Positions 1-64,000 are shown, counted from the stretch's first letter. The stretch: 64,000 nt of DNA from Candidatus Dormiibacterota bacterium (GCA_035936995.1 DASYVR010000025.1:7920-71919), one strand, 5' to 3'. Notes: generated by a model not told the origin, from the sequence alone. Numbers and translations: made by a program.

Positions 1-894
1 GGCCGGCTGACGACCGTCCGGACGCCGGGTGGCAGCATCGCCACGCGTTTTGTGGTCAACGCCGCGGGGGTTCAGTCCGACACCATCAGCGCGCTGGCCG
101 GCGGCGAGACCTTCCATATGTGGCCGCGTAAGGGCCAGTTCTGGATCCTCGACCGGGAATTCGGCTCCCGCCTGCAACACCTGGTGGTCGCGGTCCCCAC
201 GCCCATGACGCGCGGCGTGCTCGTCGTTCCGACGACCCACGGCTCGGCCTTACTCGGCCCGACTGCCGAGGACCTGCAGGATCGTTACGATCGGGCCACG
301 GTGCCGGAGACGCTCGACCGCGTCTTCGAGAAGGCGAAGGCGCTCGTGCCATCGGTTTCGCTCGACTACGCGATTAAGACGTTTGCCGGGGCGCGGCCGG
401 CCAGCGACCCGGTCTATCGCATCAAACGCGATCCGCAGGTGGCGAACCTGGTCCACGCGGCCGCCATCCGCTCCACAGGCGTCTCGTCGTCGCCGGCCGT
501 CGCCGACCTGGTCCTCGACCTGCTGCAGGAGGCCGGGCTCAGCGCCCGCGACCGCCCGGAGGCGAAGACCTCGATTGCTCCGGTCCCGCGCTTGCTCTTC
601 GCCGACAAACCGGAGTTTCTGCCGGCGCTCGATCCGCGCTACCGGCAGGTGGTCTGCGTCTGCGAGCAGGTGACGGCCGCGGAAATCGCCGCGGCCCTCT
701 CGGCGCGCGTGCCGGCGCGATCGATCGACGGCGTGCGCAAGCGGACGCGCGCCACCGGCGGCCGCTGCCAGGGTGCGGTCTGCATGGCCGGCGTCAGCTT
801 TCTCTGCTCACTGCATCTGGGATTGCTGCCCGAAGAAATTCCGCTCACCGCAACCGCGGGCTCGACGCTGGGGATCGGTCATGCTGCGACGTGA
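1..894 (+). CDS. FAD-dependent glycerol-3-phosphate dehydrogenase (GlpA/GlpD-like), C-terminal part; 5' end lies outside the window
   Basis: Frame is open from nt 1 to TGA 892-894. C-terminal BFD-like [2Fe-2S] cysteine pattern (CVCEQV ... GGRCQGAVC). Same operon as glycerol kinase. Confidence 0.7.
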   Translation, partial: GRLTTVRTPGGSIATRFVVNAAGVQSDTISALAGGETFHMWPRKGQFWILDREFGSRLQHLVVAVPTPMTRGVLVVPTTHGSALLGPTAEDLQDRYDRATVPETLDRVFEKAKALVPSVSLDYAIKTFAGARPASDPVYRIKRDPQVANLVHAAAIRSTGVSSSPAVADLVLDLLQEAGLSARDRPEAKTSIAPVPRLLFADKPEFLPALDPRYRQVVCVCEQVTAAEIAAALSARVPARSIDGVRKRTRATGGRCQGAVCMAGVSFLCSLHLGLLPEEIPLTATAGSTLGIGHAAT

Positions 895-1675
895 TGTCGT
901 TGTCGTCGGCGCCGGTGTCAGCGGACTGACGCTCGCGGGCGAGGTCGCGCGCCGGGCATCGGTCACCGTCATCGATCGGCTTCCCGCGGTCGGCGGGGTG
1001 CTCGGATACGAGGATCCCCTGGTCCGCGAGCTGCATGAGGTGACCGTTGCGCGACAGGTCGAGCTGCTGCTGGGAACGACGGCGCTTCGCTGGGTCGACA
1101 ACCGGCTGTTGGTCGCCGGCCCTCGAGGCATCGAATGGATTCCGGCAGGGTGCCTTGTGTTTTGTGGCGGAACGCGCCCCAGTACCGCCGCCGAGCTCGG
1201 CATCGGCGGCGACCGGCCGGCCGGGGTGTTCTCCGCCAGCGTGGCGATTCATCTGATGGAGGCCGGCGTCCGCCTTGGCAATTCGGTTGTCGTCGTGGGA
1301 TCCAGCGACTGGGCGGCGCGGGCCGCGTTTCACCTCGACCGCCAGGGAACCCACGCCGCCGTCGTCCTCGACCAGGAAGAACCGCGCTTCGGTGAGCGGC
1401 ACTGGTGCGGGTGGCGGCTGCTCGAGGTCCACGGGGCGGCTCGAGTCAGCCATGTGCTTCTGGCAAGGGACGGCTTTCGTCAGCGTATCGCCTGCGACGC
1501 CGTCGTGCTCGGCGCTCGCCTGAAGCCCCTACGCAACGTCGACGGTGCGGTGTTCGAGGGTCCAAACGTCATCTATCTGCAGGCGGTCGCCGAGGTCACC
1601 ACGGCCCGGCGCGTCGAGGCATTCGCGAGAGAGGCGTCGGGCCGGGTCCTCGCCGGTAAAGGAGGAACAGGATGA
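881..1675 (+). CDS. FAD/NAD(P)-binding oxidoreductase (partner subunit of the G3P dehydrogenase-like protein)
   Basis: ATG 881 overlaps the upstream stop. N-terminal dinucleotide-binding motif VVVVGAGVSGL. Track ORF 773..1675 trimmed to the internal Met. Confidence 0.7.
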   Translation: MLRRDVVVVGAGVSGLTLAGEVARRASVTVIDRLPAVGGVLGYEDPLVRELHEVTVARQVELLLGTTALRWVDNRLLVAGPRGIEWIPAGCLVFCGGTRPSTAAELGIGGDRPAGVFSASVAIHLMEAGVRLGNSVVVVGSSDWAARAAFHLDRQGTHAAVVLDQEEPRFGERHWCGWRLLEVHGAARVSHVLLARDGFRQRIACDAVVLGARLKPLRNVDGAVFEGPNVIYLQAVAEVTTARRVEAFAREASGRVLAGKGGTG

Positions 1676-1902
1676 AGGTGAGCTCTCCGGTTGGCGATTT
1701 TCCGTTCGAGGCGAAGCGGCTGTCGATCAAGAATGGTCGGATGGTGCTCGACGGGGCGATGGGCGCCTGGCCGGCCCGGGTCGAGATGGAACCGAAAGAC
1801 ATCATTTCTCTTGCTCGCCTGCTTCCATGGCCGGCGTTCGCCGTTGCCGGCATTACGCTAGCAAGCCTCGTCGGGCGCCGGCGCCGATCGACGTCAGCGT
1901 GA
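1672..1902 (+). CDS. small hypothetical protein, operon-embedded
   Basis: ATGA overlap with the upstream gene. SD AAAGGAGGA lies 6-14 nt upstream. GTGATG overlap with the downstream gntR. No family recognised. Confidence 0.45.
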   Translation: MKVSSPVGDFPFEAKRLSIKNGRMVLDGAMGAWPARVEMEPKDIISLARLLPWPAFAVAGITLASLVGRRRRSTSA

Positions 1903-2633
1903 TGGCAGAGGGCAACGGGCAGAGCCGCTTTCGCTATGAAGAGGCCCGCGACCAGATCGTGGCCTTCATCAGCGCCGAGCGCCTGACCCGGGGCCAGCGG
2001 CTCCCGACCGAGCGCCAGCTAGCCGAAACGCTCGGCGTCTCGCGGCCCACGCTCCGCCAGGCCCTCGAGCTGCTCGAGAAAGACGGCCTGATCGAACGGC
2101 GCCAGGGATCGGGAACCTACGTCGCCGAGCCTCGTGTCGCTGTCGATGTGCGGGTACTGGTCTCGCTGACCCGCAGCATCGTGGCGTCGGGCATGAGGCC
2201 GGGCGCGCGGGTCGTCACCTCCGAGGTGATCCCGGCGACGCGCCAGCTGGCGGCGCGGTTCGCCGTCGCGCCGCAGACCCCGCTGCAGCACTTCCAGCGC
2301 GTCCGCTATGCAGACGACCGGATCGTGGCCTTCGAACGATCCTGGTTCCCGGCATCGATCGCGCCCAACCTCAACGCCTTCGATCTCGAGCATCGATCGA
2401 TCTATGACGTACTCGAGCGCGAGTACGGCGTCAAGCTCCTTCGCGCCGAGCAGGAGTTTGACGCGTCGGTTGCCGATGACAAGGTGGCCGCGCTGCTCGA
2501 GTGCGAGCCCGGCGCCCCGCTGATGGTGGTTCACCGGCTCAGTATCGATTTCAGCGGGCAGCCAGTCGAATATGCCGTCGATCGATTCTTGCCCCTGCGC
2601 AGCGTCTTCAAGTCGACGGCCTTGGTGCCATGA
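1902..2633 (+). CDS. GntR/HutC-family transcriptional regulator (wHTH plus UTRA effector domain)
   Basis: Motif LPTERQLAETLGVSRPTLRQALELLEKDGLIERRQGSGTYV. The UTRA-like C-terminus ends in an ATGA overlap with glpK. Confidence 0.85.
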   Translation: MAEGNGQSRFRYEEARDQIVAFISAERLTRGQRLPTERQLAETLGVSRPTLRQALELLEKDGLIERRQGSGTYVAEPRVAVDVRVLVSLTRSIVASGMRPGARVVTSEVIPATRQLAARFAVAPQTPLQHFQRVRYADDRIVAFERSWFPASIAPNLNAFDLEHRSIYDVLEREYGVKLLRAEQEFDASVADDKVAALLECEPGAPLMVVHRLSIDFSGQPVEYAVDRFLPLRSVFKSTALVP

Positions 2634-4090
2634 GCCGGCGCTACCTGCTGGGGATCGACCAGGGGACCACCGGCACCAAAGCGGTCCTCTTCGACGACCA
2701 GCTTCAGGTGGTCGATGAGGCGTATGAGGCGATTCGCGTCGAGCACCCTCGATCCGGATGGGTGGAGCAGAACCCCGAGCAGCTCATCGAGAGCATCGCC
2801 CTGACGGTCAGGAAGGTGCTGCCGAGCGATGGCGAGGTGATTGCGGCAGGGCTCGATAATCAGGGCGAGACGATTGTCGCGTGGGATCGCGAGTCCGGCA
2901 AGGCGCTCGCGCCGGTCATTGTCTGGCAGGACAAGCGATCGCTCGAGATGGTCGACCGGCTCGAAGGATCGACACGAGGAAAGGAGATTTTCGAGCGCAG
3001 CCGCCTTCCCCTCGACCCGTACTTCTCCGCAAGCAAGTTCAGCTGGTTGATGGAGAATGCGCCCGAAGTCCAGGCCGCTCACCGGAACGGCAGCCTGGTG
3101 CTCGGCACCTCCGACGTCTGGCTGCGCTATCGGCTCGGAGCCGATGTCGCCACCGATCCAAGCACCGCCTCCCGGACGCAGCTCCTCGACCTGCTATCGG
3201 GACGCTGGGACGACCGGCTCCTGCGCGCGTTCGAGCTTGATCCTCGGGCGATGCCCGCGATCCACGCGACCACGGGCGACCTGGGCAACCTGTCTCACCC
3301 GGACTGGCCGGTCAGCATTCCCCTGCGCGCCAGCCTCGTCGACCAGCAAGCCGCGCTTGCCGGTCATGGCTGTTTCCAGAAGGGACAGGTCAAGGCCACT
3401 TATGGCACCGGCGTCTTCGTGTTGACGAACGCGGGGCCGGAGGTGCCGGCCATCGATGGCCTGCTTCCAACGATCGCCTGGCGGCTCGGCGACGAGCTGA
3501 CCTATGCGCTCGACGGCGGCGTCTTCACCGCCGGGACCATGGTTGACTGGCTTCGTGACGAGCTCGGGCTGTTCGGCGATGCCGCGCAGACCGGTGCCCT
3601 CGCCATGTCGGTGGAGGACGCGGGCGGGGTGCAGTTTCTGCCGGCGCTGGCCGGACTCGGCGCGCCCTGGTGGCGGGCCGACGCAGCCGGTGTGATCGCG
3701 GGATTGCGCTCCTCGACGCGCAAGGCGCACATCGTGCGCGCCGCGCTGGAGGGCATCGCGCAGCGCGTCGCCGACATCGTCGACCGGATCCGCGAGCGGT
3801 TCGACGTTCCCTCGATGTCGATCGACGGCGGACTGACGAAGAATGCCTTCCTGGTCCAGTACCAGGCCGACCTACTCGGCATCCCGGTGCTGCGCCCGTC
3901 GACGACCGAGGCGACCGCGCTTGGGGCCGCGGCTCTGGCCGGGGTCGGCGCGGGAGTCTTTGGCGGGCTCATTGAGCTGCAGGAGTCACTGCGAGCGGCG
4001 AGCTCAGTCGATCCCGGCAAGTCGGTAGACTGGCGCCGTCGGCAGCGAGACTCGTGGCAAGAGTTTGTGACGAGGCAGACCAGACGCTGA
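2630..4090 (+). CDS. glpK: glycerol kinase (FGGY carbohydrate kinase family)
   Basis: N-terminal LGIDQGTTGTKAV, DPYFSASKFSWL, DQQAALAGHGC, TYGTGVFVL and GLGAPWW are collinear with my recollection of E. coli GlpK. Track ORF 2501.. trimmed to Met 2630. Confidence 0.85.
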   Translation: MSRRYLLGIDQGTTGTKAVLFDDQLQVVDEAYEAIRVEHPRSGWVEQNPEQLIESIALTVRKVLPSDGEVIAAGLDNQGETIVAWDRESGKALAPVIVWQDKRSLEMVDRLEGSTRGKEIFERSRLPLDPYFSASKFSWLMENAPEVQAAHRNGSLVLGTSDVWLRYRLGADVATDPSTASRTQLLDLLSGRWDDRLLRAFELDPRAMPAIHATTGDLGNLSHPDWPVSIPLRASLVDQQAALAGHGCFQKGQVKATYGTGVFVLTNAGPEVPAIDGLLPTIAWRLGDELTYALDGGVFTAGTMVDWLRDELGLFGDAAQTGALAMSVEDAGGVQFLPALAGLGAPWWRADAAGVIAGLRSSTRKAHIVRAALEGIAQRVADIVDRIRERFDVPSMSIDGGLTKNAFLVQYQADLLGIPVLRPSTTEATALGAAALAGVGAGVFGGLIELQESLRAASSVDPGKSVDWRRRQRDSWQEFVTRQTRR

Positions 4091-4102
4091 GGAGGGAAGC
4101 AG

Positions 4103-4480
4103 ATGCTTGGGGATTATCCGATTGACGTGGTGTTGCTGGCGCCCGATCTCGAGGCGTCCAAGGATTTCTACGCGAACAAGATCGGCTTGAAGATCCTCAA
4201 CGACAATCCCGGGGCGGTGACCTTCAAATCCGGGGGCGACAGCCGGTTCACGGTGACGAAGAGCACCGTCGGGACCAAAGACGATCAGACTCAAGCGGCG
4301 TTCCGGGTGAAGGATGTCCGGGCTGAAGTAGCCGAACTCCGCCGCCGCGGAGTCAAGATCGAGGACTACGACATGCCCGGTCTGAAGACCGTCGACGGCA
4401 TCGCCGATATCGGCTTCGCCTGGATGGCCTGGTTCATCGACCCGGGCAAGAACTGCGTCGGAATGATCCAGGTCAAATAA
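4103..4480 (+). CDS. VOC (glyoxalase/bleomycin-resistance/dioxygenase) family protein
   Basis: 125 aa with the beta-alpha-beta-beta-beta type sequence pattern (LEASKDFYANKIGL ... WFIDPGKNCVGM). Confidence 0.75.
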   Translation: MLGDYPIDVVLLAPDLEASKDFYANKIGLKILNDNPGAVTFKSGGDSRFTVTKSTVGTKDDQTQAAFRVKDVRAEVAELRRRGVKIEDYDMPGLKTVDGIADIGFAWMAWFIDPGKNCVGMIQVK

Positions 4481-4485
4481 GAGTT

Positions 4486-4941
4486 ATGAGCGCTGATCAG
4501 TCGACCCCGCGACGACCGCCGCCGGGGCAGATCCCGGCTGATATGAACGCGTTCAATCGGAAGGTGATCGAGGATTTCCGCGCCAATGGTGGGCAGCTGA
4601 GCGGCCCGTTGGCGGGCCGCACGCTGATCCTGTTAACGACGACGGGCGCAAAGTCGGGGAAGGAGCGGACGGCGGTGCTCGGCTTTGGGAAGGATGGTGA
4701 TCGCTACGTGGTGATCGCCTCGGGCAACGGCGCCCCGTCCCACCCAGCCTGGTACCAGAATCTGCTTGCTCGGCCGATTGCGACGGTCGAGCTTGGTCCA
4801 GACAAGTTCAAGGTCCGCGCCCGGACCGCTCGCGCTGAAGAGCGAGAGAAGCTCACGCCCCTGGTGCCCTACATCGTGCAGCAGCAGACGCTGACCAAGC
4901 GCGAGATCCCGATCGTCGTCCTCGATCGCGCGGTCGACTAG
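4486..4941 (+). CDS. deazaflavin(F420)-dependent nitroreductase family protein (DDN/DUF385 type), paralogue 1
   Basis: Motifs GAKSGKERTAVLGF ... PAWYQNLLARP ... REIPIVVL are typical of the DDN family. Confidence 0.8.
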   Translation: MSADQSTPRRPPPGQIPADMNAFNRKVIEDFRANGGQLSGPLAGRTLILLTTTGAKSGKERTAVLGFGKDGDRYVVIASGNGAPSHPAWYQNLLARPIATVELGPDKFKVRARTARAEEREKLTPLVPYIVQQQTLTKREIPIVVLDRAVD

Positions 4942-7064
4942 GCCGGCGAATCCCGAGTCGGAGCTGCCGGGAGGCTTCCGCTCAAGCGCGTGCCCGAGCC
5001 CGGCCGGGAGTCGATGGCGAATGTTCCGCCCAGGGCATCGAGGCGGTCGGCCAGGTTCCTCAGTCCCGTCCCCCTGGGCGTGCTGCCGGGATCGAAGCCG
5101 CCTCCATCATCTTCGACCGCGAATCGAAGCTGGCCGTTGTCCTGCGCGAGGGAGACGGTGACGGCTGAGGCACCGGCATACTTCTGGACATTCTGCAGCG
5201 CCTCGAGGCAGCAGAAGTAGACGGTGGCCTCGACCTCGGGTGCGTAGCGGCCGACTCCCTCGGCCCGCACCCGGACCGGCACGGTGGCCTTGCGCGCCTG
5301 GGTTTGCAGTGCGGCACCCAACCCCTGGTCGGCGAGCATCGGGGGATAGATCCCCCGGGCGAGGTCGCGCAGCGTCTCGATCGCCTCGTTCGCGTCCTTG
5401 TCGAGGTCACCCAACAGCATGGCCACCTGCCCGGGATCCTTCAAGCTGAGCGATCGGGCCAGACTGAGCTTCACGCGCAGCGCGACCAGGTTCTGCTGGG
5501 CGCCGTCATGGAGGTTGCGCTCCAGCCGGCGGCGCTCGGCATCCTGGGCAGTGACAAGCCGCTGCCGCGAGGCCCGCAGCTCATCGACGTGCTGGCGCAA
5601 CTCCTCGGTGAGGGCGACGTTGCGTAGAACCAGCCCGGCTTCATTGGCGAGATCTTCGACCAGCTTGACCTCGATTGGGCTCAGCGCGTCACCGGGTCGC
5701 TTGACCAGGGCCAGGGCGCCAAGCAGCTCGTCAGCGTGCCGCACCGGGACCACCTGGGAGGAGCCCGGAATCGTTGGAAGATCGATGCCGCTAATCGGGA
5801 GCGAGGGCGTCTCGCCCGTTGCCGTTGGCCATGCTGCCGCGCGTCGCAAGTCCCCGCCGAGCCGAAGCCAGACCTCGGCGCGCACGGCTCCCGTGCCCTG
5901 CGCCAGGACCTGCGCCATCCGTGGTAGGAGGTCTTCGCCATAGGCCTCCGCCACGCGGCGACTCATTCCGCTGAGCACCTCGTAGGGTGACGCACGCCGG
6001 CCATAGACGAGTCGGTCGGCGAGGTGTTGGAGGCGAGAACGGACGGGTTGGAACGCCAGGGCCACGATAGCAGTGGCGATCACGGAGAGGAAGACGTTCG
6101 CGCTGTTGCCGCGCCCCACCAGCGAGCCAATTCCGACGACAACGGCGAGGTAAATCGTCGTGATGAGCGCGGCGAGCGCCGCATAGGTGACCGTTCGGCT
6201 GATCACCACGTCGAATTCGTAGAGGCGGTAACGCAGGATCGCCACCCCTGTCGCGGTGGCTACCGAAAGCATCCCGATCGCCCCGAGCACGCTGTCCAAC
6301 GGTCGGACGCCGGCCAGGGCCGGAACGCTATCCAACACGGCGCTCGAAAGGGCAGCGCTCGCCAGGATGATGGCGGCGAAACCGAACAACCTGAGCTGCT
6401 GGCGCTCATCGCCGGCTGATCGACGCAGGCGGACGACCATCGAGACCGCCGCCAGCGCGAGGATCGCCGCCCAGGCGGGAAAGAAATAGGGACCCAGTGG
6501 GACGAGAAAACGGAGGGCATCCACCCCGAACGGATTGTGGTCGAGGAGGATCGCGTTCCCAAGGCCACCGGTCATCGGCGCCGGGGCAAGTGCCCCCGCC
6601 GTGATCGCGAAGAGAGGCAGGAAGCCCGCCAGCCAGGCGACGGGTCGCCACCGGGGAGAGAGAAGCTTGCCATTCGGAAAGAGGAGCACGATGAGGGTCA
6701 GCACGCCGATGCCAAGAATGGCGAGCGAGGTCGATAGCCAGATGCTGAATTCGCCAGCCGGCCAGTTGTTCAGCCCACCGTGCAGCGTCTGGATGCCGTA
6801 CTCAGAAGTGGCGACAGCGAGGGTGGAAAAAACGCCGGCCGCGCAGAACAGCCACCCGAGCGGGTTCTCGGGCCGGCGCGGCGTCACTAGGGCGCCGACG
6901 ATGGAGAAGCCGAGAAACGACAGGGCGAAGACGTATTCCTGGGGGGCGATCTGAATGTTCGCGGGCGCTTTAAAGCCGAGGAGAAGCACGAGGGTGACAA
7001 GAACGGAAAGCCCGGAGAGAATGAGGCTTCCCCAGGCGATCACCTTCGCGACGCGTGGGTTCAT
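4938..7064 (-). CDS. sensor histidine kinase: polytopic membrane domain, GAF-like domain, HisKA_3 and HATPase_c
   Basis: H-box ERRRLERNLHDGAQQNLVAL (HisKA_3). N/G boxes EALQNVQKYAGA, DDGGGFD, GTGLRNLADR. Start ATG 7062-7064 overlaps (ATGA) the stop of the cupredoxin gene. The 985-aa track ORF is over-extended. Confidence 0.85.
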   Translation of the reverse strand: MNPRVAKVIAWGSLILSGLSVLVTLVLLLGFKAPANIQIAPQEYVFALSFLGFSIVGALVTPRRPENPLGWLFCAAGVFSTLAVATSEYGIQTLHGGLNNWPAGEFSIWLSTSLAILGIGVLTLIVLLFPNGKLLSPRWRPVAWLAGFLPLFAITAGALAPAPMTGGLGNAILLDHNPFGVDALRFLVPLGPYFFPAWAAILALAAVSMVVRLRRSAGDERQQLRLFGFAAIILASAALSSAVLDSVPALAGVRPLDSVLGAIGMLSVATATGVAILRYRLYEFDVVISRTVTYAALAALITTIYLAVVVGIGSLVGRGNSANVFLSVIATAIVALAFQPVRSRLQHLADRLVYGRRASPYEVLSGMSRRVAEAYGEDLLPRMAQVLAQGTGAVRAEVWLRLGGDLRRAAAWPTATGETPSLPISGIDLPTIPGSSQVVPVRHADELLGALALVKRPGDALSPIEVKLVEDLANEAGLVLRNVALTEELRQHVDELRASRQRLVTAQDAERRRLERNLHDGAQQNLVALRVKLSLARSLSLKDPGQVAMLLGDLDKDANEAIETLRDLARGIYPPMLADQGLGAALQTQARKATVPVRVRAEGVGRYAPEVEATVYFCCLEALQNVQKYAGASAVTVSLAQDNGQLRFAVEDDGGGFDPGSTPRGTGLRNLADRLDALGGTFAIDSRPGSGTRLSGSLPAAPTRDSPA

Positions 7065-7822
7065 TGGATGACGAGTGTGCCTCGCATGCCGATCTGTTTG
7101 TGGCCGGGGATGGCGCAGAAGAACTCGTAGCTCCCCGGCGCGGCGGTGAAGCTGACCCGGCGGTGGCCCTTGACCGGGGCCTGGATGTCGACGTTCAGCC
7201 CTGGCACGGTGAAGGTGTGCCAGAAGAGGTCGTTGTTCGTGAAGTCGACCGTCACCGTGCCCTGATCCCCGCTGAGTGTGGTCGTCGAGAAGCGGGCATT
7301 GGTGGCGGCGATGACCAGGTCTCCCGCCCGAGCCGAGTTGTTGCCCGAGCCGGTGACGGCGGCGACCCCGGCGATCAGCAGCACCACCGCGAACGCGGCC
7401 GCCGCCAGCCCCCGCGCGACGCCGCGTCCGGCCGCCATCTTCCCGCGAGAGAGGAGGAAGCCGGCCGTTGCCACCAGGCCGACGATCGCCGTCGTGCCCA
7501 TGGCGCCGGGCAGCAGGATCGATCCGAGCGACTCGTGGTTGAGCGCGTTGCTGAGCGCGGCGGGGACCATCCAAATGGCGACGTCGACGAACACCAGGCC
7601 GCGGACGGCCACCGGGATGGCCCGTCCCGGCCTGAGCAGGATCCAACCGAGGGTCAGCAGGACGACGACGGCGAGCGTCAGGGCCTCGGCGTCGCGGAGG
7701 TACGCACCGGCCGCCACCAGCAGACCCGTTTCGACGACGGCCGCGACCTGCACCAGCCAGAACCAGCCATACTCGCGTCGCGGCGCGGTCCGGGTCATCC
7801 TGGCGGTAACCGCTGTCTCCAT
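7061..7822 (-). CDS. membrane protein with C-terminal type-1 copper (cupredoxin) domain
   Basis: Several N-terminal TM helices, then FWHTFTV ... FFCAIPGHKQIGMRGTLVI (His/Cys/His/Met ligand pattern). Stop overlaps the kinase start. Confidence 0.7.
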   Translation of the reverse strand: METAVTARMTRTAPRREYGWFWLVQVAAVVETGLLVAAGAYLRDAEALTLAVVVLLTLGWILLRPGRAIPVAVRGLVFVDVAIWMVPAALSNALNHESLGSILLPGAMGTTAIVGLVATAGFLLSRGKMAAGRGVARGLAAAAFAVVLLIAGVAAVTGSGNNSARAGDLVIAATNARFSTTTLSGDQGTVTVDFTNNDLFWHTFTVPGLNVDIQAPVKGHRRVSFTAAPGSYEFFCAIPGHKQIGMRGTLVIQ

Positions 7823-7937
7823 GGGCTGTATTGTCGCGCCCGCCGGGAAGCGCGAAATGATGCTGGCCGAACTCTTTTGCGGCGGTTGTCCCCACCCCGC
7901 GCGGGTGGCGTCCGCCCGCCGGGGATGGTGCTAAGAG

Positions 7938-8918
7938 CTAGGCGACGAGCAGCGCCGTCAGCTGCGCCGGCGTGATATTCGAGCCGCTGAGAACCAACGC
8001 GATCCGTCTTCCCCGAAGGTGCTCCTTCAGCCGAAGCGCCGCCGCCAGCGACGCGGCGCCGGCGAGCTCCGCCAGGTTTCGGGTGGTCTCAATCATCAGC
8101 CGCACCGCGGTGCCCAGCTCGGCATCCGGAACGAGGAGAAAGTCATCGAGTTTCTCCCAGAGGATGCGCTGCGGCAGCTCGAAGGCGGTGCGCGTCGCCA
8201 GCCCCTCGGCGATCGTGCCCATCCGGTCCTCCAGCAAACGACGCGCCTTCCACGACCGATAGGCGGCTGGCGCCTCGGCCGACTGGACGCCGATCACCTG
8301 GATCTTCGGATTGATCGCCTTGGCCACGATGCACGTCCCCGCCGCGCCGCTCCCTCCGCCGATCGGCACGATGATCACCTCGATGTCAGGCTGGCGCTCG
8401 AGGATCTCCAGCGCCTGGGTCCCGACACCGGCGATCAGATCCGGCTCGTTGCCGGAATGGATGTAGCGGTAGCCATGCTCGCTGGCCAGACGGGCGCAGT
8501 GCTCCCGAGCCTCATCGAAGTCGACGCCGTGGGTCACGATCTCGGCTTTGAGTCCGCGGATCGAGCTCACCTTTACCGGGTTTGCCCCCTCGGGCACGCA
8601 CACGATGGCGCGCACCCCGAAGAGTCGGGCGGCGTAGGCGATCGATTGACCGTGGTTCCCGGTGGAGGCGGTGATGACGCCGCGTCGGCGCTCCGCGTCG
8701 GAGAGCCGCGCTAGCAGGTTGATCCCGCCGCGGATCTTGAAGGCACAGATCGGCTGGTGGTTCTCGTGCTTGACCCAGGTCTCCGTCCCGACCAGCTCAT
8801 CGAGCGCCGGATAGCGGTGCAGCGCGGTCGGTGGGAGGTATCGGCTAATCCGCTCGCGCGCCGCGAGCACGTCGTTGAAACTGGGAACAACCATTGCCGC
8901 TGCGGCCGCCTCGGCCAT
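7938..8918 (-). CDS. PLP-dependent threonine/serine dehydratase (no ACT regulatory domain)
   Basis: Lys motif ICAFKIRGG, STGNHGQS and the GGGSGAAG glycine loop. 326 aa. Confidence 0.8.
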   Translation of the reverse strand: MAEAAAAAMVVPSFNDVLAARERISRYLPPTALHRYPALDELVGTETWVKHENHQPICAFKIRGGINLLARLSDAERRRGVITASTGNHGQSIAYAARLFGVRAIVCVPEGANPVKVSSIRGLKAEIVTHGVDFDEAREHCARLASEHGYRYIHSGNEPDLIAGVGTQALEILERQPDIEVIIVPIGGGSGAAGTCIVAKAINPKIQVIGVQSAEAPAAYRSWKARRLLEDRMGTIAEGLATRTAFELPQRILWEKLDDFLLVPDAELGTAVRLMIETTRNLAELAGAASLAAALRLKEHLRGRRIALVLSGSNITPAQLTALLVA

Positions 8919-8931
8919 CAGCGAAGCATAC

Positions 8932-9780
8932 CTACTGAAAGATCACGGCCATGTTGTTGAAGTCGGCGAAGTTCGCCTCGAAGAGCGTCTTGCTGACCCA
9001 GTATTGACTGGCATTGAGGACATCGTTGACCCGCACCTGGGTTGGTGAAACCCCGCTCAGGGTCACCGAGTGCTCGGCGTATGAGTAGCGGACCTGGGTC
9101 CCATCCCAGGCGGTCCAGGTGCCGAGTGGAACCCGAGCGAATCGTGTCTCGATCCAGACTTGAACGGGATGGCCCGCCGCGAGTTCGGCGTAGATCTGGC
9201 TGGGCGCGAAGCCCTCCCCACCAGTGGCGTTGGGGAGGCCGTGCGTACGGGCCAGTCCCAGGATGACCGGCCAGTAGACGCCGAAGCCGGTGGGCGCCCA
9301 ATCGCTTCCGTTGACGTAGCCGACGAAATTCGTATAGGGATTGCCCCAGCGCAGCACCGTGTGGTTGGCGCCCATCACGGGGAGCCGGGTGTCCGCGTAC
9401 TCGAGGGCAAACAATTCTGCCTGGCTGACGAAGTGCCCGTAATAGGCGAGCCCCTGTTGCAGCGCGGCGGTCTCACAGTCGAGCACCATGCTCTGCTGAT
9501 AGACCGGCACCGGGATGGTGACCGTGGCTGGTGTGGGCGCCGGTGTCGGTGTCGGTGTGGGTGTTGGAGTAGGTGTTGGTGTCGCCGTCGGTGTTGCGGT
9601 GGCGGTGGCTGCGGCAGAGCCCCCACCCTGCCCTCCCCCAGAGGGGGAGGGGGAGCTGAGAATTTCGGCCGCCACCGTACGACTCAGCACTGCGCCGGCA
9701 AGAGCCACCCCGCCAACGGTCAGAAACTGTCGTCTCGTCGCAAACCCGGACCGCATGTCAACCATGCTGGGCGTCATCAC
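8932..9780 (-). CDS. secreted (Tat signal) C39-like cysteine peptidase domain protein with a (TP)n linker
   Basis: RRQFLTVGG twin-arginine signal. PVYQQS..DCETAAL..LAYYG and AEHSVTLSG resemble the Cys/His context of Peptidase_C39_2. The linker contains a type-A repeat copy. Confidence 0.6.
   Translation of the reverse strand: MMTPSMVDMRSGFATRRQFLTVGGVALAGAVLSRTVAAEILSSPSPSGGGQGGGSAAATATATPTATPTPTPTPTPTPTPAPTPATVTIPVPVYQQSMVLDCETAALQQGLAYYGHFVSQAELFALEYADTRLPVMGANHTVLRWGNPYTNFVGYVNGSDWAPTGFGVYWPVILGLARTHGLPNATGGEGFAPSQIYAELAAGHPVQVWIETRFARVPLGTWTAWDGTQVRYSYAEHSVTLSGVSPTQVRVNDVLNASQYWVSKTLFEANFADFNNMAVIFQ
9528..9610 (-). repeat. imperfect hexanucleotide tandem repeat (GGTGTN)n encoding the (T/A)P linker of the C39-like protein
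   Basis: ggtgtgggcgccggtgtcggtgtcggtgtgggtgttggagtaggtgttggtgtcgcc..., translated as ATATATPTATPTPTPTPTPTPTPAPTPATV. Confidence 0.8.
9620..9653 (+). repeat. type-A hairpin repeat, copy 1 (inside the C39-like gene; read on the minus strand as SPSPSGGGQGGGS)
   Basis: CCCCCACCCTGCCCTCCCCCAGAGGGGGAGGGGG. 9-bp stem CCCTCCCCC/GGGGGAGGG with loop AGA. Confidence 0.9.
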
Positions 9781-9872
9781 CTTTCGAAAACATGACGCGC
9801 GCCGTCACGGAATCGCAAGGTACGCAGGTCGATGATGAGCGCACATCAAAGAACCATCAGAGGTGAATCGTT

Positions 9873-10730
9873 ATGGTCGCTCATCAATATTTCGATAACA
9901 AGTTTCAACCGGCAGCGCCCGCGGCACCGCCGACCTCGCCACCGCCAAAACGGTTTCGGCGCGGGCTGCTGATCGCGGTCGTCGCTCTGGCCGTCACCGG
10001 CGGGGCCGGCTCAGGTGCCGCGGCGGCCGCGCTCATCGACCACGGCACGCCAACCGCGTCAGCCGGCACCGTTGCGGGGACAACCTCGACGGTGACGAGC
10101 TCGACCTCGACAGCGTCGTCGACAACGGCGGAATCCGTTTACAAGCAGGATTCACCCGGCGTCGTGACCATTACAAGTGCGGTGGGCGCCGGTCAGGCGA
10201 CCGGTTCCGGGATCGTGCTCGATACCAAGGGTGACATCCTGACCAACGCCCACGTGATCGCCGGAGCCCAGAACATGCAGGTCACCTTCAGCACTGGACA
10301 AACCGTCAGTGCGACGCTGGTTGGCTCCAACACGAGTGCCGACCTGGCGGTGATTCGGGTTTCGGTCGCCGCGTCTGTGCTGCATCCGCTCACGCTCGGC
10401 AACTCCGCCACGGCGCAGGTGGGTGACAGCGTGTACGCCATCGGTTCACCATTCGGCCTCTCCGGATCGCTGACCGAAGGCATCGTGTCGAACCTCAGTC
10501 AGAGCGCGGCGGCGTCCGCCGGTGGCACCGCCACCGATCTCATTCAGACCGACGCCGCGATCAATCCAGGAAATTCCGGCGGGCCACTGGTCAACGCCCA
10601 GGGCCAGGTGATCGGCATCAATAACTCGATCGAGAGCCCGGTTGACGGCAACGTTGGCGTCGGCTTCGCGATCCCGATCAACCAGGTCAAACAAGTCCTG
10701 TCATCGCTCGAAGGCGGTTCGAACGTATGA
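9873..10730 (+). CDS. membrane-anchored trypsin-like serine protease (S1C/HtrA-like, no PDZ)
   Basis: Catalytic triad contexts TNAHVI, DLAVIRV and GNSGGPL. N-terminal TM segment. Confidence 0.8.
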   Translation: MVAHQYFDNKFQPAAPAAPPTSPPPKRFRRGLLIAVVALAVTGGAGSGAAAAALIDHGTPTASAGTVAGTTSTVTSSTSTASSTTAESVYKQDSPGVVTITSAVGAGQATGSGIVLDTKGDILTNAHVIAGAQNMQVTFSTGQTVSATLVGSNTSADLAVIRVSVAASVLHPLTLGNSATAQVGDSVYAIGSPFGLSGSLTEGIVSNLSQSAAASAGGTATDLIQTDAAINPGNSGGPLVNAQGQVIGINNSIESPVDGNVGVGFAIPINQVKQVLSSLEGGSNV

Positions 10731-11119
10731 AAGCGCAACTACTACTGGTCCGCGATGGTTTGGAGGGTGCCGCTCCCTGGATGGCCCAGGTGTTGCGCGA
10801 TGCCGGCTTGAACGTTCGCACGACCTCGGCCGCCGCGCTGGCCGCCGCAATGCCGGCTGACGTCGTGCTGCTTCGGATCCCGGACCGCGACCCGGTGGCC
10901 ACCTGCTGGTCCCTTCACCGGCAGGGCCACCGCGCGGTCGTCGCCGCGAGCGGGTCACCGAGCAGCAAGGAGTGCATCAAAATGCTCAACGCCGGCGCCG
11001 ACTACTACCTCGACGCCTGGCTTCCACCCGCTGAGCTGGTCGCTCGGATACGAGTCGTGCTCCGTTTTTCCGCCTGGCTCGATGAATCAGCCGCCGTGGC
11101 GACCATGGCGCACCGGTAA
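10727..11119 (+). CDS. receiver-like (CheY fold) protein lacking the canonical phospho-acceptor Asp and conserved Lys
   Basis: ATGA overlap with the protease gene. REC-like pattern, but RDG replaces the DD pair, VVLLRIP replaces LLD, and YLDAW replaces the K position. Confidence 0.5.
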   Translation: MKAQLLLVRDGLEGAAPWMAQVLRDAGLNVRTTSAAALAAAMPADVVLLRIPDRDPVATCWSLHRQGHRAVVAASGSPSSKECIKMLNAGADYYLDAWLPPAELVARIRVVLRFSAWLDESAAVATMAHR

Positions 11120-11126
11120 GCACCCT

Positions 11127-11154
11127 GAGCGCGTCCTTATATAAGGATGCGCTC
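11127..11154. other. 28-bp near-perfect palindrome with an AT-rich centre (terminator or protein-binding site)
   Basis: GAGCGCGTCCTTAT|ATAAGGATGCGCTC, with one mismatch in the 14-nt arms. It starts 8 nt after the stop of the receiver-like gene. Confidence 0.4.
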
Positions 11155-11247
11155 ATCAATTCGTCATGGTTCTGAAAGGCAGGGTTGCCCATGCTCGATC
11201 CGGGTGGTGATCGGCCATCGCATTGCCGCCAGGGAGGTGATCAAGCA

Positions 11248-11508
11248 ATGAGCAACCTCGGATGGTTTCGGGGTCCGGTGGCCAAGATGGTGATGGGCCT
11301 CGGTGTTGGGCTTGCGGGCGGGTTCGGCACGTTCGTCGTCGCGCACGCGGCGACGTCACCGTCGCCCACCGTGACCCCGGATGTCGGCGCGTCACCGTCG
11401 ACCAGTGCGTCGCCGTCGACTAGCGCATCACCGTCCACCACGACGCCGCCGTCGACCACGCCGAGCCCCGGCAGTGGCTCGGGCACCATGAACTGCCCGA
11501 ACATGTAG
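11248..11508 (+). CDS. small secreted Ser/Pro/Thr-rich protein
   Basis: SD AGGGAGGTGA at 11231-11240. Signal-peptide-like N-terminus ending AHA-A. Three tandem ASPST(S/T) units. Track ORF 11185.. trimmed. Confidence 0.45.
   Translation: MSNLGWFRGPVAKMVMGLGVGLAGGFGTFVVAHAATSPSPTVTPDVGASPSTSASPSTSASPSTTTPPSTTPSPGSGSGTMNCPNM
11389..11442 (+). repeat. three tandem 18-nt units encoding ASPSTS/ASPSTS/ASPSTT
   Basis: gcgtcaccgtcgaccagt / gcgtcgccgtcgactagc / gcatcaccgtccaccacg. Confidence 0.8.
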
Positions 11509-11514
11509 GCGACC

Positions 11515-12777
11515 TTAGACGCGGCGGAGGCGGCGGGACTTAAGGTCTGATCGGGGCAATGAGCCCGCCGCCACCTGCCGGCACTCGATGCGAGCACCGA
11601 GCGCCAGGCGCAAGTCGTTCGCCAGCCCTGAGACGGCTGCCTCGCCGTCGTCGCCCTGGCACTCGCACAGGATGGTGACCTCGTCCATGCCACGGACCTG
11701 ACGGACCTCGATGCAGAACTCTCCGATGGCGGCATGTCTGCGAACCAGATCCTCGACCTGCGAGGGGTAGAGGTTTACACCCCGGACCGTGAACATGTCG
11801 TCGACCCGCCCGCGGATGCCACCGAGCATCTTCGCGAAGGGGCTGCCGCAGGAGCACGGCTCCCGCGTCAGCTCCACCCGGTCACCGGTCCGGTAGCGGA
11901 TCAGCGGCGATCCCCAGCGGCCGAGGTTCGTCGCCACCAACTCCCCGGTAATCGTTCCGGTGTCGGGTAACGAATGGACCGTGCCGGCATCGTCGCGTAC
12001 TTCGAAGACGAACTCCGACTCGATCAGGTGGACGCCGTCGCGGGCGTCGCACGAGACACCGGTCGGACCAAGCTCGGTCATCCCCGTATGGTCGAAGCAT
12101 TGCGCGCCGAACGATCGCTCGATCAGGTCGCGGGTCGCTGGAATGCTCGCACCAGGCTCCCCAGCGTGCACGGTGATCCGGATGTCGCTCGCCGCCAGAT
12201 CGATGCCTGCGGCTTGCGCTACCTCTGCCATCCGGATCGCATAGGTCGGCGTCGAGCAAAGGACTGTTGCGCGCAGCTCGAGCATGGTCAGCAGCCGCTG
12301 CTCGGTGGTCATGGCGCCGCCGGGGATGACGAGCGCCCCGAGTCGATCGGCACCGTCGAATGCGGACCAGAACCCAATGAAGGGGCCAAATGAGAAGGCG
12401 AAGAAGACGCGGTCGCTCGCCCCGACGCCAGCCGACCGGTAGACGTCCTCGGCCCAGATCCGGACCCACCAATCCCAGGACTCGGGGGTATCGAGCCAGC
12501 GCAGCGGCGTCGTGCCGCTCGTGCCTGACGTCTGGTGCAGCCGGCTGTAGCGGTCGATAGGGAAGGTGAGGTTGGTGCCAAACGGCGGATTCGCCTGCTG
12601 GTCGGCCGTGATCTCGTGTTTGGTGGTGAGCGGCAGCCGCTCGAAGTCGTCCCAGGTGGTGACGCGATGGAGCCGAGCCTGATAGAAGCGATTGCTCTGC
12701 AGCAATGACTCGATGCCGGCGCGTACCCGTTCGATCTGCGCCGCGCGGATGTCGGCGAGCCGGGTGCTCAGCGCCAT
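11515..12777 (-). CDS. phenylacetate-CoA ligase-like adenylate-forming enzyme (PaaK / F390 synthetase family)
   Basis: TSGTSGTTPL P-loop-like AMP motif. About 420 aa, with PaaK-type N- and C-domains. Confidence 0.8.
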   Translation of the reverse strand: MALSTRLADIRAAQIERVRAGIESLLQSNRFYQARLHRVTTWDDFERLPLTTKHEITADQQANPPFGTNLTFPIDRYSRLHQTSGTSGTTPLRWLDTPESWDWWVRIWAEDVYRSAGVGASDRVFFAFSFGPFIGFWSAFDGADRLGALVIPGGAMTTEQRLLTMLELRATVLCSTPTYAIRMAEVAQAAGIDLAASDIRITVHAGEPGASIPATRDLIERSFGAQCFDHTGMTELGPTGVSCDARDGVHLIESEFVFEVRDDAGTVHSLPDTGTITGELVATNLGRWGSPLIRYRTGDRVELTREPCSCGSPFAKMLGGIRGRVDDMFTVRGVNLYPSQVEDLVRRHAAIGEFCIEVRQVRGMDEVTILCECQGDDGEAAVSGLANDLRLALGARIECRQVAAGSLPRSDLKSRRLRRV

Positions 12778-12800
12778 CGACGTGAGATTATCGTCGCATC

Positions 12801-13529
12801 GTGACCGTCCTTCTGCCGGCCAGACCTGAGCCGATCGCGATCGCGCCGGAGCGGACCGCCGTCCTCCTGGTTGATATGCAGAACGCGTTTGCCAGCAAGG
12901 GCGGCATGCTTGACCTGGCGGGAATCGACGTGGGGCCGGCTCGGGACGCCGTCGCGAAGGCGCGGCTGCTGGCGGACGCGGCGCGTGACGCAGGCATCCC
13001 GGTCATTTACCTCGTCATCGGTTACCCGCCCGATCAATCGACCGCGGGCGGCGATGAGTCCCCGAACCCAAAGAAGGAGCTCGCGCTCTGCCTGATGCGA
13101 GAGCGTCCCGAGCTGCGGGGGAAATTGCTCACCTATGGCACCTGGGATTTCCAGATCGTCGAGCCGCTGCTCCCCGCGCCCAGTGACCTGGTGATCACGA
13201 AAGCGCGCTATAGCGGCTTCGTCGGCACGCCGCTGGACGCCGTGCTGCGCGGTCGTGGCATCCGTTACCTGCTCATGGCCGGCATCGCGTCGAACGTTTG
13301 CGTCGAGTCGACGCTGCGCGACGCCTACTTCCACGAGTACTGGCCTGTCATGATCGAGGACGCGACCATACCCGCCGGCCCGCCGGAGATCCAACAGGCG
13401 ACGGTCTACAATGTCACGACCTTCTTCGGCTGGGTCAGCACCGCGAAGGAGGTGGCTGGCGCTTTGCAAGACGCTAGAAGGGAAACGGCCTCCCCTGGCT
13501 CTGTACCGTCACCCAGCGCATCTCGGTGA
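12801..13529 (+). CDS. isochorismatase-family cysteine hydrolase, RutB-like (ureidoacrylate amidohydrolase-like)
   Basis: LLVDMQNAF, KARYSGF, GIASNVCVESTLRDA and TFFGWVS are collinear with my recollection of E. coli RutB. The 3' end overlaps the convergent ALDH gene by 56 nt. Confidence 0.8.
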   Translation: MTVLLPARPEPIAIAPERTAVLLVDMQNAFASKGGMLDLAGIDVGPARDAVAKARLLADAARDAGIPVIYLVIGYPPDQSTAGGDESPNPKKELALCLMRERPELRGKLLTYGTWDFQIVEPLLPAPSDLVITKARYSGFVGTPLDAVLRGRGIRYLLMAGIASNVCVESTLRDAYFHEYWPVMIEDATIPAGPPEIQQATVYNVTTFFGWVSTAKEVAGALQDARRETASPGSVPSPSASR

Positions 13530-14973
13530 ACTCGTGCATCGCCTCGCCACCGCCGAAGCGGCCGTAGCCGCTGTCCTTCACGCCGCCGAAAGGGACCTGC
13601 GGTTCGTCGTTGACCGGCTGGTCATTGATGTGGACGATGCCGGCCTCGATTCGCTCCGCTAGGGCCAGCCCGCGATCCGCGTCCCGCGTCAGGATGCCCG
13701 CCGCCAACCCATAGGTGGTCTGGTTCGCCACCCGAACGGCCTCGTCGGCGTCGTTGACGATGGTGATGGTGGCGACCGGCCCGAAAGTCTCCTCCTTGCT
13801 CATGGTGACGTCCGCCGGGACATCGATGATCAGCGTCGGCTCGTAGCAGGCGCCCTGCGCATTACCACCGGTCAATACCCTGGCCCCATGACTGACCGCC
13901 TCGTCGACGCGTGAGCGGACTTGCTCCAGCGCTTGCTTGTTGATCAGCGGACCGATGATCGTGTCCATCTCCTTCGGGCTGCCGACCTTGAGGCTCTTGG
14001 TCTTGGCGACGAGCTTCTCGATGAACTCTTGCGCAATCGGGCGCTCGACGATGATCTTGCGGGCGGACATGCAGATCTGGCCCTGGTGCAGGAAGCTGCC
14101 GAAGGCCGTCGCATTGACGGCGTACTCGAGATCGGCGTCGGCGAGCACGATCAATGGGTTCTGGCCACCGAGCTCGAGCACCATCCGCTTCAGGTAGCGG
14201 GCGGCTTTCTGCGCCAGGATGCGCCCCGTCTTCGTCGACCCGGTGAAGCTAATGCGTCGGACCTTTGGGCTTTCCATGAATTCATCGACGACGGGCTCCG
14301 CCTGGCCCGGCGCATGCGTTACGACGTTGAAGACCCCGGGCGGGAAACCGGCCTCCTCGAAGATCTCGGCGTAGAGCAGGCCGCCGGTGATCGGCGACTC
14401 TTCCGACGGTTTCAGCACGACGGTGTTGCCGAAGGCGAGCGGCGTGGCGATCGAGCGTAGCGAGAGGATGAGCGGCGCGTTCCAGGGCGCGAGCCCAGCG
14501 ACGACGCCGACGGGCTGGCGGATGCCCATGTAAAAGGCGCCCGGCAGGTCGGCCGGGATGATCTCGCCGACCGGCTGATAGACCAGGCCGGCAACCTGGC
14601 GGAGCAGGTTGGGCGTGAAGATCGTCTGGAACATGCCGAAGCCGAAGGTGCAGCCCGTCTCCGAGGCCAACAGGCCGACGACCTCCATCTGCCGGCGCTC
14701 GAGGATATCGGCCGCTTTCAGAAACAGGCGCTGCTTGGCGCCGGGCGGCGTCTTCCACCAGGCGGGAAAGGCCTTCGCTGCCGCCTCCACCGCGCGCTTC
14801 GCGTCCTCGCGTGTGGACGCGGGCACGGTCGCCATCGTCTCCCCGGTGTATGGGTCATGATCGGCATAGGTGGAGCCGTTGGACGCCGAGACCCACTTGC
14901 CATCGATGAACTGCCGGTATTCCTTCGGAGCGGTCTTCGCCGTCGCCTTCTCGTCGGATACGACTGTGCTCAT
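13474..14973 (-). CDS. NAD(P)+-dependent aldehyde dehydrogenase
   Basis: ALDH signatures FTGSTKTG, LELGGQNP, the catalytic Cys context GQICMSA and EETFGPV. Confidence 0.9.
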   Translation of the reverse strand: MSTVVSDEKATAKTAPKEYRQFIDGKWVSASNGSTYADHDPYTGETMATVPASTREDAKRAVEAAAKAFPAWWKTPPGAKQRLFLKAADILERRQMEVVGLLASETGCTFGFGMFQTIFTPNLLRQVAGLVYQPVGEIIPADLPGAFYMGIRQPVGVVAGLAPWNAPLILSLRSIATPLAFGNTVVLKPSEESPITGGLLYAEIFEEAGFPPGVFNVVTHAPGQAEPVVDEFMESPKVRRISFTGSTKTGRILAQKAARYLKRMVLELGGQNPLIVLADADLEYAVNATAFGSFLHQGQICMSARKIIVERPIAQEFIEKLVAKTKSLKVGSPKEMDTIIGPLINKQALEQVRSRVDEAVSHGARVLTGGNAQGACYEPTLIIDVPADVTMSKEETFGPVATITIVNDADEAVRVANQTTYGLAAGILTRDADRGLALAERIEAGIVHINDQPVNDEPQVPFGGVKDSGYGRFGGGEAMHEFTEMRWVTVQSQGRPFPF

Positions 14974-14996
14974 CGCGCCTCCTCCTCACGCGGGAA

Positions 14997-15023
14997 ATCC
15001 CGCGACCCTAACGTCTCGATTGT
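14997..15023 (+). repeat. type-B hairpin repeat (intergenic, between pobA and the ALDH gene)
   Basis: CACGCGGGAAATCCCGCGACCCTAACG. Stem CGCGGGA/TCCCGCG followed by the ACCCTAAC module. Confidence 0.85.
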
Positions 15024-15038
15024 TCAGCCTAGCATCGG

Positions 15039-16229
15039 CTAGGCGCGTTCGAAACCGACGTAGTTTTCCGCCAGGGTCGTCGCCGCCGCCTGAGACGTCG
15101 TGATGTAGCGCAGGTAGGAGAGTCGCAGCTTGTGCTCGAAGGGATCGCCTGCCGGGTCGCGATGGAGCAGCGCCGTCATCCACGCCGAGAAGTGCTCGGC
15201 GCGCCAAACCCGCCGCAGGCACAGGCCCGAGTAGCGGTCGAGCAGGTCATGCGACTTCGATCGATACCATGCCGTTAGAGCCTCCGCGAGCACCTTGACG
15301 TCGGCGAGCGCGAGGTTCATGCCCTTGGCCCCAGTCGCCGGGACGATGTGGGCGGCATCGCCGGCGAGGAAGAGGCGGCCGCGCTGCATCGGCTCTGTGA
15401 CCATGCTTCGCATGGGCGTGATGCCGTCCTCGATGATCTCACCGGGTTGGAGCTTCGGCTCAGCGAGGCGAAGGCGGAGCTCGTTCCAGATTCGCTGTTC
15501 CGGCCAGGCGTCCATCGTCTCGTCGGCGTCGACCTGGAGGTAGAGGCGACTGATCTCGGGCGATCGCATGCTGTGCAGCGCGAAGCCGCGCTCGTGGTAC
15601 GCGTATACGAGCTCGTCGGAAGCCGGCGGCGTGTTCGCCAGGATGCCGAGCCACGCAAAGGGGTAGGTCCGCTCGTAGACGCGTGGGCCTCCACCCTGAC
15701 CCACTCTCGCAAGCGGGGGAGGGAATGAAATAGCGGCGCGGGCGATGCCGTGCGAGCCGTCGCAGCCCGCCACGAACTCGCATTGGAGGGTTGCCGGTTC
15801 GCCGTTGCGGCGGTAGGCGATGCGGGGATGGTCATCCTCGATACCTTCGATGGCCGTTGCCTCGGCCTCGAACCAGATCTGACCGCCGTCCGCAAGGCGT
15901 TGCTGGATCAGATCCTTGACGACCTCCTGCTGGCCGTAGACGGTGATGCCCTTGCCGGTCAGCTGTCGGAAGTCGATGCGGTGCTCCTCCCCGGCGAAGC
16001 GAAGCTTGATGCCATCGTGCACGAGGCCCTCGCGGGTCATGCGGCCACCGACGCCGCTCGATGTCAGCAGATCTGCCGATCCCTGTTCGAGCACCCCGGC
16101 GCGGATCCGCCGCTCGACGTACTCTCGGCTGCGCGTTTCCAGCACGACGGATTCGATGCCCTGACGGTGCAGGAGATGGGAGAGCATGAGCCCGGCCGGG
16201 CCCGCCCCGATGATGCCGACGTGGGTCAT
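15039..16229 (-). CDS. pobA: 4-hydroxybenzoate 3-monooxygenase
   Basis: Collinear with Pseudomonas PobA as I recall it (GIIGAGPAGL, RIRAGVLEQG, CDGSHGI, LFLAGDAAHIVPATGAKGMNLA, ENYVG). Carries a repeat-derived insertion of about 10 aa. Confidence 0.9.
   Translation of the reverse strand: MTHVGIIGAGPAGLMLSHLLHRQGIESVVLETRSREYVERRIRAGVLEQGSADLLTSSGVGGRMTREGLVHDGIKLRFAGEEHRIDFRQLTGKGITVYGQQEVVKDLIQQRLADGGQIWFEAEATAIEGIEDDHPRIAYRRNGEPATLQCEFVAGCDGSHGIARAAISFPPPLARVGQGGGPRVYERTYPFAWLGILANTPPASDELVYAYHERGFALHSMRSPEISRLYLQVDADETMDAWPEQRIWNELRLRLAEPKLQPGEIIEDGITPMRSMVTEPMQRGRLFLAGDAAHIVPATGAKGMNLALADVKVLAEALTAWYRSKSHDLLDRYSGLCLRRVWRAEHFSAWMTALLHRDPAGDPFEHKLRLSYLRYITTSQAAATTLAENYVGFERA
15688..15723 (+). 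repeat. type-A repeat, degenerate copy inside pobA
   Basis: CCTCCACCCTGACCCACTCTCGCAAGCGGGGGAGGG. It keeps the CCACCCTGACC flank and the GGGGGAGGG arm; the left arm has decayed. Confidence 0.7.
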
Positions 16230-16720
16230 CCGGCGTCGGCATGTTCGACGTTGCGCCCGCCCGGATCTGCCTGGCGCTCCTTCCTCAGGCTTTCATCAGC
16301 GTCCACCACCAGGTTCAGCATGCGGAGCAATTCGGCCTGCTCGCACTCCGATAGCACCGACACGAGCAGCCGGTTCATGCGAGCTGCCTTTGGAATCAGG
16401 CGGTCGGTGATGCGCAGGCCGAGCGGTGTCAGGCGGAGGAGGTTGCGTCGGGCGTCCCGCGGATCGCGAAAGCGCTGTACCAGGCCGCGGGCGGTGAGCC
16501 GGGCGGCGACTTCGGCCGTGGTCGAGCGGTCGAGCGAGACCCTTTCGCCGAGCGTCTTCTGGTCGATGTTCTTTTCCGCCCGGAGCGCGTACAGCACCGC
16601 GAACTGGGGCGAGGTCACCTCGGGCGAGACCTCGGCGTTCCAGAGCCAGTAATGGACCTGCTGGGCGCGACGGATCAGGTGACCGGGATGGCGGCGCAGG
16701 TCTTCATGCGAGGTTGACAT
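16226..16720 (-). CDS. MarR-family transcriptional regulator (candidate PcaV-like regulator of the pob/pca genes)
   Basis: wHTH pattern (TSPQFAVLYAL ... QKTLGERVSLDRSTTAEVAARLTARGLV). ATGA overlap with pobA. Divergent from the pca operon. Confidence 0.85.
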   Translation of the reverse strand: MSTSHEDLRRHPGHLIRRAQQVHYWLWNAEVSPEVTSPQFAVLYALRAEKNIDQKTLGERVSLDRSTTAEVAARLTARGLVQRFRDPRDARRNLLRLTPLGLRITDRLIPKAARMNRLLVSVLSECEQAELLRMLNLVVDADESLRKERQADPGGRNVEHADAG

Positions 16721-16788
16721 GGGCCGGTTCTAAAACTATAGTCCGTGTACTGACGAATTTGAACCCCTTACAGGGAGGAGAAGCGGAC
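16721..16788. promoter_or_regulatory. divergent promoter/operator region between marR-pobA and the ABC-pca operon
   Basis: The only non-coding gap in the locus and locally AT-rich. Contains the 8-bp palindrome ACTATAGT (16735-16742) and the SD GGGAGGAG (16773-16780). Confidence 0.35.
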
Positions 16789-18117
16789 ATGGCCGACCAA
16801 GGGTTGTCGTTCGAGAGGCGAATCAGCCGTCGGGAGGTCTTAAAGACGATCGGAGGGGGCGCCCTGATGCTCGGCTCGGCCGACCTGCTGGCCGCGTGCG
16901 GCGAGATCAAGGGTTCGAGCACGACCACCAGCGGCACGATCGTGATCGGCTACGTCAGCCCGCAGACCGGCGCGCTGGCCGGATTTGCGTCCGGCGACAA
17001 CTACGTACTCAGCCAGGTGAGGGGCACGAGTACCTACAAGAATGGGTTCAAGCTGGGCAGCAAGACCTACGACGTAAAGCTTGTGGTCAAGGACACGCAG
17101 TCGAGTCCCGATCGCGCCTCACAGGTGGCCCACGAGCTGATCCTGACGGACAAAGCCGACCTCGTCCTCACATCCTCGACCCCGGAGACCACCAACCCGG
17201 TGGCCGACGCGTGCGAGGCGAACGGCATCCCGTGCGTCTCCACGATCGTGCCGTGGGAAGCCTGGTTTTTCGCTCGTGGCGGGAAGCCCGGGACCAGCTT
17301 CAACTTCACGACCATGTTCTTCTTCGGCATGCAGCAGTTCGGCGAGTGCTTCATCCCGATGTGGGATCGGATGAACACCAACAAGGTGGTCGCCTTCACC
17401 TACCCCAATGATGCCGACGGCAACGCCTTCCGCGACAATAAGACGGGCCTCGAGTTCTATTCGGCGCAAGCGAGCTACCACAATGTCGACGGTGGGGCCT
17501 ACCCCGACGGGACCACCGACTACAACAGCATGATCGCCAACTTCAAGAGCAAGGGCGCGCAGCTCTTCACCAACGCCCCCATCCCGCCCGACTTCAACAC
17601 GATGTGGAAGCAGGCGTCGGTGGCCGGTTTCAAGCCGAAGCTGGCGACGGTGGCCAAGGTCCTGTTGTTTCCGGCGGATACCGAAGCCATCGGCGACCTG
17701 GTCAACAACGTCGCGACCGATGCCTGGTGGACGCCATACCATCCCTACACCTCGTCGCTCACCGGCCAGACCTGTAAACAGTTCGCTGACGCCTTTGAGT
17801 CATCCACCGGCAAGCAATGGGTGCAAAGCATCGGGTCGGTTCACTCACTCTTCGAGATCGCCCATAAGGCGTTCACCGCCGTCGACGATCCGCACAACCA
17901 CACCGCGGTCGCCACGCAGCTCAAGAGCATGAACTACACGGGAATCAGCGGTCCGCTCGACTTCACCAAGGGGCCGGTTCCGGGTGTGGCGATCCAGAAG
18001 CCGGTCGGCGTGCAATGGAAGAAGGGCACCAAGTTCCCATACAGCATGGTCGTGGTGGACAACAGCGCGAACAAGAACGTTCCCGTAAACGGAGACCTCG
18101 TCCCAACCAATCCATGA
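16789..18117 (+). CDS. ABC transporter substrate-binding lipoprotein (LivJ/Peripla_BP_6-like; probable aromatic-acid binding)
   Basis: SD GGGAGGAG at 16773-16780. Tat motif SRREVLK plus lipobox LLAAC. Track ORF 16714.. trimmed. Confidence 0.85.
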   Translation: MADQGLSFERRISRREVLKTIGGGALMLGSADLLAACGEIKGSSTTTSGTIVIGYVSPQTGALAGFASGDNYVLSQVRGTSTYKNGFKLGSKTYDVKLVVKDTQSSPDRASQVAHELILTDKADLVLTSSTPETTNPVADACEANGIPCVSTIVPWEAWFFARGGKPGTSFNFTTMFFFGMQQFGECFIPMWDRMNTNKVVAFTYPNDADGNAFRDNKTGLEFYSAQASYHNVDGGAYPDGTTDYNSMIANFKSKGAQLFTNAPIPPDFNTMWKQASVAGFKPKLATVAKVLLFPADTEAIGDLVNNVATDAWWTPYHPYTSSLTGQTCKQFADAFESSTGKQWVQSIGSVHSLFEIAHKAFTAVDDPHNHTAVATQLKSMNYTGISGPLDFTKGPVPGVAIQKPVGVQWKKGTKFPYSMVVVDNSANKNVPVNGDLVPTNP

Positions 18118-18851
18118 CCGCGGAGGCGGCCCTTCTCGAGCTGGCCAGCGTCAGCAAGCGGTTCGGCCGGATCACGGTCGCCGACAGCCTGTCGCTGCGC
18201 TTTAAGGCTGGGGAGACGGTCGGGATCGTCGGGCCGAACGGCGCCGGGAAGAGCACGCTGTTTGCGATGATCGCCGGCGACCTGAAGCCGGATACGGGTG
18301 ACGTGCGCTTCGATGGGCGCTCAGTCCTTAAGCTCGACCCCGCTACTCGGTGTCGCATGGGGATCGCGCGGACCTACCAGGTGCCACGTCCATTCGAGAA
18401 CATGACCGTCTTCGAGAACCTGCTGGTGGCGGCCTATCGCGGCGGCCAGCTTTCCCGACTTCAGGGATACACGGTGGCGGCGCAGATCCTCGAAGAGACC
18501 GGACTGTCGCAGGATGCGAACCGTCCGGCCGGACGCCTCGGCCTGCTGCACCGTAAACGCCTCGAGCTGGCCCGCGGGCTGGCGACACAACCGCGCATCC
18601 TGCTGCTCGATGAGGTCGCCGGCGGCCTGACGGACCCGGAAGTGGCGGAGCTGGTCGAGATCGTCGAGCAGGTGCGGCAGCGATCGGTGGGCATCGTCTG
18701 GGTAGAGCATGTCGTGCACGCGCTGACCCGCGCCGTCAGCCGCATCATCTGCCTCGCCGGCGGTCGGCTGATCGCGGAGGGCGACCCGCAAGAGGTGCTT
18801 GCCAACCCGGAGGTGAAGGAGGTGTACCTGGGAGTCGACATCCATGCTTGA
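18114..18851 (+). CDS. ABC transporter ATP-binding protein (LivG-like)
   Basis: Walker A GPNGAGKST and LLLDEVAGGL. ATGA overlap with the SBP gene. Confidence 0.85.
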   Translation: MTAEAALLELASVSKRFGRITVADSLSLRFKAGETVGIVGPNGAGKSTLFAMIAGDLKPDTGDVRFDGRSVLKLDPATRCRMGIARTYQVPRPFENMTVFENLLVAAYRGGQLSRLQGYTVAAQILEETGLSQDANRPAGRLGLLHRKRLELARGLATQPRILLLDEVAGGLTDPEVAELVEIVEQVRQRSVGIVWVEHVVHALTRAVSRIICLAGGRLIAEGDPQEVLANPEVKEVYLGVDIHA

Positions 18852-19566
18852 GGTTCGCGACCTGACCGTCCGGCATGGATACCTGCAGGCGCTCACGGAT
18901 ATCAGCCTCACGGTGTCGCCGGGCGAGACTCTCGCCATCATCGGCGCCAACGGCGCGGGCAAGTCGACGCTGCTCCGCTCGGTCGTCGGCCTCCATCAGC
19001 CAAGCGCCGGCTCGATCCTGCTCGATGGCCGGGACATCACCGCGCTGCCGACGCATGCCCGGGTCCGCGAGGGGATCGCGCTCGTTCCCGAAGGGCGCCG
19101 ATTGTTTCCGTCGCTCAGCGTCGAAGAGAACCTGCTGGTCGGCCGATCATCGGGACGCCCCGGTTCGTGGAGCGTGGACCGGGTCTTTCAACTCTTTCCG
19201 TGGATGGGCGACCGGCGCCGCGAGCCGACTGTTCACCTATCGGGCGGCGAGCAACAGGCGGTTGCCATTGGCCGCGCCCTGATGGCGAACCCCCGCGTGC
19301 TCCTTCTCGACGAGCTGTCGCTCGGCCTGGCGCCCACCATGGTGCGACGCATCTACGGGGTCCTGCCGGAGCTGGTCCAACAGGGCATGGCGGTCTTACT
19401 GGTCGAGCAGGACGTCGGCCAGGCGATGCGGGTCGCCAATCGGTTTCAATGCCTGCTCGAGGGTCGCACCACACTCGAGGGCAAACCTGCGGATACGACG
19501 ACGGCAAAGATCGAAGCCGCCTACTTCGGCTTGGCGGGCCGTACCGGCCCAGGGAGCGCCGCATGA
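18844..19566 (+). CDS. ABC transporter ATP-binding protein (LivF-like)
   Basis: Walker A GANGAGKST, signature LSGGEQQ and LLLDELSLGL. 8-nt overlap with the upstream gene. Confidence 0.85.
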   Translation: MLEVRDLTVRHGYLQALTDISLTVSPGETLAIIGANGAGKSTLLRSVVGLHQPSAGSILLDGRDITALPTHARVREGIALVPEGRRLFPSLSVEENLLVGRSSGRPGSWSVDRVFQLFPWMGDRRREPTVHLSGGEQQAVAIGRALMANPRVLLLDELSLGLAPTMVRRIYGVLPELVQQGMAVLLVEQDVGQAMRVANRFQCLLEGRTTLEGKPADTTTAKIEAAYFGLAGRTGPGSAA

Positions 19567-20432
19567 ACTGGGTCAACGCCATCGTCCAGGGGATCCTCCT
19601 CGGCGGCCTCTACGCGCTCTTTGCCTGCGGGTTGTCCTTGCTCTTCGGCGTCGTCCGCGTCGTCAACCTGGCCCACGGCGACTTTGCGGTGCTGGCCGCC
19701 TACCTGGCGCTGGTCGTGATCACGACAACGCACGTGCCCGCGCTGCTCACCTTTGTCATCGTGGCGCCGCTGTTCGCCATCTTCGGCTACGGCGTCCAGC
19801 GGCTGATCATCCAGAAGAGCCTGGACGTCTCTCCGCTGACGACCTTGCTCGTGACCTTCGGGCTCTCCGTTGTCATCCAGAACGTCTTGCTGGTCACGGC
19901 ATCCGCCGACAGCCACTCGTTCGATCTCGGCAGCCTGATCTCGGCGTCGTTGCGCGTGACGCCCGAGCTCTCCATCGGCTACGTGCCCCTGATGATCTTC
20001 CTGACGGCGATCGTCGTCCTCGTCGGTCTGCAACTCTTTCTCTCGCGCACTGCGATGGGCCGCGCGATCCGGGCGGCGGCCGATGACCAGGAGGCGTCGT
20101 CGATCGCAGGCGTGAACACGCGCCATGTCTTCGGGATCGCCGCGGCGATTGCTTTTGCCACCGTCGCCCTCGCCGGCCTGGCGCTGGGAAGCTCTTCGTC
20201 GTTCGATCCGAGCGCCGGCCCAGCGCGACTGATCTTCGCCTTCGAGGCGGTCATCATCGGCGGCGTGGGCTCGCTCTGGGGGACCCTCCTCGGCGGCATC
20301 ATCCTTGGCGTGGCGCAGGCGATCGGCGCCCAGATCGATCCGAGCGGTGGCGTGCTCGCCGGCCACCTCGTGTTCCTCGCGGTGCTCGCGCTGCGCCCGC
20401 AGGGTTTGATCCGGGCTCGGCTGGCCGTATGA
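19563..20432 (+). CDS. branched-chain-type ABC permease (LivH-like)
   Basis: N-terminus MNWVNAIVQGILLGGLYALFACGLSLLFG is typical of LivH. ATGA overlaps on both sides. Confidence 0.85.
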   Translation: MNWVNAIVQGILLGGLYALFACGLSLLFGVVRVVNLAHGDFAVLAAYLALVVITTTHVPALLTFVIVAPLFAIFGYGVQRLIIQKSLDVSPLTTLLVTFGLSVVIQNVLLVTASADSHSFDLGSLISASLRVTPELSIGYVPLMIFLTAIVVLVGLQLFLSRTAMGRAIRAAADDQEASSIAGVNTRHVFGIAAAIAFATVALAGLALGSSSSFDPSAGPARLIFAFEAVIIGGVGSLWGTLLGGIILGVAQAIGAQIDPSGGVLAGHLVFLAVLALRPQGLIRARLAV

Positions 20433-21487
20433 TGGCGCCCATCGCGGCCGGCACAGCGGCGGGGACCGGGCCCGTGCGGGTGACGCGCTCCCGCCGATCG
20501 GCGCTGTGGGGGCTGATCGGCGCGGCGGTCGCGGTCATCCTGCTCGCGACCTTTCCCTACGTCGTCTACGCGGATGTGACGGATCTCCTCGTCAACGCCT
20601 TCATCCTGCTGGTCCTGGCCAGCATGTGGAATTTGCTCGCCGGCTACTGCGGGCTGATCTCGGTCGGGCAGCAGGCCTATGTCGGCGTGGGCGCCTACAC
20701 CGTTCTGCTGCTGGGGCAAAACGGCATCAACCCCTTCCTGGGGATCCCGGTCGCGGTCGTAGTCGCGGCCGCGATTGCGGTACCGGTCTCCTTCCTGGTT
20801 TTCCGCCTTCGAGCGGAGTACTTCGCGATCGGCACCTGGGTGGTGGCGGAGGTGTTTTTCCTTGTCCTCATCCGGTTTCGCTCGCTGGGCGGCGGCACCG
20901 GGACCAGCCTTCCGGGGCTGGCGCTGATCGACCCGGTGTTTCGTCAGGCGTTGACCTACTGGAGCGCGCTCGCCGTAGCCGCGGCGGCGCTGCTCGCCAC
21001 CTACCTGCTCCTCTCCAGCCGGATGGGATTGGACCTGACGGCGATCCGAGACAACGAGGTGGCAGCGCGCAGCGCCGGTGTCCGCGTCACGTCGGCGCAG
21101 CGGATCGTCTACGTCGTGTCCGCCGGCGGCTGTGGCGCCGGCGGCGCGCTGCTGATCATCAGCCAGCTCAATGTGCTGGCCAGCGCGATCTTCAGCGTCT
21201 CATGGTCGGCGAAGATGATCTTCATCGCGCTGATCGGAGGCGTGGGCAGCATCGAGGGACCGATCGTCGGCACCGCCATCTACACCGTCATCCAACAGAC
21301 GCTGGCCCAGTTCGGCGCCTGGTACCTCATCTTGCTTGGGTCGCTGGCCGTGGTCGTCGCCATGTTCTTGCCGAAAGGGATCTGGGGCCTGATCAGCAGC
21401 CGCCTGCATCTGCAAGTCTTTCCAGTCGGCTACTGGCTGCACAACCCCCACCCTGCCCTTCCCGAGAGGGGGAGGGAAAAATCATGA
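20429..21487 (+). CDS. branched-chain-type ABC permease (LivM-like); the C-terminal tail runs through a type-A repeat
   Basis: Polytopic, with LivM-type motifs (GQQAYVGVGAY, RDNEVAARSAGV). Last residues NPHPALPERGREKS are encoded by the repeat. Confidence 0.85.
   Translation: MMAPIAAGTAAGTGPVRVTRSRRSALWGLIGAAVAVILLATFPYVVYADVTDLLVNAFILLVLASMWNLLAGYCGLISVGQQAYVGVGAYTVLLLGQNGINPFLGIPVAVVVAAAIAVPVSFLVFRLRAEYFAIGTWVVAEVFFLVLIRFRSLGGGTGTSLPGLALIDPVFRQALTYWSALAVAAAALLATYLLLSSRMGLDLTAIRDNEVAARSAGVRVTSAQRIVYVVSAGGCGAGGALLIISQLNVLASAIFSVSWSAKMIFIALIGGVGSIEGPIVGTAIYTVIQQTLAQFGAWYLILLGSLAVVVAMFLPKGIWGLISSRLHLQVFPVGYWLHNPHPALPERGREKS
21445..21476 (+). repeat. type-A repeat at the livM-like 3' end, just upstream of pcaH
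   Basis: CCCCCACCCTGCCCTTCCCGAGAGGGGGAGGG, followed by AAAAATC and ATG(pcaH). Confidence 0.9.
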
Positions 21488-22167
21488 GCGAAGACGAGCG
21501 CGAACCCCCATACCTCTACCCCGATTACGTCGGGACGCGACTGCGCGCACCGGCGAAGCCGCTGGTCCACCTTCCCGAGGGGTTTCATGATTTCCCCGCG
21601 CCGCTGTTTCCGCGGACCATCGCGGACCTCGATCACGACCTGACCCGCCGGCACTCAGGCGAGCCGCTCGGCGAAAGGATCATCGTCACCGGCCGCGTGC
21701 TCGACAGCGATGGGCGACCGCTGCGGAACACGATCGTGGAGGTCTGGCAGGCGAACGCAGCCGGCCGCTACCTTGACCAGGATGACCAGCACCCGGCGCC
21801 GCTCGACCCCAACTTCAGTGGAGCGGGTCGCTGCCTGACCGACGGCGACGGTCGCTATCGCTTCATCACGATCAAGCCCGGCGCATATCCGTGGAAGAAC
21901 CATCGCAACGCGTGGCGACCGGCGCATATCCACTTCTCGCTCTTCGGCAGCCAGTTCCGCAGCCGGCTGGTGACCCAGATGTATTTCCCCGGCGACCCCT
22001 TGATGCCGCGCGATCCCATCCTCCAGTCGATCCCGGACCAGGCCGGCCGCGAGCGCCTGGTGTCGCACTTCGATCCCGAGACGACCGAGTCGGAATGGGC
22101 GCTCGGGTACCGATGGGACGTAGTGCTGCGCGGCCGCGCCGCGACGCCTTTCGAGGACGAGGGATGA
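21484..22167 (+). CDS. pcaH: protocatechuate 3,4-dioxygenase beta subunit
   Basis: IVEVWQANAAGRY, RPAHIHFSLFG and YFPGDP. ATGA overlap with the permease gene. Track ORF 20506.. is over-extended. Confidence 0.9.
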   Translation: MSEDEREPPYLYPDYVGTRLRAPAKPLVHLPEGFHDFPAPLFPRTIADLDHDLTRRHSGEPLGERIIVTGRVLDSDGRPLRNTIVEVWQANAAGRYLDQDDQHPAPLDPNFSGAGRCLTDGDGRYRFITIKPGAYPWKNHRNAWRPAHIHFSLFGSQFRSRLVTQMYFPGDPLMPRDPILQSIPDQAGRERLVSHFDPETTESEWALGYRWDVVLRGRAATPFEDEG

Positions 22168-22703
22168 GTGCGCCGCTGACGCCGTCCCAGACCGTCGGAC
22201 CCTTCTTCGGCGTCGGGCTGCCCTTCGAGAGGGGGGAGCAGATCGCTGCGCCGGGGTCGGCCGGCTTGATTCGAATCGAGGGCCAGGTCCTCGACGGCAA
22301 CGGCGACGCCGTCCCCGACGCGCTGCTGGAAATCTGGCAGCCGGACGGGCACGGCCGCTACCGCACGATGGCCGACGGCGAGGCGGCTGGATTCGGGCGC
22401 TGTCGCACGGATCCGGAGGGCGCATTCATCTTCCTCACGGCCAAGCCGGGCCCAACGCCCGCGCCGGACGGACAGACGCAGGCGCCGCATTGCAATGTCA
22501 CAGTCTTTGCCCGCGGCCTTCTCCGTCACCTGGTGACGCGGATGTATTTTCCTGACGAGACGGCGGCCAACGCGACCGATCCGGTTCTGAACCTCGTCGA
22601 GCCGGCACGTCGAGAGACGCTGATAGCGAAGAATTGCGGTGGCGTGCTGCATTTCGACGTCAGGCTGCAGGGCGAACGGGAGACGGTGTTCTTTGCCATC
22701 TGA
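22164..22703 (+). CDS. pcaG: protocatechuate 3,4-dioxygenase alpha subunit
   Basis: TPSQTVGPFF, LEIWQPDGHGRY, HCNVTVFARG and RRETLIAK ... GERETVFFAI are collinear with P. putida PcaG as I recall it. Confidence 0.85.
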   Translation: MSAPLTPSQTVGPFFGVGLPFERGEQIAAPGSAGLIRIEGQVLDGNGDAVPDALLEIWQPDGHGRYRTMADGEAAGFGRCRTDPEGAFIFLTAKPGPTPAPDGQTQAPHCNVTVFARGLLRHLVTRMYFPDETAANATDPVLNLVEPARRETLIAKNCGGVLHFDVRLQGERETVFFAI

Positions 22704-24048
22704 CGCGCTCTTCGGGCCGAGCCTCAGCACCGATTTGATGCTGGTCACGGTGTCGGACCGCGCCTGGGTGCAGGCGATGCTCGACGTCGAGGCGGCGCTG
22801 GCGCGAGCCGAGTCGCGAATCGGCCTCATCCCAGCGAAGGCCGCCGACGGCATCGCGAGTCACTGCCGGGTTGACGAGTTCGACGTGGCTCAACTCGGGA
22901 AGGCCGCCGTCCGCAGCGCGAATCCGGTGATTCCGCTGGTCAATGCGCTGCGGGCAGCCGTGCCGCAGGATGCCGCTCCCTATGTGCATCGCGGCGCGAC
23001 CAGTCAGGACATTCTGGATACGGCGATGATGCTGATCGCGCGGCGCGGCCTCGACCTCATCCTCGCGGACCTGGAGCAGGCGGCCGCCGCCGCGGCGGCG
23101 CTCGCCGACCGGCACCGAGCGACCGTGATGGCGGCGCGCACGCTGCTGCAGCAAGCGCTCCCCACCACCTTCGGCCTGAAAGCGGCCGGCTGGCTCGTCG
23201 CCATCGTCGAGGCGCGATCGGAGCTCATCCGGGTAAGGCGCACCCGGCTGGCGGTGCAGTTTGGTGGAGCGGCGGGCACCATGGCCGCGCTGTCGGACCG
23301 CGGGCTCGATGTCGCCCGCGAGCTCGCGGCCGAGCTCGCGCTGGCGGAACCAACGCTGCCATGGCACACCGCGCGAGCACGGGTCGTCGAGGTGGCGACC
23401 GCCCTGGGGATCGCTACCGGCGTCGCCGGGAAAGTTGCATTGGATGTCGTGCTCCTGGCGCAGACCGAGGTTGGCGAGATCTCCGAGCGCTCGGTCGCGG
23501 GACGCGGTACCTCTTCAACGCTGCCGCAGAAGCACAACCCGGTGGATGCGATCGAGATCCTTGCCGCGGTGCGAGGCATCAACGCCCAGGTTGCCGGGCT
23601 GCAAGGGGCGATGGTCCAGGAACACGAGCGGGCCGCCGGCGCCTGGCAGGCGGAGTGGCCGGCATTCGCGGAGACGCTGCGGCTCGCCGGGGGCGCCGTC
23701 TTCAGGCTGGCGTCGCTGCTGGCGGGACTGCAGGTCGACCCCGGGCGGATGCGACGGAACCTTGACCTGTCCGGAGGCCGCATCATGGCGGAGCACGTGG
23801 TGATGATGCTCGGGGAGCGGGTTGACCAGGTCATGGCGCGAGTGCTGGTGGACGCCGCCATTTCGACCGCGACTTCAACCGGCCGGCCATTCAAGGACGT
23901 GCTTCGGCAGGATCCGGCGATCACCACCTATCTCAAGCCGGACGAGCTGGCCGTCGCACTCGACCCGGCTGGGTATCTCGGCGTCGCCGGCCTGCTGATC
24001 GATCGCGCGCTTGCCGCGTATCGTGCACAACAGAAGGGAGAGGGATGA
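22693..24048 (+). CDS. pcaB: 3-carboxy-cis,cis-muconate cycloisomerase (start uncertain: TTG 22693 preferred, GTG 22639 and ATG 22738 possible)
   Basis: Fumarate-lyase-superfamily signature GTSSTLPQKHNP. The N-terminus LF......SD...QAMLDVEAALARAE aligns with PcaB and puts the start about 5 codons before LFG. Confidence 0.85.
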   Translation: MPSDALFGPSLSTDLMLVTVSDRAWVQAMLDVEAALARAESRIGLIPAKAADGIASHCRVDEFDVAQLGKAAVRSANPVIPLVNALRAAVPQDAAPYVHRGATSQDILDTAMMLIARRGLDLILADLEQAAAAAAALADRHRATVMAARTLLQQALPTTFGLKAAGWLVAIVEARSELIRVRRTRLAVQFGGAAGTMAALSDRGLDVARELAAELALAEPTLPWHTARARVVEVATALGIATGVAGKVALDVVLLAQTEVGEISERSVAGRGTSSTLPQKHNPVDAIEILAAVRGINAQVAGLQGAMVQEHERAAGAWQAEWPAFAETLRLAGGAVFRLASLLAGLQVDPGRMRRNLDLSGGRIMAEHVVMMLGERVDQVMARVLVDAAISTATSTGRPFKDVLRQDPAITTYLKPDELAVALDPAGYLGVAGLLIDRALAAYRAQQKGEG

Positions 24049-24458
24049 ACGACGACGAGCGGCAGGAGCGCGGCATGAAAATTCGCCGCGAAGTCCTCGG
24101 CGACGAGCACGTCGATCGGGCGCAGGCCACGACCACCCCCTTGACGAAGGACTTCCAGGACCTGATCACCCGGTATGCATGGGGGGAGATTTGGGCTCGT
24201 CCGGGCCTCGACCGTCGCACCCGGAGCTGCATCACGATCGCGATGACGGTGGCGCTCAACCGACCTGACGAGCTGGCGATCCATCTTCGCAGCGCGCTCC
24301 GCAACGGGGTGACGGTCGGCGAATTGCAAGAAATTCTTCTGCAAACAGCCGTCTACTGCGGCGTGCCGGCCGCCAACGCGGCATTTCGGATCGCCCAGGA
24401 AGTGCTGGATCCCCACCCTGACCCTCCCCCAGGTGGTGAGGGGCAACCAGCTGAGTGA
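24045..24458 (+). CDS. pcaC: 4-carboxymuconolactone decarboxylase; the C-terminal tail is encoded by a type-A repeat
   Basis: CMD-family motif WARPGLDRRTRSCITIAM ... LLQTAVYCGVPAA. ATGA overlap with pcaB. Tail is DPHPDPPPGGEGQPAE. Confidence 0.85.
   Translation: MNDDERQERGMKIRREVLGDEHVDRAQATTTPLTKDFQDLITRYAWGEIWARPGLDRRTRSCITIAMTVALNRPDELAIHLRSALRNGVTVGELQEILLQTAVYCGVPAANAAFRIAQEVLDPHPDPPPGGEGQPAE
24411..24443 (+). repeat. type-A repeat at the pcaC 3' end, just upstream of the ligase gene
   Basis: CCCCACCCTGACCCTCCCCCAGGTGGTGAGGGG. Confidence 0.85.
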
Positions 24459-25912
24459 CCTTCGCCACGGTGCCGGAGCTTCTGGCTTCGGCCGAGCACC
24501 GCTTCGGCGACGGGCCCGCCATCATCACGACGGAGCGATCCGAATCCTTCCGCCAGCTGGCGCGGTCGACTCGCTCCGCGGCTGAGGCGCTGCGCCGTCG
24601 TGGTCTCAAGCCGGGCGACCGGGTGTTGATGGCGGCACCCAACTCCCCGTCGCTGGTGCATGCCTGGCTTGGGGCGATTTTGGCCGGTGGCATCCCTGCG
24701 GCGGTCAATCCCGAGCTGAGCCAGACTGAACTCGATTACCTGCGCGACGATCTGCAGCCTGCTGTCACGCTGCTCGGTGACGAGGTCAGTGCGCTGGATG
24801 CGAGCTTGATCGAGTCGAAGACGCCGGCCTTCGCCGTCGAACCGCTCGAGGTGGCTGCCATCGTCTACACCTCCGGAACGACCAGCCGCCCCAAAGGGGT
24901 GATAGTCAGACACGCCGCCTACACCGAAACCGGTGCGTCCTTTCCGAGATGGATCGGCCTCAAACCTCCTCAACGTCTGTGGGTCTGCTTGCCGCTGTTT
25001 CACATCAACGCCCAGGCCTACTCGCTGATGACCGCGCTGGCCCATGGCTTCGGTCTCGCGCTGACGCCGAAGTTCCACGCCTCGACCTTCTGGCGCGATG
25101 CGCGAGCGCTCGAGGTGACTACGGTCAACGTCGTGGGCGCAATGCTGAAGTTCCTGGCGGCACAGCCGGAGAACACATGGGTCGAATCGTCGCTACGCAC
25201 GATCTACGCTGCGCCCGGGCCGCCACCGGCGCAGCATAATCGGCTCGAGGCGCGCTTCCGGGTCCGCATCGTGACCGGCTACGGGATGAGCGAGAACCCG
25301 TTCGGCTGCGCCGAGAGCGTGACCTCGCGCACGAAGGCCGGCAGCATCGGACGTCCACGCCAGCCGGCGTCGCGTGCTTTCGAGAACGAGCTGCGCATTG
25401 TGCGGCAGGAAGGCGGCGATGCCGAACTCGGTGAGGTGGGGGAGCTCTGTTTCCGCAACCCGGTGATGACGCCTGGGTATTGGAACGCGCCCGACGTCAC
25501 GGCGGCCACCATCAAGGACGGATGGCTGTACACCGGCGATGCCGGCTTCCGCGACCAGGACGGCGACGTGTTTCTGACCGGGCGGTACAAGGAGATGATC
25601 CGGCGGCGTGGCGAAAACATTGCGCCGGCCGAGGTGGAGGATGCCCTGCTTGCGCATTCAACCGTCCGCGCCGCCGCTGTCTTCGGCGTGCCGGCCGGGT
25701 TGATGGAGGATGAGGTTATCGCCGTCGTGGTTCTTCAAGACGGGGCGCGTCCCGACGAGGCCGCGCTCAAGGCCTGGGCGGCGACCCGGCTCGCCGCCTA
25801 CAAGGTGCCAAGTCGCATCCACTTTCGGGATTCGCTGCCGACGACCGCCACACATCGCGTGGCGAAGGACAGCTTGCGCAAGGAGTATGGCCACGCCGCC
25901 AGCGCCGATTGA
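24455..25912 (+). CDS. AMP-forming acyl-CoA ligase (class I adenylate-forming enzyme), substrate unknown
   Basis: YTSGTTSRPKGV, GYGMSE, YTGD and the terminal K in YKVPSRIHF. GTG start in a GTGA overlap with pcaC. Confidence 0.85.
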   Translation: MTFATVPELLASAEHRFGDGPAIITTERSESFRQLARSTRSAAEALRRRGLKPGDRVLMAAPNSPSLVHAWLGAILAGGIPAAVNPELSQTELDYLRDDLQPAVTLLGDEVSALDASLIESKTPAFAVEPLEVAAIVYTSGTTSRPKGVIVRHAAYTETGASFPRWIGLKPPQRLWVCLPLFHINAQAYSLMTALAHGFGLALTPKFHASTFWRDARALEVTTVNVVGAMLKFLAAQPENTWVESSLRTIYAAPGPPPAQHNRLEARFRVRIVTGYGMSENPFGCAESVTSRTKAGSIGRPRQPASRAFENELRIVRQEGGDAELGEVGELCFRNPVMTPGYWNAPDVTAATIKDGWLYTGDAGFRDQDGDVFLTGRYKEMIRRRGENIAPAEVEDALLAHSTVRAAAVFGVPAGLMEDEVIAVVVLQDGARPDEAALKAWAATRLAAYKVPSRIHFRDSLPTTATHRVAKDSLRKEYGHAASAD

Positions 25913-26690
25913 CCTTCACTACCGGCTGGAGGGGCCGCCGGGCGCGCCGGTGCTCGTGCTCTCGCATGCCCTCGGGCTGTCGATGGCGATGTGGGACCCG
26001 CAGCTGCCGCGCCTTTCCCGAGCGTTGCGGGTGGTTCGCTACGACCACCGCGGCCACGGCGGATCGCCGGTGCCGGCCGGCCCGTACCGGATCGAGGACC
26101 TCGGCCGGGACCTGCTGCACCTGCTCGACCGGCTCGCGCTCGAGCGGGTGGCGTTCTGCGGGCTCTCGCTCGGAGGGATGGTCGGCCTGTGGCTCGCTGC
26201 GAACGCGCCCGAGCGCGTCGACCGACTGGTCGTCTGCTGCACGGCCGCGCGCATGCCGCGGCCCGACGACTATGCCGCTCGGGCCAGGCTCGTGCGCGCG
26301 CAGGGGATGGCCGCGATCGCCGACGGCGTGATCGGTCGCTGGTTCACGCCGGCGTTCCTGGCCCGCCGGCCGGATGTCGTCGCCTGGATCAAAGCGCTGC
26401 TGCTGGCAACCCCGCCCGAAGGCTACGCCGCCACCTGCGAGGCGCTGGCAGCGATGGACCTGCGCGACGATCTGTCGCGGATCGCCGCGTCAACCCTCGT
26501 GATCGCCGCCGCGAAGGACCAATCGACGCCACCCGAGCAGTCGCGGGAGATCGCCCGACGGATTCCAGGAGCCGAGGTTGTGGTGATCCCCGACGCCGCC
26601 CACCTGGCGAACGTCGAGCAGCCCGAGGCCCTCACCGACCAGATCTTCGATCACGTGACCGCCCGCCGCCGACAGTCGCCGGCTGGCTGA
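25887..26690 (+). CDS. pcaD: 3-oxoadipate enol-lactonase (alpha/beta hydrolase)
   Basis: HALGLSMAMWDPQ, nucleophile elbow GLSLGG and C-terminal His context DAAHLANVEQPE. Overlaps the ligase 3' end by 26 nt. Confidence 0.85.
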   Translation: MATPPAPIDLHYRLEGPPGAPVLVLSHALGLSMAMWDPQLPRLSRALRVVRYDHRGHGGSPVPAGPYRIEDLGRDLLHLLDRLALERVAFCGLSLGGMVGLWLAANAPERVDRLVVCCTAARMPRPDDYAARARLVRAQGMAAIADGVIGRWFTPAFLARRPDVVAWIKALLLATPPEGYAATCEALAAMDLRDDLSRIAASTLVIAAAKDQSTPPEQSREIARRIPGAEVVVIPDAAHLANVEQPEALTDQIFDHVTARRRQSPAG

Positions 26691-26791
26691 TTGCAATTGC
26701 CACGGTCGGCGGCCACCGCCAGGGCACCACAATGGAACTATTCCGGTGGCGGCGTAGTTGCGCGTCAGCGCAAGGCAAATGGAGGTCCGAC

Positions 26792-27214
26792 ATGAACCCC
26801 GATGACTTTCCGGCACCAAAAGACGGCTTCGTTATCACCCACTTCCTGGTCGTCGCCGACCAGGATCGCGCCCGCGACTTCTACCAGAAGATCTTCGACG
26901 GCACGGTGCTCATCGAGCGTGACCCGGTGATCATGAAGGTCGCCAACTCGTGGCTGATCCTCAACGAGGGCGGCGGGCCGACGGACGACAAGCCGACCGT
27001 CACGCTGACGACGCCGCCCGACCCCAATCGCACGAGCGCGTTCCTCAATGTCCGGGTGGCCGACATCCAGAAGGTCTATAAGGAGTGGTCGGCCAGGGGT
27101 GCGACGTTCCTCACCGAGCCAAAAGACCACGGCCGCGAGATCCGCGCCTACATCCGTGATCCGGATGGCCATCTGATCGAAGTCGGCCAGACGACCGGCC
27201 GTCGCCCCGCCTGA
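26792..27214 (+). CDS. VOC family protein
   Basis: SD-like AATGGAGG upstream. Sequence pattern FYQKIFDG ... IRDPDGHLIEV. Track ORF 25991.. is over-extended. Confidence 0.75.
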   Translation: MNPDDFPAPKDGFVITHFLVVADQDRARDFYQKIFDGTVLIERDPVIMKVANSWLILNEGGGPTDDKPTVTLTTPPDPNRTSAFLNVRVADIQKVYKEWSARGATFLTEPKDHGREIRAYIRDPDGHLIEVGQTTGRRPA

Positions 27215-27221
27215 CCACCGC

Positions 27222-27629
27222 CTAACGAATCGCCTCGACCTTAACGCCGACTTTCAGCCGTGACCAGGCGTGGTCCGCTGTTACGGCTGGGACGTGGAGC
27301 CGAATGGCCAGTCCGAGGCAGGCCCGATCACCCAGGGAGAGCCCAAAAGCCTTGGTCCTTCGGTGCAAGTTGGCGATCATGACGGCGTCCTCAGCGGTCA
27401 ACGGAAACACGGCCAATTTGCCACCTAATATCCCTCGGCGTTGCAGGTTCTCCTTGACCTCGTCCGGGTCCTCGCCGATCTCGGCGAGCTTACTGAGGAC
27501 TTCGGCCAGGTTTACTGCGCTGATCGCCGAGCCGCGAACCAGCGCGTCCTCGACCACCTGGGCGCCAGCTTCATCGCTGAGATAGGCGAGAAGGGCAGAG
27601 GCGTCCAGGACGCAGCTTGCGTTTTCCAA
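27222..27629 (-). CDS. vapC: type II toxin, PIN-domain ribonuclease VapC
   Basis: PIN acidic residues in the contexts VLDASALLAYL, NLAEV and SLGDRACL. TTG start immediately after the vapB stop. Confidence 0.85.
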   Translation of the reverse strand: MENASCVLDASALLAYLSDEAGAQVVEDALVRGSAISAVNLAEVLSKLAEIGEDPDEVKENLQRRGILGGKLAVFPLTAEDAVMIANLHRRTKAFGLSLGDRACLGLAIRLHVPAVTADHAWSRLKVGVKVEAIR

Positions 27630-27917
27630 TCAGCGCGACGATGTCTCTCGCTTGGCTTCCGCTCGCCGGTCGGCGATGAGCTCATCGACAAGCGATCGGT
27701 GTCGTGCCTGCGCCCGGTAAAGCCCGCGTGTCTCCCTGACGGCCAGGCGTGGGCTCGTCAGGCGTAGCGAGCCGTCCGGCTGCACCGTGACAAGTAGTTC
27801 GTCACCCTCGCGGAGGTTCAGTTGCTTGCGGATCTCGGCAGGAAGGACCAGCCGCCCGCGGTCTCCGAGCTGAACGGGGAACGCTTCGGCGTGGGCCACG
27901 CCAGGAGTATACCACAC
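27630..27917 (-). CDS. vapB: type II antitoxin, AbrB/SpoVT-fold (VapB); the start may be the internal GTG
   Basis: Looped-hinge motif GRLVLPAEIRKQLNLREGDELLV. Sits directly upstream of vapC. Confidence 0.75.
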   Translation of the reverse strand: MWYTPGVAHAEAFPVQLGDRGRLVLPAEIRKQLNLREGDELLVTVQPDGSLRLTSPRLAVRETRGLYRAQARHRSLVDELIADRRAEAKRETSSR

Positions 27918-27927
27918 GTCAGTCGAT

Positions 27928-27953
27928 TTCCCACATCGAGCACAACGTGGGAA
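27928..27953. promoter_or_regulatory. inverted repeat upstream of vapB (candidate VapBC autoregulatory operator)
   Basis: TTCCCAC-N12-GTGGGAA, 10 nt upstream of the annotated vapB start. Confidence 0.35.
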
Positions 27954-28066
27954 CTTGGCGCTAGCCCGTCTTGACTGCCCTCAGGGAACGTCCTCTTAAC
28001 GGCCTCTCATAGGCTCTCCTCGAGAGCTCTTCCGTCTTGTCTTTTGGCACTTTCCGGTGCATCCTA

Positions 28067-28076
28067 GGAACGTTCC
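28067..28076. promoter_or_regulatory. perfect 10-bp palindrome GGAACGTTCC upstream of the DinB/VOC/maleylacetate-reductase cluster
   Basis: A near copy, GGGAACGTCC, lies at 27984-27993. TTGACT at 27971-27976 looks like a -35 element. Confidence 0.25.
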
Positions 28077-28080
28077 AGGG

Positions 28081-28110
28081 CCTCCAGCCTGCCCTCACGA
28101 GAGGGAGGGA
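28081..28110 (+). repeat. type-A repeat, degenerate copy (intergenic, upstream of the DinB-fold gene)
   Basis: CCTCCAGCCTGCCCTCACGAGAGGGAGGGA. Confidence 0.6.
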
Positions 28111-28144
28111 GTTGTACGAGGGGCCTGTCAGAGGAGGAAGCTGC

Positions 28145-28987
28145 ATGAGCGTCGAAGTCCGTCCGGCTCGCGTCAACACTATGGCCCCCGAAGGCAAGGA
28201 CCACCTACTGCGGGTCGTTCGCCGGGAGCGCCAGAAGTTCTACGACCTGATCGACAGCACCGACGACGAGACCTGGAAGACGCCGACCGCCTGTACCGAG
28301 TGGGAAATCCGCGACCAGGTGGGGCACCTTGTCGACGTAACCGAAGGCTATATCGAGCGGTTCGCCCTGGCCCGGGCTAAGAAGCCGTTCCCCGACGGTC
28401 TCGGGCTGCCCGGGATGTCCGGGATGCTCGATGAGGGGTCCAAGCGCTTTCGGACGTCGTCACGCGCCCAGCTGATCGCCCGGCTCAAGGAGTCGTCGAA
28501 CAAGCTGTTCGAGATCTTCGACGCGCTAACGCCGGAGCAGTGGACGGGCGAGCTGATCCCCCACGTCTACATGGGGCCCTTGCCCGCCATGATCTACCCG
28601 GCGTTCCAGCTCATCGACTACTCCGTCCACAGCTGGGATATTCGGGCGGGACTCGGGCAGGTGCAGCCGCTGAGCGATGATGCCGCGAACACCCTGATCC
28701 CATACATGTTCATCGTCTTGCAGGTCACGGTCGATGCGGAACAGGCCAAAGGATTCGATGCGACCTGGGGCGTCCGGATCAGCGGCGACCAGGGCGGTAG
28801 CTGGAAGCTGCAACTCAAGGATGGCAAGCTGACTTACGAAGAAGCGAGCGTCGCCGCGTGCCCGGTCGTGTTCAATTTCGATCCCAACGATTGGGTGCTC
28901 ACCGCCTACCAACGCTTCCCGGGCGGCGCGGCCATCGGCGACCGTGCGCTGGCGTATCGCATCCGGCGCCTATTCTTCAAAATCTAG
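28145..28987 (+). CDS. DinB-fold, mycothiol-dependent maleylpyruvate-isomerase-N-terminal-domain family protein
   Basis: SD GAGGAGGAA upstream. N-terminal pattern W..PTACTEWEIRDQVGHL. Track ORF 28037.. trimmed. Confidence 0.65.
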   Translation: MSVEVRPARVNTMAPEGKDHLLRVVRRERQKFYDLIDSTDDETWKTPTACTEWEIRDQVGHLVDVTEGYIERFALARAKKPFPDGLGLPGMSGMLDEGSKRFRTSSRAQLIARLKESSNKLFEIFDALTPEQWTGELIPHVYMGPLPAMIYPAFQLIDYSVHSWDIRAGLGQVQPLSDDAANTLIPYMFIVLQVTVDAEQAKGFDATWGVRISGDQGGSWKLQLKDGKLTYEEASVAACPVVFNFDPNDWVLTAYQRFPGGAAIGDRALAYRIRRLFFKI

Positions 28988-29000
28988 GGCGGGAGGAACG

Positions 29001-29504
29001 ATGGCCACCACCAAGGTCGATTACCAGGCGAAGCGCGAGGCGCTGAAGCAAGCCTATCTGAAGCCGAAGTCGAAGCGGCCGGCGACCAGCGCTCGGGGTA
29101 TTCACCACCTGGCGCTGATCTGCTCGGACATGGAACGGACGATCAAGTTCTACAGTCAGGTGCTCGGCTTCCCGCTGGTCGAGCTGTTCGAGAACCGCGA
29201 CCTGGCGAGTTCCACCCACTTCTTCCATGATCTCGGACACGGGAACCTGCTCGCCTTCTTTGATTTTCCCGAGGATCCGATGCCGCCCACTCGCGAATCG
29301 ATCGGCGGGATGCACCATGTCTCGATTTCGGTCCCTCGTGAGCAGCTCGATCGCATCCGCGGCGAGCTCGACAAGCGCGGTATCGAATACTTCGGCCCGG
29401 AGCGGGTCGAGAACTCCCTCTACTTCAAAGGCCCGGATGGGGAACTGCTGGAGATCGAGGCCGATCCGCTCGAAGTGATGGAGGGCCGTCCGCTCGCCCA
29501 GTAA
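29001..29504 (+). CDS. VOC family protein (glyoxalase/extradiol-dioxygenase fold)
   Basis: SD GGGAGGAA upstream. GIHHLALICSDMERTIKFYSQVLGF ... MHHVSISV ... YFKGPDGELLEI. Confidence 0.8.
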   Translation: MATTKVDYQAKREALKQAYLKPKSKRPATSARGIHHLALICSDMERTIKFYSQVLGFPLVELFENRDLASSTHFFHDLGHGNLLAFFDFPEDPMPPTRESIGGMHHVSISVPREQLDRIRGELDKRGIEYFGPERVENSLYFKGPDGELLEIEADPLEVMEGRPLAQ

Positions 29505-29643
29505 CGGCTGGACACTTCACGCGCCCCGCGTCCTCTTTGGCCGCGGGGCGATCGCTCGCGTTGGCACCGAGGCCGGGGCGCTCGGTGAACGCGTCCTTTT
29601 CGTCTGCACACCCAGCCTTAAAGCTTCCGCCCATGCTGATCGG

Positions 29644-30603
29644 GTGCGGGCGTCGCTCGGCGCGCTGATGGTTGCCGAGTTCACCGATGTCGCGCCGCAT
29701 GTTCCCCGCGATGCCGTCGACGCGGCGCGGACGCTCGCCGCCGAGAAGCAGGTCGACGTTGTGGTGGCAATGGGCGGTGGCAGTGCCATCGGGGTGGGGA
29801 AGGGGGTGGCACTTGGAGAGGGACCGCGGCCCACGCTGATCGCGATCCCCACCACCTACGCGGGCTCCGAAATGACCCCCGTCGTCGGCATCACCGATCG
29901 AGCAGCCGGAGAGAAACGGGTCCAGCGGGATCCGGCGGTCCTCCCAAAACTCGCGATCTACGATCCGGAAGTCACCCTGGATCTTCCGGCGGAATTGACT
30001 GCCGCGACGGCCATCAACGCGCTCGCCCATTGCGTCGAGGCCTGTTACGCCCGTGACGTCAATCCGGTGGTGCCGCCGGTGGCACTCGAGGGTATCCGGC
30101 TGATCGTCGGTTCGCTGCCGCGGTGTGTCGCGGCCGGTGATGACATCGAGGCTCGCGAGGATCTGCTGCGTGGCGCTTACCTGGCGGGCGTCAGCATCGC
30201 CAATGCGACGATGGCCCTCCATCACGGCCTCTGCCATGTGCTCGGTGGTCGCACCGGCGTGGCGCACGGGGTCCTCAACGCCATCATGCTCCCGCACGTG
30301 ATGCGCTTCAATGCCTTCGCCGCGCCCGAGGCGATGACCGCGATCGCGGATGTGATGGATGCGGGCCCCCACCCTGCTCTCCGCCCAAGGGGCAGGGAGA
30401 TTCCGCCCCCCACGGCCGCGGCCAGGGCAACGGCGGCGCTGGTCGCCTCGCTCCCGGTGCCGCAACGGCTTCGCGTTGCGGGCGTGCCGGAAGCGGTGCT
30501 CGACTCGGTCGCGGCGGAGGCCGCCGCCAACAGCACCGTCCGGGCCAACCCGAAGCCAGTCAGCGAGGCCGACGTCCGCGAGCTGCTGCGCGTGGCCTGG
30601 TGA
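29644..30603 (+). CDS. maleylacetate reductase (iron-containing alcohol dehydrogenase family). Family-like sequence continues in frame upstream to about 29512 with no canonical start
   Basis: GGGSAIGVGKG, IAIPTTYAGSE and HGLCHVLGG. The first ATG/GTG/TTG after the in-frame stop at 29476-29478 is GTG 29644. Contains a type-A repeat insertion. Confidence 0.75.
   Translation: MRASLGALMVAEFTDVAPHVPRDAVDAARTLAAEKQVDVVVAMGGGSAIGVGKGVALGEGPRPTLIAIPTTYAGSEMTPVVGITDRAAGEKRVQRDPAVLPKLAIYDPEVTLDLPAELTAATAINALAHCVEACYARDVNPVVPPVALEGIRLIVGSLPRCVAAGDDIEAREDLLRGAYLAGVSIANATMALHHGLCHVLGGRTGVAHGVLNAIMLPHVMRFNAFAAPEAMTAIADVMDAGPHPALRPRGREIPPPTAAARATAALVASLPVPQRLRVAGVPEAVLDSVAAEAAANSTVRANPKPVSEADVRELLRVAW
30366..30398 (+). 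repeat. type-A repeat, variant copy inside the maleylacetate reductase gene
   Basis: CCCCCACCCTGCTCTCCGCCCAAGGGGCAGGGA, translated as GPHPALRPRGRE. Confidence 0.75.
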
Positions 30604-30643
30604 CGCTAAACGGACACCCAAAGTGGGCCGAACGACCTAGTCT

Positions 30644-30991
30644 GTGGGGCCGGCCGGTGCGGATGATGGCACCACAGTGACCGTCAGCAGTCCAGCCACC
30701 CGTGTGCTCCTGATCGCTGATGACCCGAAAGCCGGCGAGATCTACTGTCGCGTGCTCGAGTTCGTGGGCTACGAAGTCAGTCAGGCGGCCAATTTCGTCG
30801 ATGTCCTCGGCACGCCGATGTCGGATGCCGACCTCATCGTTCTCTGCAATCTGGCCGCCCTCGCCTATCCAGGACAGGCGGCGCAGGTCATGAGGATTCC
30901 GGAGGGAACGGCCCCAGACGTACTTGTCGCCGAAGTTTATCGACGACTGGCGCCGAACCCGACATTGACCGCAACCCAAGCTGCCCGATGA
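30644..30991 (+). CDS. hypothetical protein, weakly receiver-like
   Basis: The pattern RVLLIADD ... DLIVLCNLA resembles REC beta1/beta3, with Cys at the acceptor position. No SD seen. Confidence 0.3.
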   Translation: MGPAGADDGTTVTVSSPATRVLLIADDPKAGEIYCRVLEFVGYEVSQAANFVDVLGTPMSDADLIVLCNLAALAYPGQAAQVMRIPEGTAPDVLVAEVYRRLAPNPTLTATQAAR

Positions 30992-31016
30992 CCGGTGCGG
31001 GCGGCTGACGCTGCGG

Positions 31017-31181
31017 CTACCGTTGCGACGCCGCCGGCGACGAGCTGACGACTGAGAACGTCACCGTCGGCCGGTCCGAGGCGGTTGCCTTGAAGAGCGC
31101 GTTCGTCAGGAACACGCTGGTCACCGCGAGCAGTACAAACACAACGACGGCGAAGCCAGCCTGTACGACTGACCGATTCAT
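31017..31181 (-). CDS. 54-aa single-TM hypothetical protein (below the ORF-track length cutoff)
   Basis: My translation: MNRSVVQAGFAVVVFVLLAVTSVFLTNALFKATASDRPTVTFSVVSSSPAASQR. Strong SD GGGAGGAAGGGAAGG immediately upstream of the ATG. Confidence 0.35.
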   Translation of the reverse strand: MNRSVVQAGFAVVVFVLLAVTSVFLTNALFKATASDRPTVTFSVVSSSPAASQR

Positions 31182-31249
31182 GCCTTCCCTTCCTCCCGAG
31201 GTTGATCCCTACCTGATCAACACCGACCGGCCGCAGAAAGTTACATACG

Positions 31250-31289
31250 CCCCCACCCCCACCCGACCCTCTCCCACAAGGGGGGAGGG
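31250..31289 (+). repeat. type-A repeat, variant copy (intergenic, upstream of the MFS gene)
   Basis: CCCCCACCCCCACCCGACCCTCTCCCACAAGGGGGGAGGG. Confidence 0.75.
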
Positions 31290-31364
31290 ACGAGCCGCTG
31301 GTCTTAGGTCCGGCGGGCCGGGTCGTCGCCTCTCAGGCGGTCGGGGGCCCGCCCGGTTGCTTGC

Positions 31365-32612
31365 TTGGCGCATCCTTACTATGTGCCCCTGGATTGGCGC
31401 CGCAACCTGGCCGCCCTTTGGCTGGCCGAGTTCACGGCCATCCTGGGCTTCTCCTTTGCGTTCCCATTCTTACCGCTCTTTCTGCACCGCGAGCTCCACA
31501 TCCCGAACGGTCCCGAGCTGGCCTTCTGGAGCGGCATCTCGGCGGGGACAACCGGCTTCGCGCTCGCGCTCACCAGCCCCATCTGGGGGCGGCTGGCCGA
31601 TCGCTACGGACGCAAGCCGATGCTGGTGCGCGCCATGGTCGGCGGCGGTATTTCCGTCGGGCTGATGGGACTGGCCCAGTCAGCGCTGCAGCTGACCGTG
31701 TTGCGCGGCGTTCAGGGGGCGAGCTCCGGAACGGTGGCGGCGGCAACCGCGCTGGTGGCAACGGAAACCCCGGCGGCGCACCTGGCCTGGGCGCTCGGGA
31801 TCTTGAGCTCGGCCATCTCGCTCGGGAATGCCGCGGGGCCCGCCGCCGGCGGGCTGGCAGCGAATCTCCTGGGGCTGCGCGCGATCTTCCTGGGCGGCGG
31901 CGTCCTGCTCCTGCTGGCGACGGTCCCGGTCCTGCTTTTCGTCCGCGAAAGCCCTCGCCGCTTCGCTCGCGCCGCGGCCCCGCCGGCGATGCAGGTGCTC
32001 CGGGGGGCGCGTCCGGGAACCGTGCAGGCGCTGGCGGTCCTGATGGTGGCGCAAGCCCTGCAGCAAACCAGCTACGGCGCGGCCCAACAACTCGTGGTCC
32101 TGCGCCTGCTCGAGCTGACCGGCGCAAATAATGCGCAATCGCTGACCGGCATCACCTTCGCGGCCGCCGGGGTTGCGACGGCTCTGGCCGCCGTCACCTA
32201 CTCGCGCCTGCTCCGCCGCACCAACTACCGCAGTCTGACCACGAGCGCGGCCGTCCTCATGGGGCTCGCCTTGCTCGCCACCGCCGCCGCCCGCACGCCC
32301 GCGCTGACCATCGGCGCGTTCGTGATCAGCAGCTTCGTCACCGGCTCCTTGATCCCGGCGTTTGGAGCCATGATCGGTCTTGAATCCCCGGCCAGCATCC
32401 AGGCGACCATCTTCGGCGTCGGCTCGAGCGCGATCGCGCTCGGCTTTGGCTTCGGTCCGCTGATCGGCGGCTTCGTCGCCTCCGCCGCCGGCGTTCGGTC
32501 TGCGCTGGTGGTGGCCGGTGGGATCGCGCTGGTCCTGGCCGTGCTGGTCGGCGTTTGGTCGCGGGAGCCGCGTCCTCACCAGCCGATCTCGCCGCAAGGC
32601 CTGCCTGCCTGA
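31365..32612 (+). CDS. MFS transporter (12-TM, DHA1-like)
   Basis: MFS loop motif GRLADRYGRKPML. Polytopic. TTG 31365 or GTG 31383 as start. Confidence 0.85.
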   Translation: MAHPYYVPLDWRRNLAALWLAEFTAILGFSFAFPFLPLFLHRELHIPNGPELAFWSGISAGTTGFALALTSPIWGRLADRYGRKPMLVRAMVGGGISVGLMGLAQSALQLTVLRGVQGASSGTVAAATALVATETPAAHLAWALGILSSAISLGNAAGPAAGGLAANLLGLRAIFLGGGVLLLLATVPVLLFVRESPRRFARAAAPPAMQVLRGARPGTVQALAVLMVAQALQQTSYGAAQQLVVLRLLELTGANNAQSLTGITFAAAGVATALAAVTYSRLLRRTNYRSLTTSAAVLMGLALLATAAARTPALTIGAFVISSFVTGSLIPAFGAMIGLESPASIQATIFGVGSSAIALGFGFGPLIGGFVASAAGVRSALVVAGGIALVLAVLVGVWSREPRPHQPISPQGLPA

Positions 32613-32723
32613 TCCTATCCCGACGGGCCTAAGATCAAAAGAAGGGATGCACCGGCAGGACCTGAACTTCGCGCCGTGGCCGTTACGAGCTGACGGCGGC
32701 GGCGATCATCCTGCGATGAGATC

Positions 32724-33182
32724 ATGGAAACGATGGCCGACGAACTAACATTGATCCGTTGCCCGAGCTGCGGCAAGCAGAATCGGGTACGACCGGCGGC
32801 GAGCGGGGTGCCGCATTGCGGCGCCTGCGGAGCGACGCTCCCCTGGCTGACTGAAAGCGGCGAAGCCGATTTTCCAACGGTGGTCGAGCAGAGCGGACTG
32901 CCGGTGCTCGTCGATTTCTGGGCGCCCTGGTGTGGCCCGTGCCGGATGGTCTCGCCCATCGTCGAGCAGATTGCCACGGAGCTGCCCGGGCGGATCAAGC
33001 TTGTCAAGGTCAATACCGACAGCGCCCCGAACCTGTCTCAGCGTTTTGGGATCCGCGGAATTCCCACCCTGATCCTCTTCGACCACGGCAAGGAGGCGGC
33101 GCGCGTCACCGGCGCCCTCGGCGCCCCCGCCTTGCGGAATTGGGTGGAGGGGCATTTGCCAAAGACGGCCGCCGCAAGCTAG
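32724..33182 (+). CDS. trxC: thioredoxin 2 type (N-terminal zinc-finger plus WCGPC active site)
   Basis: CPSCGKQN ... HCGACG, followed by DFWAPWCGPCRM. Confidence 0.85.
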   Translation: METMADELTLIRCPSCGKQNRVRPAASGVPHCGACGATLPWLTESGEADFPTVVEQSGLPVLVDFWAPWCGPCRMVSPIVEQIATELPGRIKLVKVNTDSAPNLSQRFGIRGIPTLILFDHGKEAARVTGALGAPALRNWVEGHLPKTAAAS

Positions 33183-34180
33183 GCCGCGGGGTTCCGGCCC
33201 TTGAAGACGTAGAAGAGCAGCCAGAGCGAGGGCGCGAGCACGGCCATCCCCAGAACGATGATGATCGCCAGCGCGAGCAAGCTCGTCTCCGGCGCGGCAC
33301 TTCCGTGAATGGTGAAGTCGGGCGGCACCAGTGCCGGCCACTGGCCCACTGCCCAGGCCCACAGCACGAAGACGATCTGCGCCGCGACCGCAATCCGGGC
33401 GATCCTCGGCTCCCCGCGCCAGACCGCGAACGCGGCGATCGGACCGTTCACCAGCGCGATGAGCAATAGCCAGAAACCCCGGCTCGTGAGCTCGGACCAC
33501 AACAGCGGGGCCTGGCGCCACGCGAGGACGAGGCCGACCAGGGCCAGAATGCCAGAGACGATCGCGGCGCCGAACGCGCGCCGGCGGAAATCGCCTTGCA
33601 ACGGCGGGTCGCCCTCCGTTTCGACCATCAGGAACGTTGCGGCCAGGTAGGCGCAAAGCGCGACGGCGAGCAGGGCCAGGTCGGCAGCCAGCCAGCTGAT
33701 CCAGCCCGCGGTCACGTCCTGCCCGCCGCCCGCACGGACCGATCCCACGGCGACGGCGGCGAGAGCGGCTCCGAGAAATGCCGGCGCGATGATGCTGGCC
33801 CCCCCGAAGACGTAGCCCCAGGGCGCGAGCTCGCCAATCGCCTCGTGGCCGTGAGCCTGAAAGGTAAACGCGGCGCCGCGCAGGATGATGCCCAGTAACG
33901 CGATCGTGAACGGCAGATACAGGGCGACGCTGAGTGCGGCGAAGACGGTGGGGAAGGCCGTGAACAGACCGGTCAGCAGAAAGATCAGCCAAACATGGTT
34001 GGCTTCCCACACTGGACCCATGGCGGCCGCGATCGCGGTCCGCTGGGCTCTTTTCCGTGGACCGGATGCGAAGAGATCCCAGACGCCGCCGCCGAAGTCC
34101 GCGCCGGCCAGCACGGCGTAGATGGTGAGCGCGAGCAAGAGGATTGCCGCGACGCCGTCGGCGAGCGTCAAACCCGTCAT
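33179..34180 (-). CDS. cydB: cytochrome bd ubiquinol oxidase subunit II
   Basis: Polytopic CydB pattern (DFGGGVWDL, WEANHVWLIF). The ATG overlaps the cydA stop (TAATG). Confidence 0.9.
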   Translation of the reverse strand: MTGLTLADGVAAILLLALTIYAVLAGADFGGGVWDLFASGPRKRAQRTAIAAAMGPVWEANHVWLIFLLTGLFTAFPTVFAALSVALYLPFTIALLGIILRGAAFTFQAHGHEAIGELAPWGYVFGGASIIAPAFLGAALAAVAVGSVRAGGGQDVTAGWISWLAADLALLAVALCAYLAATFLMVETEGDPPLQGDFRRRAFGAAIVSGILALVGLVLAWRQAPLLWSELTSRGFWLLLIALVNGPIAAFAVWRGEPRIARIAVAAQIVFVLWAWAVGQWPALVPPDFTIHGSAAPETSLLALAIIIVLGMAVLAPSLWLLFYVFKGRNPAA

Positions 34181-34233
34181 TAGGGTGGCGGGATTCCCCG
34201 CATGTCGTCAGGGTCGCGGGATTCCCGCGTGTC
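34180..34233 (-). repeat. tandem pair of type-B units in reverse orientation (3' end of cydA)
   Basis: The minus strand reads CACGCGGGAATCCCGCGACCCTGACGACATGCGGGGAATCCCGCCACCCTAA. That is two [hairpin + ACCCTRA] units. Confidence 0.85.
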
Positions 34234-35541
34234 GGCAATCGCAGCGCGCCGGCGTTCGCGCTGTGCCAGGAGGAGGAGCAGGCGTGCCAGCGTGACGCCG
34301 AGGGCGACGTAGAGCAAGAGAAAGATGATGAAGGTTGGGCCCAGGGCGGGTGAGGAGGTCGCGGCCGCCGAGGTGCGCATGACGCCGTAGATGATCCAGG
34401 GTTGCCGGCCGAATTCGGTGACGAACCAACCGCCTTCCATCGTCACCACGCTGGCGGGCCCCGCGAGGATCAGCGCCAGTAACAGCCAGCGGTCAGTCGG
34501 TGGCGCGCGCCGGCGCACCGCAAGCAGCCAGTAGAGCAGACCACAGAGGCCGAGCGCCAGCCCGAATCCGACCATGATCTGGAAGGAGAGGTGGACGACG
34601 AGCACGTTCGGCCACAGGTCGCGGGGATAGGCGTCGAGTCCTTTGATCGTCGCATTCGGGTCGCCTTTCACCAGCCAGCTCAGCAGGCGGGGAATCTCGA
34701 TCGCCAGCACCATGCGGTTCTGGCTGGGCAGCGGCACACCGCCAATATGGAGGGGCGCGCCTGATGTGGTGGGGAACAGGCCCTCCTGCGAGGCAAACTT
34801 GATCGGCTGGTCGCCGGCGATGAAGCGCGCGCTCGTGTCGCCTGTGATCCCGGCCAGCCCGCTGGCCACCACGGCCATGACCATCGCCAGCGGCAGGGCG
34901 CGGCGGTGTAACGCGTCACCGTGTCCGCGCAGAAAACCGGCAGCATAGACGGCCGCGACCGCGAAGCCGCTGACGACGTAGGCGGAAACCAGCATATGCA
35001 GGTCCTCGGTGGGCGTCGACGGGTTGAAGGCGGCGGCCAGGGGATCGACGCGGATGATCCGATTGCCAGCCACCTGGTAGCCGGTCGGCGAGTTCATCCA
35101 GGCGTTCACCATGACGACGAACAGGGATGAGGCCGCGCCAGAAATCGCGATCGGCAGCGAACAGAGCCAGTGCGCCAGCGGACTGAGACGGTCCCATCCG
35201 TAGAGGTAGAGGCCGAGAAAGATCGCTTCGATGAAGAAGGCGAAGCCCTCCGCCGAAAAGGGGAGGCCGACGATGCTGCCGCTGAACGCCATGAAGCCGG
35301 GCCAGAGCAGCCCGAGCTCGAAGGACAGCGCCGTGCCGGAGACCGCGCCGATCGCGAAGATCAGACTGAAGGCCTTCGTCCAGCGGCGGGCCAGCGCGAT
35401 CCAGGCGGGGTCGTGCCGCCAGAGTCCGATCGCTTCGGCCGCAGACATCAACAGCGGCATCCCCACACCCAGCACGGCGAAGACGATGTGGAACCCGAGT
35501 GAAGTGCCCATGATCGCCCGGGAGAGGACGACGTTATCCAT
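34180..35541 (-). CDS. cydA: cytochrome bd ubiquinol oxidase subunit I; the last ~17 codons are encoded by a tandem type-B repeat
   Basis: LSRAIMGTSLGFHIVFA, GWFVTEFGRQPW. Tail is ADTRESRDPDDMRGIPPP. Confidence 0.9.
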   Translation of the reverse strand: MDNVVLSRAIMGTSLGFHIVFAVLGVGMPLLMSAAEAIGLWRHDPAWIALARRWTKAFSLIFAIGAVSGTALSFELGLLWPGFMAFSGSIVGLPFSAEGFAFFIEAIFLGLYLYGWDRLSPLAHWLCSLPIAISGAASSLFVVMVNAWMNSPTGYQVAGNRIIRVDPLAAAFNPSTPTEDLHMLVSAYVVSGFAVAAVYAAGFLRGHGDALHRRALPLAMVMAVVASGLAGITGDTSARFIAGDQPIKFASQEGLFPTTSGAPLHIGGVPLPSQNRMVLAIEIPRLLSWLVKGDPNATIKGLDAYPRDLWPNVLVVHLSFQIMVGFGLALGLCGLLYWLLAVRRRAPPTDRWLLLALILAGPASVVTMEGGWFVTEFGRQPWIIYGVMRTSAAATSSPALGPTFIIFLLLYVALGVTLARLLLLLAQRERRRAAIADTRESRDPDDMRGIPPP

Positions 35542-35650
35542 GGCCTTTCCCTAAAAGATAGCCTCGGGGCGGACGCTTCGATGCAAAGGCAGGAGATCCG
35601 GTCGAGCGCTTCGCGGCGGAAGCCGACAAGCATCCGGTCTTCGAGGTCCT

Positions 35651-35692
35651 GTCAGGGTAGGCCCCACCCTAACCTCCCCCAGAGGGGGAGGG
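35651..35692 (+). repeat. type-A repeat (intergenic, between cydA and cvpA) preceded by an inverted ACCCTGAC module
   Basis: GTCAGGGTAGGCCCCACCCTAACCTCCCCCAGAGGGGGAGGG. Confidence 0.9.
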
Positions 35693-35698
35693 AAATTG

Positions 35699-36367
35699 CT
35701 AGGCCTTTGGGAGCGTCACGTGCCGACCGATGATCGGCAGGCGTGCACCGTACTGCAGCACCACGGGGGCAAGCTGGCTGGCGGCGAGCTGGGGACGCAG
35801 CGTTCGTTCGTAGTAGTTGATCACCTGAGCGTATTGGCCGAGCTGCGTCAGCGGAACCGGGTGCGTCGAGGCGACGTTCGCCAGCTGGCCCAACTCACTC
35901 GACGGCACCAGCCCGGCCGCCTGCGGATTCTCGGCCAGCAACATCCGCATCGCCGCGACCTGGGTCGGCTGGATGGACCTGACCTGACTAAGCGGGTCGA
36001 GCACGCGACCGGCCCCGGCCAAGCCGAGTAAGACGACATAGACGATGACGAAGGCGAGGGCGCCGTTCGCCGCCGCGCCCAGGAGTGTGTCGAGCTGCTT
36101 GGTCAGCGGCAATCGGAACAACGACTGAAATAGCGTGCGGGCGGCGAAACCGACGACCAACGCCAGCGCGATCGGCAAAAGGAAGATCGCAAGCGGCCGC
36201 GGAACGCTGGAGGGAACCAGTCCGGCCAGACTCGGGTGGGTCGAGACGATCCAGTAGCTGAGGAGAAAGGTCCCCTCGGCCAGGAGGGGCCCGATCAGCC
36301 CATTTCGCCAACCGATCAGCACGCCCAGACCGATCACCACCACGATTCCGATATCCACCAGGTTCAT
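35699..36367 (-). CDS. CvpA-family membrane protein with a C-terminal extension
   Basis: The N-terminus MNLVDIGIVVVIGLGVLIGWRNGLI is typical of CvpA. Four TM segments. Confidence 0.7.
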   Translation of the reverse strand: MNLVDIGIVVVIGLGVLIGWRNGLIGPLLAEGTFLLSYWIVSTHPSLAGLVPSSVPRPLAIFLLPIALALVVGFAARTLFQSLFRLPLTKQLDTLLGAAANGALAFVIVYVVLLGLAGAGRVLDPLSQVRSIQPTQVAAMRMLLAENPQAAGLVPSSELGQLANVASTHPVPLTQLGQYAQVINYYERTLRPQLAASQLAPVVLQYGARLPIIGRHVTLPKA

Positions 36368-36669
36368 AAGGCGACGCCATTGTCGCCGATGGCGCCGGAG
36401 AACTCAACTAGAGGCAGCCGTGGGAAGTCCTTACCGGGGCGGTCGCCGGCCTCTATCCCGCGCTACGTGCCGCGCGCCTGGCTTCGTAAAGCGTCGGGCG
36501 GAAACCGCCTGAGCTGGAGGGCTTCTCCACCATGCCTGGGCGGCCGCGGAAGCCAAAAAGGCCAACAAACCGCTCCAGCGCGTTCGCGTCACCGTGGCGT
36601 CAATGGCCGGTGACGCACGGCGGTAGCAGTGCAGCCGGAGCCCGTCGAAGCGGCCGCAGTTTCGGTCGC

Positions 36670-37782
36670 CTAGCGGCGAAGCTGCGGCGCGCGTGGAGGG
36701 GAGGTCGCGACGGCGGTGATCCGGACGTCGCGCCGCACTGCCTCGGCGGCGGCGAAGTTCAGCAGGCGGTCGCCCTCCTCGGCCACCGCTATCCGGTCGG
36801 TCTTCGTGAGACGTCGTAAGGGCTCGATCGTCAACGTCGCGGCATCGCGTGCTCGCTTGATTGTCCAGGTGCCGTGGACGAAGCCATCGACCAGGAGCGT
36901 GCCCGTGAAAATCACATAGCGGTATGCGTGGTCGATGACCCGGGTGCGGTCATCGTGACCGATCAGCAGGTTGTCGTACTCGGGGAGGAAGCGCGGTGGG
37001 GCGGGGGTCTGCGGATCGGGCAGTGGGCCATCCAGCACGTCGAACAGCTCGCGGCCGCGCTCGTCCTGAAAGGTTCGAAGCGTGGGACGGAGTCGCTCGA
37101 CACCGTCGCGGAGCGCCGTCAATCCAGACCAGGCAGAGATGTCGGAGACGGTGGCCGGACCGAAGGCGGCCAGGTAGCGCAAGATCAATTTGTCAATCGA
37201 GGGCTTGCGGGCGAGCGGCCGGCCGAGCCACAGCTCCGCCGTGGTACAGGTCGCCTGGGCGCTCTTTCCCCAGACGCCCCGCGGCGGCACCTGGACCAAT
37301 GCGAGCAGGTGACGAATGGCGTAGGCAAGCGACGTGGCGTCGCGGTCCGGCCAACGCCGGCGGAGGAGGGCGCCGAGCTCCGTAAGCGTGCGGGGCTTCT
37401 CTTTCATGAGCTTGGTCGCCTGGCGAATCAGGGGTTGCATCTCCATACCCACCAGGTTCCGACCGAAGGGTGAGGCCTGCAGTGAGCGCTCAAGGACAGG
37501 TTGGAACAGCGGACGCAGCGCGATGCAGTCGGGTGCGGTCACCAGGTGGATGGTGTTGCGCAGTATCCCGAGCCGAACCGCACGCCGCTGACTGATCAGG
37601 TCCGCCAGCTCGTTCGGCCGGAATGCTTCGAGCCGTGTCCACAGGCCAACGTACGGGGAATTCGGCACCTGGGCCTGCATCGCCACCAGGTGCTCGATCT
37701 CGTCGGCGGCCGATGCCTTGCGGCGGCGAAGTAAGTGCTGGCGCTCGAGCAGGGCGCGGTTCAGCGCCCGCTGGCTGAGCAC
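36670..37782 (-). CDS. winged-helix DNA glycosylase-like protein (YcaQ/AlkZ family)
   Basis: ALLERQHLL ... EHLVAMQAQVPNSPYVGLWTRL ... RNTIHLV. GTG 37782 taken as the start. The N-terminal 155 aa of track ORF 36670..38247 is Arg/Pro-rich off-frame sequence. Confidence 0.7.
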   Translation of the reverse strand: MLSQRALNRALLERQHLLRRRKASAADEIEHLVAMQAQVPNSPYVGLWTRLEAFRPNELADLISQRRAVRLGILRNTIHLVTAPDCIALRPLFQPVLERSLQASPFGRNLVGMEMQPLIRQATKLMKEKPRTLTELGALLRRRWPDRDATSLAYAIRHLLALVQVPPRGVWGKSAQATCTTAELWLGRPLARKPSIDKLILRYLAAFGPATVSDISAWSGLTALRDGVERLRPTLRTFQDERGRELFDVLDGPLPDPQTPAPPRFLPEYDNLLIGHDDRTRVIDHAYRYVIFTGTLLVDGFVHGTWTIKRARDAATLTIEPLRRLTKTDRIAVAEEGDRLLNFAAAEAVRRDVRITAVATSPPRAPQLRR

Positions 37783-37805
37783 CCTTCCCGAACCGCGCGA
37801 GGGAC

Positions 37806-38275
37806 TCAACGGACGAAGCGTCGCTTGGTCACGAGACTGTCGACGATCGCGCCGGCGATCAAGACCGCGACCAGCGCCGCAAGCTGGGCGACCGGCGTGA
37901 CGGCGATGCCGATCAGCGATGTCGGCAGAGCGAGGATCGCGATGCTCAGCCGGACAATGATCGGCCCGCTGTGCAAGAGCCAGCGGAAGAGGACCAGACC
38001 AAGGGCATAGGCAGCAACGCCTGAGGCGAGGAAGAGCGCCGTCGATACGGTTGCCGGCCGGTCGTACCCAGCGACCGCCAGCTTCATTCCCGCGGCCACC
38101 ACAACGATACCGCCGAGGAGGGGCAGGAAGATGTAGCCGAACGCCTGGACGGCCAACCACGGTCGCCGCCCCTGGGATGCTTCGCGAAGACGAAGACCAG
38201 GTCGAAGAACAGCTCGAGCGACGAAACGTGGACCTCCGGCTCGACAACCTGGGCCGACCCGCCGGATACTCTCAC
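37806..38275 (-). pseudogene. remnant of a low-temperature-requirement A (LtrA)-family membrane protein: frameshift plus a large internal deletion
   Basis: The LtrA N-terminal hallmark SLELFFDLVFVFA (ORF 38084..38275) and LtrA-like C-terminal TM helices (ORF 37806..38294) lie in different frames. Together they give only about 160 codons, against about 400 for the family. Confidence 0.55.
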
Positions 38276-38353
38276 GGAATCCGAGCTTAACCATCTCGCA
38301 CTCTCCCGGCGAGATTGAAGGAAAACCAGACCGGTTAGGTTTAGGCTAGCGGC

Positions 38354-39034
38354 GTGAAGGATGTCCTTCGCTTGCTGGAGTCTCAGCGGGAAACCGAGCG
38401 CCGGTTCGTGGCCGACGCCACCGGCGAGCCCGATTACCCTCGGGGCTGGCCGGCGGCGCTACTCATGGCTCATGTCTCCAGCTGGCGTGAACAGCTTCGC
38501 GGCGGGTTGATCGAGGCCAGTCGCGGGCAGCCGGTTTCTGCGCCGCCGACCGATGTCGACGCATTCAACGCAGCAGAGCTGGCCAGGAGTGCCGGATTCT
38601 CGCTTTCGGATGCGGCGACCCGGGCAGACGCGCTGCTCGGTGACCTGATCGATCTATGGGCGACATTGGGAGACCGGCCCTTCGGCTGGTACATCGCGAA
38701 GACGACCGGGGAGGCGCTGATCCGCAACAGTTACGCTCATCCACGGAATCACCTGGCGGAGCATTTCATCGAGCGCGGAGATGCCGCGCGCGGCTATCGG
38801 ACGTACGAGGAATCGGCGGCAGAGCTTCGAACGGTCGAGGCCCCGGGTCACATCCTCGGGCCAGCACTGTACAACGTGGCCTGCGCTCGTGTCGGCCAGC
38901 GCCGGTTCGGTGAGGCGCTGCGCTTGCTGGAGGAGGCGATGCCGATGCGCCCTGAGATGCGTGCGACCGCCGCTGCGGACACGGATCTCGCGCCGCTCAA
39001 GAACGACCCACGCTTTCACGCGTTGCTGAGCTAG
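38354..39034 (+). CDS. hypothetical protein (DinB-like N-terminal half, TPR-like C-terminal half)
   Basis: ORF with normal amino-acid composition. The C-terminal pattern LYNVACARVGQRRFGEALRLLEEA ... DLAPLKNDPRF is TPR-like. Confidence 0.5.
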   Translation: MKDVLRLLESQRETERRFVADATGEPDYPRGWPAALLMAHVSSWREQLRGGLIEASRGQPVSAPPTDVDAFNAAELARSAGFSLSDAATRADALLGDLIDLWATLGDRPFGWYIAKTTGEALIRNSYAHPRNHLAEHFIERGDAARGYRTYEESAAELRTVEAPGHILGPALYNVACARVGQRRFGEALRLLEEAMPMRPEMRATAAADTDLAPLKNDPRFHALLS

Positions 39035-39443
39035 GTCGAGTGGCCGCCGGCGGAGGGCGGAGGAACGCGATCCCGTAGGCGATCGCGCATAACGGGAGAT
39101 CGATGTGAATCCCCCAATAACCGACCCGCTCAGGGATGAGCCAGGCCAGGAGGATGTAGAGCGCGACGGCTGTAGCATGCGCGGCCAGCTGGAGTCGTAT
39201 GGAGCGGCCGTACGTGACGGCGAACGCGGTGAGAACGAGGGGGAGGAAGGCCGTGAAGCGGCCGACGGAGAACCCGGCGATGAAGGAAAAAACAAAACCG
39301 CCGAGCGTCGCCACAGAAAGAATCGCCAGCGCCCGACGGTAGCGCCCCTCGAGAAACGGGATCCCGCTCAGGGTGCCGAACAGAAATAGCCCCAGACTGC
39401 TCCACGCGATCGCGCCGAGCGCAGCCTGCCATCCGGTTTCCAC
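38997..39443 (-). CDS. hypothetical 4-TM membrane protein
   Basis: Hydrophobic helices. The 3' end overlaps the convergent gene by 38 nt. Confidence 0.45.
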   Translation of the reverse strand: METGWQAALGAIAWSSLGLFLFGTLSGIPFLEGRYRRALAILSVATLGGFVFSFIAGFSVGRFTAFLPLVLTAFAVTYGRSIRLQLAAHATAVALYILLAWLIPERVGYWGIHIDLPLCAIAYGIAFLRPPPAATRPSSATRESVGRS

Positions 39444-39534
39444 GTATTCCAGCTCAGGATAGTCGGGGCGGGCTGCTGATCGACTTCGCGATCTTGTCCC
39501 GCACCATCGCTGGACCTATGCTCGTGCCAGAGTC

Positions 39535-40455
39535 ATGGCACAAGGCAGTCGCTCCTACCGGATGCGCTGGGTCGATGTCTTCACCGATCGGCCGTTCGCG
39601 GGGAACCCGCTGGCGGTGGTGCTGTCGGCCGACGGCCTCTCCACCGAGCAGATGCAGGCGGTCGCCCGGGAGACGAACCTGTCTGAGACGACCTTCGTGC
39701 TCCCGCCGCAGACCCGCGGTCACGCCGCCAGGGTGCGGATATTCACGCCGCACGTCGAGCTACCGTTCGCGGGCCACCCCACGATCGGCACCAGCTGGGT
39801 GCTGCTGACCGAGGGATTGGTGAGTGCCGATGCGCCGGCCCTAACGTTGGAAGAGGGCGTGGGGCCAGTGCCGGTCCGGATCGAGCGCGACGGCACCCGA
39901 CTGGTCCTGTGGATGACGCATCCGCCGGTGAAGTTCGGCGCGGTGATCGAGGGGCGCGCCGAGGTCGCCGCCGCCCTGCGGATCACGGTCGACGAGCTCC
40001 GTCCGAACGTCCCGCTGCAGCTGGTTTCGACCGGCCTCCCGTTTCTGTATGTGGCGCTGAAGGATGCGGCCGCCGTCGATGCCGCCGCCTCGCGTGGTGA
40101 AGCCCTCGCCAGCGTCCTCGACTCGCATAGCCGCCCGCCGGTCTTCCTGTTCGCCGCAACCGGCGGGAACCGTCTCTACAGCCGGATGTTCGCACCGCAC
40201 ACAGACTCCCCCCTTGCTGAAGACCCCGCCACCGGCTCCGCCAGCGGTCCCCTCGGTGCCTTCGCGGTTCGCTACGGGTTGATTCCGCGGGCCGCCGACG
40301 TCGCCATCGTCAGCGAGCAGGGCACCAAGATGGGCCGGCAGAGCTTCGTGCAGATCAAGCTCGCCTATCGGCCCGCCGACGACCTCCCGACCCAGATCGA
40401 GGTGGGTGGCTCGGTGGTCCCGGTGATGACGGCGGAGCTCGCGGTAACCGGATGA
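39535..40455 (+). CDS. PhzF-family isomerase (start possibly Met 39562)
   Basis: VDVFTDRPFAGNPLAVV, SETTFV, RIFTP..ELPFAGHPTIG and the C-terminal half-domain repeat. Confidence 0.85.
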   Translation: MAQGSRSYRMRWVDVFTDRPFAGNPLAVVLSADGLSTEQMQAVARETNLSETTFVLPPQTRGHAARVRIFTPHVELPFAGHPTIGTSWVLLTEGLVSADAPALTLEEGVGPVPVRIERDGTRLVLWMTHPPVKFGAVIEGRAEVAAALRITVDELRPNVPLQLVSTGLPFLYVALKDAAAVDAAASRGEALASVLDSHSRPPVFLFAATGGNRLYSRMFAPHTDSPLAEDPATGSASGPLGAFAVRYGLIPRAADVAIVSEQGTKMGRQSFVQIKLAYRPADDLPTQIEVGGSVVPVMTAELAVTG

Positions 40456-40790
40456 CGCCTCCCTTCAGTCCCGTCCGTCGGATTGGCGACGTCGTCGCCC
40501 TGTCCGGACAGACCGGTGTGCGTGACGGTGAATTGGTCGGCGGCGGCTTTCTCGCCGAATTGCAGCAGGCCCTGGAGAACCTCGGCCGTTTGCTGGACGG
40601 CGCCGGCCTCTCGCCCCGCGACGTCATCAAGGTCAACGTCTACCTGACCGACATCGCCGACTGGAAACGGCTCAACCAACCGTATGCGGACTTCTTCGGC
40701 GAGCCCTACCCGGCCCGCACCGCGCTGGCCGTCGCCGCGCTGCCCGGCGGCGCGAAGGTAGAAATCGAGGCCTGGGCCATCAGTCCGTGA
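40452..40790 (+). CDS. RidA/YjgF/UK114-family protein
   Basis: VKVNVYLTDIADW ... PARTALAVAALPGGAKVEIE. ATGA overlap with the PhzF-like gene. Confidence 0.85.
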   Translation: MTPPFSPVRRIGDVVALSGQTGVRDGELVGGGFLAELQQALENLGRLLDGAGLSPRDVIKVNVYLTDIADWKRLNQPYADFFGEPYPARTALAVAALPGGAKVEIEAWAISP

Positions 40791-40799
40791 GTGGCGGCG

Positions 40800-41543
40800 T
40801 CATCGGGCTGACCGGGCTCGCGCTCGTGACGGGCGTGGTCGGGGGTGCGCACCGCGTGGCGCGGCGCTGGCTGCGACCGGCCGCCTGACGCCCGCTGAGA
40901 GCAGACTGAGGCGAGCGCCTGACTCCAGCACGTCGAGCGCGCGGTTGACCAGCTCCACGAGGCCGTGGCGACCGTTGGTTCGCATCCACTCGAGACTGGC
41001 CTCGAGCATCGCGCCAGTCACGACGCGCGCCGTGACGCGCAACTCGAAGTCATCGGGGCGGCGGCCGGTCCGTTCAGCCAGTAACTGCGCGATCAGCACC
41101 TGCGTGCGCTCGGCTTCGTCCCAAAGTCGTGCCCGCAGCTCCGGGACCTCGAGGAACAACCGGCCACGGGCGAGGATCAGGTGCTCGTCACGCTGAAACA
41201 CCGCCGCCAAGCCCTCGAGCACCTGGCGGAGGCCGACATTCAGCGGTTCGTCCTTGGGGCGCTCGAGGAACATCCGGATCGCCATCGGGTCATAGGCGTC
41301 GTAAAGGACCACGTCCTCCTTGGTCGGAAAATAATTGAAGAACGTGCTCGGTGAGATCTCAACGGCGGCGGCGATCTGCTCGACCGTCGTCTGCTCGTAG
41401 CCTTCCTTTTCGAAGAGCCGCAGCGCCGTCCGCTGGATCAACTCCCGCGTCTTTTGTTTCTTACGCTCGCGCAGCCCGATGGTCCCAGCCGGCTGACCAT
41501 CGGGCCGCGGCCGTTTTGCAGGCTTAACTGAGGCCATCGTCAC
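40800..41543 (-). CDS. TetR/AcrR-family transcriptional regulator
   Basis: HTH EGYEQTTVEQIAAAVEISPSTFFNYFPTKEDVV. ATGA overlap with the upstream MFS gene. Confidence 0.85.
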   Translation of the reverse strand: MTMASVKPAKRPRPDGQPAGTIGLRERKKQKTRELIQRTALRLFEKEGYEQTTVEQIAAAVEISPSTFFNYFPTKEDVVLYDAYDPMAIRMFLERPKDEPLNVGLRQVLEGLAAVFQRDEHLILARGRLFLEVPELRARLWDEAERTQVLIAQLLAERTGRRPDDFELRVTARVVTGAMLEASLEWMRTNGRHGLVELVNRALDVLESGARLSLLSAGVRRPVAASAAPRGAHPRPRPSRARARSAR

Positions 41544-43093
41544 ACGTCTCCGGCATCGATGGGCGAGACCCGGGCGGGGAGGAAGACCGCGATCGCGATG
41601 GCTGCCGCCAGCACCAACGCGGCGCTAACGAGCATCACCTCCGTCATCCCCTGCGTGTAGGCCTCGTTGGCAGCACGCGCCAGCGCGGCACCGATCGGCG
41701 CCGGGAAATGCGCGGCGACCGCATGAGCGCCGGCCACGCTACCCAGCGCCACCTCACGAGCACCGGACGGCAATGCCGCGACCTGCGGTCCGATCTGTGC
41801 CTGGTAGGCGTTATTGAGGATGCTGCCGAGGATGGCGACGCCGAACGTTGCGGCGATCTGTTGCAGGGCCCTGGTCAGCGCCGAGCCCGCGCCGGTCTGT
41901 GAGGGCGGCAGCGTCCCGAGGATAATGTCGAGCGTCGTTGGGAGGGCAATCCCCAGGCCAATGCCGATGACCGCCAGCGCCGCTGCCACCGGGCCATACC
42001 CGGCGTCGGCGCCGATCCGGGAGAAACCCAGCAACCCGGCGGCGGTCACGACCAATCCGGCAGATACGCCGATCCTGGCACCCAGCCTGGCGGCCAGGAC
42101 GTTGCCGATGACGGCACCGACGATCACGCCGGCGATCAGCGGTAGCAGTTTGATCCCGGTCGCCTGCGCGTCGTTACCCAGGACGATCTGGATGTAGGGC
42201 GTGAGGATGAACATCACGCCGAAGAGGGCGAAGCCGGTCACGACGAAGGCCATCGTCGCCCAGGTGAAGCCACGGTTCCGGAAGTTGCGGAGGTCGACGA
42301 AGGGCGACGGATGGCGCAGGTCCCAGACGATAAACGTGGCCAGGATCAGCGCGCCGCCGACGATCCCGACCAGGACCTGTGGGTCGGTCCAACCATGGAT
42401 CGGTTGCTCGATGACACCGTAGACGAGCGCCGTGACACCAATCACGGCGAGTAACCCGCCGACCAGGTCGAAGGGCCGCGGCTGCGGGTCCTTGCTCTCC
42501 GGCACCAGCAACCAGACGCCGACCAGCGCAATGACGACGACCGGCGCGTTGATCAGGAAGACGGATCCCCAGGCGTAGTGGGTCAGCAGCCAGCCGGCGA
42601 CCAGCGGGCCGAGCGGGAGGCCGAGGAAGGCGCCCGCGGCCGCGGCGCTGACGGCGCGGGGACGTTCCTTTTCGGTAAACATGCTGGGCAGGATGGAGAG
42701 GGATAGTGGGAGGATGAGCGCCGCGCCGACGCCCATCAGGGCGCGCATCGCGATCAGGCTGGTTGCGGTTGTCACCTGGCTGGCGATCACCGACGAGATA
42801 CCGAAGATGGCGAGCCCGACGAGCAGCAGTCGCTTACGGCCGTAACGGTCGCCAAGGACACCGCCGGGAAGCAACAGACCGCCGAGTGCCAGTGTGTAGG
42901 AGGCCGCGATCCACTGCAGATCGCTGGTCGTGGCGCCCAGCTTCGACGAAAGGGTAGGGAGGGCGGTGATCAGTACGGTCGAGTCGAGGCCGATGACGAG
43001 GCCGCTCACGACCAGAGCGGCGAGCGCCCACCAGCGCCCGGCTCGCCCATGCGCGGAAGGTTCGATATCGATTCTCCGGATGTCGACGGTCAT
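41540..43093 (-). CDS. MFS efflux transporter, DHA2 (EmrB/QacA, 14-TM) family
   Basis: GDRYGRKRLLL motif, about 14 hydrophobic segments, SD GGAGGTG upstream. Confidence 0.9.
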   Translation of the reverse strand: MTVDIRRIDIEPSAHGRAGRWWALAALVVSGLVIGLDSTVLITALPTLSSKLGATTSDLQWIAASYTLALGGLLLPGGVLGDRYGRKRLLLVGLAIFGISSVIASQVTTATSLIAMRALMGVGAALILPLSLSILPSMFTEKERPRAVSAAAAGAFLGLPLGPLVAGWLLTHYAWGSVFLINAPVVVIALVGVWLLVPESKDPQPRPFDLVGGLLAVIGVTALVYGVIEQPIHGWTDPQVLVGIVGGALILATFIVWDLRHPSPFVDLRNFRNRGFTWATMAFVVTGFALFGVMFILTPYIQIVLGNDAQATGIKLLPLIAGVIVGAVIGNVLAARLGARIGVSAGLVVTAAGLLGFSRIGADAGYGPVAAALAVIGIGLGIALPTTLDIILGTLPPSQTGAGSALTRALQQIAATFGVAILGSILNNAYQAQIGPQVAALPSGAREVALGSVAGAHAVAAHFPAPIGAALARAANEAYTQGMTEVMLVSAALVLAAAIAIAVFLPARVSPIDAGDV

Positions 43094-43104
43094 GGCGTCA
43101 CCTC

Positions 43105-43130
43105 CTAGTCACATTAAAATACTAGTGACT
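43105..43130. promoter_or_regulatory. candidate TetR operator upstream of the MFS(DHA2)-tetR operon
   Basis: CTAGTCAC-ATTAAAATA-CTAGTGACT. It holds the AGTCAC/GTGACT inverted repeat in an AT-rich stretch, 12-37 nt upstream of the MFS start codon. Confidence 0.4.
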
Positions 43131-43181
43131 CCAAAAATCAACTCGCTATAGGAAACAGACGGGTCGCGGCCCGGCCAACGA

Positions 43182-43637
43182 TTGCCTACGATTGACGCAA
43201 TGAGCCCGATGACGATGCCCAAGCCCAGCGAGCAGGCCAAGGCCGCCTTCCAGAAACTGGTGCCGGCAGACCCGGCGGTCGCGAGCCGGCCGATGTTCGG
43301 CAACCTGGCCGCGTTCGTCAATGGCAACATGTTCTGCGGTCTGTTCGGCGAGGACCTGTTCGTGCGCGTGTCCGACGCCGACCAGGCGAAGATCCGCAAG
43401 CAAGGTGGCAGGGCCTTCGAGCCGATGCCGGGACGGGCGATGACAGGCTACGTGGTGGTGCCGGCCGGCTGGCAGAAGAAGCCGGATGCGACCCGGGCCT
43501 GGGTGATCACGGCGCTGTCCTGGTCACGCGCCTTACCGGCAAAGGCGTCAAGGACCGCGAAGAAGGCGGGAACGAAAAAAGCTACCGCGACGAAATCCGT
43601 CGCGAAAAAGAGCGCCCCGGCTCGTCGTCCGCGCTAA
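43182..43637 (+). CDS. TfoX N-terminal-domain protein with a Lys/Ala-rich basic tail
   Basis: RPMFGNLAAFVNGNMFCGLFGEDLFVRV is TfoX_N-like. Tail is AKASRTAKKAGTKKATATKSVAKKSAPARRPR. Confidence 0.6.
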   Translation: MPTIDAMSPMTMPKPSEQAKAAFQKLVPADPAVASRPMFGNLAAFVNGNMFCGLFGEDLFVRVSDADQAKIRKQGGRAFEPMPGRAMTGYVVVPAGWQKKPDATRAWVITALSWSRALPAKASRTAKKAGTKKATATKSVAKKSAPARRPR

Positions 43638-44095
43638 ACGGGGCGGAGCAAGCCGAGTGGGATGACGCGTTTGGTCTTCTTTTCGTAGCCGGCGTAGCGG
43701 GGCATCGAGGCGACGGCCTTGTCCCAGAGCCGCCGACGCTCGGCGGGATCCGTGACCGGCTCCATCCGGACGTTGATGAGTCGGTCGTTGACCTGGATGC
43801 TTGCCTTGGGATTCGCGACCAGGTTAAGCCACCAGGCCGGGTCGAAGTCGGACCCGCCCGCCGAACCGATCACGAAGAATCCATCGCCCTCCGGCACGCC
43901 ATTTACTGGCACCGTCTGCGGCCGGCCCGTCTTCCGACCGGTCGTCGTGAGCAAGAGCACCTGCAGCTTTCCCATCCGGCGGGCCAGACCACGCCGATAC
44001 ATGAACCGGTGGATCGCGCCGCCCGCGCGAAGCATCGAGCGACTCATGCCACCGGGGCGTTTGGTCGGGGTGTTGCTAGCGGCGTTCTTATTCAC
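43634..44095 (-). CDS. deazaflavin(F420)-dependent nitroreductase family protein (DDN type), paralogue 2
   Basis: LLLTTTGRKTGRPQTVPV ... DPAWWLNLVANP ... RVIPLGLL. Confidence 0.8.
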   Translation of the reverse strand: MNKNAASNTPTKRPGGMSRSMLRAGGAIHRFMYRRGLARRMGKLQVLLLTTTGRKTGRPQTVPVNGVPEGDGFFVIGSAGGSDFDPAWWLNLVANPKASIQVNDRLINVRMEPVTDPAERRRLWDKAVASMPRYAGYEKKTKRVIPLGLLRPV

Positions 44096-44120
44096 GGCCT
44101 GACCTTAGCACGGGGGTGAT

Positions 44121-45086
44121 CTAAGCGAGCTCCTTGCGCCACGGTGGGTCGGCGCCCGCGCGGGTGCAGGTGAGGGATGCGACCAGGCAGGCAAACTCGA
44201 GAGCGGCACGGAGCTCGTCGCGCTCGAGCCGCAGATCCCGGCTAAGCCGGCCATGGTCGTGCAGCCACGCCAACAGCGCTGCGCCGAACGCGTCGCCGGC
44301 CCCGATCGTGTCGACGACCTGGACCACCGGCGCTGGGACCCGTACTTCGGTGTTCGCGCTCATGGCAAAGGCGCCCTCAGCCCCCAGGGTCACGACCACC
44401 AGCCGGGGCCCGCGCGCCAAGAGGGCACGGGCGGCCGCCAATCGGTCGAGCTCCGGAAACAGCCAGTCGACGTCGGCATCGCTGGCCTTGACGATGGTGC
44501 TCTGGGCGATGATCCGATCCAACCGTGCTCGGTAACCGGCCGCGCCGTTCACCATCGGCAGACGGATATTCGGGTCGACCATCACGAGCCGCTCGGTGTG
44601 CTCGCGGTCGACGAGCGCCGCGATGGTGGTCGCGATCGGTTCGAGCACGAGGCCGAGGGTGCCCACGTGCAGCGCGGCGACCGTTGGGTCCAGTGACGCG
44701 GGAAGCATCTCGGGGGTCAGGTTCGGGGCCGACGTGCCGTCGATTACGAACCGGTACGCGGCGTGGCCGTCCCGGTCGACTTCGGCGATGCCGAGCGTGG
44801 TGGGCTCGGGACCGAGGCTGGTGAGGGAGAGGTCGCCCCCATCCGCCGCCAGCAGGTCCCGGAGCTGCCGGCCGAGCGCGTCGGTCGACAGGCGCCCGAG
44901 AAACTGAGTGGGAACGCCCAGCCGGGCCAGGGCGCGCGCGGCATTGAAGGGTCCGCCGCCGGGCGAGTCAGCACCTCCCACCGCGCCCCCACCCTGCCCT
45001 CCCCCAGAGGGGGAGGAAAAATGCCCCCGCAAGGCGGGAGGGAGAGAAATCCGGTCGATGAGGGCCTCACCGCACACGATTACCAT
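44121..45086 (-). CDS. PfkB-family sugar kinase (fructokinase-like) with a repeat-derived insertion near the N-terminus (alternative start 45104)
   Basis: GEALID ... PGGGPFNAARALARLG and the C-terminal DTIGAGDAF motif. Confidence 0.8.
   Translation of the reverse strand: MVIVCGEALIDRISLPPALRGHFSSPSGGGQGGGAVGGADSPGGGPFNAARALARLGVPTQFLGRLSTDALGRQLRDLLAADGGDLSLTSLGPEPTTLGIAEVDRDGHAAYRFVIDGTSAPNLTPEMLPASLDPTVAALHVGTLGLVLEPIATTIAALVDREHTERLVMVDPNIRLPMVNGAAGYRARLDRIIAQSTIVKASDADVDWLFPELDRLAAARALLARGPRLVVVTLGAEGAFAMSANTEVRVPAPVVQVVDTIGAGDAFGAALLAWLHDHGRLSRDLRLERDELRAALEFACLVASLTCTRAGADPPWRKELA
44986..45043 (+). repeat. type-A repeat plus a second hairpin (inside pfkB)
   Basis: CCCCCACCCTGCCCTCCCCCAGAGGGGGAGGAAAAATGCCCCCGCAAGGCGGGAGGG. 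Confidence 0.9.
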
Positions 45087-45096
45087 GACGAAAGCT

Positions 45097-46122
45097 ATGA
45101 GCATGATGCAGGACGGCGAGCGCTACGCCAGGATGCCGTATCGGCGTACCGGCCGCAGCGGATTGATGCTACCGGCCATGTCGCTGGGCCTCTGGCAAAA
45201 CTTTGGGGGCGACCGCCCGATCGAGACGCAGCGGGCGATCATCCGCCGCGCCTTCGACCTCGGCATCACGCACTTCGACCTGGCGAACAACTACGGCCCG
45301 CCATACGGCTCCGCCGAGGAAAACTTCGGCCGTATCCTTCAGACCGACCTTGCCGGGCGCCGCGACCAGCTCGTGATCTCCACCAAGGCGGGCTACGACA
45401 TGTGGCCAGGACCGTACGGCATCTGGGGATCGCGCAAGTACCTGCTGGCCAGCCTGGATCAGAGCCTGCGCCGGATGGGGCTCGAGTACGTCGACATCTT
45501 CTATTCTCATCGGTTCGACCCCGAGACTCCGCTGGACGAAACGATCGGCGCGCTCGACACCGCGGTGCGCCAGGGCAAGGCGCTGTATGTGGGCGTCTCG
45601 TCCTATTCCGCGCGCCGGACCAAGGAGGCGGCCGCCGTCCTGCGCCGGATGGGAACGCCCTTGCTGATTCATCAACCCTCCTATTCGCTGCTCAACCGAT
45701 GGATCGAGCCGGATCTCCTGAACGTTCTGGGGCAAGAGGGGATCGGATCCATCGTCTTCTCGCCGCTGGCGCAGGGCCTGCTGACCGACCGCTATCTGAA
45801 CGGCGTCCCGGCGGGCTCCCGGGCGGCCCAGTCAGGGTCGTTCTCGCCGGACCTGCTGACCGACGCGACGCTGGCGAAGGTGCGGGCGCTGAACGAGGTC
45901 GCGCAACGGCGTGGCCAGACGCTGGCCCAGATGGCCCTGGCCTGGACTCTGCGCGACCCGCGGGTGACGTCGACGCTGGTCGGAGCCAGCAGCGTTGCCC
46001 AGCTGGAACAGAATGTCGGGGCCCTGAACAAGCTCGAGTTTTCCGGTGACGAGCTCAGCGAAATCGATCGCTACGCCACGGACAGCGGCATCAATCTCTG
46101 GGCCGCATCCAGTAAGAATTAG
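45097..46122 (+). CDS. gpr: L-glyceraldehyde-3-phosphate reductase (aldo/keto reductase, YghZ type)
   Basis: Long collinear identity with E. coli YghZ as I recall it (FDLGITHFDLANNYGPPYGSAEENFG, STKAGYDMWPGPYG, GSRKYLLASLDQSL.RMGLEYVDIFYSHR, LIHQPSY.LLNRW, NLWAASS). ATG choices are 45085/45097/45103/45106. Confidence 0.85.
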   Translation: MSMMQDGERYARMPYRRTGRSGLMLPAMSLGLWQNFGGDRPIETQRAIIRRAFDLGITHFDLANNYGPPYGSAEENFGRILQTDLAGRRDQLVISTKAGYDMWPGPYGIWGSRKYLLASLDQSLRRMGLEYVDIFYSHRFDPETPLDETIGALDTAVRQGKALYVGVSSYSARRTKEAAAVLRRMGTPLLIHQPSYSLLNRWIEPDLLNVLGQEGIGSIVFSPLAQGLLTDRYLNGVPAGSRAAQSGSFSPDLLTDATLAKVRALNEVAQRRGQTLAQMALAWTLRDPRVTSTLVGASSVAQLEQNVGALNKLEFSGDELSEIDRYATDSGINLWAASSKN

Positions 46123-46130
46123 CTGAGGCC

Positions 46131-46148
46131 CGCCTCGATCCCGAGGCG
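46131..46148 (+). terminator. weak stem-loop after gpr
   Basis: CGCCTCG-ATCC-CGAGGCG lies 9 nt after the stop. There is no clear T-tract. Confidence 0.25.
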
Positions 46149-46190
46149 TCATCGGCAAGTATCGCCGCAGTTTAAGCTCAGGTTTACGCC

Positions 46191-48293
46191 ATGAAAACCG
46201 CCGAACGCAGTCAGCTGACCCCAGAGCTGGTGGCTCGCTTCCCACGCCCTGGGATGGCCATTCCCGGCAGGATTCGGTATTCGCCGGACGCAAAATTCGT
46301 CACCTACCTGTTCAGCGAGCGCGGCGATCTGGTTCGTGACCTGTGGCGGCTGGATCTGGCCAGCGGCCGTAAGGAGCACTGGCTGTCACCGCCGGGTGAG
46401 GCGGTGACGGAGGAAAACATCTCGCGCGAGGAGGTCCTGCGTCGGGAGCGCCTTCGGCTGCGCGAGACCGGGATCACAGATTACAGCTGGGCCGAGAAAG
46501 CCAACGTCATGTTGCTGCCGCTGCGCGGCGAGCTCTACCGCTGGGCAGAGGGAACGGTCAGCCGGCTGACCGGCGGCGGAGTGATCGATCCCAAGGTTAC
46601 CGATGACGGCCGCCATATATTCTTCGTACGCGACGGCGACGTCTGGACGATCGAGGCCGCCGGCGAGCGGCGGCTCACCTCGCACCCGCCAGGCGCGACC
46701 AATGGGCTGGCCGAATTCGTCGCCCAGGAAGAGCTCGATCGGTTCAGCGGCTACTGGCCCTCACCGCGCGGCGACCTGGTCGCCTTCGAGCAGGTCGATG
46801 AGTCGCATATTCCGATTTTTCCGATCGTGCATCAAGGCAAGCCGGTGCTGCAGATCGAGGAGCATCGCTATCCCTTTGCCGGTGCTGAGAATGCCCGGGT
46901 CAGGCTCGGCGTGGTCTCGGTGGAATCCGGGATCACGACCTTCATGGACCTCGGCATCGAGGATGGCTACATCGCCCGGGTCGACTGGCATCAGGATGGT
47001 CGCCTGCTGGTGCAGTGGCTGTCGCGCGATTGGCGGCAGTTCGAGCTCCTCGCCTACGACGTCCGGACCGGTGGCGGGCGCGGGATCGTGGTGGAGAAGC
47101 TCGACCCGTGGATCAATCTGCACGACGACCTACGGGTCCTCGAATCGACCGGTGAATTCACCTGGTCGTCAGAGCGCAGCGGTTTTCGACACCTATATCT
47201 ATATGCAGCCAATGGGAAACTGGTCCGGCAGCTGACCGGGGGCGACTGGCTGGCGGAGGAAACGGTCGCGTTGGACGAGAAGGGCCGCCGGCTGTACTTC
47301 GTCGGCTGGCAGGCGAGCCCGCTCGAGCGCCACCTTTTTCGCGTGTCGCTGGACTCGGGCGACCCCGAGCGTCTGACCTCAGAGCCGGGGATGCACGCCG
47401 TCGCGATCGCACCCGACTTCTCGAGCTTCGTCGACGTCTGGGATAGCCGGGAGCATCCGCCCAGCATCACGGTGCGGAGCATGACCGGGGCGCCACGGCA
47501 AGTCATCCAGGAGTCGGCCCGCGTCGACCTGGATCTGCCGGCACCGGAGCTGCACCGATTTCGAACCAGCGACGGTGCCGAGCTGCACGCGGCTGTCTAC
47601 CGGCCGGCGGATTCCGGCAAGGCGCCGGTGATCGTCTCCGTCTACGGCGGCCCAGGGCCGCAGATGGTCAATGACAGCTGGGCCGAGACGGTCGACCTGC
47701 GTGCCCAGCTGCTGGCTCAGCACGGATTCGTCGTGCTCAAGGTGGACAACCGCGGCTCGGCGCGGCGCGGTCTGGCGTTCGAGGCGCCGATCGCGCGCGC
47801 CATGGGTCAGATCGAAATTCGCGACCAGGTCGAGGGCGTGCGCTGGCTTGGGACGCTGGGCTTTGCCGATACCTCCCGGGTCGGCATCTACGGCTGGAGC
47901 TACGGCGGCTATATGACGCTGATGGCGCTTTTCACTGCCCCGGACGTTTTCAAGGCGGGGGTCTGCGGCGCGCCGGTCACCTTCCACGAGGGCTACGACA
48001 CCGCCTATACGGAAAAGTACATGAGCACGCCCAAGGACAACGCCGAGGGCTATCGGCGCTCCTCGCCGCTGAGCTACGTCGATCAGCTGCGCGGGCGGCT
48101 GCTTCTGATCCACGGCATGATTGATGAGAACGTCCACTTCCGCCATACGGCGCGTCTGATACAGGCGCTGATCGATTCGGGCAAGCCGTTCGAGTCGCTT
48201 TTCTATCCGAACGAGCGTCATATGCCGCGCTCGGAGCGCGATCGCGTCGATATGGAGCGGCGCATTCTCGAGTTCTTCCAGCGCAATCTCTGA
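46191..48293 (+). CDS. S9-family serine peptidase (DPP-IV-like beta-propeller plus prolyl-oligopeptidase catalytic domain)
   Basis: Nucleophile motif GWSYGGY and the C-terminal D/H contexts (HGMIDENVHF). 700 aa. Confidence 0.85.
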   Translation: MKTAERSQLTPELVARFPRPGMAIPGRIRYSPDAKFVTYLFSERGDLVRDLWRLDLASGRKEHWLSPPGEAVTEENISREEVLRRERLRLRETGITDYSWAEKANVMLLPLRGELYRWAEGTVSRLTGGGVIDPKVTDDGRHIFFVRDGDVWTIEAAGERRLTSHPPGATNGLAEFVAQEELDRFSGYWPSPRGDLVAFEQVDESHIPIFPIVHQGKPVLQIEEHRYPFAGAENARVRLGVVSVESGITTFMDLGIEDGYIARVDWHQDGRLLVQWLSRDWRQFELLAYDVRTGGGRGIVVEKLDPWINLHDDLRVLESTGEFTWSSERSGFRHLYLYAANGKLVRQLTGGDWLAEETVALDEKGRRLYFVGWQASPLERHLFRVSLDSGDPERLTSEPGMHAVAIAPDFSSFVDVWDSREHPPSITVRSMTGAPRQVIQESARVDLDLPAPELHRFRTSDGAELHAAVYRPADSGKAPVIVSVYGGPGPQMVNDSWAETVDLRAQLLAQHGFVVLKVDNRGSARRGLAFEAPIARAMGQIEIRDQVEGVRWLGTLGFADTSRVGIYGWSYGGYMTLMALFTAPDVFKAGVCGAPVTFHEGYDTAYTEKYMSTPKDNAEGYRRSSPLSYVDQLRGRLLLIHGMIDENVHFRHTARLIQALIDSGKPFESLFYPNERHMPRSERDRVDMERRILEFFQRNL

Positions 48294-48299
48294 GGCGTC

Positions 48300-49046
48300 A
48301 TGCAGACCCCCCACCCTGACCCTCCCCACGCGGGAAATCCCGCGACCCTGACAACCGGAGGGGGGAAGGGAAACAGAATTAGGGCGCTGGTCTTCGACTT
48401 CGATGGCCTGATTGTCGACACCGAAGTCCCGATCTTCCGCGTCTGGCAACGAATCTACCGGGAGCGCGGCCAGGAGCTGCCGCTCGACCGGTGGCTGACC
48501 ACCATCGGCACCGCCTCGGCTCCATTCGATCCCGCGCGGGAGCTTGGGGTGCGGACCGGCGAGAAGATCGACCAGCGGGCGCTCAAGGCCCTCGAGCGCC
48601 TTTACTATCAGGAGGCAACCGCCATGCAGCAGTTGCTTCCCGGGGTCGCCGATTACCTGGCGGTCGCCGACGAGCTCGGGCTCAAGACCGCTGTGGCGTC
48701 CAGTTCATCGCGCAAGTGGGTGATGGAGCATCTCGATCGCTTTGGCATTGGCGGCAGCTTCGGTGCCATCGTCTGTCGAGAAGACGTGAAGCGGACGAAG
48801 CCGGATCCGGGACTGTACCGGACGGCGCTGCAGCGGCTCGAGGTGCGGCCGGTCGAGGCGATCGCGCTCGAGGACTCGAGCAATGGCATCCAGGCCGCGA
48901 AGGCGGCCGGGCTCTTCTGCGTGGCGGTGCCGAATCCGCTGACCGCCGACCTGGATCTCACGGAGGCTGACCTGAGCCTGCTATCGCTCGAGGCGATGTC
49001 GTTGCGCGACCTGCTCAACGAGGCGCAGCGGAGGCCAGAGCCGTGA
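48300..49046 (+). CDS. HAD-superfamily hydrolase (beta-phosphoglucomutase/phosphatase subfamily); the first ~27 codons are encoded by a composite repeat
   Basis: Motif I is FDFDGLIVDTE. It is preceded by MQTPHPDPPHAGNPATLTTGGGKGNRIRA. No alternative start lies between the ATG and motif I. Confidence 0.8.
   Translation: MQTPHPDPPHAGNPATLTTGGGKGNRIRALVFDFDGLIVDTEVPIFRVWQRIYRERGQELPLDRWLTTIGTASAPFDPARELGVRTGEKIDQRALKALERLYYQEATAMQQLLPGVADYLAVADELGLKTAVASSSSRKWVMEHLDRFGIGGSFGAIVCREDVKRTKPDPGLYRTALQRLEVRPVEAIALEDSSNGIQAAKAAGLFCVAVPNPLTADLDLTEADLSLLSLEAMSLRDLLNEAQRRPEP
48307..48370 (+). repeat. composite repeat: a type-B unit nested in the loop of a type-A unit (5' end of the HAD gene)
   Basis: CCCCCCACCCTGACCCTCCCC[ACGCGGGAAATCCCGCGACCCTGACAACC]GGAGGGGGGAAGGG. 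Confidence 0.85.
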
Positions 49047-49062
49047 GTGAGCGGCGGGCGCG

Positions 49063-50067
49063 ATGAGGCGCTGGACCAACCTCGCGCTGTTCGTATTGCT
49101 GGGCCTGGCGTTCACCACCGGCTGGGTCGCGTTCTTCTACGGCACGGCTCCGTCGCGCGCATCACTGATCCTCCATGCCGTCAGCGGTTACGCGATCATC
49201 GCGCTCACGCCGTGGAAGGCGGTGATCGTCGCGCGCGGCATCCAGCGTCGGCGTCGGGGCTGGTGGGCCTCCCTGGTGTTTACCGGGCTGGTGATCGCAT
49301 CGGTCGCCGCCGGCATCCTGCATTCGACCGGGCTGCTGGTCGCCGTCGGCGCGGTCAGCGCCATGGAGGTGCACGTTGGCGCCGCGCTCGTCGCGGTCCC
49401 CTTCGTCGCCTGGCATGTGGTCGCCCGTCGCATTCCGGTGCGCGCCATCGATTTCTCTCGCCGGAGCCTGCTCCGAGCCGGTGTCGTGCTGGCGGGCGCG
49501 GGGCTCGCCTACGGCGCGGGTGAGGCTGCGGTCCGGCTGCTCAGCCTGCCAGGTTCGGCGCGCCGATTCACCGGCTCCTATGAATACGGCTCCCTGCAAC
49601 CGGCGCAGCTGCCGGTGACGCAGTGGCTCTTCGACGCGGTGCCGGCCCTCGATCCGACGACCTGGCGGCTGACGGTGCGGGGGGGACATGCGATACGGGA
49701 ATGGACCTATGACGAGTTGCTCGCTTTCGACGACCGGGTGCGGGCGACGCTCGACTGCACCGGCGGCTTCTATTCGACCCAGGACTGGTCTGGCGTCTGG
49801 CTGAGCCGGTTGCTGCCCGCCGGCGCTCGGGATAGCAGCCTGCATGTTCAGTCGTTCACCGGCTACGACCGCCGGTTTGCGATCAGCGATGCCGGCAGGC
49901 TGCTGATTGCGACCCGGCTTGGCGGGATGCCGCTCGACCCGGGGCACGGCTTTCCGGTGCGGCTCATCGCGCCCGACCGGCGCGGGTTCTGGTGGGTGAA
50001 GTGGCTGTCCGCGATTACGATCGAAGAGTTGCCCACCTGGTGGCAGCTGCCGTTTCCGATGCAATAA
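49063..50067 (+). CDS. molybdopterin-dependent oxidoreductase (sulfite-oxidase/MsrP fold) fused to an N-terminal 4-TM His-bearing domain
   Basis: LDCTGGFYSTQDWSGVW and GFWWVKWL are Moco-domain motifs. The N-terminal helices carry conserved-looking His residues. Confidence 0.7.
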   Translation: MRRWTNLALFVLLGLAFTTGWVAFFYGTAPSRASLILHAVSGYAIIALTPWKAVIVARGIQRRRRGWWASLVFTGLVIASVAAGILHSTGLLVAVGAVSAMEVHVGAALVAVPFVAWHVVARRIPVRAIDFSRRSLLRAGVVLAGAGLAYGAGEAAVRLLSLPGSARRFTGSYEYGSLQPAQLPVTQWLFDAVPALDPTTWRLTVRGGHAIREWTYDELLAFDDRVRATLDCTGGFYSTQDWSGVWLSRLLPAGARDSSLHVQSFTGYDRRFAISDAGRLLIATRLGGMPLDPGHGFPVRLIAPDRRGFWWVKWLSAITIEELPTWWQLPFPMQ

Positions 50068-50202
50068 CCTGGCCGGATCCATAGCGTGGTTATCGGCGGT
50101 CTCATCACTGCGAAACCTAGGACACAGACGTTCGCATTTCGAATTGCTTGCGGCGCTTCGGGCCGTAGGTCGATGAAAGCCGCGCGGGAGGGGCCATGCC
50201 CT

Positions 50203-50940
50203 TCACCCGCCCGCCTTGCGCTCCTTGGCGATCTCTCTGAGCCGGTCCCATGCCGGCGACGACGCGCCGACCAATGTCGCGACCAGCTGGGCGATGGTCG
50301 GGTCCTGGACCGACCGCTCTCCGCCCTTGAGCCTGCCGTGCCGGTTGGCAATCCATCGCTCGGTGCGAGTGGCCAGTGCGGAGAGGCGCGGGTCGTCCGG
50401 CGACCAGTCGTACGCCGCGTCGTACTTGAGGTAAATGGCACGGAACTCCGGATCGCCCATCGCGCCGCGCTTGTCGGCGAGCCAGACGGCGGCTTGCTTC
50501 GGCGACACTGACTGCGCCAGGATCCAAAGGTCGCGCTCCATCTGCACCGAGCGCTGGCTTACGCCGAACTCGTGCAGCCGGTCAAGGAAGTCGGCGACCT
50601 CTGCGGAGACGAACAACCGGTCGCCGGCGCTGAGGCGGGCGATGCGCTCGCGGGTGCGGCGGAGTTCCTTGGCCCGTTCCTGCAGGTTGCGGTCGATTTC
50701 GGCGATCGCCGCGGCGAACCGGTCGGGGTCGGCGGCGAGAAGCTCCTTGATGCGGGCCAGCGGCACGCCAGCCTCGGCGAGCGTTTTGATCTTGACCAGG
50801 TCGATGGCGTGCTGAGCGGTGTACCGCCGGTAGCCTGACGAGTCACGCGGCGGCTCCTTGAGCAGGCCACGCTGGTGGTAATGGCGGACGGCCTTGATCG
50901 TCACGCCAGCGTAGGCGGCGAGCTGGCCGATGGTGATCAT
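50203..50940 (-). CDS. MerR-family transcriptional regulator with a long effector domain
   Basis: MITIGQLAAYAGVTIKAVRHYHQRGLL ... SGYRRY. Start set at the Met preceding the HTH. Confidence 0.8.
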   Translation of the reverse strand: MITIGQLAAYAGVTIKAVRHYHQRGLLKEPPRDSSGYRRYTAQHAIDLVKIKTLAEAGVPLARIKELLAADPDRFAAAIAEIDRNLQERAKELRRTRERIARLSAGDRLFVSAEVADFLDRLHEFGVSQRSVQMERDLWILAQSVSPKQAAVWLADKRGAMGDPEFRAIYLKYDAAYDWSPDDPRLSALATRTERWIANRHGRLKGGERSVQDPTIAQLVATLVGASSPAWDRLREIAKERKAGG

Positions 50941-50989
50941 GTGCTTCGGTTTCCCTTTGATCAGCTCGCCGTCCAAGACTCTCATGATG

Positions 50990-51790
50990 TCACCGGGTAC
51001 TCCGATCGAACGCCGCCCGGGCCCACAGGTAACCGGCCAGCGCGATCGCCCCGCACCAGGCCAAAGCCAGGTAGGCGGTGTTGCCGACCGGCGCGCCGGT
51101 CAGCAGCGCGCGCAGGCAGTCCACGACCGGGGTGAACGGCTGGTGCTCTGCGAACCAGCGCACCCCTGCGGGCATCGTGTTGGCCGGCACGAACGTGCTG
51201 GCCAGGAAAGGAAGCAGGAATTGGATCGGGAGAGTCAAGCCATTGGCGCTGGCAGCGCTCTTGGCGACCATGCCGACGGCGGCCGACAGCCACGCCAGCG
51301 CGAAGGAGAAAGCGGCGACGATGCCTACGACACCCAACCAATCCCAGGCCGAGGCCTTGGGTCGAAAGCCGACCAGCAGCCCCACCCCGGTGACGACCGT
51401 GGCGGTTACGAGCGTGCGCAGGACGCTGACGCCAACATGCCCGGCCAGCAGCGCGCCGCGGCTGACCGCCATGGTACGGAACCGGTCGACGATGCCCCCG
51501 GTCATATCGGTGCACACGTTGATCGCCGTGGCCGCGGAGCCCGCCGCCACCGTCATCATCAAGATGCCGGGCACCAAGAAGTCGATGTACGGTGCGCCTC
51601 GCGCCGAGTCACCGAGCCCATTGCCGATCGCACCGCCGAGGATGTAGTCGAACAACAGCAGCATCACGACCGGCACCAGGATCGAGCCGACGAACAGCAA
51701 CTTGAACAACCGGAGGGTGTGCTTGAGCTCGCGCCCGAGCATGGTCGCGGAGTCCTGGGCAGCGATGGTTAGCGTGTTCATTGCGGTCAT
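50990..51790 (-). CDS. ABC-2-type exporter permease (DrrB-like)
   Basis: 6-TM ABC-2 pattern. ATGA overlap with the ATPase gene. Confidence 0.8.
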   Translation of the reverse strand: MTAMNTLTIAAQDSATMLGRELKHTLRLFKLLFVGSILVPVVMLLLFDYILGGAIGNGLGDSARGAPYIDFLVPGILMMTVAAGSAATAINVCTDMTGGIVDRFRTMAVSRGALLAGHVGVSVLRTLVTATVVTGVGLLVGFRPKASAWDWLGVVGIVAAFSFALAWLSAAVGMVAKSAASANGLTLPIQFLLPFLASTFVPANTMPAGVRWFAEHQPFTPVVDCLRALLTGAPVGNTAYLALAWCGAIALAGYLWARAAFDRSTR

Positions 51791-52755
51791 TGGGTCTGCT
51801 CCTTCGAAGGGTTGCCGGTTAGGGCAAAGAACACGTCGTCGAGGTCCGGCGTATGGATGGATAGGTCTTCAACGGCGACATCGTCGCCGAGGCGGGCCAG
51901 CACGTCGCGCAACGATCGAATGCCGCCCTCGTTCGGTACCTGCAGCACCAGATCCTTGTCGTCGCGCGAGCCCTCGCGCAGTGCTCGGGCGGCAGCGTCG
52001 AGCGAGGCGGCGTCGACGAAGCGCAGCCGGATGTGGGCGCCGGGGATGCGCCGTTTTAGCTGGTCCGGCGTGCCCCCGGCGACGATGCGGCCACGGTCCA
52101 GCACGGCGATGCGGTCGGCGAGCTGGTCAGCCTCCTCCAGGTACTGGGTGGTCAGCAGGATGGTGACGCCCTCTGCGCCAAGGTCACGGATGAGCTGCCA
52201 CATGGTGTGCCGGCCGCGCGGGTCCAGGCCGGTGGTGGGTTCATCGAGAAAGATCAGCCGTGGCCGTCCCATCAGGGTCATCGCGATGTCGAGGCGGCGC
52301 TTCATGCCGCCGGAGTAGGTAGCCGAGGTCTGCTTCGCCGCATCGACGAGGTCGAAGCGCTCCAGGAGCTGGGCGGTCCGTGCCCGGCGCTCGGTCGCTG
52401 GCAGATGGCGCAGGCGGCCCATCAGGAACAGGTTCTCTTCACCGGTCAGCAGATTGTCGACCGCGGAGAACTGCCCGGTGACCCCGATCACCGAGCGCAC
52501 CGCGCCGGCCTCGCTGCGCAGGTCGTGCCCCATGACGTTGGCCGTGCCAGCGTCCGCCGGGATGAGGGTGGATAGGATCCGCACGATGGTGGTCTTGCCC
52601 GCTCCGTTCGGCCCGAGCAATCCAAAAACCTCGCCCTCGCCGATGCTGAGGTCGACGCCGTCGAGTACGACCTTCTCGCCGTACGCCTTGCGCAGGCCGC
52701 TTACGGAAACCGCATTACGTGTCGCATTCTTGATCACGGTGTTCATGCGACACAT
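51787..52755 (-). CDS. ABC exporter ATP-binding protein (DrrA-like); alternative start 52746
   Basis: Walker A GPNGAGKTT, signature YSGGMKRRL and Walker B IFLDEPTTGLD. Confidence 0.85.
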   Translation of the reverse strand: MCRMNTVIKNATRNAVSVSGLRKAYGEKVVLDGVDLSIGEGEVFGLLGPNGAGKTTIVRILSTLIPADAGTANVMGHDLRSEAGAVRSVIGVTGQFSAVDNLLTGEENLFLMGRLRHLPATERRARTAQLLERFDLVDAAKQTSATYSGGMKRRLDIAMTLMGRPRLIFLDEPTTGLDPRGRHTMWQLIRDLGAEGVTILLTTQYLEEADQLADRIAVLDRGRIVAGGTPDQLKRRIPGAHIRLRFVDAASLDAAARALREGSRDDKDLVLQVPNEGGIRSLRDVLARLGDDVAVEDLSIHTPDLDDVFFALTGNPSKEQTQ

Positions 52756-52800
52756 GCTGCAACCTTGCCCCTAGGTCAATGTCAAGCCCTTATCGCTACT
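52756..52800 (-). promoter_or_regulatory. candidate MerR-type promoter of drrAB-merR
   Basis: The minus strand reads CTTGACA-TTGACCTAGGGGCAAGGTT-GCAGCAT-GTGTCGCATG. That is a TTGACA -35 and a 19-nt spacer containing a partial dyad (CTTG...CAAG). The -10 is poor. Confidence 0.25.
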
Positions 52801-53002
52801 TTCCTCGCGCGAGTTGTGTCCTGTACCCAGGTACAGACTCGTGGAGGCAACACACGGCTAAGGCCGCTCGAGTTAGAGGCGCTCGAAGCCACGAACGCTC
52901 GTTTGTAGCAGTTTCGTAGTTTTGAGCGGCTTTATCACTGCGGACCGTATCCACACCGACGTTCTACAGCCCGCGGGTCAGCCTGGAAAACACCGAGTGT
53001 GA

Positions 53003-53596
53003 TCAGCGGCCGGAAGGCACGCAAACGACGAACTCCCGCGGTGACATTGGGGAACCGAGCGCTGGACCGCATTGCTCCAACTTGAGCGTGGGAACCGTGA
53101 TCGCCAGGAGCAGGACCGCCGCGGCGGCAACGTACCACCAGGTTCGACCGGTGTCTCTGCGAGCCGGGACCCTGGTGCCCTTCAATGGCAGACTCAGCGC
53201 CAGGACAGGTGCCGTCACATCCCACAGCAAAGCCAACACCGCCAGACCGAACTCGTGGCCGGTAAGGATCGCAATGGCCCAATACGCGCTGATAAGACCG
53301 GCACCAAAAAGACCGGCAGCTCCCCCTAGGAGCACGGCGCGCTGATGGCCTCTGAAGCGCAGCCCGAGGATGCACCAGCCGCCGCTCACGAGTGCGGGCG
53401 CCAGTTCGTAGGAAAATTGGAGGGCGCTGTTTCCGCCAAGGAAATAGCTATCCCCATGGGGGCCCCAATAGGCGACAACACTTGTGACGAGTGCTAGGCA
53501 AAGGCTGGCCGCGAGGCCAGCGAGCAAGGCAGCGAGCACCAGCAGGGGAGCCATGAAGATACGAGTTCTCCTGCGCGCATTCTCGGTTCGAGCCAT
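53003..53596 (-). CDS. hypothetical polytopic membrane protein
   Basis: Five or six hydrophobic segments. Immediately follows the upstream membrane-protein gene (stop at 53597). Confidence 0.45.
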   Translation of the reverse strand: MARTENARRRTRIFMAPLLVLAALLAGLAASLCLALVTSVVAYWGPHGDSYFLGGNSALQFSYELAPALVSGGWCILGLRFRGHQRAVLLGGAAGLFGAGLISAYWAIAILTGHEFGLAVLALLWDVTAPVLALSLPLKGTRVPARRDTGRTWWYVAAAAVLLLAITVPTLKLEQCGPALGSPMSPREFVVCVPSGR

Positions 53597-54076
53597 TTAG
53601 CCGTGTCGTTCTTCCTTACTTGACCTGACGCGAAATGCAACGATCAACAGCACGAGGTCAGCGAGGACTGCTGCGAGGAAGAGGAACTGGTAGATGAACA
53701 GAGCCACCGCTGTCCGCGAGTTGGACTCGATGCCGAGGAACCCCAACCCGATGCCCGACCAAAAGCCACCGATGGCGATTGGCAGCAGCCCAAAACCGGA
53801 CACCACGCGGAGTCGGATAACGGACGCCTGAGAACGGTGCCCTCCTGCGGTGCGAGGTCCCCGAGCGGCCAAGATGATGAGGGTGGCCGTCAACAAGAAC
53901 GGCACCGCGCCGACCAGGGTGATCGGCAGGTATTGCTGAAAACTGGTACCCGGGTGGTCCAGCGTGAAGAGGGCGTAGCCGAGCGCCTCGTTGATGGCGG
54001 CGGCCGTCATCAGCAGGCTCGTCACGAGCGCCAGGGTTCTCAGACCACCAATTTGCCGCAAGTTCATCAGCTCCAT
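53597..54076 (-). CDS. hypothetical 4-TM membrane protein
   Basis: Hydrophobic helices. Lies downstream of the NarL-type regulator on the same strand. Confidence 0.45.
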   Translation of the reverse strand: MELMNLRQIGGLRTLALVTSLLMTAAAINEALGYALFTLDHPGTSFQQYLPITLVGAVPFLLTATLIILAARGPRTAGGHRSQASVIRLRVVSGFGLLPIAIGGFWSGIGLGFLGIESNSRTAVALFIYQFLFLAAVLADLVLLIVAFRVRSSKEERHG

Positions 54077-54180
54077 GGGCCGACTCTAGCGAGCTCCACA
54101 CGTCACCTCATCACGGAAACCAATGAAATGTTGGCGTGGTCCCATTTCAGGCAGGCTTGTTCTGCGGCAGCAACGCCTCG

Positions 54181-54852
54181 TTACGGCGGCGCTGCCTCAC
54201 TATTGGCGCCCCGACGAAGGTACGTGATCACCGCCAGGACGCGGCGATTGTCGCCGGGACTCTCTTCCAGATCGAGCTTCGACAAGATGTTCCTGACGTG
54301 GCTCTCCACCGTATTGGCGCTGAGGAACAGCTTCTCGCCGATCGATCGATTCGTACGCCCCTCGGCCATCAGTCCGAGGACTTCCAGCTCTCGGCGGGTC
54401 AGCTCATCCAGAGGATTCGGAGGACGGCGGCGCCCGACCAATTGGGTAACGATTGCCGGGTCGATCACAAACTCGCCCTCGGCCACCCGACGCACGGCGT
54501 CGGCAAAGGTCTGGACATCGGAAACGCGCTCCTTCAGCAGGTAGCCGATTCCGCCCGAGGCCGACTGGATCAGTCGGATCGCGTAGTGACTCTCGAGATA
54601 TTCAGACAGAATAAGAACGGCGACGCCCGGAGAACCGCCACGAATCTGCTCGGCAGCCTTGAGACCCTCATCGGTGCGGGTCGGGGGCATGCGGATGTCC
54701 ACGACCGCGACGTCGGGTTGCTCGCTACGTACGAGGCGAAGCAGCTCCTCCGCATTGGCTGCCTGTCCGACGACGTCGAAGCCAACCTCCCGCAGCAAAC
54801 GGACCAGTCCCTCCCGCAGGAGCGTTGAATCGTCGGCAACTACGACGCGCAT
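54181..54852 (-). CDS. NarL/LuxR-family response regulator (REC plus HTH_LuxR)
   Basis: VVVADD, DVAVVDIRMP and LTRRELEVLGLMAEGRTNRSIGEKLFLSANTVESHVRNI. Confidence 0.9.
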   Translation of the reverse strand: MRVVVADDSTLLREGLVRLLREVGFDVVGQAANAEELLRLVRSEQPDVAVVDIRMPPTRTDEGLKAAEQIRGGSPGVAVLILSEYLESHYAIRLIQSASGGIGYLLKERVSDVQTFADAVRRVAEGEFVIDPAIVTQLVGRRRPPNPLDELTRRELEVLGLMAEGRTNRSIGEKLFLSANTVESHVRNILSKLDLEESPGDNRRVLAVITYLRRGANSEAAPP

Positions 54853-56594
54853 GGGATTTCCGCGCGAATGGTGGTTCCCTTGCCGGCTACGCTCTCGATT
54901 CGAATGGATCCGTCGAGCGCGGCCACACGATCGGCCAAGCCACGAAGACCGCTGCCCCGCGTTGCGTCGGCGCCGCCAATCCCGTCATCTGAGACTTCCA
55001 CCAGGAGACGCCCATCGACGGCACTGGCAATGATCGTGGCGCAACTGGCACGCGAGTACTTGGCCACGTTGGCAAGCGCCTCAGACACCACGAAGTAGGC
55101 AGCCGCCTCGACCGGGGCGGGCAACCGACGGGTCGGCACCGTCTTTAGAGTGACAGGGAGGCTCGCGCGCTCGACCAGTGACTCGAGCGCCGGGCCTAAA
55201 CCTTCTTCGGTAAGGATGGCAGGGTGGATGCCGTGCCCTAGCTCGCGCAGTTCGGACAGTGCCGAAGACAACTCTTGGCTAGCCTGCTTCAGTGCCTCCA
55301 CGACCTCCGGGTCCGCCCCAGGTGCCAGCCGGGAGTTTGCGAGCTGAAGCGCCAGCGAAATCCCGACCAGCCGCTGCTGGGCACCATCGTGGAGGTCGCG
55401 CTCGATCCGGCGGCGCTCCGCGTCGGCGGCCTCGACAATGCGCGAACGGGAGGCCCGGATCTCCTCCAACTGTGCTCGGAGTGCGGCCTGAAGCCGCTCA
55501 TTCTGGAGGGCGAGGCCGGTGGCGGCTGCCACCGCCTCCACGAGCCGCGGTTCTTCAATTAGCGCCGCGTCGTGGATGAGAACCCCCACCGGCTCTCCCT
55601 CGTGCTGGAGCATGGCGACCGCCTGACTCGAGCCCTCCTCAGGCAGTTTCACCGGGGTGCCCGCGGCATCCACGTACGCCCCCATCTCCGCAATCCAGTA
55701 GCCGAGCTTCAGCGAAGGATCACGTAGCGTATGGGCGAGCATCTCTCGTAGCTGGCCAGGCTGGGGTGTCTCGCCGAGATCGATCACGAGGTCTCCGACG
55801 GCCGAACGCGCTAGCTGGCTGCGCAGCAGGCCGACGAGGAAGCCAAGCGGGACCAGCATCACGGCGCCGGTTTGCGCGACGGCTGTGGCTACATGGCCCC
55901 ACGAGGGGACCGATGGCTGGCGGCTCACGATGGTGTCGACGACAAACGCCAGTCCAGCCAGCGCCAGGGACCAGCCAACCGGAGCGATGATCCGGCGGGC
56001 CGGCGCACTGGCTCGGCCCCACCGCTGCACGAACACCGCAATGATGACCAGCGTGAGCGCGACCGTAATCGAGGTCAGGGCAGAGTCGGCCAGGCTGAAG
56101 AGCCGCTGGTTGGGAAAAAGGAGCAGGAGGTTCAAGCCGGCAGGGAGCCCTCGGGAGCGCGGATCCAAAAAGATCAAGGTTGAGAGACTTCCAAGGACCG
56201 CATCGGCGTAGGCCGCGGTGCTCAGGAACCGCTCTAGGCGGGAGGAGATACGGCCGCTGGGAAAGGCGAAGAGCAACTGCACCAGGATGGCCAGGTAAAC
56301 ACTGCTCTCCAGCCACCGAACGGTGTACGTCAGGGGTGACTGCACATAGTTGGGCGCCGCGCCCACGAGAAAGGCGAATCCAGCGGCCACCAGAAGCCGG
56401 CCGACATGGTTTTTCGGCCGTCGCCACCAGGCGATCAGCCCGGCTCCAAGGAATGAGGAGCCGACGCCCAGGTCGAGGGTAAGCCGCCACCAGGGCACAG
56501 GCCCGTAACCATGGATGAACACGGCGACCGACAAGGTGATGAGGAGACCGACGAGGCCTGCCGCCGTGAGGCCGGTTAAAAGGCGGCGGCTCAC
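54840..56594 (-). CDS. sensor histidine kinase (polytopic membrane domain, GAF-like domain, HisKA_3, HATPase_c)
   Basis: H-box ERRRIERDLHDGAQQRLV and N box EALANVAKY. GTG start in a GTGA overlap with the upstream REC gene. Confidence 0.85.
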   Translation of the reverse strand: MSRRLLTGLTAAGLVGLLITLSVAVFIHGYGPVPWWRLTLDLGVGSSFLGAGLIAWWRRPKNHVGRLLVAAGFAFLVGAAPNYVQSPLTYTVRWLESSVYLAILVQLLFAFPSGRISSRLERFLSTAAYADAVLGSLSTLIFLDPRSRGLPAGLNLLLLFPNQRLFSLADSALTSITVALTLVIIAVFVQRWGRASAPARRIIAPVGWSLALAGLAFVVDTIVSRQPSVPSWGHVATAVAQTGAVMLVPLGFLVGLLRSQLARSAVGDLVIDLGETPQPGQLREMLAHTLRDPSLKLGYWIAEMGAYVDAAGTPVKLPEEGSSQAVAMLQHEGEPVGVLIHDAALIEEPRLVEAVAAATGLALQNERLQAALRAQLEEIRASRSRIVEAADAERRRIERDLHDGAQQRLVGISLALQLANSRLAPGADPEVVEALKQASQELSSALSELRELGHGIHPAILTEEGLGPALESLVERASLPVTLKTVPTRRLPAPVEAAAYFVVSEALANVAKYSRASCATIIASAVDGRLLVEVSDDGIGGADATRGSGLRGLADRVAALDGSIRIESVAGKGTTIRAEIPCAS

Positions 56595-56953
56595 CTGCCG
56601 GCACCCAGAATTGCCCCAAGTGAGGCCGCGGAGAGCTCCGATTTGGCGATGAACCCGCGGGCCCTACTCCCGGCAAGGCGACGGCGGTAGTCGGAGGCGT
56701 CGCGGCTCGAGATGAGGACGACGGCCGCTCCGTTCCCTTCGGCGGTGAGCTGCCTGGTCACCTCGAATCCGCTGATGTCGGGGAGCTGAATGTCCAGGAG
56801 GACCAAGTCTGGACGCAGCCGTCGGGCCTCGCTGAGGGCAGAAACTCCGTCACCAGCCTCTCCCACCACGGTGTATCCCTCCGCTTGCAGCAGCGACCTT
56901 GCGAAGGAGCGGAAGCTGGCGTGGTCGTCGACGATCAGAACCGTCGTCGACAT
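56591..56953 (-). CDS. stand-alone canonical receiver (CheY-like) protein
   Basis: LIVDDH, DLVLLDIQLPD, VVLISS and GFIAKSE. All conserved REC positions are present and there is no output domain. Confidence 0.85.
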   Translation of the reverse strand: MSTTVLIVDDHASFRSFARSLLQAEGYTVVGEAGDGVSALSEARRLRPDLVLLDIQLPDISGFEVTRQLTAEGNGAAVVLISSRDASDYRRRLAGSRARGFIAKSELSAASLGAILGAGR

Positions 56954-56983
56954 GGCCGCATTCTGGCATAGCGGGCAGTCGAT

Positions 56984-57005
56984 ACATCACGGGCAGCCGT
57001 GATGT
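56984..57005. promoter_or_regulatory. perfect 9-bp inverted repeat in the divergent region between the REC-HK-NarL operon and the membrane/lipid genes
   Basis: ACATCACGG-GCAG-CCGTGATGT. It lies 31 nt upstream of the REC gene start and 73 nt upstream of ATG 57078. Confidence 0.4.
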
Positions 57006-57077
57006 GCGCCCATGAGCTCGCGTCTAGAGTTCGGGTGTCATGGTTGTTGCGCTACCAGCCGACTAGGGAGGGAGGAC

Positions 57078-57614
57078 ATGGAGGCGAACGCAGGCTTGAG
57101 GTCGGGCCAGGTCGGGCTCAAAGTGTCCGCGGTCTTCTTCGGCGTCTTCGGAGTGGTCACGGCCCTGCTTTCGCTGGCTCCTGGCGCACCAGCGCCGCTT
57201 TGGGTTTTGCTGCGCATGACCTCCGTAATCTTCGCGCTGGCGGCATTGGGTATCGGCGCCCGTAAGGCCTGGGCCACGATCCCGGGGATCGCGGCGGGTG
57301 CCCTTGGAGTTTTGGCAGCGCTCGTGGTGTTGGCTCTGGTGCCGGTGTTCATTTTCCCGGAAGCCCTCGGGATCTTCGCCATCGTCTTGCTTGCGGGTTC
57401 GAGCTTTGCTCTCTACGCAGTTCTCCTCGACCGCCGTCATCAACCCATTCGCAGGTCGCTTGGCGAGGAGGCGGCGACCCTCCTCTCGAGTCGCTTGCTG
57501 GTGCCCGGCACTCTTGTGGTTCTCGGCATCTTCGTGCTTGTTCCGCTGCTAGGCGCCGTCGCCTGGTCTCTCTATGGATGCTCCGGCAGAATATCCGACG
57601 TCCTGTGTCTGTAG
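57078..57614 (+). CDS. hypothetical 5-TM membrane protein
   Basis: SD GGGAGGGAGGA at 57066-57076. Track ORF 57012.. trimmed. Confidence 0.5.
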   Translation: MEANAGLRSGQVGLKVSAVFFGVFGVVTALLSLAPGAPAPLWVLLRMTSVIFALAALGIGARKAWATIPGIAAGALGVLAALVVLALVPVFIFPEALGIFAIVLLAGSSFALYAVLLDRRHQPIRRSLGEEAATLLSSRLLVPGTLVVLGIFVLVPLLGAVAWSLYGCSGRISDVLCL

Positions 57615-58381
57615 GCAAGCGCAGTAGTCCCGAGGCCCGCTTCGCTGCGGCCAGTGCGTTCCTGCTGGGCGGCGCCATCCCCTTGACCTGGATCGTGAAC
57701 CGGCGCTATGGTCCGGCGGCCGCTCGGCGTTTTGGCGCCGGTATGGGCACGGCGTTGCTCGGTCAGCAGGCCCTCGTCAGTCTGGCCTTGAAGCGCCCCA
57801 TTCCGGAGAGCCACAGATCGATGCGCCATCGACTCAGCCTCGTCGACGTGATCACGCTCAGTCGGGGCGGCACGGGCGCGCTCATGACCGGCCTCATCGT
57901 TTCGGGCGTCAGGCATCGGCGTGGCATGGCCGGCTGGCTGGCGTGGATCGCACTCGTTTATGGAGCGATTGCGAGTGACTGGCTCGACGGGCCGATCGCT
58001 CGCCGGTTTGGAACCAGCGAGGTCGGCGCGATGTTCGATATCGAGGCGGACTCCTGGCTCACGCTCTGCAGCAGCGCCGCCGCCGTAACCTGGGGCGGCT
58101 TGCCATCCTATGTCTTAGTCCCACCTGCGTTGCGCTACCTACGCATCGCTGGCCTGCGGCCATTCGTTCCCTACCGGCAGCTGGTGTCCGGGGACCCACT
58201 CTGGACACGCCACATCGGCATGGCGCAGATGACGTTGTTCATCGCCGCGCTCGCCCCGTTTGGCGGACGAGCAACCCGCCTCCTGGTGCGGATCGGTACA
58301 CCGCTCGTCGTCATTAGCCAGCTTGCCAGTCTCGCATTCGTGTCCTGGCGGAAGATCATGGCCGCTTCGAGGCCAATGTGA
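57578..58381 (+). CDS. CDP-alcohol phosphatidyltransferase family protein (start uncertain)
   Basis: Signature DWLDGPIARRFGTSEVGAMFDIEAD (the D-G-x2-A-R ... G-x3-D-x3-D class motif). Polytopic. Confidence 0.7.
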   Translation: MLRQNIRRPVSVGKRSSPEARFAAASAFLLGGAIPLTWIVNRRYGPAAARRFGAGMGTALLGQQALVSLALKRPIPESHRSMRHRLSLVDVITLSRGGTGALMTGLIVSGVRHRRGMAGWLAWIALVYGAIASDWLDGPIARRFGTSEVGAMFDIEADSWLTLCSSAAAVTWGGLPSYVLVPPALRYLRIAGLRPFVPYRQLVSGDPLWTRHIGMAQMTLFIAALAPFGGRATRLLVRIGTPLVVISQLASLAFVSWRKIMAASRPM

Positions 58382-58528
58382 ATCGTCACGAAGAGCTCCC
58401 AGCGCCATTGGCAGCCGAGGTGGCCGGCTGGCTGGCGTTTGTGCTCTTTGTCGGCGCGGTGTGGAAGTTGCGGCAAACACTCGATCGATGGCACCGTGAA
58501 CCGTGATCAGGTGACGGCAGCGGCGCGG

Positions 58529-59101
58529 ATGGTGCGCCGGGCGACCTGGCTCATCCTTCCGGTCGTCCTTGGCGGGTTGGGGCACGTGGCCGTTTTGAAA
58601 ACCAATGTCCTCGGCCCCCTGGCTGTGCCCATCGACGGTGGGGCCCGGTGGCACGGTCGGCCGGTGTTCGGCGCGAACAAGACGTGGCGCGGCATCGCGG
58701 TGATGACCGGATTGACGGCGTTGGCGAGCGCAATGCAGGCGGCCTTTGCGCGACGGAACCGGTGGACGAGCGCGTTGGAGCTGCAACGATCCGCGCGGGT
58801 CAATGCCTGGGCGGCGGGTGCCGTCTGTGGCCTCACGTATTGCCTTGCCGAGCTGCCCAACAGCTTCGCCAAGCGGCGTCTCGGGATCTTGCCTGGCGCA
58901 CGCTCGAGTAGAGCCGGCCGGCTTCAGTACGTGGTGGATCAAGCCGACTCCGTAGCGGGCTGCTTGATTCCGCTGCGCCTGCTCTACCGTTCGGATGGCG
59001 GCGAGCTGCTCACCGCTTTCGCGCTGGGAATGACAATTCACATTGGCATCGACCGGCTGATCTACGCGATTGGCGTCAAGTCCCGCTCGGCTAAAGCCTG
59101 A
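58529..59101 (+). CDS. CarS-like (CDP-archaeol synthase / DUF46 family) membrane cytidylyltransferase (alternative starts 58439 and 58511)
   Basis: PIDGGARWHGRPVFGANKTWRG and ELPNSFAKRRLGILPG ... VVDQADS match the family motifs as I recall them (P.D.G....G..KTWRG; SF.KRR.GI..G; DQ.D). Confidence 0.6.
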   Translation: MVRRATWLILPVVLGGLGHVAVLKTNVLGPLAVPIDGGARWHGRPVFGANKTWRGIAVMTGLTALASAMQAAFARRNRWTSALELQRSARVNAWAAGAVCGLTYCLAELPNSFAKRRLGILPGARSSRAGRLQYVVDQADSVAGCLIPLRLLYRSDGGELLTAFALGMTIHIGIDRLIYAIGVKSRSAKA

Positions 59102-59729
59102 GCCACTGCTCGCCGAGCAGCCCGGCGAGTACCGGAATGAAGAGATTGTCCAGTCCATAGCCGAGCGTCGCTTCAATGCCGGTGAGCACCGCGGCGGTGC
59201 CGGCAACGGCCAGGATCGCCCCGTTGCCCGCGGCCAAGGCAAAGGCGGCTCCAAGGGCAAAGGCGACGGCGAAGAACGTCACACTGCCGAGTACGCTTTT
59301 CCGGCCACCTGCGACCGGCCAACCCGGGCTGGCAAACCGTTGGCCCAGGACACTGGCCGCCGGGTCCGCGAACGCCAGCATCAGCGCGGCGTACGAGAAC
59401 GCGAGGGGGTGGGGCCAGACCGCGACCGCGGCCAGCAGCAAGCCGATGGGAAAGACGACGGCACCCAGCGTTGGTCGGGCCACTGCATGCACGCTCGCCA
59501 AGGAGCCGCGCACACGGGTCCACCCGAGGAACAGCGTAAACACAACGGCCAGCACGACGACCTCAGGGAGGCGGAGATAGAAGGGGAAAAGGGCGGTCGT
59601 CCCGGCACCCGTGATGTGAACCAGCCGCCGGGTGGTTTCTGCCGGCAGGCCATGTCGACCAGCAAACTCGGACACCGCGAAGAGGCCGAGGAGGGCAACC
59701 GTGGTTCCCAGAAGAGGCAAAGCCCTCAT
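59091..59729 (-). CDS. polyprenol/phytol/dolichol-kinase-like protein (CTP-dependent kinase branch of the cytidylyltransferase family)
   Basis: FADPAASVLGQRFASPGWPVAGGRKSVLGSVTFF resembles the D..A...G..(F/Y)G....KS..GS motif. Polytopic. Confidence 0.6.
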   Translation of the reverse strand: MRALPLLGTTVALLGLFAVSEFAGRHGLPAETTRRLVHITGAGTTALFPFYLRLPEVVVLAVVFTLFLGWTRVRGSLASVHAVARPTLGAVVFPIGLLLAAVAVWPHPLAFSYAALMLAFADPAASVLGQRFASPGWPVAGGRKSVLGSVTFFAVAFALGAAFALAAGNGAILAVAGTAAVLTGIEATLGYGLDNLFIPVLAGLLGEQWLRL

Positions 59730-60199
59730 GCTCGTCGCGTTATTGCGGCTCCCACCGAAGCAGCGATCACGGCCAGCCCTGCGCCGATGGCAATCGCGAC
59801 CACGGCCATATCAGAAGGGCGGGACGCATGTTCGTACCGGAGCCCGCTACGCCCCCGCGGACCATACAGACGGTGTACTGGTCGAACTGAAGGAGATTGA
59901 GCGCCAGCGTTCCTAAGTCCGAGGTCGCCGCGGTTACAAGGCCAGCCAGCCCAGCTTTGCCCCTGCTCGCACGCATTCACGGTTTGCCGTCCAGCGGCGC
60001 CAGCAAGCAGCAACAGGAGGGCGAGGCCGCTCAGATTGAGAGCGACATCAACAGCCGAGGGATGGCCGACCCCGATGATGCCAGCCTGGCAGTAGTCGGA
60101 CTTCACGGCCGCCCGGAGGAGTCCGAGAAGCAAGGTAGCAGTGGCAGAGACGGCGCCGGCAAGCAGTCCAATTCGCAGCCAAGCTTGCATGGTCCGCAT
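59726..60199 (-). CDS. hypothetical membrane protein
   Basis: ATGA overlap with the downstream kinase-like gene. TM segments at both ends. The middle has odd composition, so the call is tentative. Confidence 0.35.
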   Translation of the reverse strand: MRTMQAWLRIGLLAGAVSATATLLLGLLRAAVKSDYCQAGIIGVGHPSAVDVALNLSGLALLLLLAGAAGRQTVNACEQGQSWAGWPCNRGDLGLRNAGAQSPSVRPVHRLYGPRGRSGLRYEHASRPSDMAVVAIAIGAGLAVIAASVGAAITRRA

Positions 60200-60237
60200 T
60201 CTGGCACGCGAAAAGACCGAGGAAATCAGGGCTACCC

Positions 60238-60849
60238 GTGGTGTGTCGACCCAACGTTCGCCCTAGCATGGGTAGCGCCTTGCAATCAAGCCAAAGAGAT
60301 CCAGAGATGCGAGTGATCCGGTCTGATGCCCAACCCGCGGCGGTCCGTCAGAGGCTCCTGCTCGCCGGGCTGGTCGCCCTCGCCAGTGCTGCTCTGGCGG
60401 CGGTGGCTGCGCTGGGCATTGTACTCACGCTGCATTTCGTGGCACCTGATCTGATCGGGGACTTACCAGCTGGGGTCGGCCTGCTCCTATCCGCCCTCCT
60501 TCCCCTAACGGCGGGGGTTGTTCTGGCCAACTCGAGGCGCAAGGACTCTTCTACCCAGCGTAGCCGCTTGATGCTCGCACGATCCTTGTTAGCTTCGGCG
60601 ATTATCGCGATCATCGTTGCAGGCTTCATCACAGCATTCGCTGTCGGATTCACCCTGGCTGATAGCCCGCCTTTCGATCGGCGCGGACTCGACTTCACCC
60701 TTGCTGTGACCAGCGGTGGATTCTACGCTGCGCTAGCCACCGATGCCTTGGCCCTCGTGATGACACTTCTGATTCGGGTGCCCCGCTCGGGCACCTCAGC
60801 AGATGACCCAGACCAACAGGCGCGCGGACGCCTGGACGGACTTGGATAA
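60238..60849 (+). CDS. hypothetical 4-TM membrane protein (start possibly Met 60307)
   Basis: Hydrophobic helices. No family recognised. Confidence 0.4.
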   Translation: MVCRPNVRPSMGSALQSSQRDPEMRVIRSDAQPAAVRQRLLLAGLVALASAALAAVAALGIVLTLHFVAPDLIGDLPAGVGLLLSALLPLTAGVVLANSRRKDSSTQRSRLMLARSLLASAIIAIIVAGFITAFAVGFTLADSPPFDRRGLDFTLAVTSGGFYAALATDALALVMTLLIRVPRSGTSADDPDQQARGRLDGLG

Positions 60850-61855
60850 ACAGGGCGCGGGGCCACGGGCCCAAAAGATTTCGGGCGGGCAGCTTCTCAT
60901 TGCCGCCTTGCTGGGGGTGTCGGCCCTCGTGAGCTTGGCCTACGCTGGGGTGTCGATCGACATCGCCGCCACCCTCGCGTATGAGAAGCCGAAACAGGTT
61001 CTGACCACGCCAGCCAGCCTGGGACTCGATTACCGCGACGTATCGTTCCCCGCCCGCGAGGACCATGTCCTGATCCGCGGCTGGTTCATTCCAGGCGTGC
61101 TGTCCACTGGCAAACTAACGGCCGATCGAGCCGTGATCGTGGTTCACGGACGTGCCAAGAATCGAGCCGATCCGCAAGACGGCATCCTCGAGCTCAGCGG
61201 GACGTTCGCTCGCCGAGGTTTTGCGGTGCTCGCCTTCGACATGCGGGGAATGGGCGAATCGCCACCCGCTCCGGACTCGCTCGGATTCTTTGAGCAGCGG
61301 GACGTCCTGGGAGCGGTCGATTTCCTCCGTTCCGGACCGCCGCCGTATCCGCCGCTGAGTCGGCCGCGCATCGTTGGTGGCTGGGGCGTCTCGATGGGGG
61401 CGACTTCGCTCATTCTCGCGGCCGCCCGAGAACCGGCTGTCCGGGCGGTGGTGGCTGACAGTACCCCTGCCGACGTGCTCCCGCTGCTCGAGCGGGAGAT
61501 CCCTCGCCAAGGCCATGTCCCGCCTGCGTTCACCCCCGGTGCCTTGCTGATGGCGCATCTCCTGTATGGGATCGACTACGCGGCGGTGCGACCAGTGGAC
61601 GCTGTCGGTCGTCTCGCGCCACGTCCCCTGTTCCTGATCGACGGCACGGCTGATACATATACGGGCCGATCGAGCCTGGCATTGCTCACCACTTCCGCCA
61701 GGCGCGGATCCGGCGCCGAGGTCACCTCCTGGTTGGTTCCGAAGGCGACTCATGCTCAGGACTTTCGGACTGCTCCGGTTGAGTACGTTCGCCGAGTGAT
61801 GGGTTTCTTCGAGACGGCGCTCGGTCCCGATCTGAGCCCGGGCGCGGGGCCATGA
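60803..61855 (+). CDS. membrane-anchored alpha/beta hydrolase
   Basis: N-terminal TM segment, HGRAKNR, FDMRGMGES, nucleophile elbow GVSMGA and a C-terminal His context. Confidence 0.75.
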   Translation: MTQTNRRADAWTDLDKQGAGPRAQKISGGQLLIAALLGVSALVSLAYAGVSIDIAATLAYEKPKQVLTTPASLGLDYRDVSFPAREDHVLIRGWFIPGVLSTGKLTADRAVIVVHGRAKNRADPQDGILELSGTFARRGFAVLAFDMRGMGESPPAPDSLGFFEQRDVLGAVDFLRSGPPPYPPLSRPRIVGGWGVSMGATSLILAAAREPAVRAVVADSTPADVLPLLEREIPRQGHVPPAFTPGALLMAHLLYGIDYAAVRPVDAVGRLAPRPLFLIDGTADTYTGRSSLALLTTSARRGSGAEVTSWLVPKATHAQDFRTAPVEYVRRVMGFFETALGPDLSPGAGP

Positions 61856-62148
61856 CCGTGCCGAAAGGGCTTCGACCTATCGCGCTGCTCGCGGTTGCCC
61901 TCCTCGCCACGGCCGCCCTGACGACGGTTGCGCGCGTCCTAGTCGAGAGTCAGGGCTTCTTTGTCGAGCGGAGCGCAACGCTCGTTGTTCTGGGGTTGGG
62001 GCTGGCTGTGGCGACGCTGCTCTACGCGCGCGCTTGCACCCGGGCGCTGCGCGATCGGGCCAACTCGTGGCCGTTGGTGATTACTGCGCTGATCGTTGCG
62101 GCTCCTGTGATTTTGGCCATCCTGCTGCCCCAGAACCCAGCCCCCTAA
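61852..62148 (+). CDS. small 3-TM hypothetical membrane protein
   Basis: ATGA overlap with the hydrolase gene. Hydrophobic. Confidence 0.45.
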   Translation: MTVPKGLRPIALLAVALLATAALTTVARVLVESQGFFVERSATLVVLGLGLAVATLLYARACTRALRDRANSWPLVITALIVAAPVILAILLPQNPAP

Positions 62149-62151
62149 CAC

Positions 62152-62619
62152 CTACGGGCAAAGCTTCACGATCGGGATTTGTCTGTTGGTCGAGCGCTGG
62201 TACTTCTCGTACGCCGCGGAGAGCGAGAGGAAGCGTGGCCATAAGCGCTCGCGTTCGTCCGGCGTGGTTATCGTGGCGAGCACAGGCATTTCTCGGCCCG
62301 CAACAGCGATCGTGGCCTGCGGACTTGCCTGGATGTTTGTGAGCCACGCCGGATCCTGGTCGTGACCGCCGAAGGAGGCTGCGACGAGGTTACAGTCAGC
62401 CTCCCGCAGGTACATGAGCGGCTGAGTCCGCTGCTGGCCGCTTCGGCGGCCAATTGTGCTCAACAGGAGAATCGGATGATCGAGGAGATCGGTCCCGAGG
62501 CGGCCGCCGGTGCTAACGATGGCGAAGCAGTGGATGGCTCCAGCAGCCCGAATCAATCTTCTCGGCGGTCGCGGGCCTGTTGCCGCATAGATCCGCTCGA
62601 GCCATCGGTTGACGCTCAT
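62152..62619 (-). CDS. deazaflavin(F420)-dependent nitroreductase family protein (DDN type), paralogue 3
   Basis: ILLLSTIGRRSGQQRTQPLMY ... DPAWLTNIQASP ... RQIPIVKL. Track ORF trimmed to Met 62619. Confidence 0.75.
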   Translation of the reverse strand: MSVNRWLERIYAATGPRPPRRLIRAAGAIHCFAIVSTGGRLGTDLLDHPILLLSTIGRRSGQQRTQPLMYLREADCNLVAASFGGHDQDPAWLTNIQASPQATIAVAGREMPVLATITTPDERERLWPRFLSLSAAYEKYQRSTNRQIPIVKLCP

Positions 62620-62818
62620 ACGACTGATGAGTAAGTATACCGGAAGCTTGTTCGGAAACGAGATTCTTGAATCCGAACCAATCGCGGTTGGGGCCACCAT
62701 GTCACGGCTCCCTTGGCATTCGACGACGACGCCTCGGCCGAGAGACCTGCCGAGCTTCTCGAGCGGTCGGTGACCGCTCCGAGCCAAGCGAGGGGTGGAT
62801 ACTCGCCTCCTTGGGTCT

Positions 62819-63616
62819 TCACTGCGTAACATCCCACCAGAGGGTCGTCAGGGCACGCGGCTCCGGCGACAAACGCCACAGTCCATCGCGCTCCGCCGCG
62901 TGCTGAAGAACAATGGCACGTACCTCATCCTCCCGAGCGCGATCGAGGCACACCGTTCGCCGCATCCAGGAAACCAGCTCCTCCAGGTTCCGAAAGCCGC
63001 CACGCTGCTCCGATTCCCACAGTTCGACGTCCGGCTGGATGCCGGCCTCGCGTATGACCGCGAGCGCATCCTCCCAGGCTGGCCCTTCCGGCCGCTCGAG
63101 GTTCCAGAAATGCCGCCACAGCACTCGCTCCAACGGTCGATTCCGTGGATGGGAGCGCGTGATCTCGATCACCACCCGCCGCGTCGCCGCGGCATTGAGT
63201 GCCCTGATGAACGGCATGAGGTCGGCGACGTTGTACAAGACATGGCCGCAGACGACCGCGCTTGCCCGTCCCGCCTGAGGCGCGACGTCGGGCCAGCGAC
63301 CAAGGATGGTGATGTCGGCCGGACTGTTTTCGAGCATGGCGGGCGCACTGTCGACGGCGATCAGCCGCTGCGCCGGAGGACGCAGCGGCAGCGACATGGC
63401 GCAACGGCCGGCACCCACGTCGAGAACCGTGCCTCCCGCCGCCAGTGGCTCGAGGGCACGACGATGCGACGGGGAGATGTCGGGCTGCCGGCTTTCGAAC
63501 AGCGCCACCGGAAGAGCCCAGGGATCCTCGCGGGCCTGGGCGAGGATCCAATCCGGGATCGCCCACGACGCCAGCGCGTCCTTCCAGCGCGTCGCCGCGT
63601 CGGGCGCCTGGCTCAT
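62819..63616 (-). CDS. class I SAM-dependent methyltransferase
   Basis: Motif I VLDVGAGRC, followed by a post-I acidic residue (IAVDSAP). Confidence 0.8.
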   Translation of the reverse strand: MSQAPDAATRWKDALASWAIPDWILAQAREDPWALPVALFESRQPDISPSHRRALEPLAAGGTVLDVGAGRCAMSLPLRPPAQRLIAVDSAPAMLENSPADITILGRWPDVAPQAGRASAVVCGHVLYNVADLMPFIRALNAAATRRVVIEITRSHPRNRPLERVLWRHFWNLERPEGPAWEDALAVIREAGIQPDVELWESEQRGGFRNLEELVSWMRRTVCLDRAREDEVRAIVLQHAAERDGLWRLSPEPRALTTLWWDVTQ

Positions 63617-63617
63617 C

Positions 63618-64000
63618 TCAGGGTTGGCGGCGGGCGCCGGCTGCTGGCTGGTGCGTGATGTCGGGCAGCCGCTCGAACACGTAGTAGACGGCGAGGGCCG
63701 CGCAGACGAAGACGACCGCGATCGGGCTGAGCTGGCCGAGCGGCACGCAGGCCAGGTAGACCACCGAACCGACGGAGAAGCGGGGCCAGGCTCGCAGCGC
63801 CGCCCGGCGGTCGACGTCCGGCGTCAGTAGGTTGGGGTGCAGCAGCGCGTAGGACCAGACCGCGCCAAAAAAGATCGCGATCACGAACGCGTTGATCGCG
63901 TAAAGGCTGGCGGCCGTATTGGCATCACGGGGCACCAGGATATTGGCGCCGAGCTCGGCGGTCGAGAAGGGGATGAAGACGATCGCCATCAGCAGCAGCA
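63618..64000 (-). CDS. DUF1211/TMEM175-like membrane protein, C-terminal part; 5' end lies outside the window
   Basis: The frame stays open to the window edge (upstream of the listed Met it reads LLLL). Three TM helices. Confidence 0.5.
   Translation of the reverse strand, partial: LLLMAIVFIPFSTAELGANILVPRDANTAASLYAINAFVIAIFFGAVWSYALLHPNLLTPDVDRRAALRAWPRFSVGSVVYLACVPLGQLSPIAVVFVCAALAVYYVFERLPDITHQPAAGARRQP

Follow-up and report, generated by a model that had tools for sequence, protein, structure and literature searches.

The 64,000-nt window analysed here, from a Candidatus Dormiibacterota bacterium (GCA_035936995.1 DASYVR010000025.1:7920-71919), carries short G/C-rich repeats scattered between and within its genes, raising the question of what these repeats are and how they spread. 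The initial annotation described a dispersed family of two hairpin types, A and B, and considered it REP/MITE-like. The family is real, and type A is a non-autonomous element that encodes nothing of its own. Comparative analysis suggests that type A is probably a Dormibacterota-lineage BoxC/PIT/TMECO intrastrand-triplex repeat, with the behaviour described and the fold and spread proposed below; the class has already been described, and the window form is a variant of it.

Type A and type B repeats in the window

A covariance model for type A, built from 76 copies and run unfiltered across the whole window, recovered exactly the ten loci of the initial annotation, all on the + strand: nine (9618, 15686, 21443, 24408, 28079, 30364, 31254, 35659 and 44984) with E-values from 8e-11 to 5e-5, and a tenth (48306) with E = 0.003. 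The shared orientation of all ten is significant (p = 0.002). This search of the whole window found no additional full-length copy on either strand, the matches on the − strand being merely the palindromic stems of the same ten loci. The pattern CTCCCCCNNNGGGGGAG, allowing at most 2 mismatches, matched 7 times against 0.97 expected, a count reached by 0 of 100 shuffles, and ACCCTRAC matched 9 times against 1.98 expected. The annotated positions hold to within 2 nt, except that the starts given as 31250 and 35651 lie too far upstream, the former on a C-run (third strand from 31256) and the latter on the octamer GTCAGGGT (third strand from 35661). Spacing between copies is irregular, from 0.9 to 12 kb, without a regular array, and the family is, as annotated, not CRISPR.

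Type A had been drawn as a plain hairpin, with an octamer as a mere tag common to both hairpin types; neither description survives. The unit, ~35–40 nt in size, consists of three 9-nt segments, ordered on the + strand as third strand, 2–3 nt loop, C-stem, 2–6 nt loop and G-stem (CCCCCACCC-TG-CCCTCCCCC-AGA-GGGGGAGGG in the window), and the G-rich strand, which is the − strand here, reads 5'-CCCTCCCCC-(3-6 nt)-GGGGGAGGG-(2-3 nt)-GGGTGGGGG-3'. The module CCCCCACCC is the mirror image of the C-stem, and the octamer 'ACCCTGAC' consists of the end of this third segment, the 2–3 nt loop and the first C of the stem. All ten copies can be divided into three ~9-nt segments with loops of 2–6 and 2–3 nt, and they range, as first noted, from near-perfect to decayed: stem pairing is 9/9 at 9620, 8/9 at 44986 and 31256, 8/8 at 35661, and 4–7/9 in the rest. 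Triads across the three segments number 9/9 at 9620, 8/9 at 31256 and 44986, and 2–7/9 in decayed copies; because only 4 of the 10 copies keep at least 8/9, most could not fold as a triplex. Fold energies of type A are the same as those of dinucleotide shuffles (z −1.6 to +1.0), since any sequence with a C-run and a G-run pairs well, and structural support must therefore come from covariation, not energy.

Intergenic copies are in the minority: 6 of the 10 are translated as part of ORFs, in several frames and from both strands: internally at 9618, 15686 and 30364, as C-terminal tails at 21443 and 24408, and as an N-terminal extension at 48307. Copy 1 (9618–9656, +; intact, with 9/9 pairs and 9/9 triads) has its C-rich strand on + and thus its putatively triplex-capable G-rich strand on −. 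It lies in frame within a secreted protein gene (8932–9780, −), translated as SPSPSGGGQGGG with the Tat signal on one side and a Pro/Thr linker on the other; the protein has a Peptidase_C39_2 domain at aa 90–253 (Pfam). An orthologue alignment shows that this copy is kept in L006 and that L044 retains only a hairpin remnant. Copy 2 (15686–15725, +; decayed, 6/9 pairs, covariance model E = 8e-6) is an in-frame 13-codon insertion, FPPPLARVGQGGG, in a pobA-like FAD_binding_3 monooxygenase gene (15039–16229, −; domain at aa 2–347, Pfam), present in L129, L143, L152 and L154 and absent from L148. Copy 6 (30364–30402, +; 6/9 pairs) is in frame within an Fe-ADH C-terminal domain gene (29644–30603, +) and translated as GPHPALRPRGRE; the same loop holds the element in the opposite orientation in L143, L176 and L195, and two units in L152.

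Two copies sit at gene junctions. Copy 3 (21443–21481, +; 7/9 pairs) forms the final 13 codons of an ABC permease gene (…NPHPALPERGREKS-stop), and its G-stem serves as the Shine-Dalgarno site for pcaH, which starts 7 nt further downstream at 21484. Empty alleles of this site have a plain ATGA stop/start overlap (L125, L130, L148, L150, L191, L195 and others), and filled ones occur in L080, L136, L154 and L161, as well as in L152, where three units stand in tandem. Copy 4 (24408–24447, +; 7/9 pairs) is the C-terminal tail of a carboxymuconolactone decarboxylase gene (…DPHPDPPPGGEGQPAE-stop) and lies 8 nt before an AMP-binding gene that starts with GTG. Among 44 orthologous junctions the element is missing from most and present in about a dozen, some of them with two units and, in L132 and L136, with type B nested in type A.

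The other four copies are intergenic. Copy 5 (28079–28114, +; badly decayed, 4/9 pairs, covariance model E = 5e-5) lies 30 nt upstream of a DinB/MDMPI-family gene (28145–28987, +), at a site that is empty in L146 and L165 and holds a variant element in L167. Copy 7 (31254–31292, +; 8/9, stem CCCTCTCCC paired with GGGGGAGGG) lies ~90 nt upstream of an MFS transporter gene (31383–32612, +). Copy 8 (8/8 pairs), together with the inverted octamer at 35651–35658 that the annotation rightly placed beside it, spans 35651–35697 (+) between two − strand genes and abuts the stop codon of a CvpA-like gene at 35699. Copy 9 (8/9 pairs) is followed by a degenerate, hairpin-only second unit (~45021–45052, GCCCCCGCAAGGCGGGAGGGAGAGAAATC; both within 44984–45052, +) in the intergenic region from which pfkB (−) and an aldo/keto reductase gene (+) diverge, where an in-frame ATG occurs at 45019, 5 nt after GGAGG.

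Type B (ACACGCGGGAAATCCCGCGACCCTGAC) is a second small palindromic element, lineage-restricted, with four units in the window at the loci annotated. One unit (CGCGGGAAATCCCGCG plus ACCCTAAC; 14989–15012, +) lies immediately before the aldehyde dehydrogenase Shine-Dalgarno site, where 65 nt separate two − strand genes, and is missing from orthologues L129, L143 and L148. A tandem pair (34180–34229, −; units 34207–34229 and 34180–34202) falls within the last ~17 codons of cydA (…RESRDPDDMRGIPPP-stop), at the cydA/cydB junction and beyond the Cyt_bd_oxida_I domain, which ends at aa 428 of 453 (Pfam). These hairpins stand out from dinucleotide shuffles (z = −3.8 for the single unit and −3.3 for the pair). 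The fourth unit (48329–48352) is nested between the C-stem and G-stem of the tenth type A copy, and this composite (48307–48370, +) supplies the translated N-terminal extension of a HAD hydrolase (MQTPHPDPPHAGNPATLTTGGGKGNR…), whose only canonical start upstream of the DxD motif is the ATG at 48300. Insertion polymorphism of type B is independent, and the element recurs nested inside type A, the composite arrangement being found also at unrelated loci (L132, L136 twice, and L062).

Three-way covariation and the BoxC/PIT/TMECO class

We examined covariation in 167 perfect hairpins from the window and ~120 listed loci, representing at least 10 phyla. All 167 perfect CCCTCCCCC hairpins, 43 of which were chosen without reference to the mirror segment, have a mirror segment matching at 8/9 or better on exactly one side, and the opposite side matches at just 1–6/9. 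Among the listed loci, at least six stem variants each come with their own matching mirror segment, including CCCTCTCCC with CCCTCACCC (13 at 9/9 and 3 at 8/9, among 15 hairpins), CCTTCCCCC with CCCCCATCC (8/8), CCTCCCCCC with CCCCCCTCC (7/7) and CCCCCTCCC with CCCTCCCCC (1/1). The third segment carries T or A at T positions, which points to a purine motif on the G-rich strand, the sole motif allowing both, and an alternative Watson-Crick hairpin is disfavoured because the relation is that of a mirror, not of a direct repeat. Covariation across the three segments is what a purine-motif triplex of the G-rich strand would produce, and it fits neither a G-quadruplex nor alternative Watson-Crick pairing nor a protein motif.

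We infer triplex folding of type A from this covariation together with published biophysics of E. coli sequences, the only ones for which a stable triplex has been demonstrated in vitro by CD and NMR (PMC4666352). Segments one and two of the G-rich strand would pair as a Watson-Crick hairpin, and the third, mirroring the second, would fold back into the major groove, producing a class II (purine-motif) triplex of nine reverse-Hoogsteen triads (C-G·G, T-A·T or T-A·A). The candidate triplex-forming sequence of type A is 5'-CCCTCCCCCTCTGGGGGAGGGCAGGGTGGGGG-3'.

BoxC/PIT/TMECO repeats have been on record since the 1990s, and PIT elements were reportedly named by Hoyne, Maher and colleagues in 2000. 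E. coli BoxC, PIT (potential intrastrand triplex) and TMECO are the same repeat, TMECO being defined in Holder, Hartig et al. 2015 (PMC4666352). The BoxC copy between E. coli hrpB and mrcB, CCCTCACCC-TAA-CCCTCTCCC-TCAA-GGGAGAGGG, has the same layout as window type A. Both comprise three 9-nt segments rich in G and C and containing one or two T·A positions, a first loop of 3–6 nt, a second of ~3 nt and a third segment that mirrors the purine stem; both are multi-copy, dispersed, non-coding for protein and without a linked transposase, small deletions and rearrangements are common at their loci, and tandem or inverted pairs exist. The BoxC triad rule, with at most one mismatch, holds at 9620, 31256 and 44986, the remaining window copies being decayed.

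The window elements also differ from the E. coli repeats. Stems are G5AG3/C3TC5 here versus G3AGAG3/C3TCTC3 in E. coli, a change coordinated across the three segments. Type A does not match the literal published TMECO pattern, CCCTCNCCC-N3-6-GGGNGAGGG-N3-GGGNGAGGG (PMC4666352), its third segment being GGGTGGGGG and not GGGNGAGGG (G for A at position 6), a change for which all three segments compensate. Where TMECO has N3 as its second loop, type A often has just 2 nt, the host is Dormibacterota-like, from soil, whereas TMECO was reported from Proteobacteria, and the ORF location of 6 of the 10 window copies contrasts with E. coli K-12, where copies are always intergenic. Nesting of type B inside type A is likewise unlike E. 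coli BoxC. Orientation also differs: all ten window copies point one way, whereas E. coli copies lack strand bias (~10 versus 13 when the positions and strands of Kaplan Table 1 are set against the known oriC and terminus; PMC5100583). This uniform orientation, with no E. coli counterpart, counts against the BoxC reading.

Turnover at orthologous sites and routes of spread

Type A extends well beyond the window, so that the refuting case of no further copies, set out in the initial annotation, does not arise. The exact 29–30-nt pattern occurs at no fewer than 119 loci in at least 10 phyla, the matches listed including Dormibacterota, Chloroflexota/Dehalococcoidia, Beta-, Alpha- and Gammaproteobacteria, Geobacter relatives, Acidobacteriota, Planctomycetota, Verrucomicrobiota, Nitrospirota and others; across listed loci the stems are constant and the loops variable. 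Comparison of 80 orthologous metagenome loci, of the kind the initial annotation had proposed, revealed filled and empty alleles at five type-A sites and one type-B site. Type A has been gained, lost, expanded and inverted at orthologous sites of related genomes: there is one unit in L154 and three in tandem in L152 while the flanks are 97% identical, opposite orientations occur among related contigs within one Fe-ADH loop and likewise one AMP-binding loop, and in L197 a 47-nt segment including the element is missing between TCCTG direct repeats. The filled/empty junctions compared showed no signature consistent from site to site, and in a flank tree filled alleles are scattered among empty ones, which could reflect strain-to-strain recombination and not repeated insertion and loss.

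In-frame insertions occur in unrelated genes, namely those for the FAD monooxygenase, Fe-ADH, the secreted peptidase and AMP-binding orthologues (two loops), recalling Rickettsia palindromic elements (RPEs), which also insert in frame in unrelated genes and are translated as an extra peptide (PMC10969869). The likeness is behavioural only, as size, sequence and host differ: RPEs are ~100–150 bp, confined to Rickettsia and encode a conserved peptide, whereas the elements here are 35–40 nt, are read in several frames on both strands and have a predicted triplex architecture. Among listed loci, 41 of 51 Dormibacterota-like copies are stop-free in six frames, versus 40 of 73 from other taxa (Fisher p = 0.004); being mostly stop-free, type A survives at gene junctions and in frame in permissive protein loops and tails.

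As annotated, the window encodes no candidate mobilizing enzyme: no transposase, integrase or HUH/Y1 enzyme turned up when ~70 predicted proteins were scanned with Pfam, and the L081 cluster likewise has no Y1 or other transposase. The REP/MITE-like label did not hold in its strict sense. Type A has no terminal inverted repeats beyond its internal hairpin, no target-site duplication was found at the five type-A and one type-B filled/empty sites, and classical cut-and-paste transposition of type A is unlikely. We also judge it unlikely that type A units are of REP/REPIN type and depend for their movement on an enzyme supplied in trans from elsewhere in the genome, whether a RAYT (Y1/HUH) or an IS200/IS605-like single-strand transposase. 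Like REP, BIME and REPIN sequences, they are short, dispersed, GC-rich hairpin repeats with hundreds of copies, typically at gene ends, and non-autonomous, but REPs lack a mirror-repeat third segment and are species-specific in sequence, whereas the stems here are cross-phylum. The GTAG/CGTC tag at the palindrome foot is not conserved, the bases 5' of the element are variable, and the ten co-oriented copies include no inverted doublets in the window. A tblastn search with E. coli RayT against 2.69 Mb (window plus loci) gave a best E of 1.5, a weak test.

IS200/IS605 elements, whose orientation bias is tied to replication and whose cleavage-site recognition involves base triples, offer a parallel in some respects. 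They share hairpin-based ends, an orientation linked to replication direction and the lack of target-site duplications, which HUH enzymes do not leave; the uniform orientation in the window agrees with this, as does the C-rich strand lying on the G>C strand at 74 of 114 listed loci (p = 0.002), and several unrelated loci have type B placed in what would be the single-stranded loop region of type A. Against this, TnpA was not found among the window proteins, a cleavage tetranucleotide is not evident, excision appears imprecise, and in published work E. coli BoxC shows no association with mobile elements (PMC4666352).

For type A as a triplex repeat, copies were probably made or removed while the G-rich strand was single-stranded. 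A candidate route would be structure-provoked replication stalling followed by template switching or slippage; alternatively, a structure-specific enzyme might act in trans. A broader proposal, conceivable if rather doubtful, is that these elements form a class of mobile DNA spanning the bacteria whose defining feature is structure, not sequence, the folded triplex itself being recognised and copied or inserted by a host or trans enzyme or by triplex-induced template switching. Such a class would explain the co-variation of the three segments, the same stems in at least 10 phyla without a linked transposase, and both orientations in the same protein loops.

Regulatory readings and significance

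A G-quadruplex/hairpin/duplex switch regulating neighbouring genes, as in Kaplan et al. 2016 on HPG1/HPG2, appears improbable. HPG1/HPG2 and BoxC are one set of E. coli sequences (GGGAGAGGGTTAGGGTGAGGG preceded by a C-rich arm; PMC5100583), CD of these E. coli relatives varies with cation (PMC5100583), and the window G-rich strand, G5-A-G3-CA-G3-T-G5, is also a canonical four-tract motif with a complementary C-arm, its first two G-tracts being able to pair alternatively with the C-stem. The four G3+ tracts of the window variant, however, are not conserved across co-varying variants: CCTTCCCCC/GGGGGAAGG/GGATGGGGG and CCTCCCCCC/GGGGGGAGG/GGAGGGGGG keep the mirror and triad rule with only two such tracts, which is evidence against a G-quadruplex. 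NMR of the E. coli TMECO sequence gave 18 imino signals, indicating a triplex rather than a G-quadruplex (PMC4666352). Position and strand relative to genes are not fixed, and many copies lie inside ORFs.

We give similarly little credence to a cis-acting RNA element, acting as a hairpin that sequesters or supplies a Shine-Dalgarno site or, at gene ends, as a terminator or an mRNA-stabilising hairpin. The G-stem GGGGGAGGG does lie 5–8 nt upstream of the starts at 21484, 24455 and 45019, and long ORFs end within 20 nt of 17 copies on one side and 22 on the other (124 copies from listed loci; 4.9% at random), but a start codon with a long ORF follows only 6 of 123 copies from listed loci, compared with 9% of random positions. 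Orientation to genes is mixed, 3 of the 10 window copies opposing the host or adjacent gene; the hairpin is not followed by a T-run; and Rfam returned no family at gathering score or at E ≤ 1. RNA pairing leaves the mirror third segment unexplained, and purine-motif triplexes form in single-stranded DNA only, not in RNA (PMC4666352). Finally, a classical MITE or a conserved protein motif seen in DNA has almost nothing to recommend it beyond dispersed copies, intact to decayed, and the proline/glycine-rich peptides of many ORF copies, and is refuted for the examined copies by the junctions described above and by translation of one DNA in at least four frame-and-strand combinations (PHPALPxRGRE, PHPDPPPGGEG, SPSPSGGGQGGG and FPPPLARVGQGGG) as well as its intergenic occurrence, the similarity being at the level of DNA and not of protein, the opposite of the refuting case named in the initial annotation.

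Three features of these repeats make the function and spread of the BoxC/PIT/TMECO class more tractable. Compensated changes in three segments across variants and phyla provide comparative evidence suggesting that triplex geometry is the conserved feature, a three-segment pattern for which hairpin or G-quadruplex potential alone does not account. The filled, empty, expanded, inverted and composite alleles of soil Dormibacterota constitute a natural data set on insertion and loss. Lastly, translation of the elements within enzymes and at the ends of proteins is routine in this lineage, which matters for annotation and protein evolution: ORF callers read through them, and segments such as 'PHPxLPxRGRE' and 'PSPSGGGQGGG' are repeat-derived, not homologous. 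Should the structure-defined mobile class prove real, the Dormibacterota elements would also represent a steady supply of new enzyme peptide segments.

Two repeat elements dispersed through the window

Matches to the two signatures of the repeats far exceed expectation in the window, with 7 versus 0.97 expected for the hairpin core and 9 versus 1.98 expected for the octamer ACCCTRAC. Direct-repeat searches and alignment yielded the type A consensus CCCCCACCCTG(N)CCCTCCCCC-AGA-GGGGGAGGG, in which a third segment and a short loop precede the C-stem, a second loop and the G-stem; the layout in the window is CCCCCACCC-TG-CCCTCCCCC-AGA-GGGGGAGGG, and the G-rich strand, written as an oligonucleotide, is 5'-CCCTCCCCCTCTGGGGGAGGGCAGGGTGGGGG-3', with GGGTGGGGG as the third segment. 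The conserved span is only about 35 nt, the loops and flanks being variable. A covariance model trained on 76 copies and run unfiltered across the entire window recovered exactly the ten type A loci of the initial annotation, all on the + strand, and detected no further full-length copy on either strand. The described gradation from intact to decayed copies is likewise evident, with stem pairs falling from 9/9 at 9620 to 4/9 at 28081. Minimum free energies of type A are no better than those of shuffled sequences, a comparison that is uninformative because any sequence combining a C-run and a G-run folds. No Rfam family matches the window, whether the cutoff is the gathering score or E <= 1.

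Type B, a small palindrome (CGCGGGAAATCCCGCG) followed by ACCCTRAC, with the extended consensus ACACGCGGGAAATCCCGCGACCCTGAC, is present at 14989, nested at 48329, and twice in tandem on the - strand (34180-34229). Besides these four window units, related loci hold about ten, and a Limnocylindria MAG has a single one. Type B is a second element, occurring alone or, at unrelated loci, between the C-stem and the G-stem of type A, and the octamer common to both types corresponds to the end of the type A third segment together with the loop. The ACCCT tail of type B mirrors the TCCC of its 3' arm, but the fold-back third-strand register does not fit, and a triplex reading of this element was rejected.

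Predicted triplex architecture and relation to BoxC/PIT/TMECO

Under the purine-motif rule, the third segment of an intrastrand triplex must mirror the purine stem, forming C-G*G, T-A*T or T-A*A triads. Perfect 9-bp pyrimidine/purine hairpins were collected from the window and 120 comparison loci, and both of their flanks were scored by this rule. All 167 CCCTCCCCC hairpins, 43 of which were chosen independently of the mirror segment, carry a mirror segment of at least 8/9 on exactly one side. Other stems pair with mirrors of their own, CCCTCTCCC with CCCTCACCC, CCTTCCCCC with CCCCCATCC (8/8), CCTCCCCCC with CCCCCCTCC (7/7), and CCCCCTCCC with CCCTCCCCC, and the flank opposite the mirror scores just 1-6 of 9. 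Read at the sequence level, the stem variants thus display compensated change in three segments simultaneously, a pattern that discriminates between folding models.

A G-quadruplex, as in the G-quadruplex/hairpin switch by which the E. coli counterpart has been interpreted (Kaplan et al. 2016, PMC5100583), is disfavored because it needs four G3 tracts, which are missing from the CCTTCCCCC and CCTCCCCCC variants. A pyrimidine-motif triplex on the C-rich strand, a fold that RNA could also adopt, is disfavored by its intolerance of the A that is frequent in the third segment, and a rival Watson-Crick hairpin would call for the C-stem to recur as a direct repeat, where a mirror is seen instead. 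All cases are satisfied only by the G-rich DNA strand folding as a predicted purine-motif triplex.

For the E. coli TMECO, NMR identified a purine-motif intrastrand triplex and not a G-quadruplex (Holder et al. 2015, PMC4666352). The same study equates these E. coli sequences with the 'BoxC' repeat of the 1990s and with the 'PIT' elements of Hoyne and Maher, defines TMECO as CCCTCNCCC-N3-6-GGGNGAGGG-N3-GGGNGAGGG, counts 3610 copies in 262 proteobacterial genomes, and reports no link to mobile elements, along with unusual variability of the motif-bearing loci. The layout of the E. coli hrpB-mrcB copy, CCCTCACCC-TAA-CCCTCTCCC-TCAA-GGGAGAGGG, is identical to that of window type A, whereas the window copies differ in being often translated in frame, in being co-oriented, a bias that E. 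coli does not have, and in harboring a second element, type B, nested within type A. Judged by its sequence, type A falls into the known triplex-repeat class (BoxC/PIT/TMECO), as a new sequence variant and in a phylum new to that class. The initial annotation was right about a dispersed repeat family, but the triad rule and the layout place the family in this class instead of the proposed REP/MITE-like one.

The exact type A pattern occurs at no fewer than 119 loci in a scan of one genome per species, and the matches listed come from Dormibacterota, Chloroflexota/Dehalococcoidia, Beta-, Alpha- and Gammaproteobacteria, relatives of Geobacter, Acidobacteriota, Planctomycetota, Verrucomicrobiota, Nitrospirota and others. 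Among the 2.9 million viral contigs of IMG/VR, there were no matches to the window-type pattern or to type B; the E. coli-type variant, CCCTCACCC-N3-CCCTCTCCC-N3-6-GGGAGAGGG, is present there on 120 or more contigs of viruses or prophages (loci L202-L281 and beyond).

The C-rich strand is + in all ten window copies of type A (p = 0.002), and + is the strand with G>C (skew +0.0155, copies masked). Of 114 independent loci, 74 likewise place the C-rich strand on the strand with G>C (p = 0.002). The syntenic metagenome loci, many of whose sites are orthologous and hence non-independent, comprise 27 + and 8 - copies. Three window copies run against the direction of the host or adjacent gene, and therefore transcription alone fails to explain the bias. 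Going by the weak skew, the G-rich strand would tend to be the usual template of the presumed leading strand. E. coli has no such bias: relative to oriC and the terminus, the positions and strands in Table 1 of Kaplan et al. (2016, PMC5100583) divide about 10 versus 13.

Gene context of the window copies

Context was established from Pfam scans, orthologue alignments and translations. The copy at 9618 lies in frame inside a secreted C39-like peptidase gene, in the interval from the Tat signal to the Pro/Thr linker (peptide SPSPSGGGQGGG); that at 15686 is an in-frame insertion of 13 codons in a pobA-like monooxygenase gene, missing from the orthologue at comparison locus L148; and that at 30364 is in frame inside an Fe-ADH C-terminal domain. 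The copies at 21443 and 24408 each encode the C-terminal tail of the upstream gene and set a GGAGG shortly 5' of the next start codon, the composite at 48307 encodes an N-terminal extension of a HAD hydrolase, and four copies (28079, 31254, 35659 and 44984) are intergenic. Translation of type A DNA uses four or more frame-and-strand combinations, so a protein motif, the alternative that the initial annotation had raised, does not account for the similarity.

The type A consensus contains zero stop codons across six frames, and 41 of 51 Dormibacterota-like copies are stop-free in all six, versus 40 of 73 from other taxa (p = 0.004). Automatic gene-context calls at 50 other loci, made with a window-trained codon model, proved too noisy to rely on, since ORFs continue uninterrupted across these stop-free elements. 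Type A is enriched just past gene ends (17/124 on one side and 22/124 on the other, versus 4.9% at random). The idea that the repeats generally provide or hide ribosome-binding (Shine-Dalgarno) sites was rejected, with 6 of 123 copies qualifying versus 9% at random positions.

Four type A units and one type B unit lie in or adjoin a protocatechuate/beta-ketoadipate-type cluster at 15039-26690, which encodes the pobA-like monooxygenase, a MarR regulator, a branched-chain-type ABC uptake system, pcaH/pcaG, a Lyase_1 cycloisomerase, a CMD decarboxylase, an AMP-binding ligase and an alpha/beta hydrolase. Elsewhere, the window carries three paralogous F420H2-dependent quinone reductase genes (4543-4941, 43634-44095 and 62152-62832), two paralogous HisKA_3 histidine kinases sharing a 103-nt stretch at 75% identity (5483-5585 versus 55364-55466), and, beside or within a weak ORF at 11387-11456, 3-4 tandem copies of the 18-nt unit GCGCGTCACCGTCGACCA at 79-82% identity. 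ARAGORN placed a tRNA-Ala(cgc) at 41676-41749 (-), inside an MFS transporter ORF (41540-43093); Rfam recovered no tRNA anywhere in the window, either by gathering score or with E <= 1, and the call is probably a false positive.

Turnover among relatives and mode of spread

Across 1.75 kb, the window (G+C about 66%) is 90.6% identical in nucleotide sequence to a MAG of 'Candidatus Dormiibacterota', and its identity to soil MAGs named Chloroflexi CF_27 and CF_63 is 79-81%, which identifies the source as a Dormibacterota-like soil bacterium; an exact-sequence look-up of one window protein returned, as the sole match, a 3.1-kb Logan contig of the same strain. When metagenomes were scanned with the window's AMP-binding gene (24455-25912), 80 syntenic loci emerged, 54-88% identical at the protein level, and the filled and empty alleles that the initial annotation had proposed to look for were both found among them. 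At the permease/pcaH junction, empty alleles are a plain ATGA overlap and filled ones hold one unit; locus L152 holds three tandem units versus one in L154, with flanks 97% identical, and these units, each with a AAAAATCGTGA tail, diverge considerably. The CMD/AMP-binding junction is empty in most of 44 alleles and filled in about a dozen, where loops differ and some alleles hold two units; type B is nested in type A in L132 and L136, and L197 is missing a 47-nt segment flanked by TCCTG direct repeats. At the Fe-ADH site, the element is inverted relative to the window in L143, L176 and L195, and the site of the type B unit at 14989 is empty in three orthologues. The window's own AMP-binding gene is free of the element, and its orthologues have in-frame copies in two loops, around aa 170 in several versions (L130, L151, L167, L160, L163, L197, L146 and, as an A+B composite, L136) and around aa 127 in both orientations (L164, L182 and L187). 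No target-site duplication was seen at any junction compared, and no common target sequence at the empty sites; microhomology between host and element is occasional, at two junctions.

As the initial annotation had stated, the window contains no transposase: roughly 70 predicted proteins scanned against Pfam are products of ordinary metabolic, transport and regulatory genes. In addition, tblastn with E. coli RayT detected no RAYT-like gene in 2.69 Mb of window and comparison loci. Four type A copies cluster in a molybdopterin oxidoreductase operon at locus L081 (1353-6298), two inside an FdhE-like ORF and one at a Fer4/NrfD gene junction, and Pfam identified no transposase or RAYT in this cluster. 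Type A is most likely a non-coding, non-autonomous repeat defined by its structure. Its copies would probably arise and disappear while DNA is single-stranded, with selection then retaining the ones that fall between genes or in protein loops that tolerate them.
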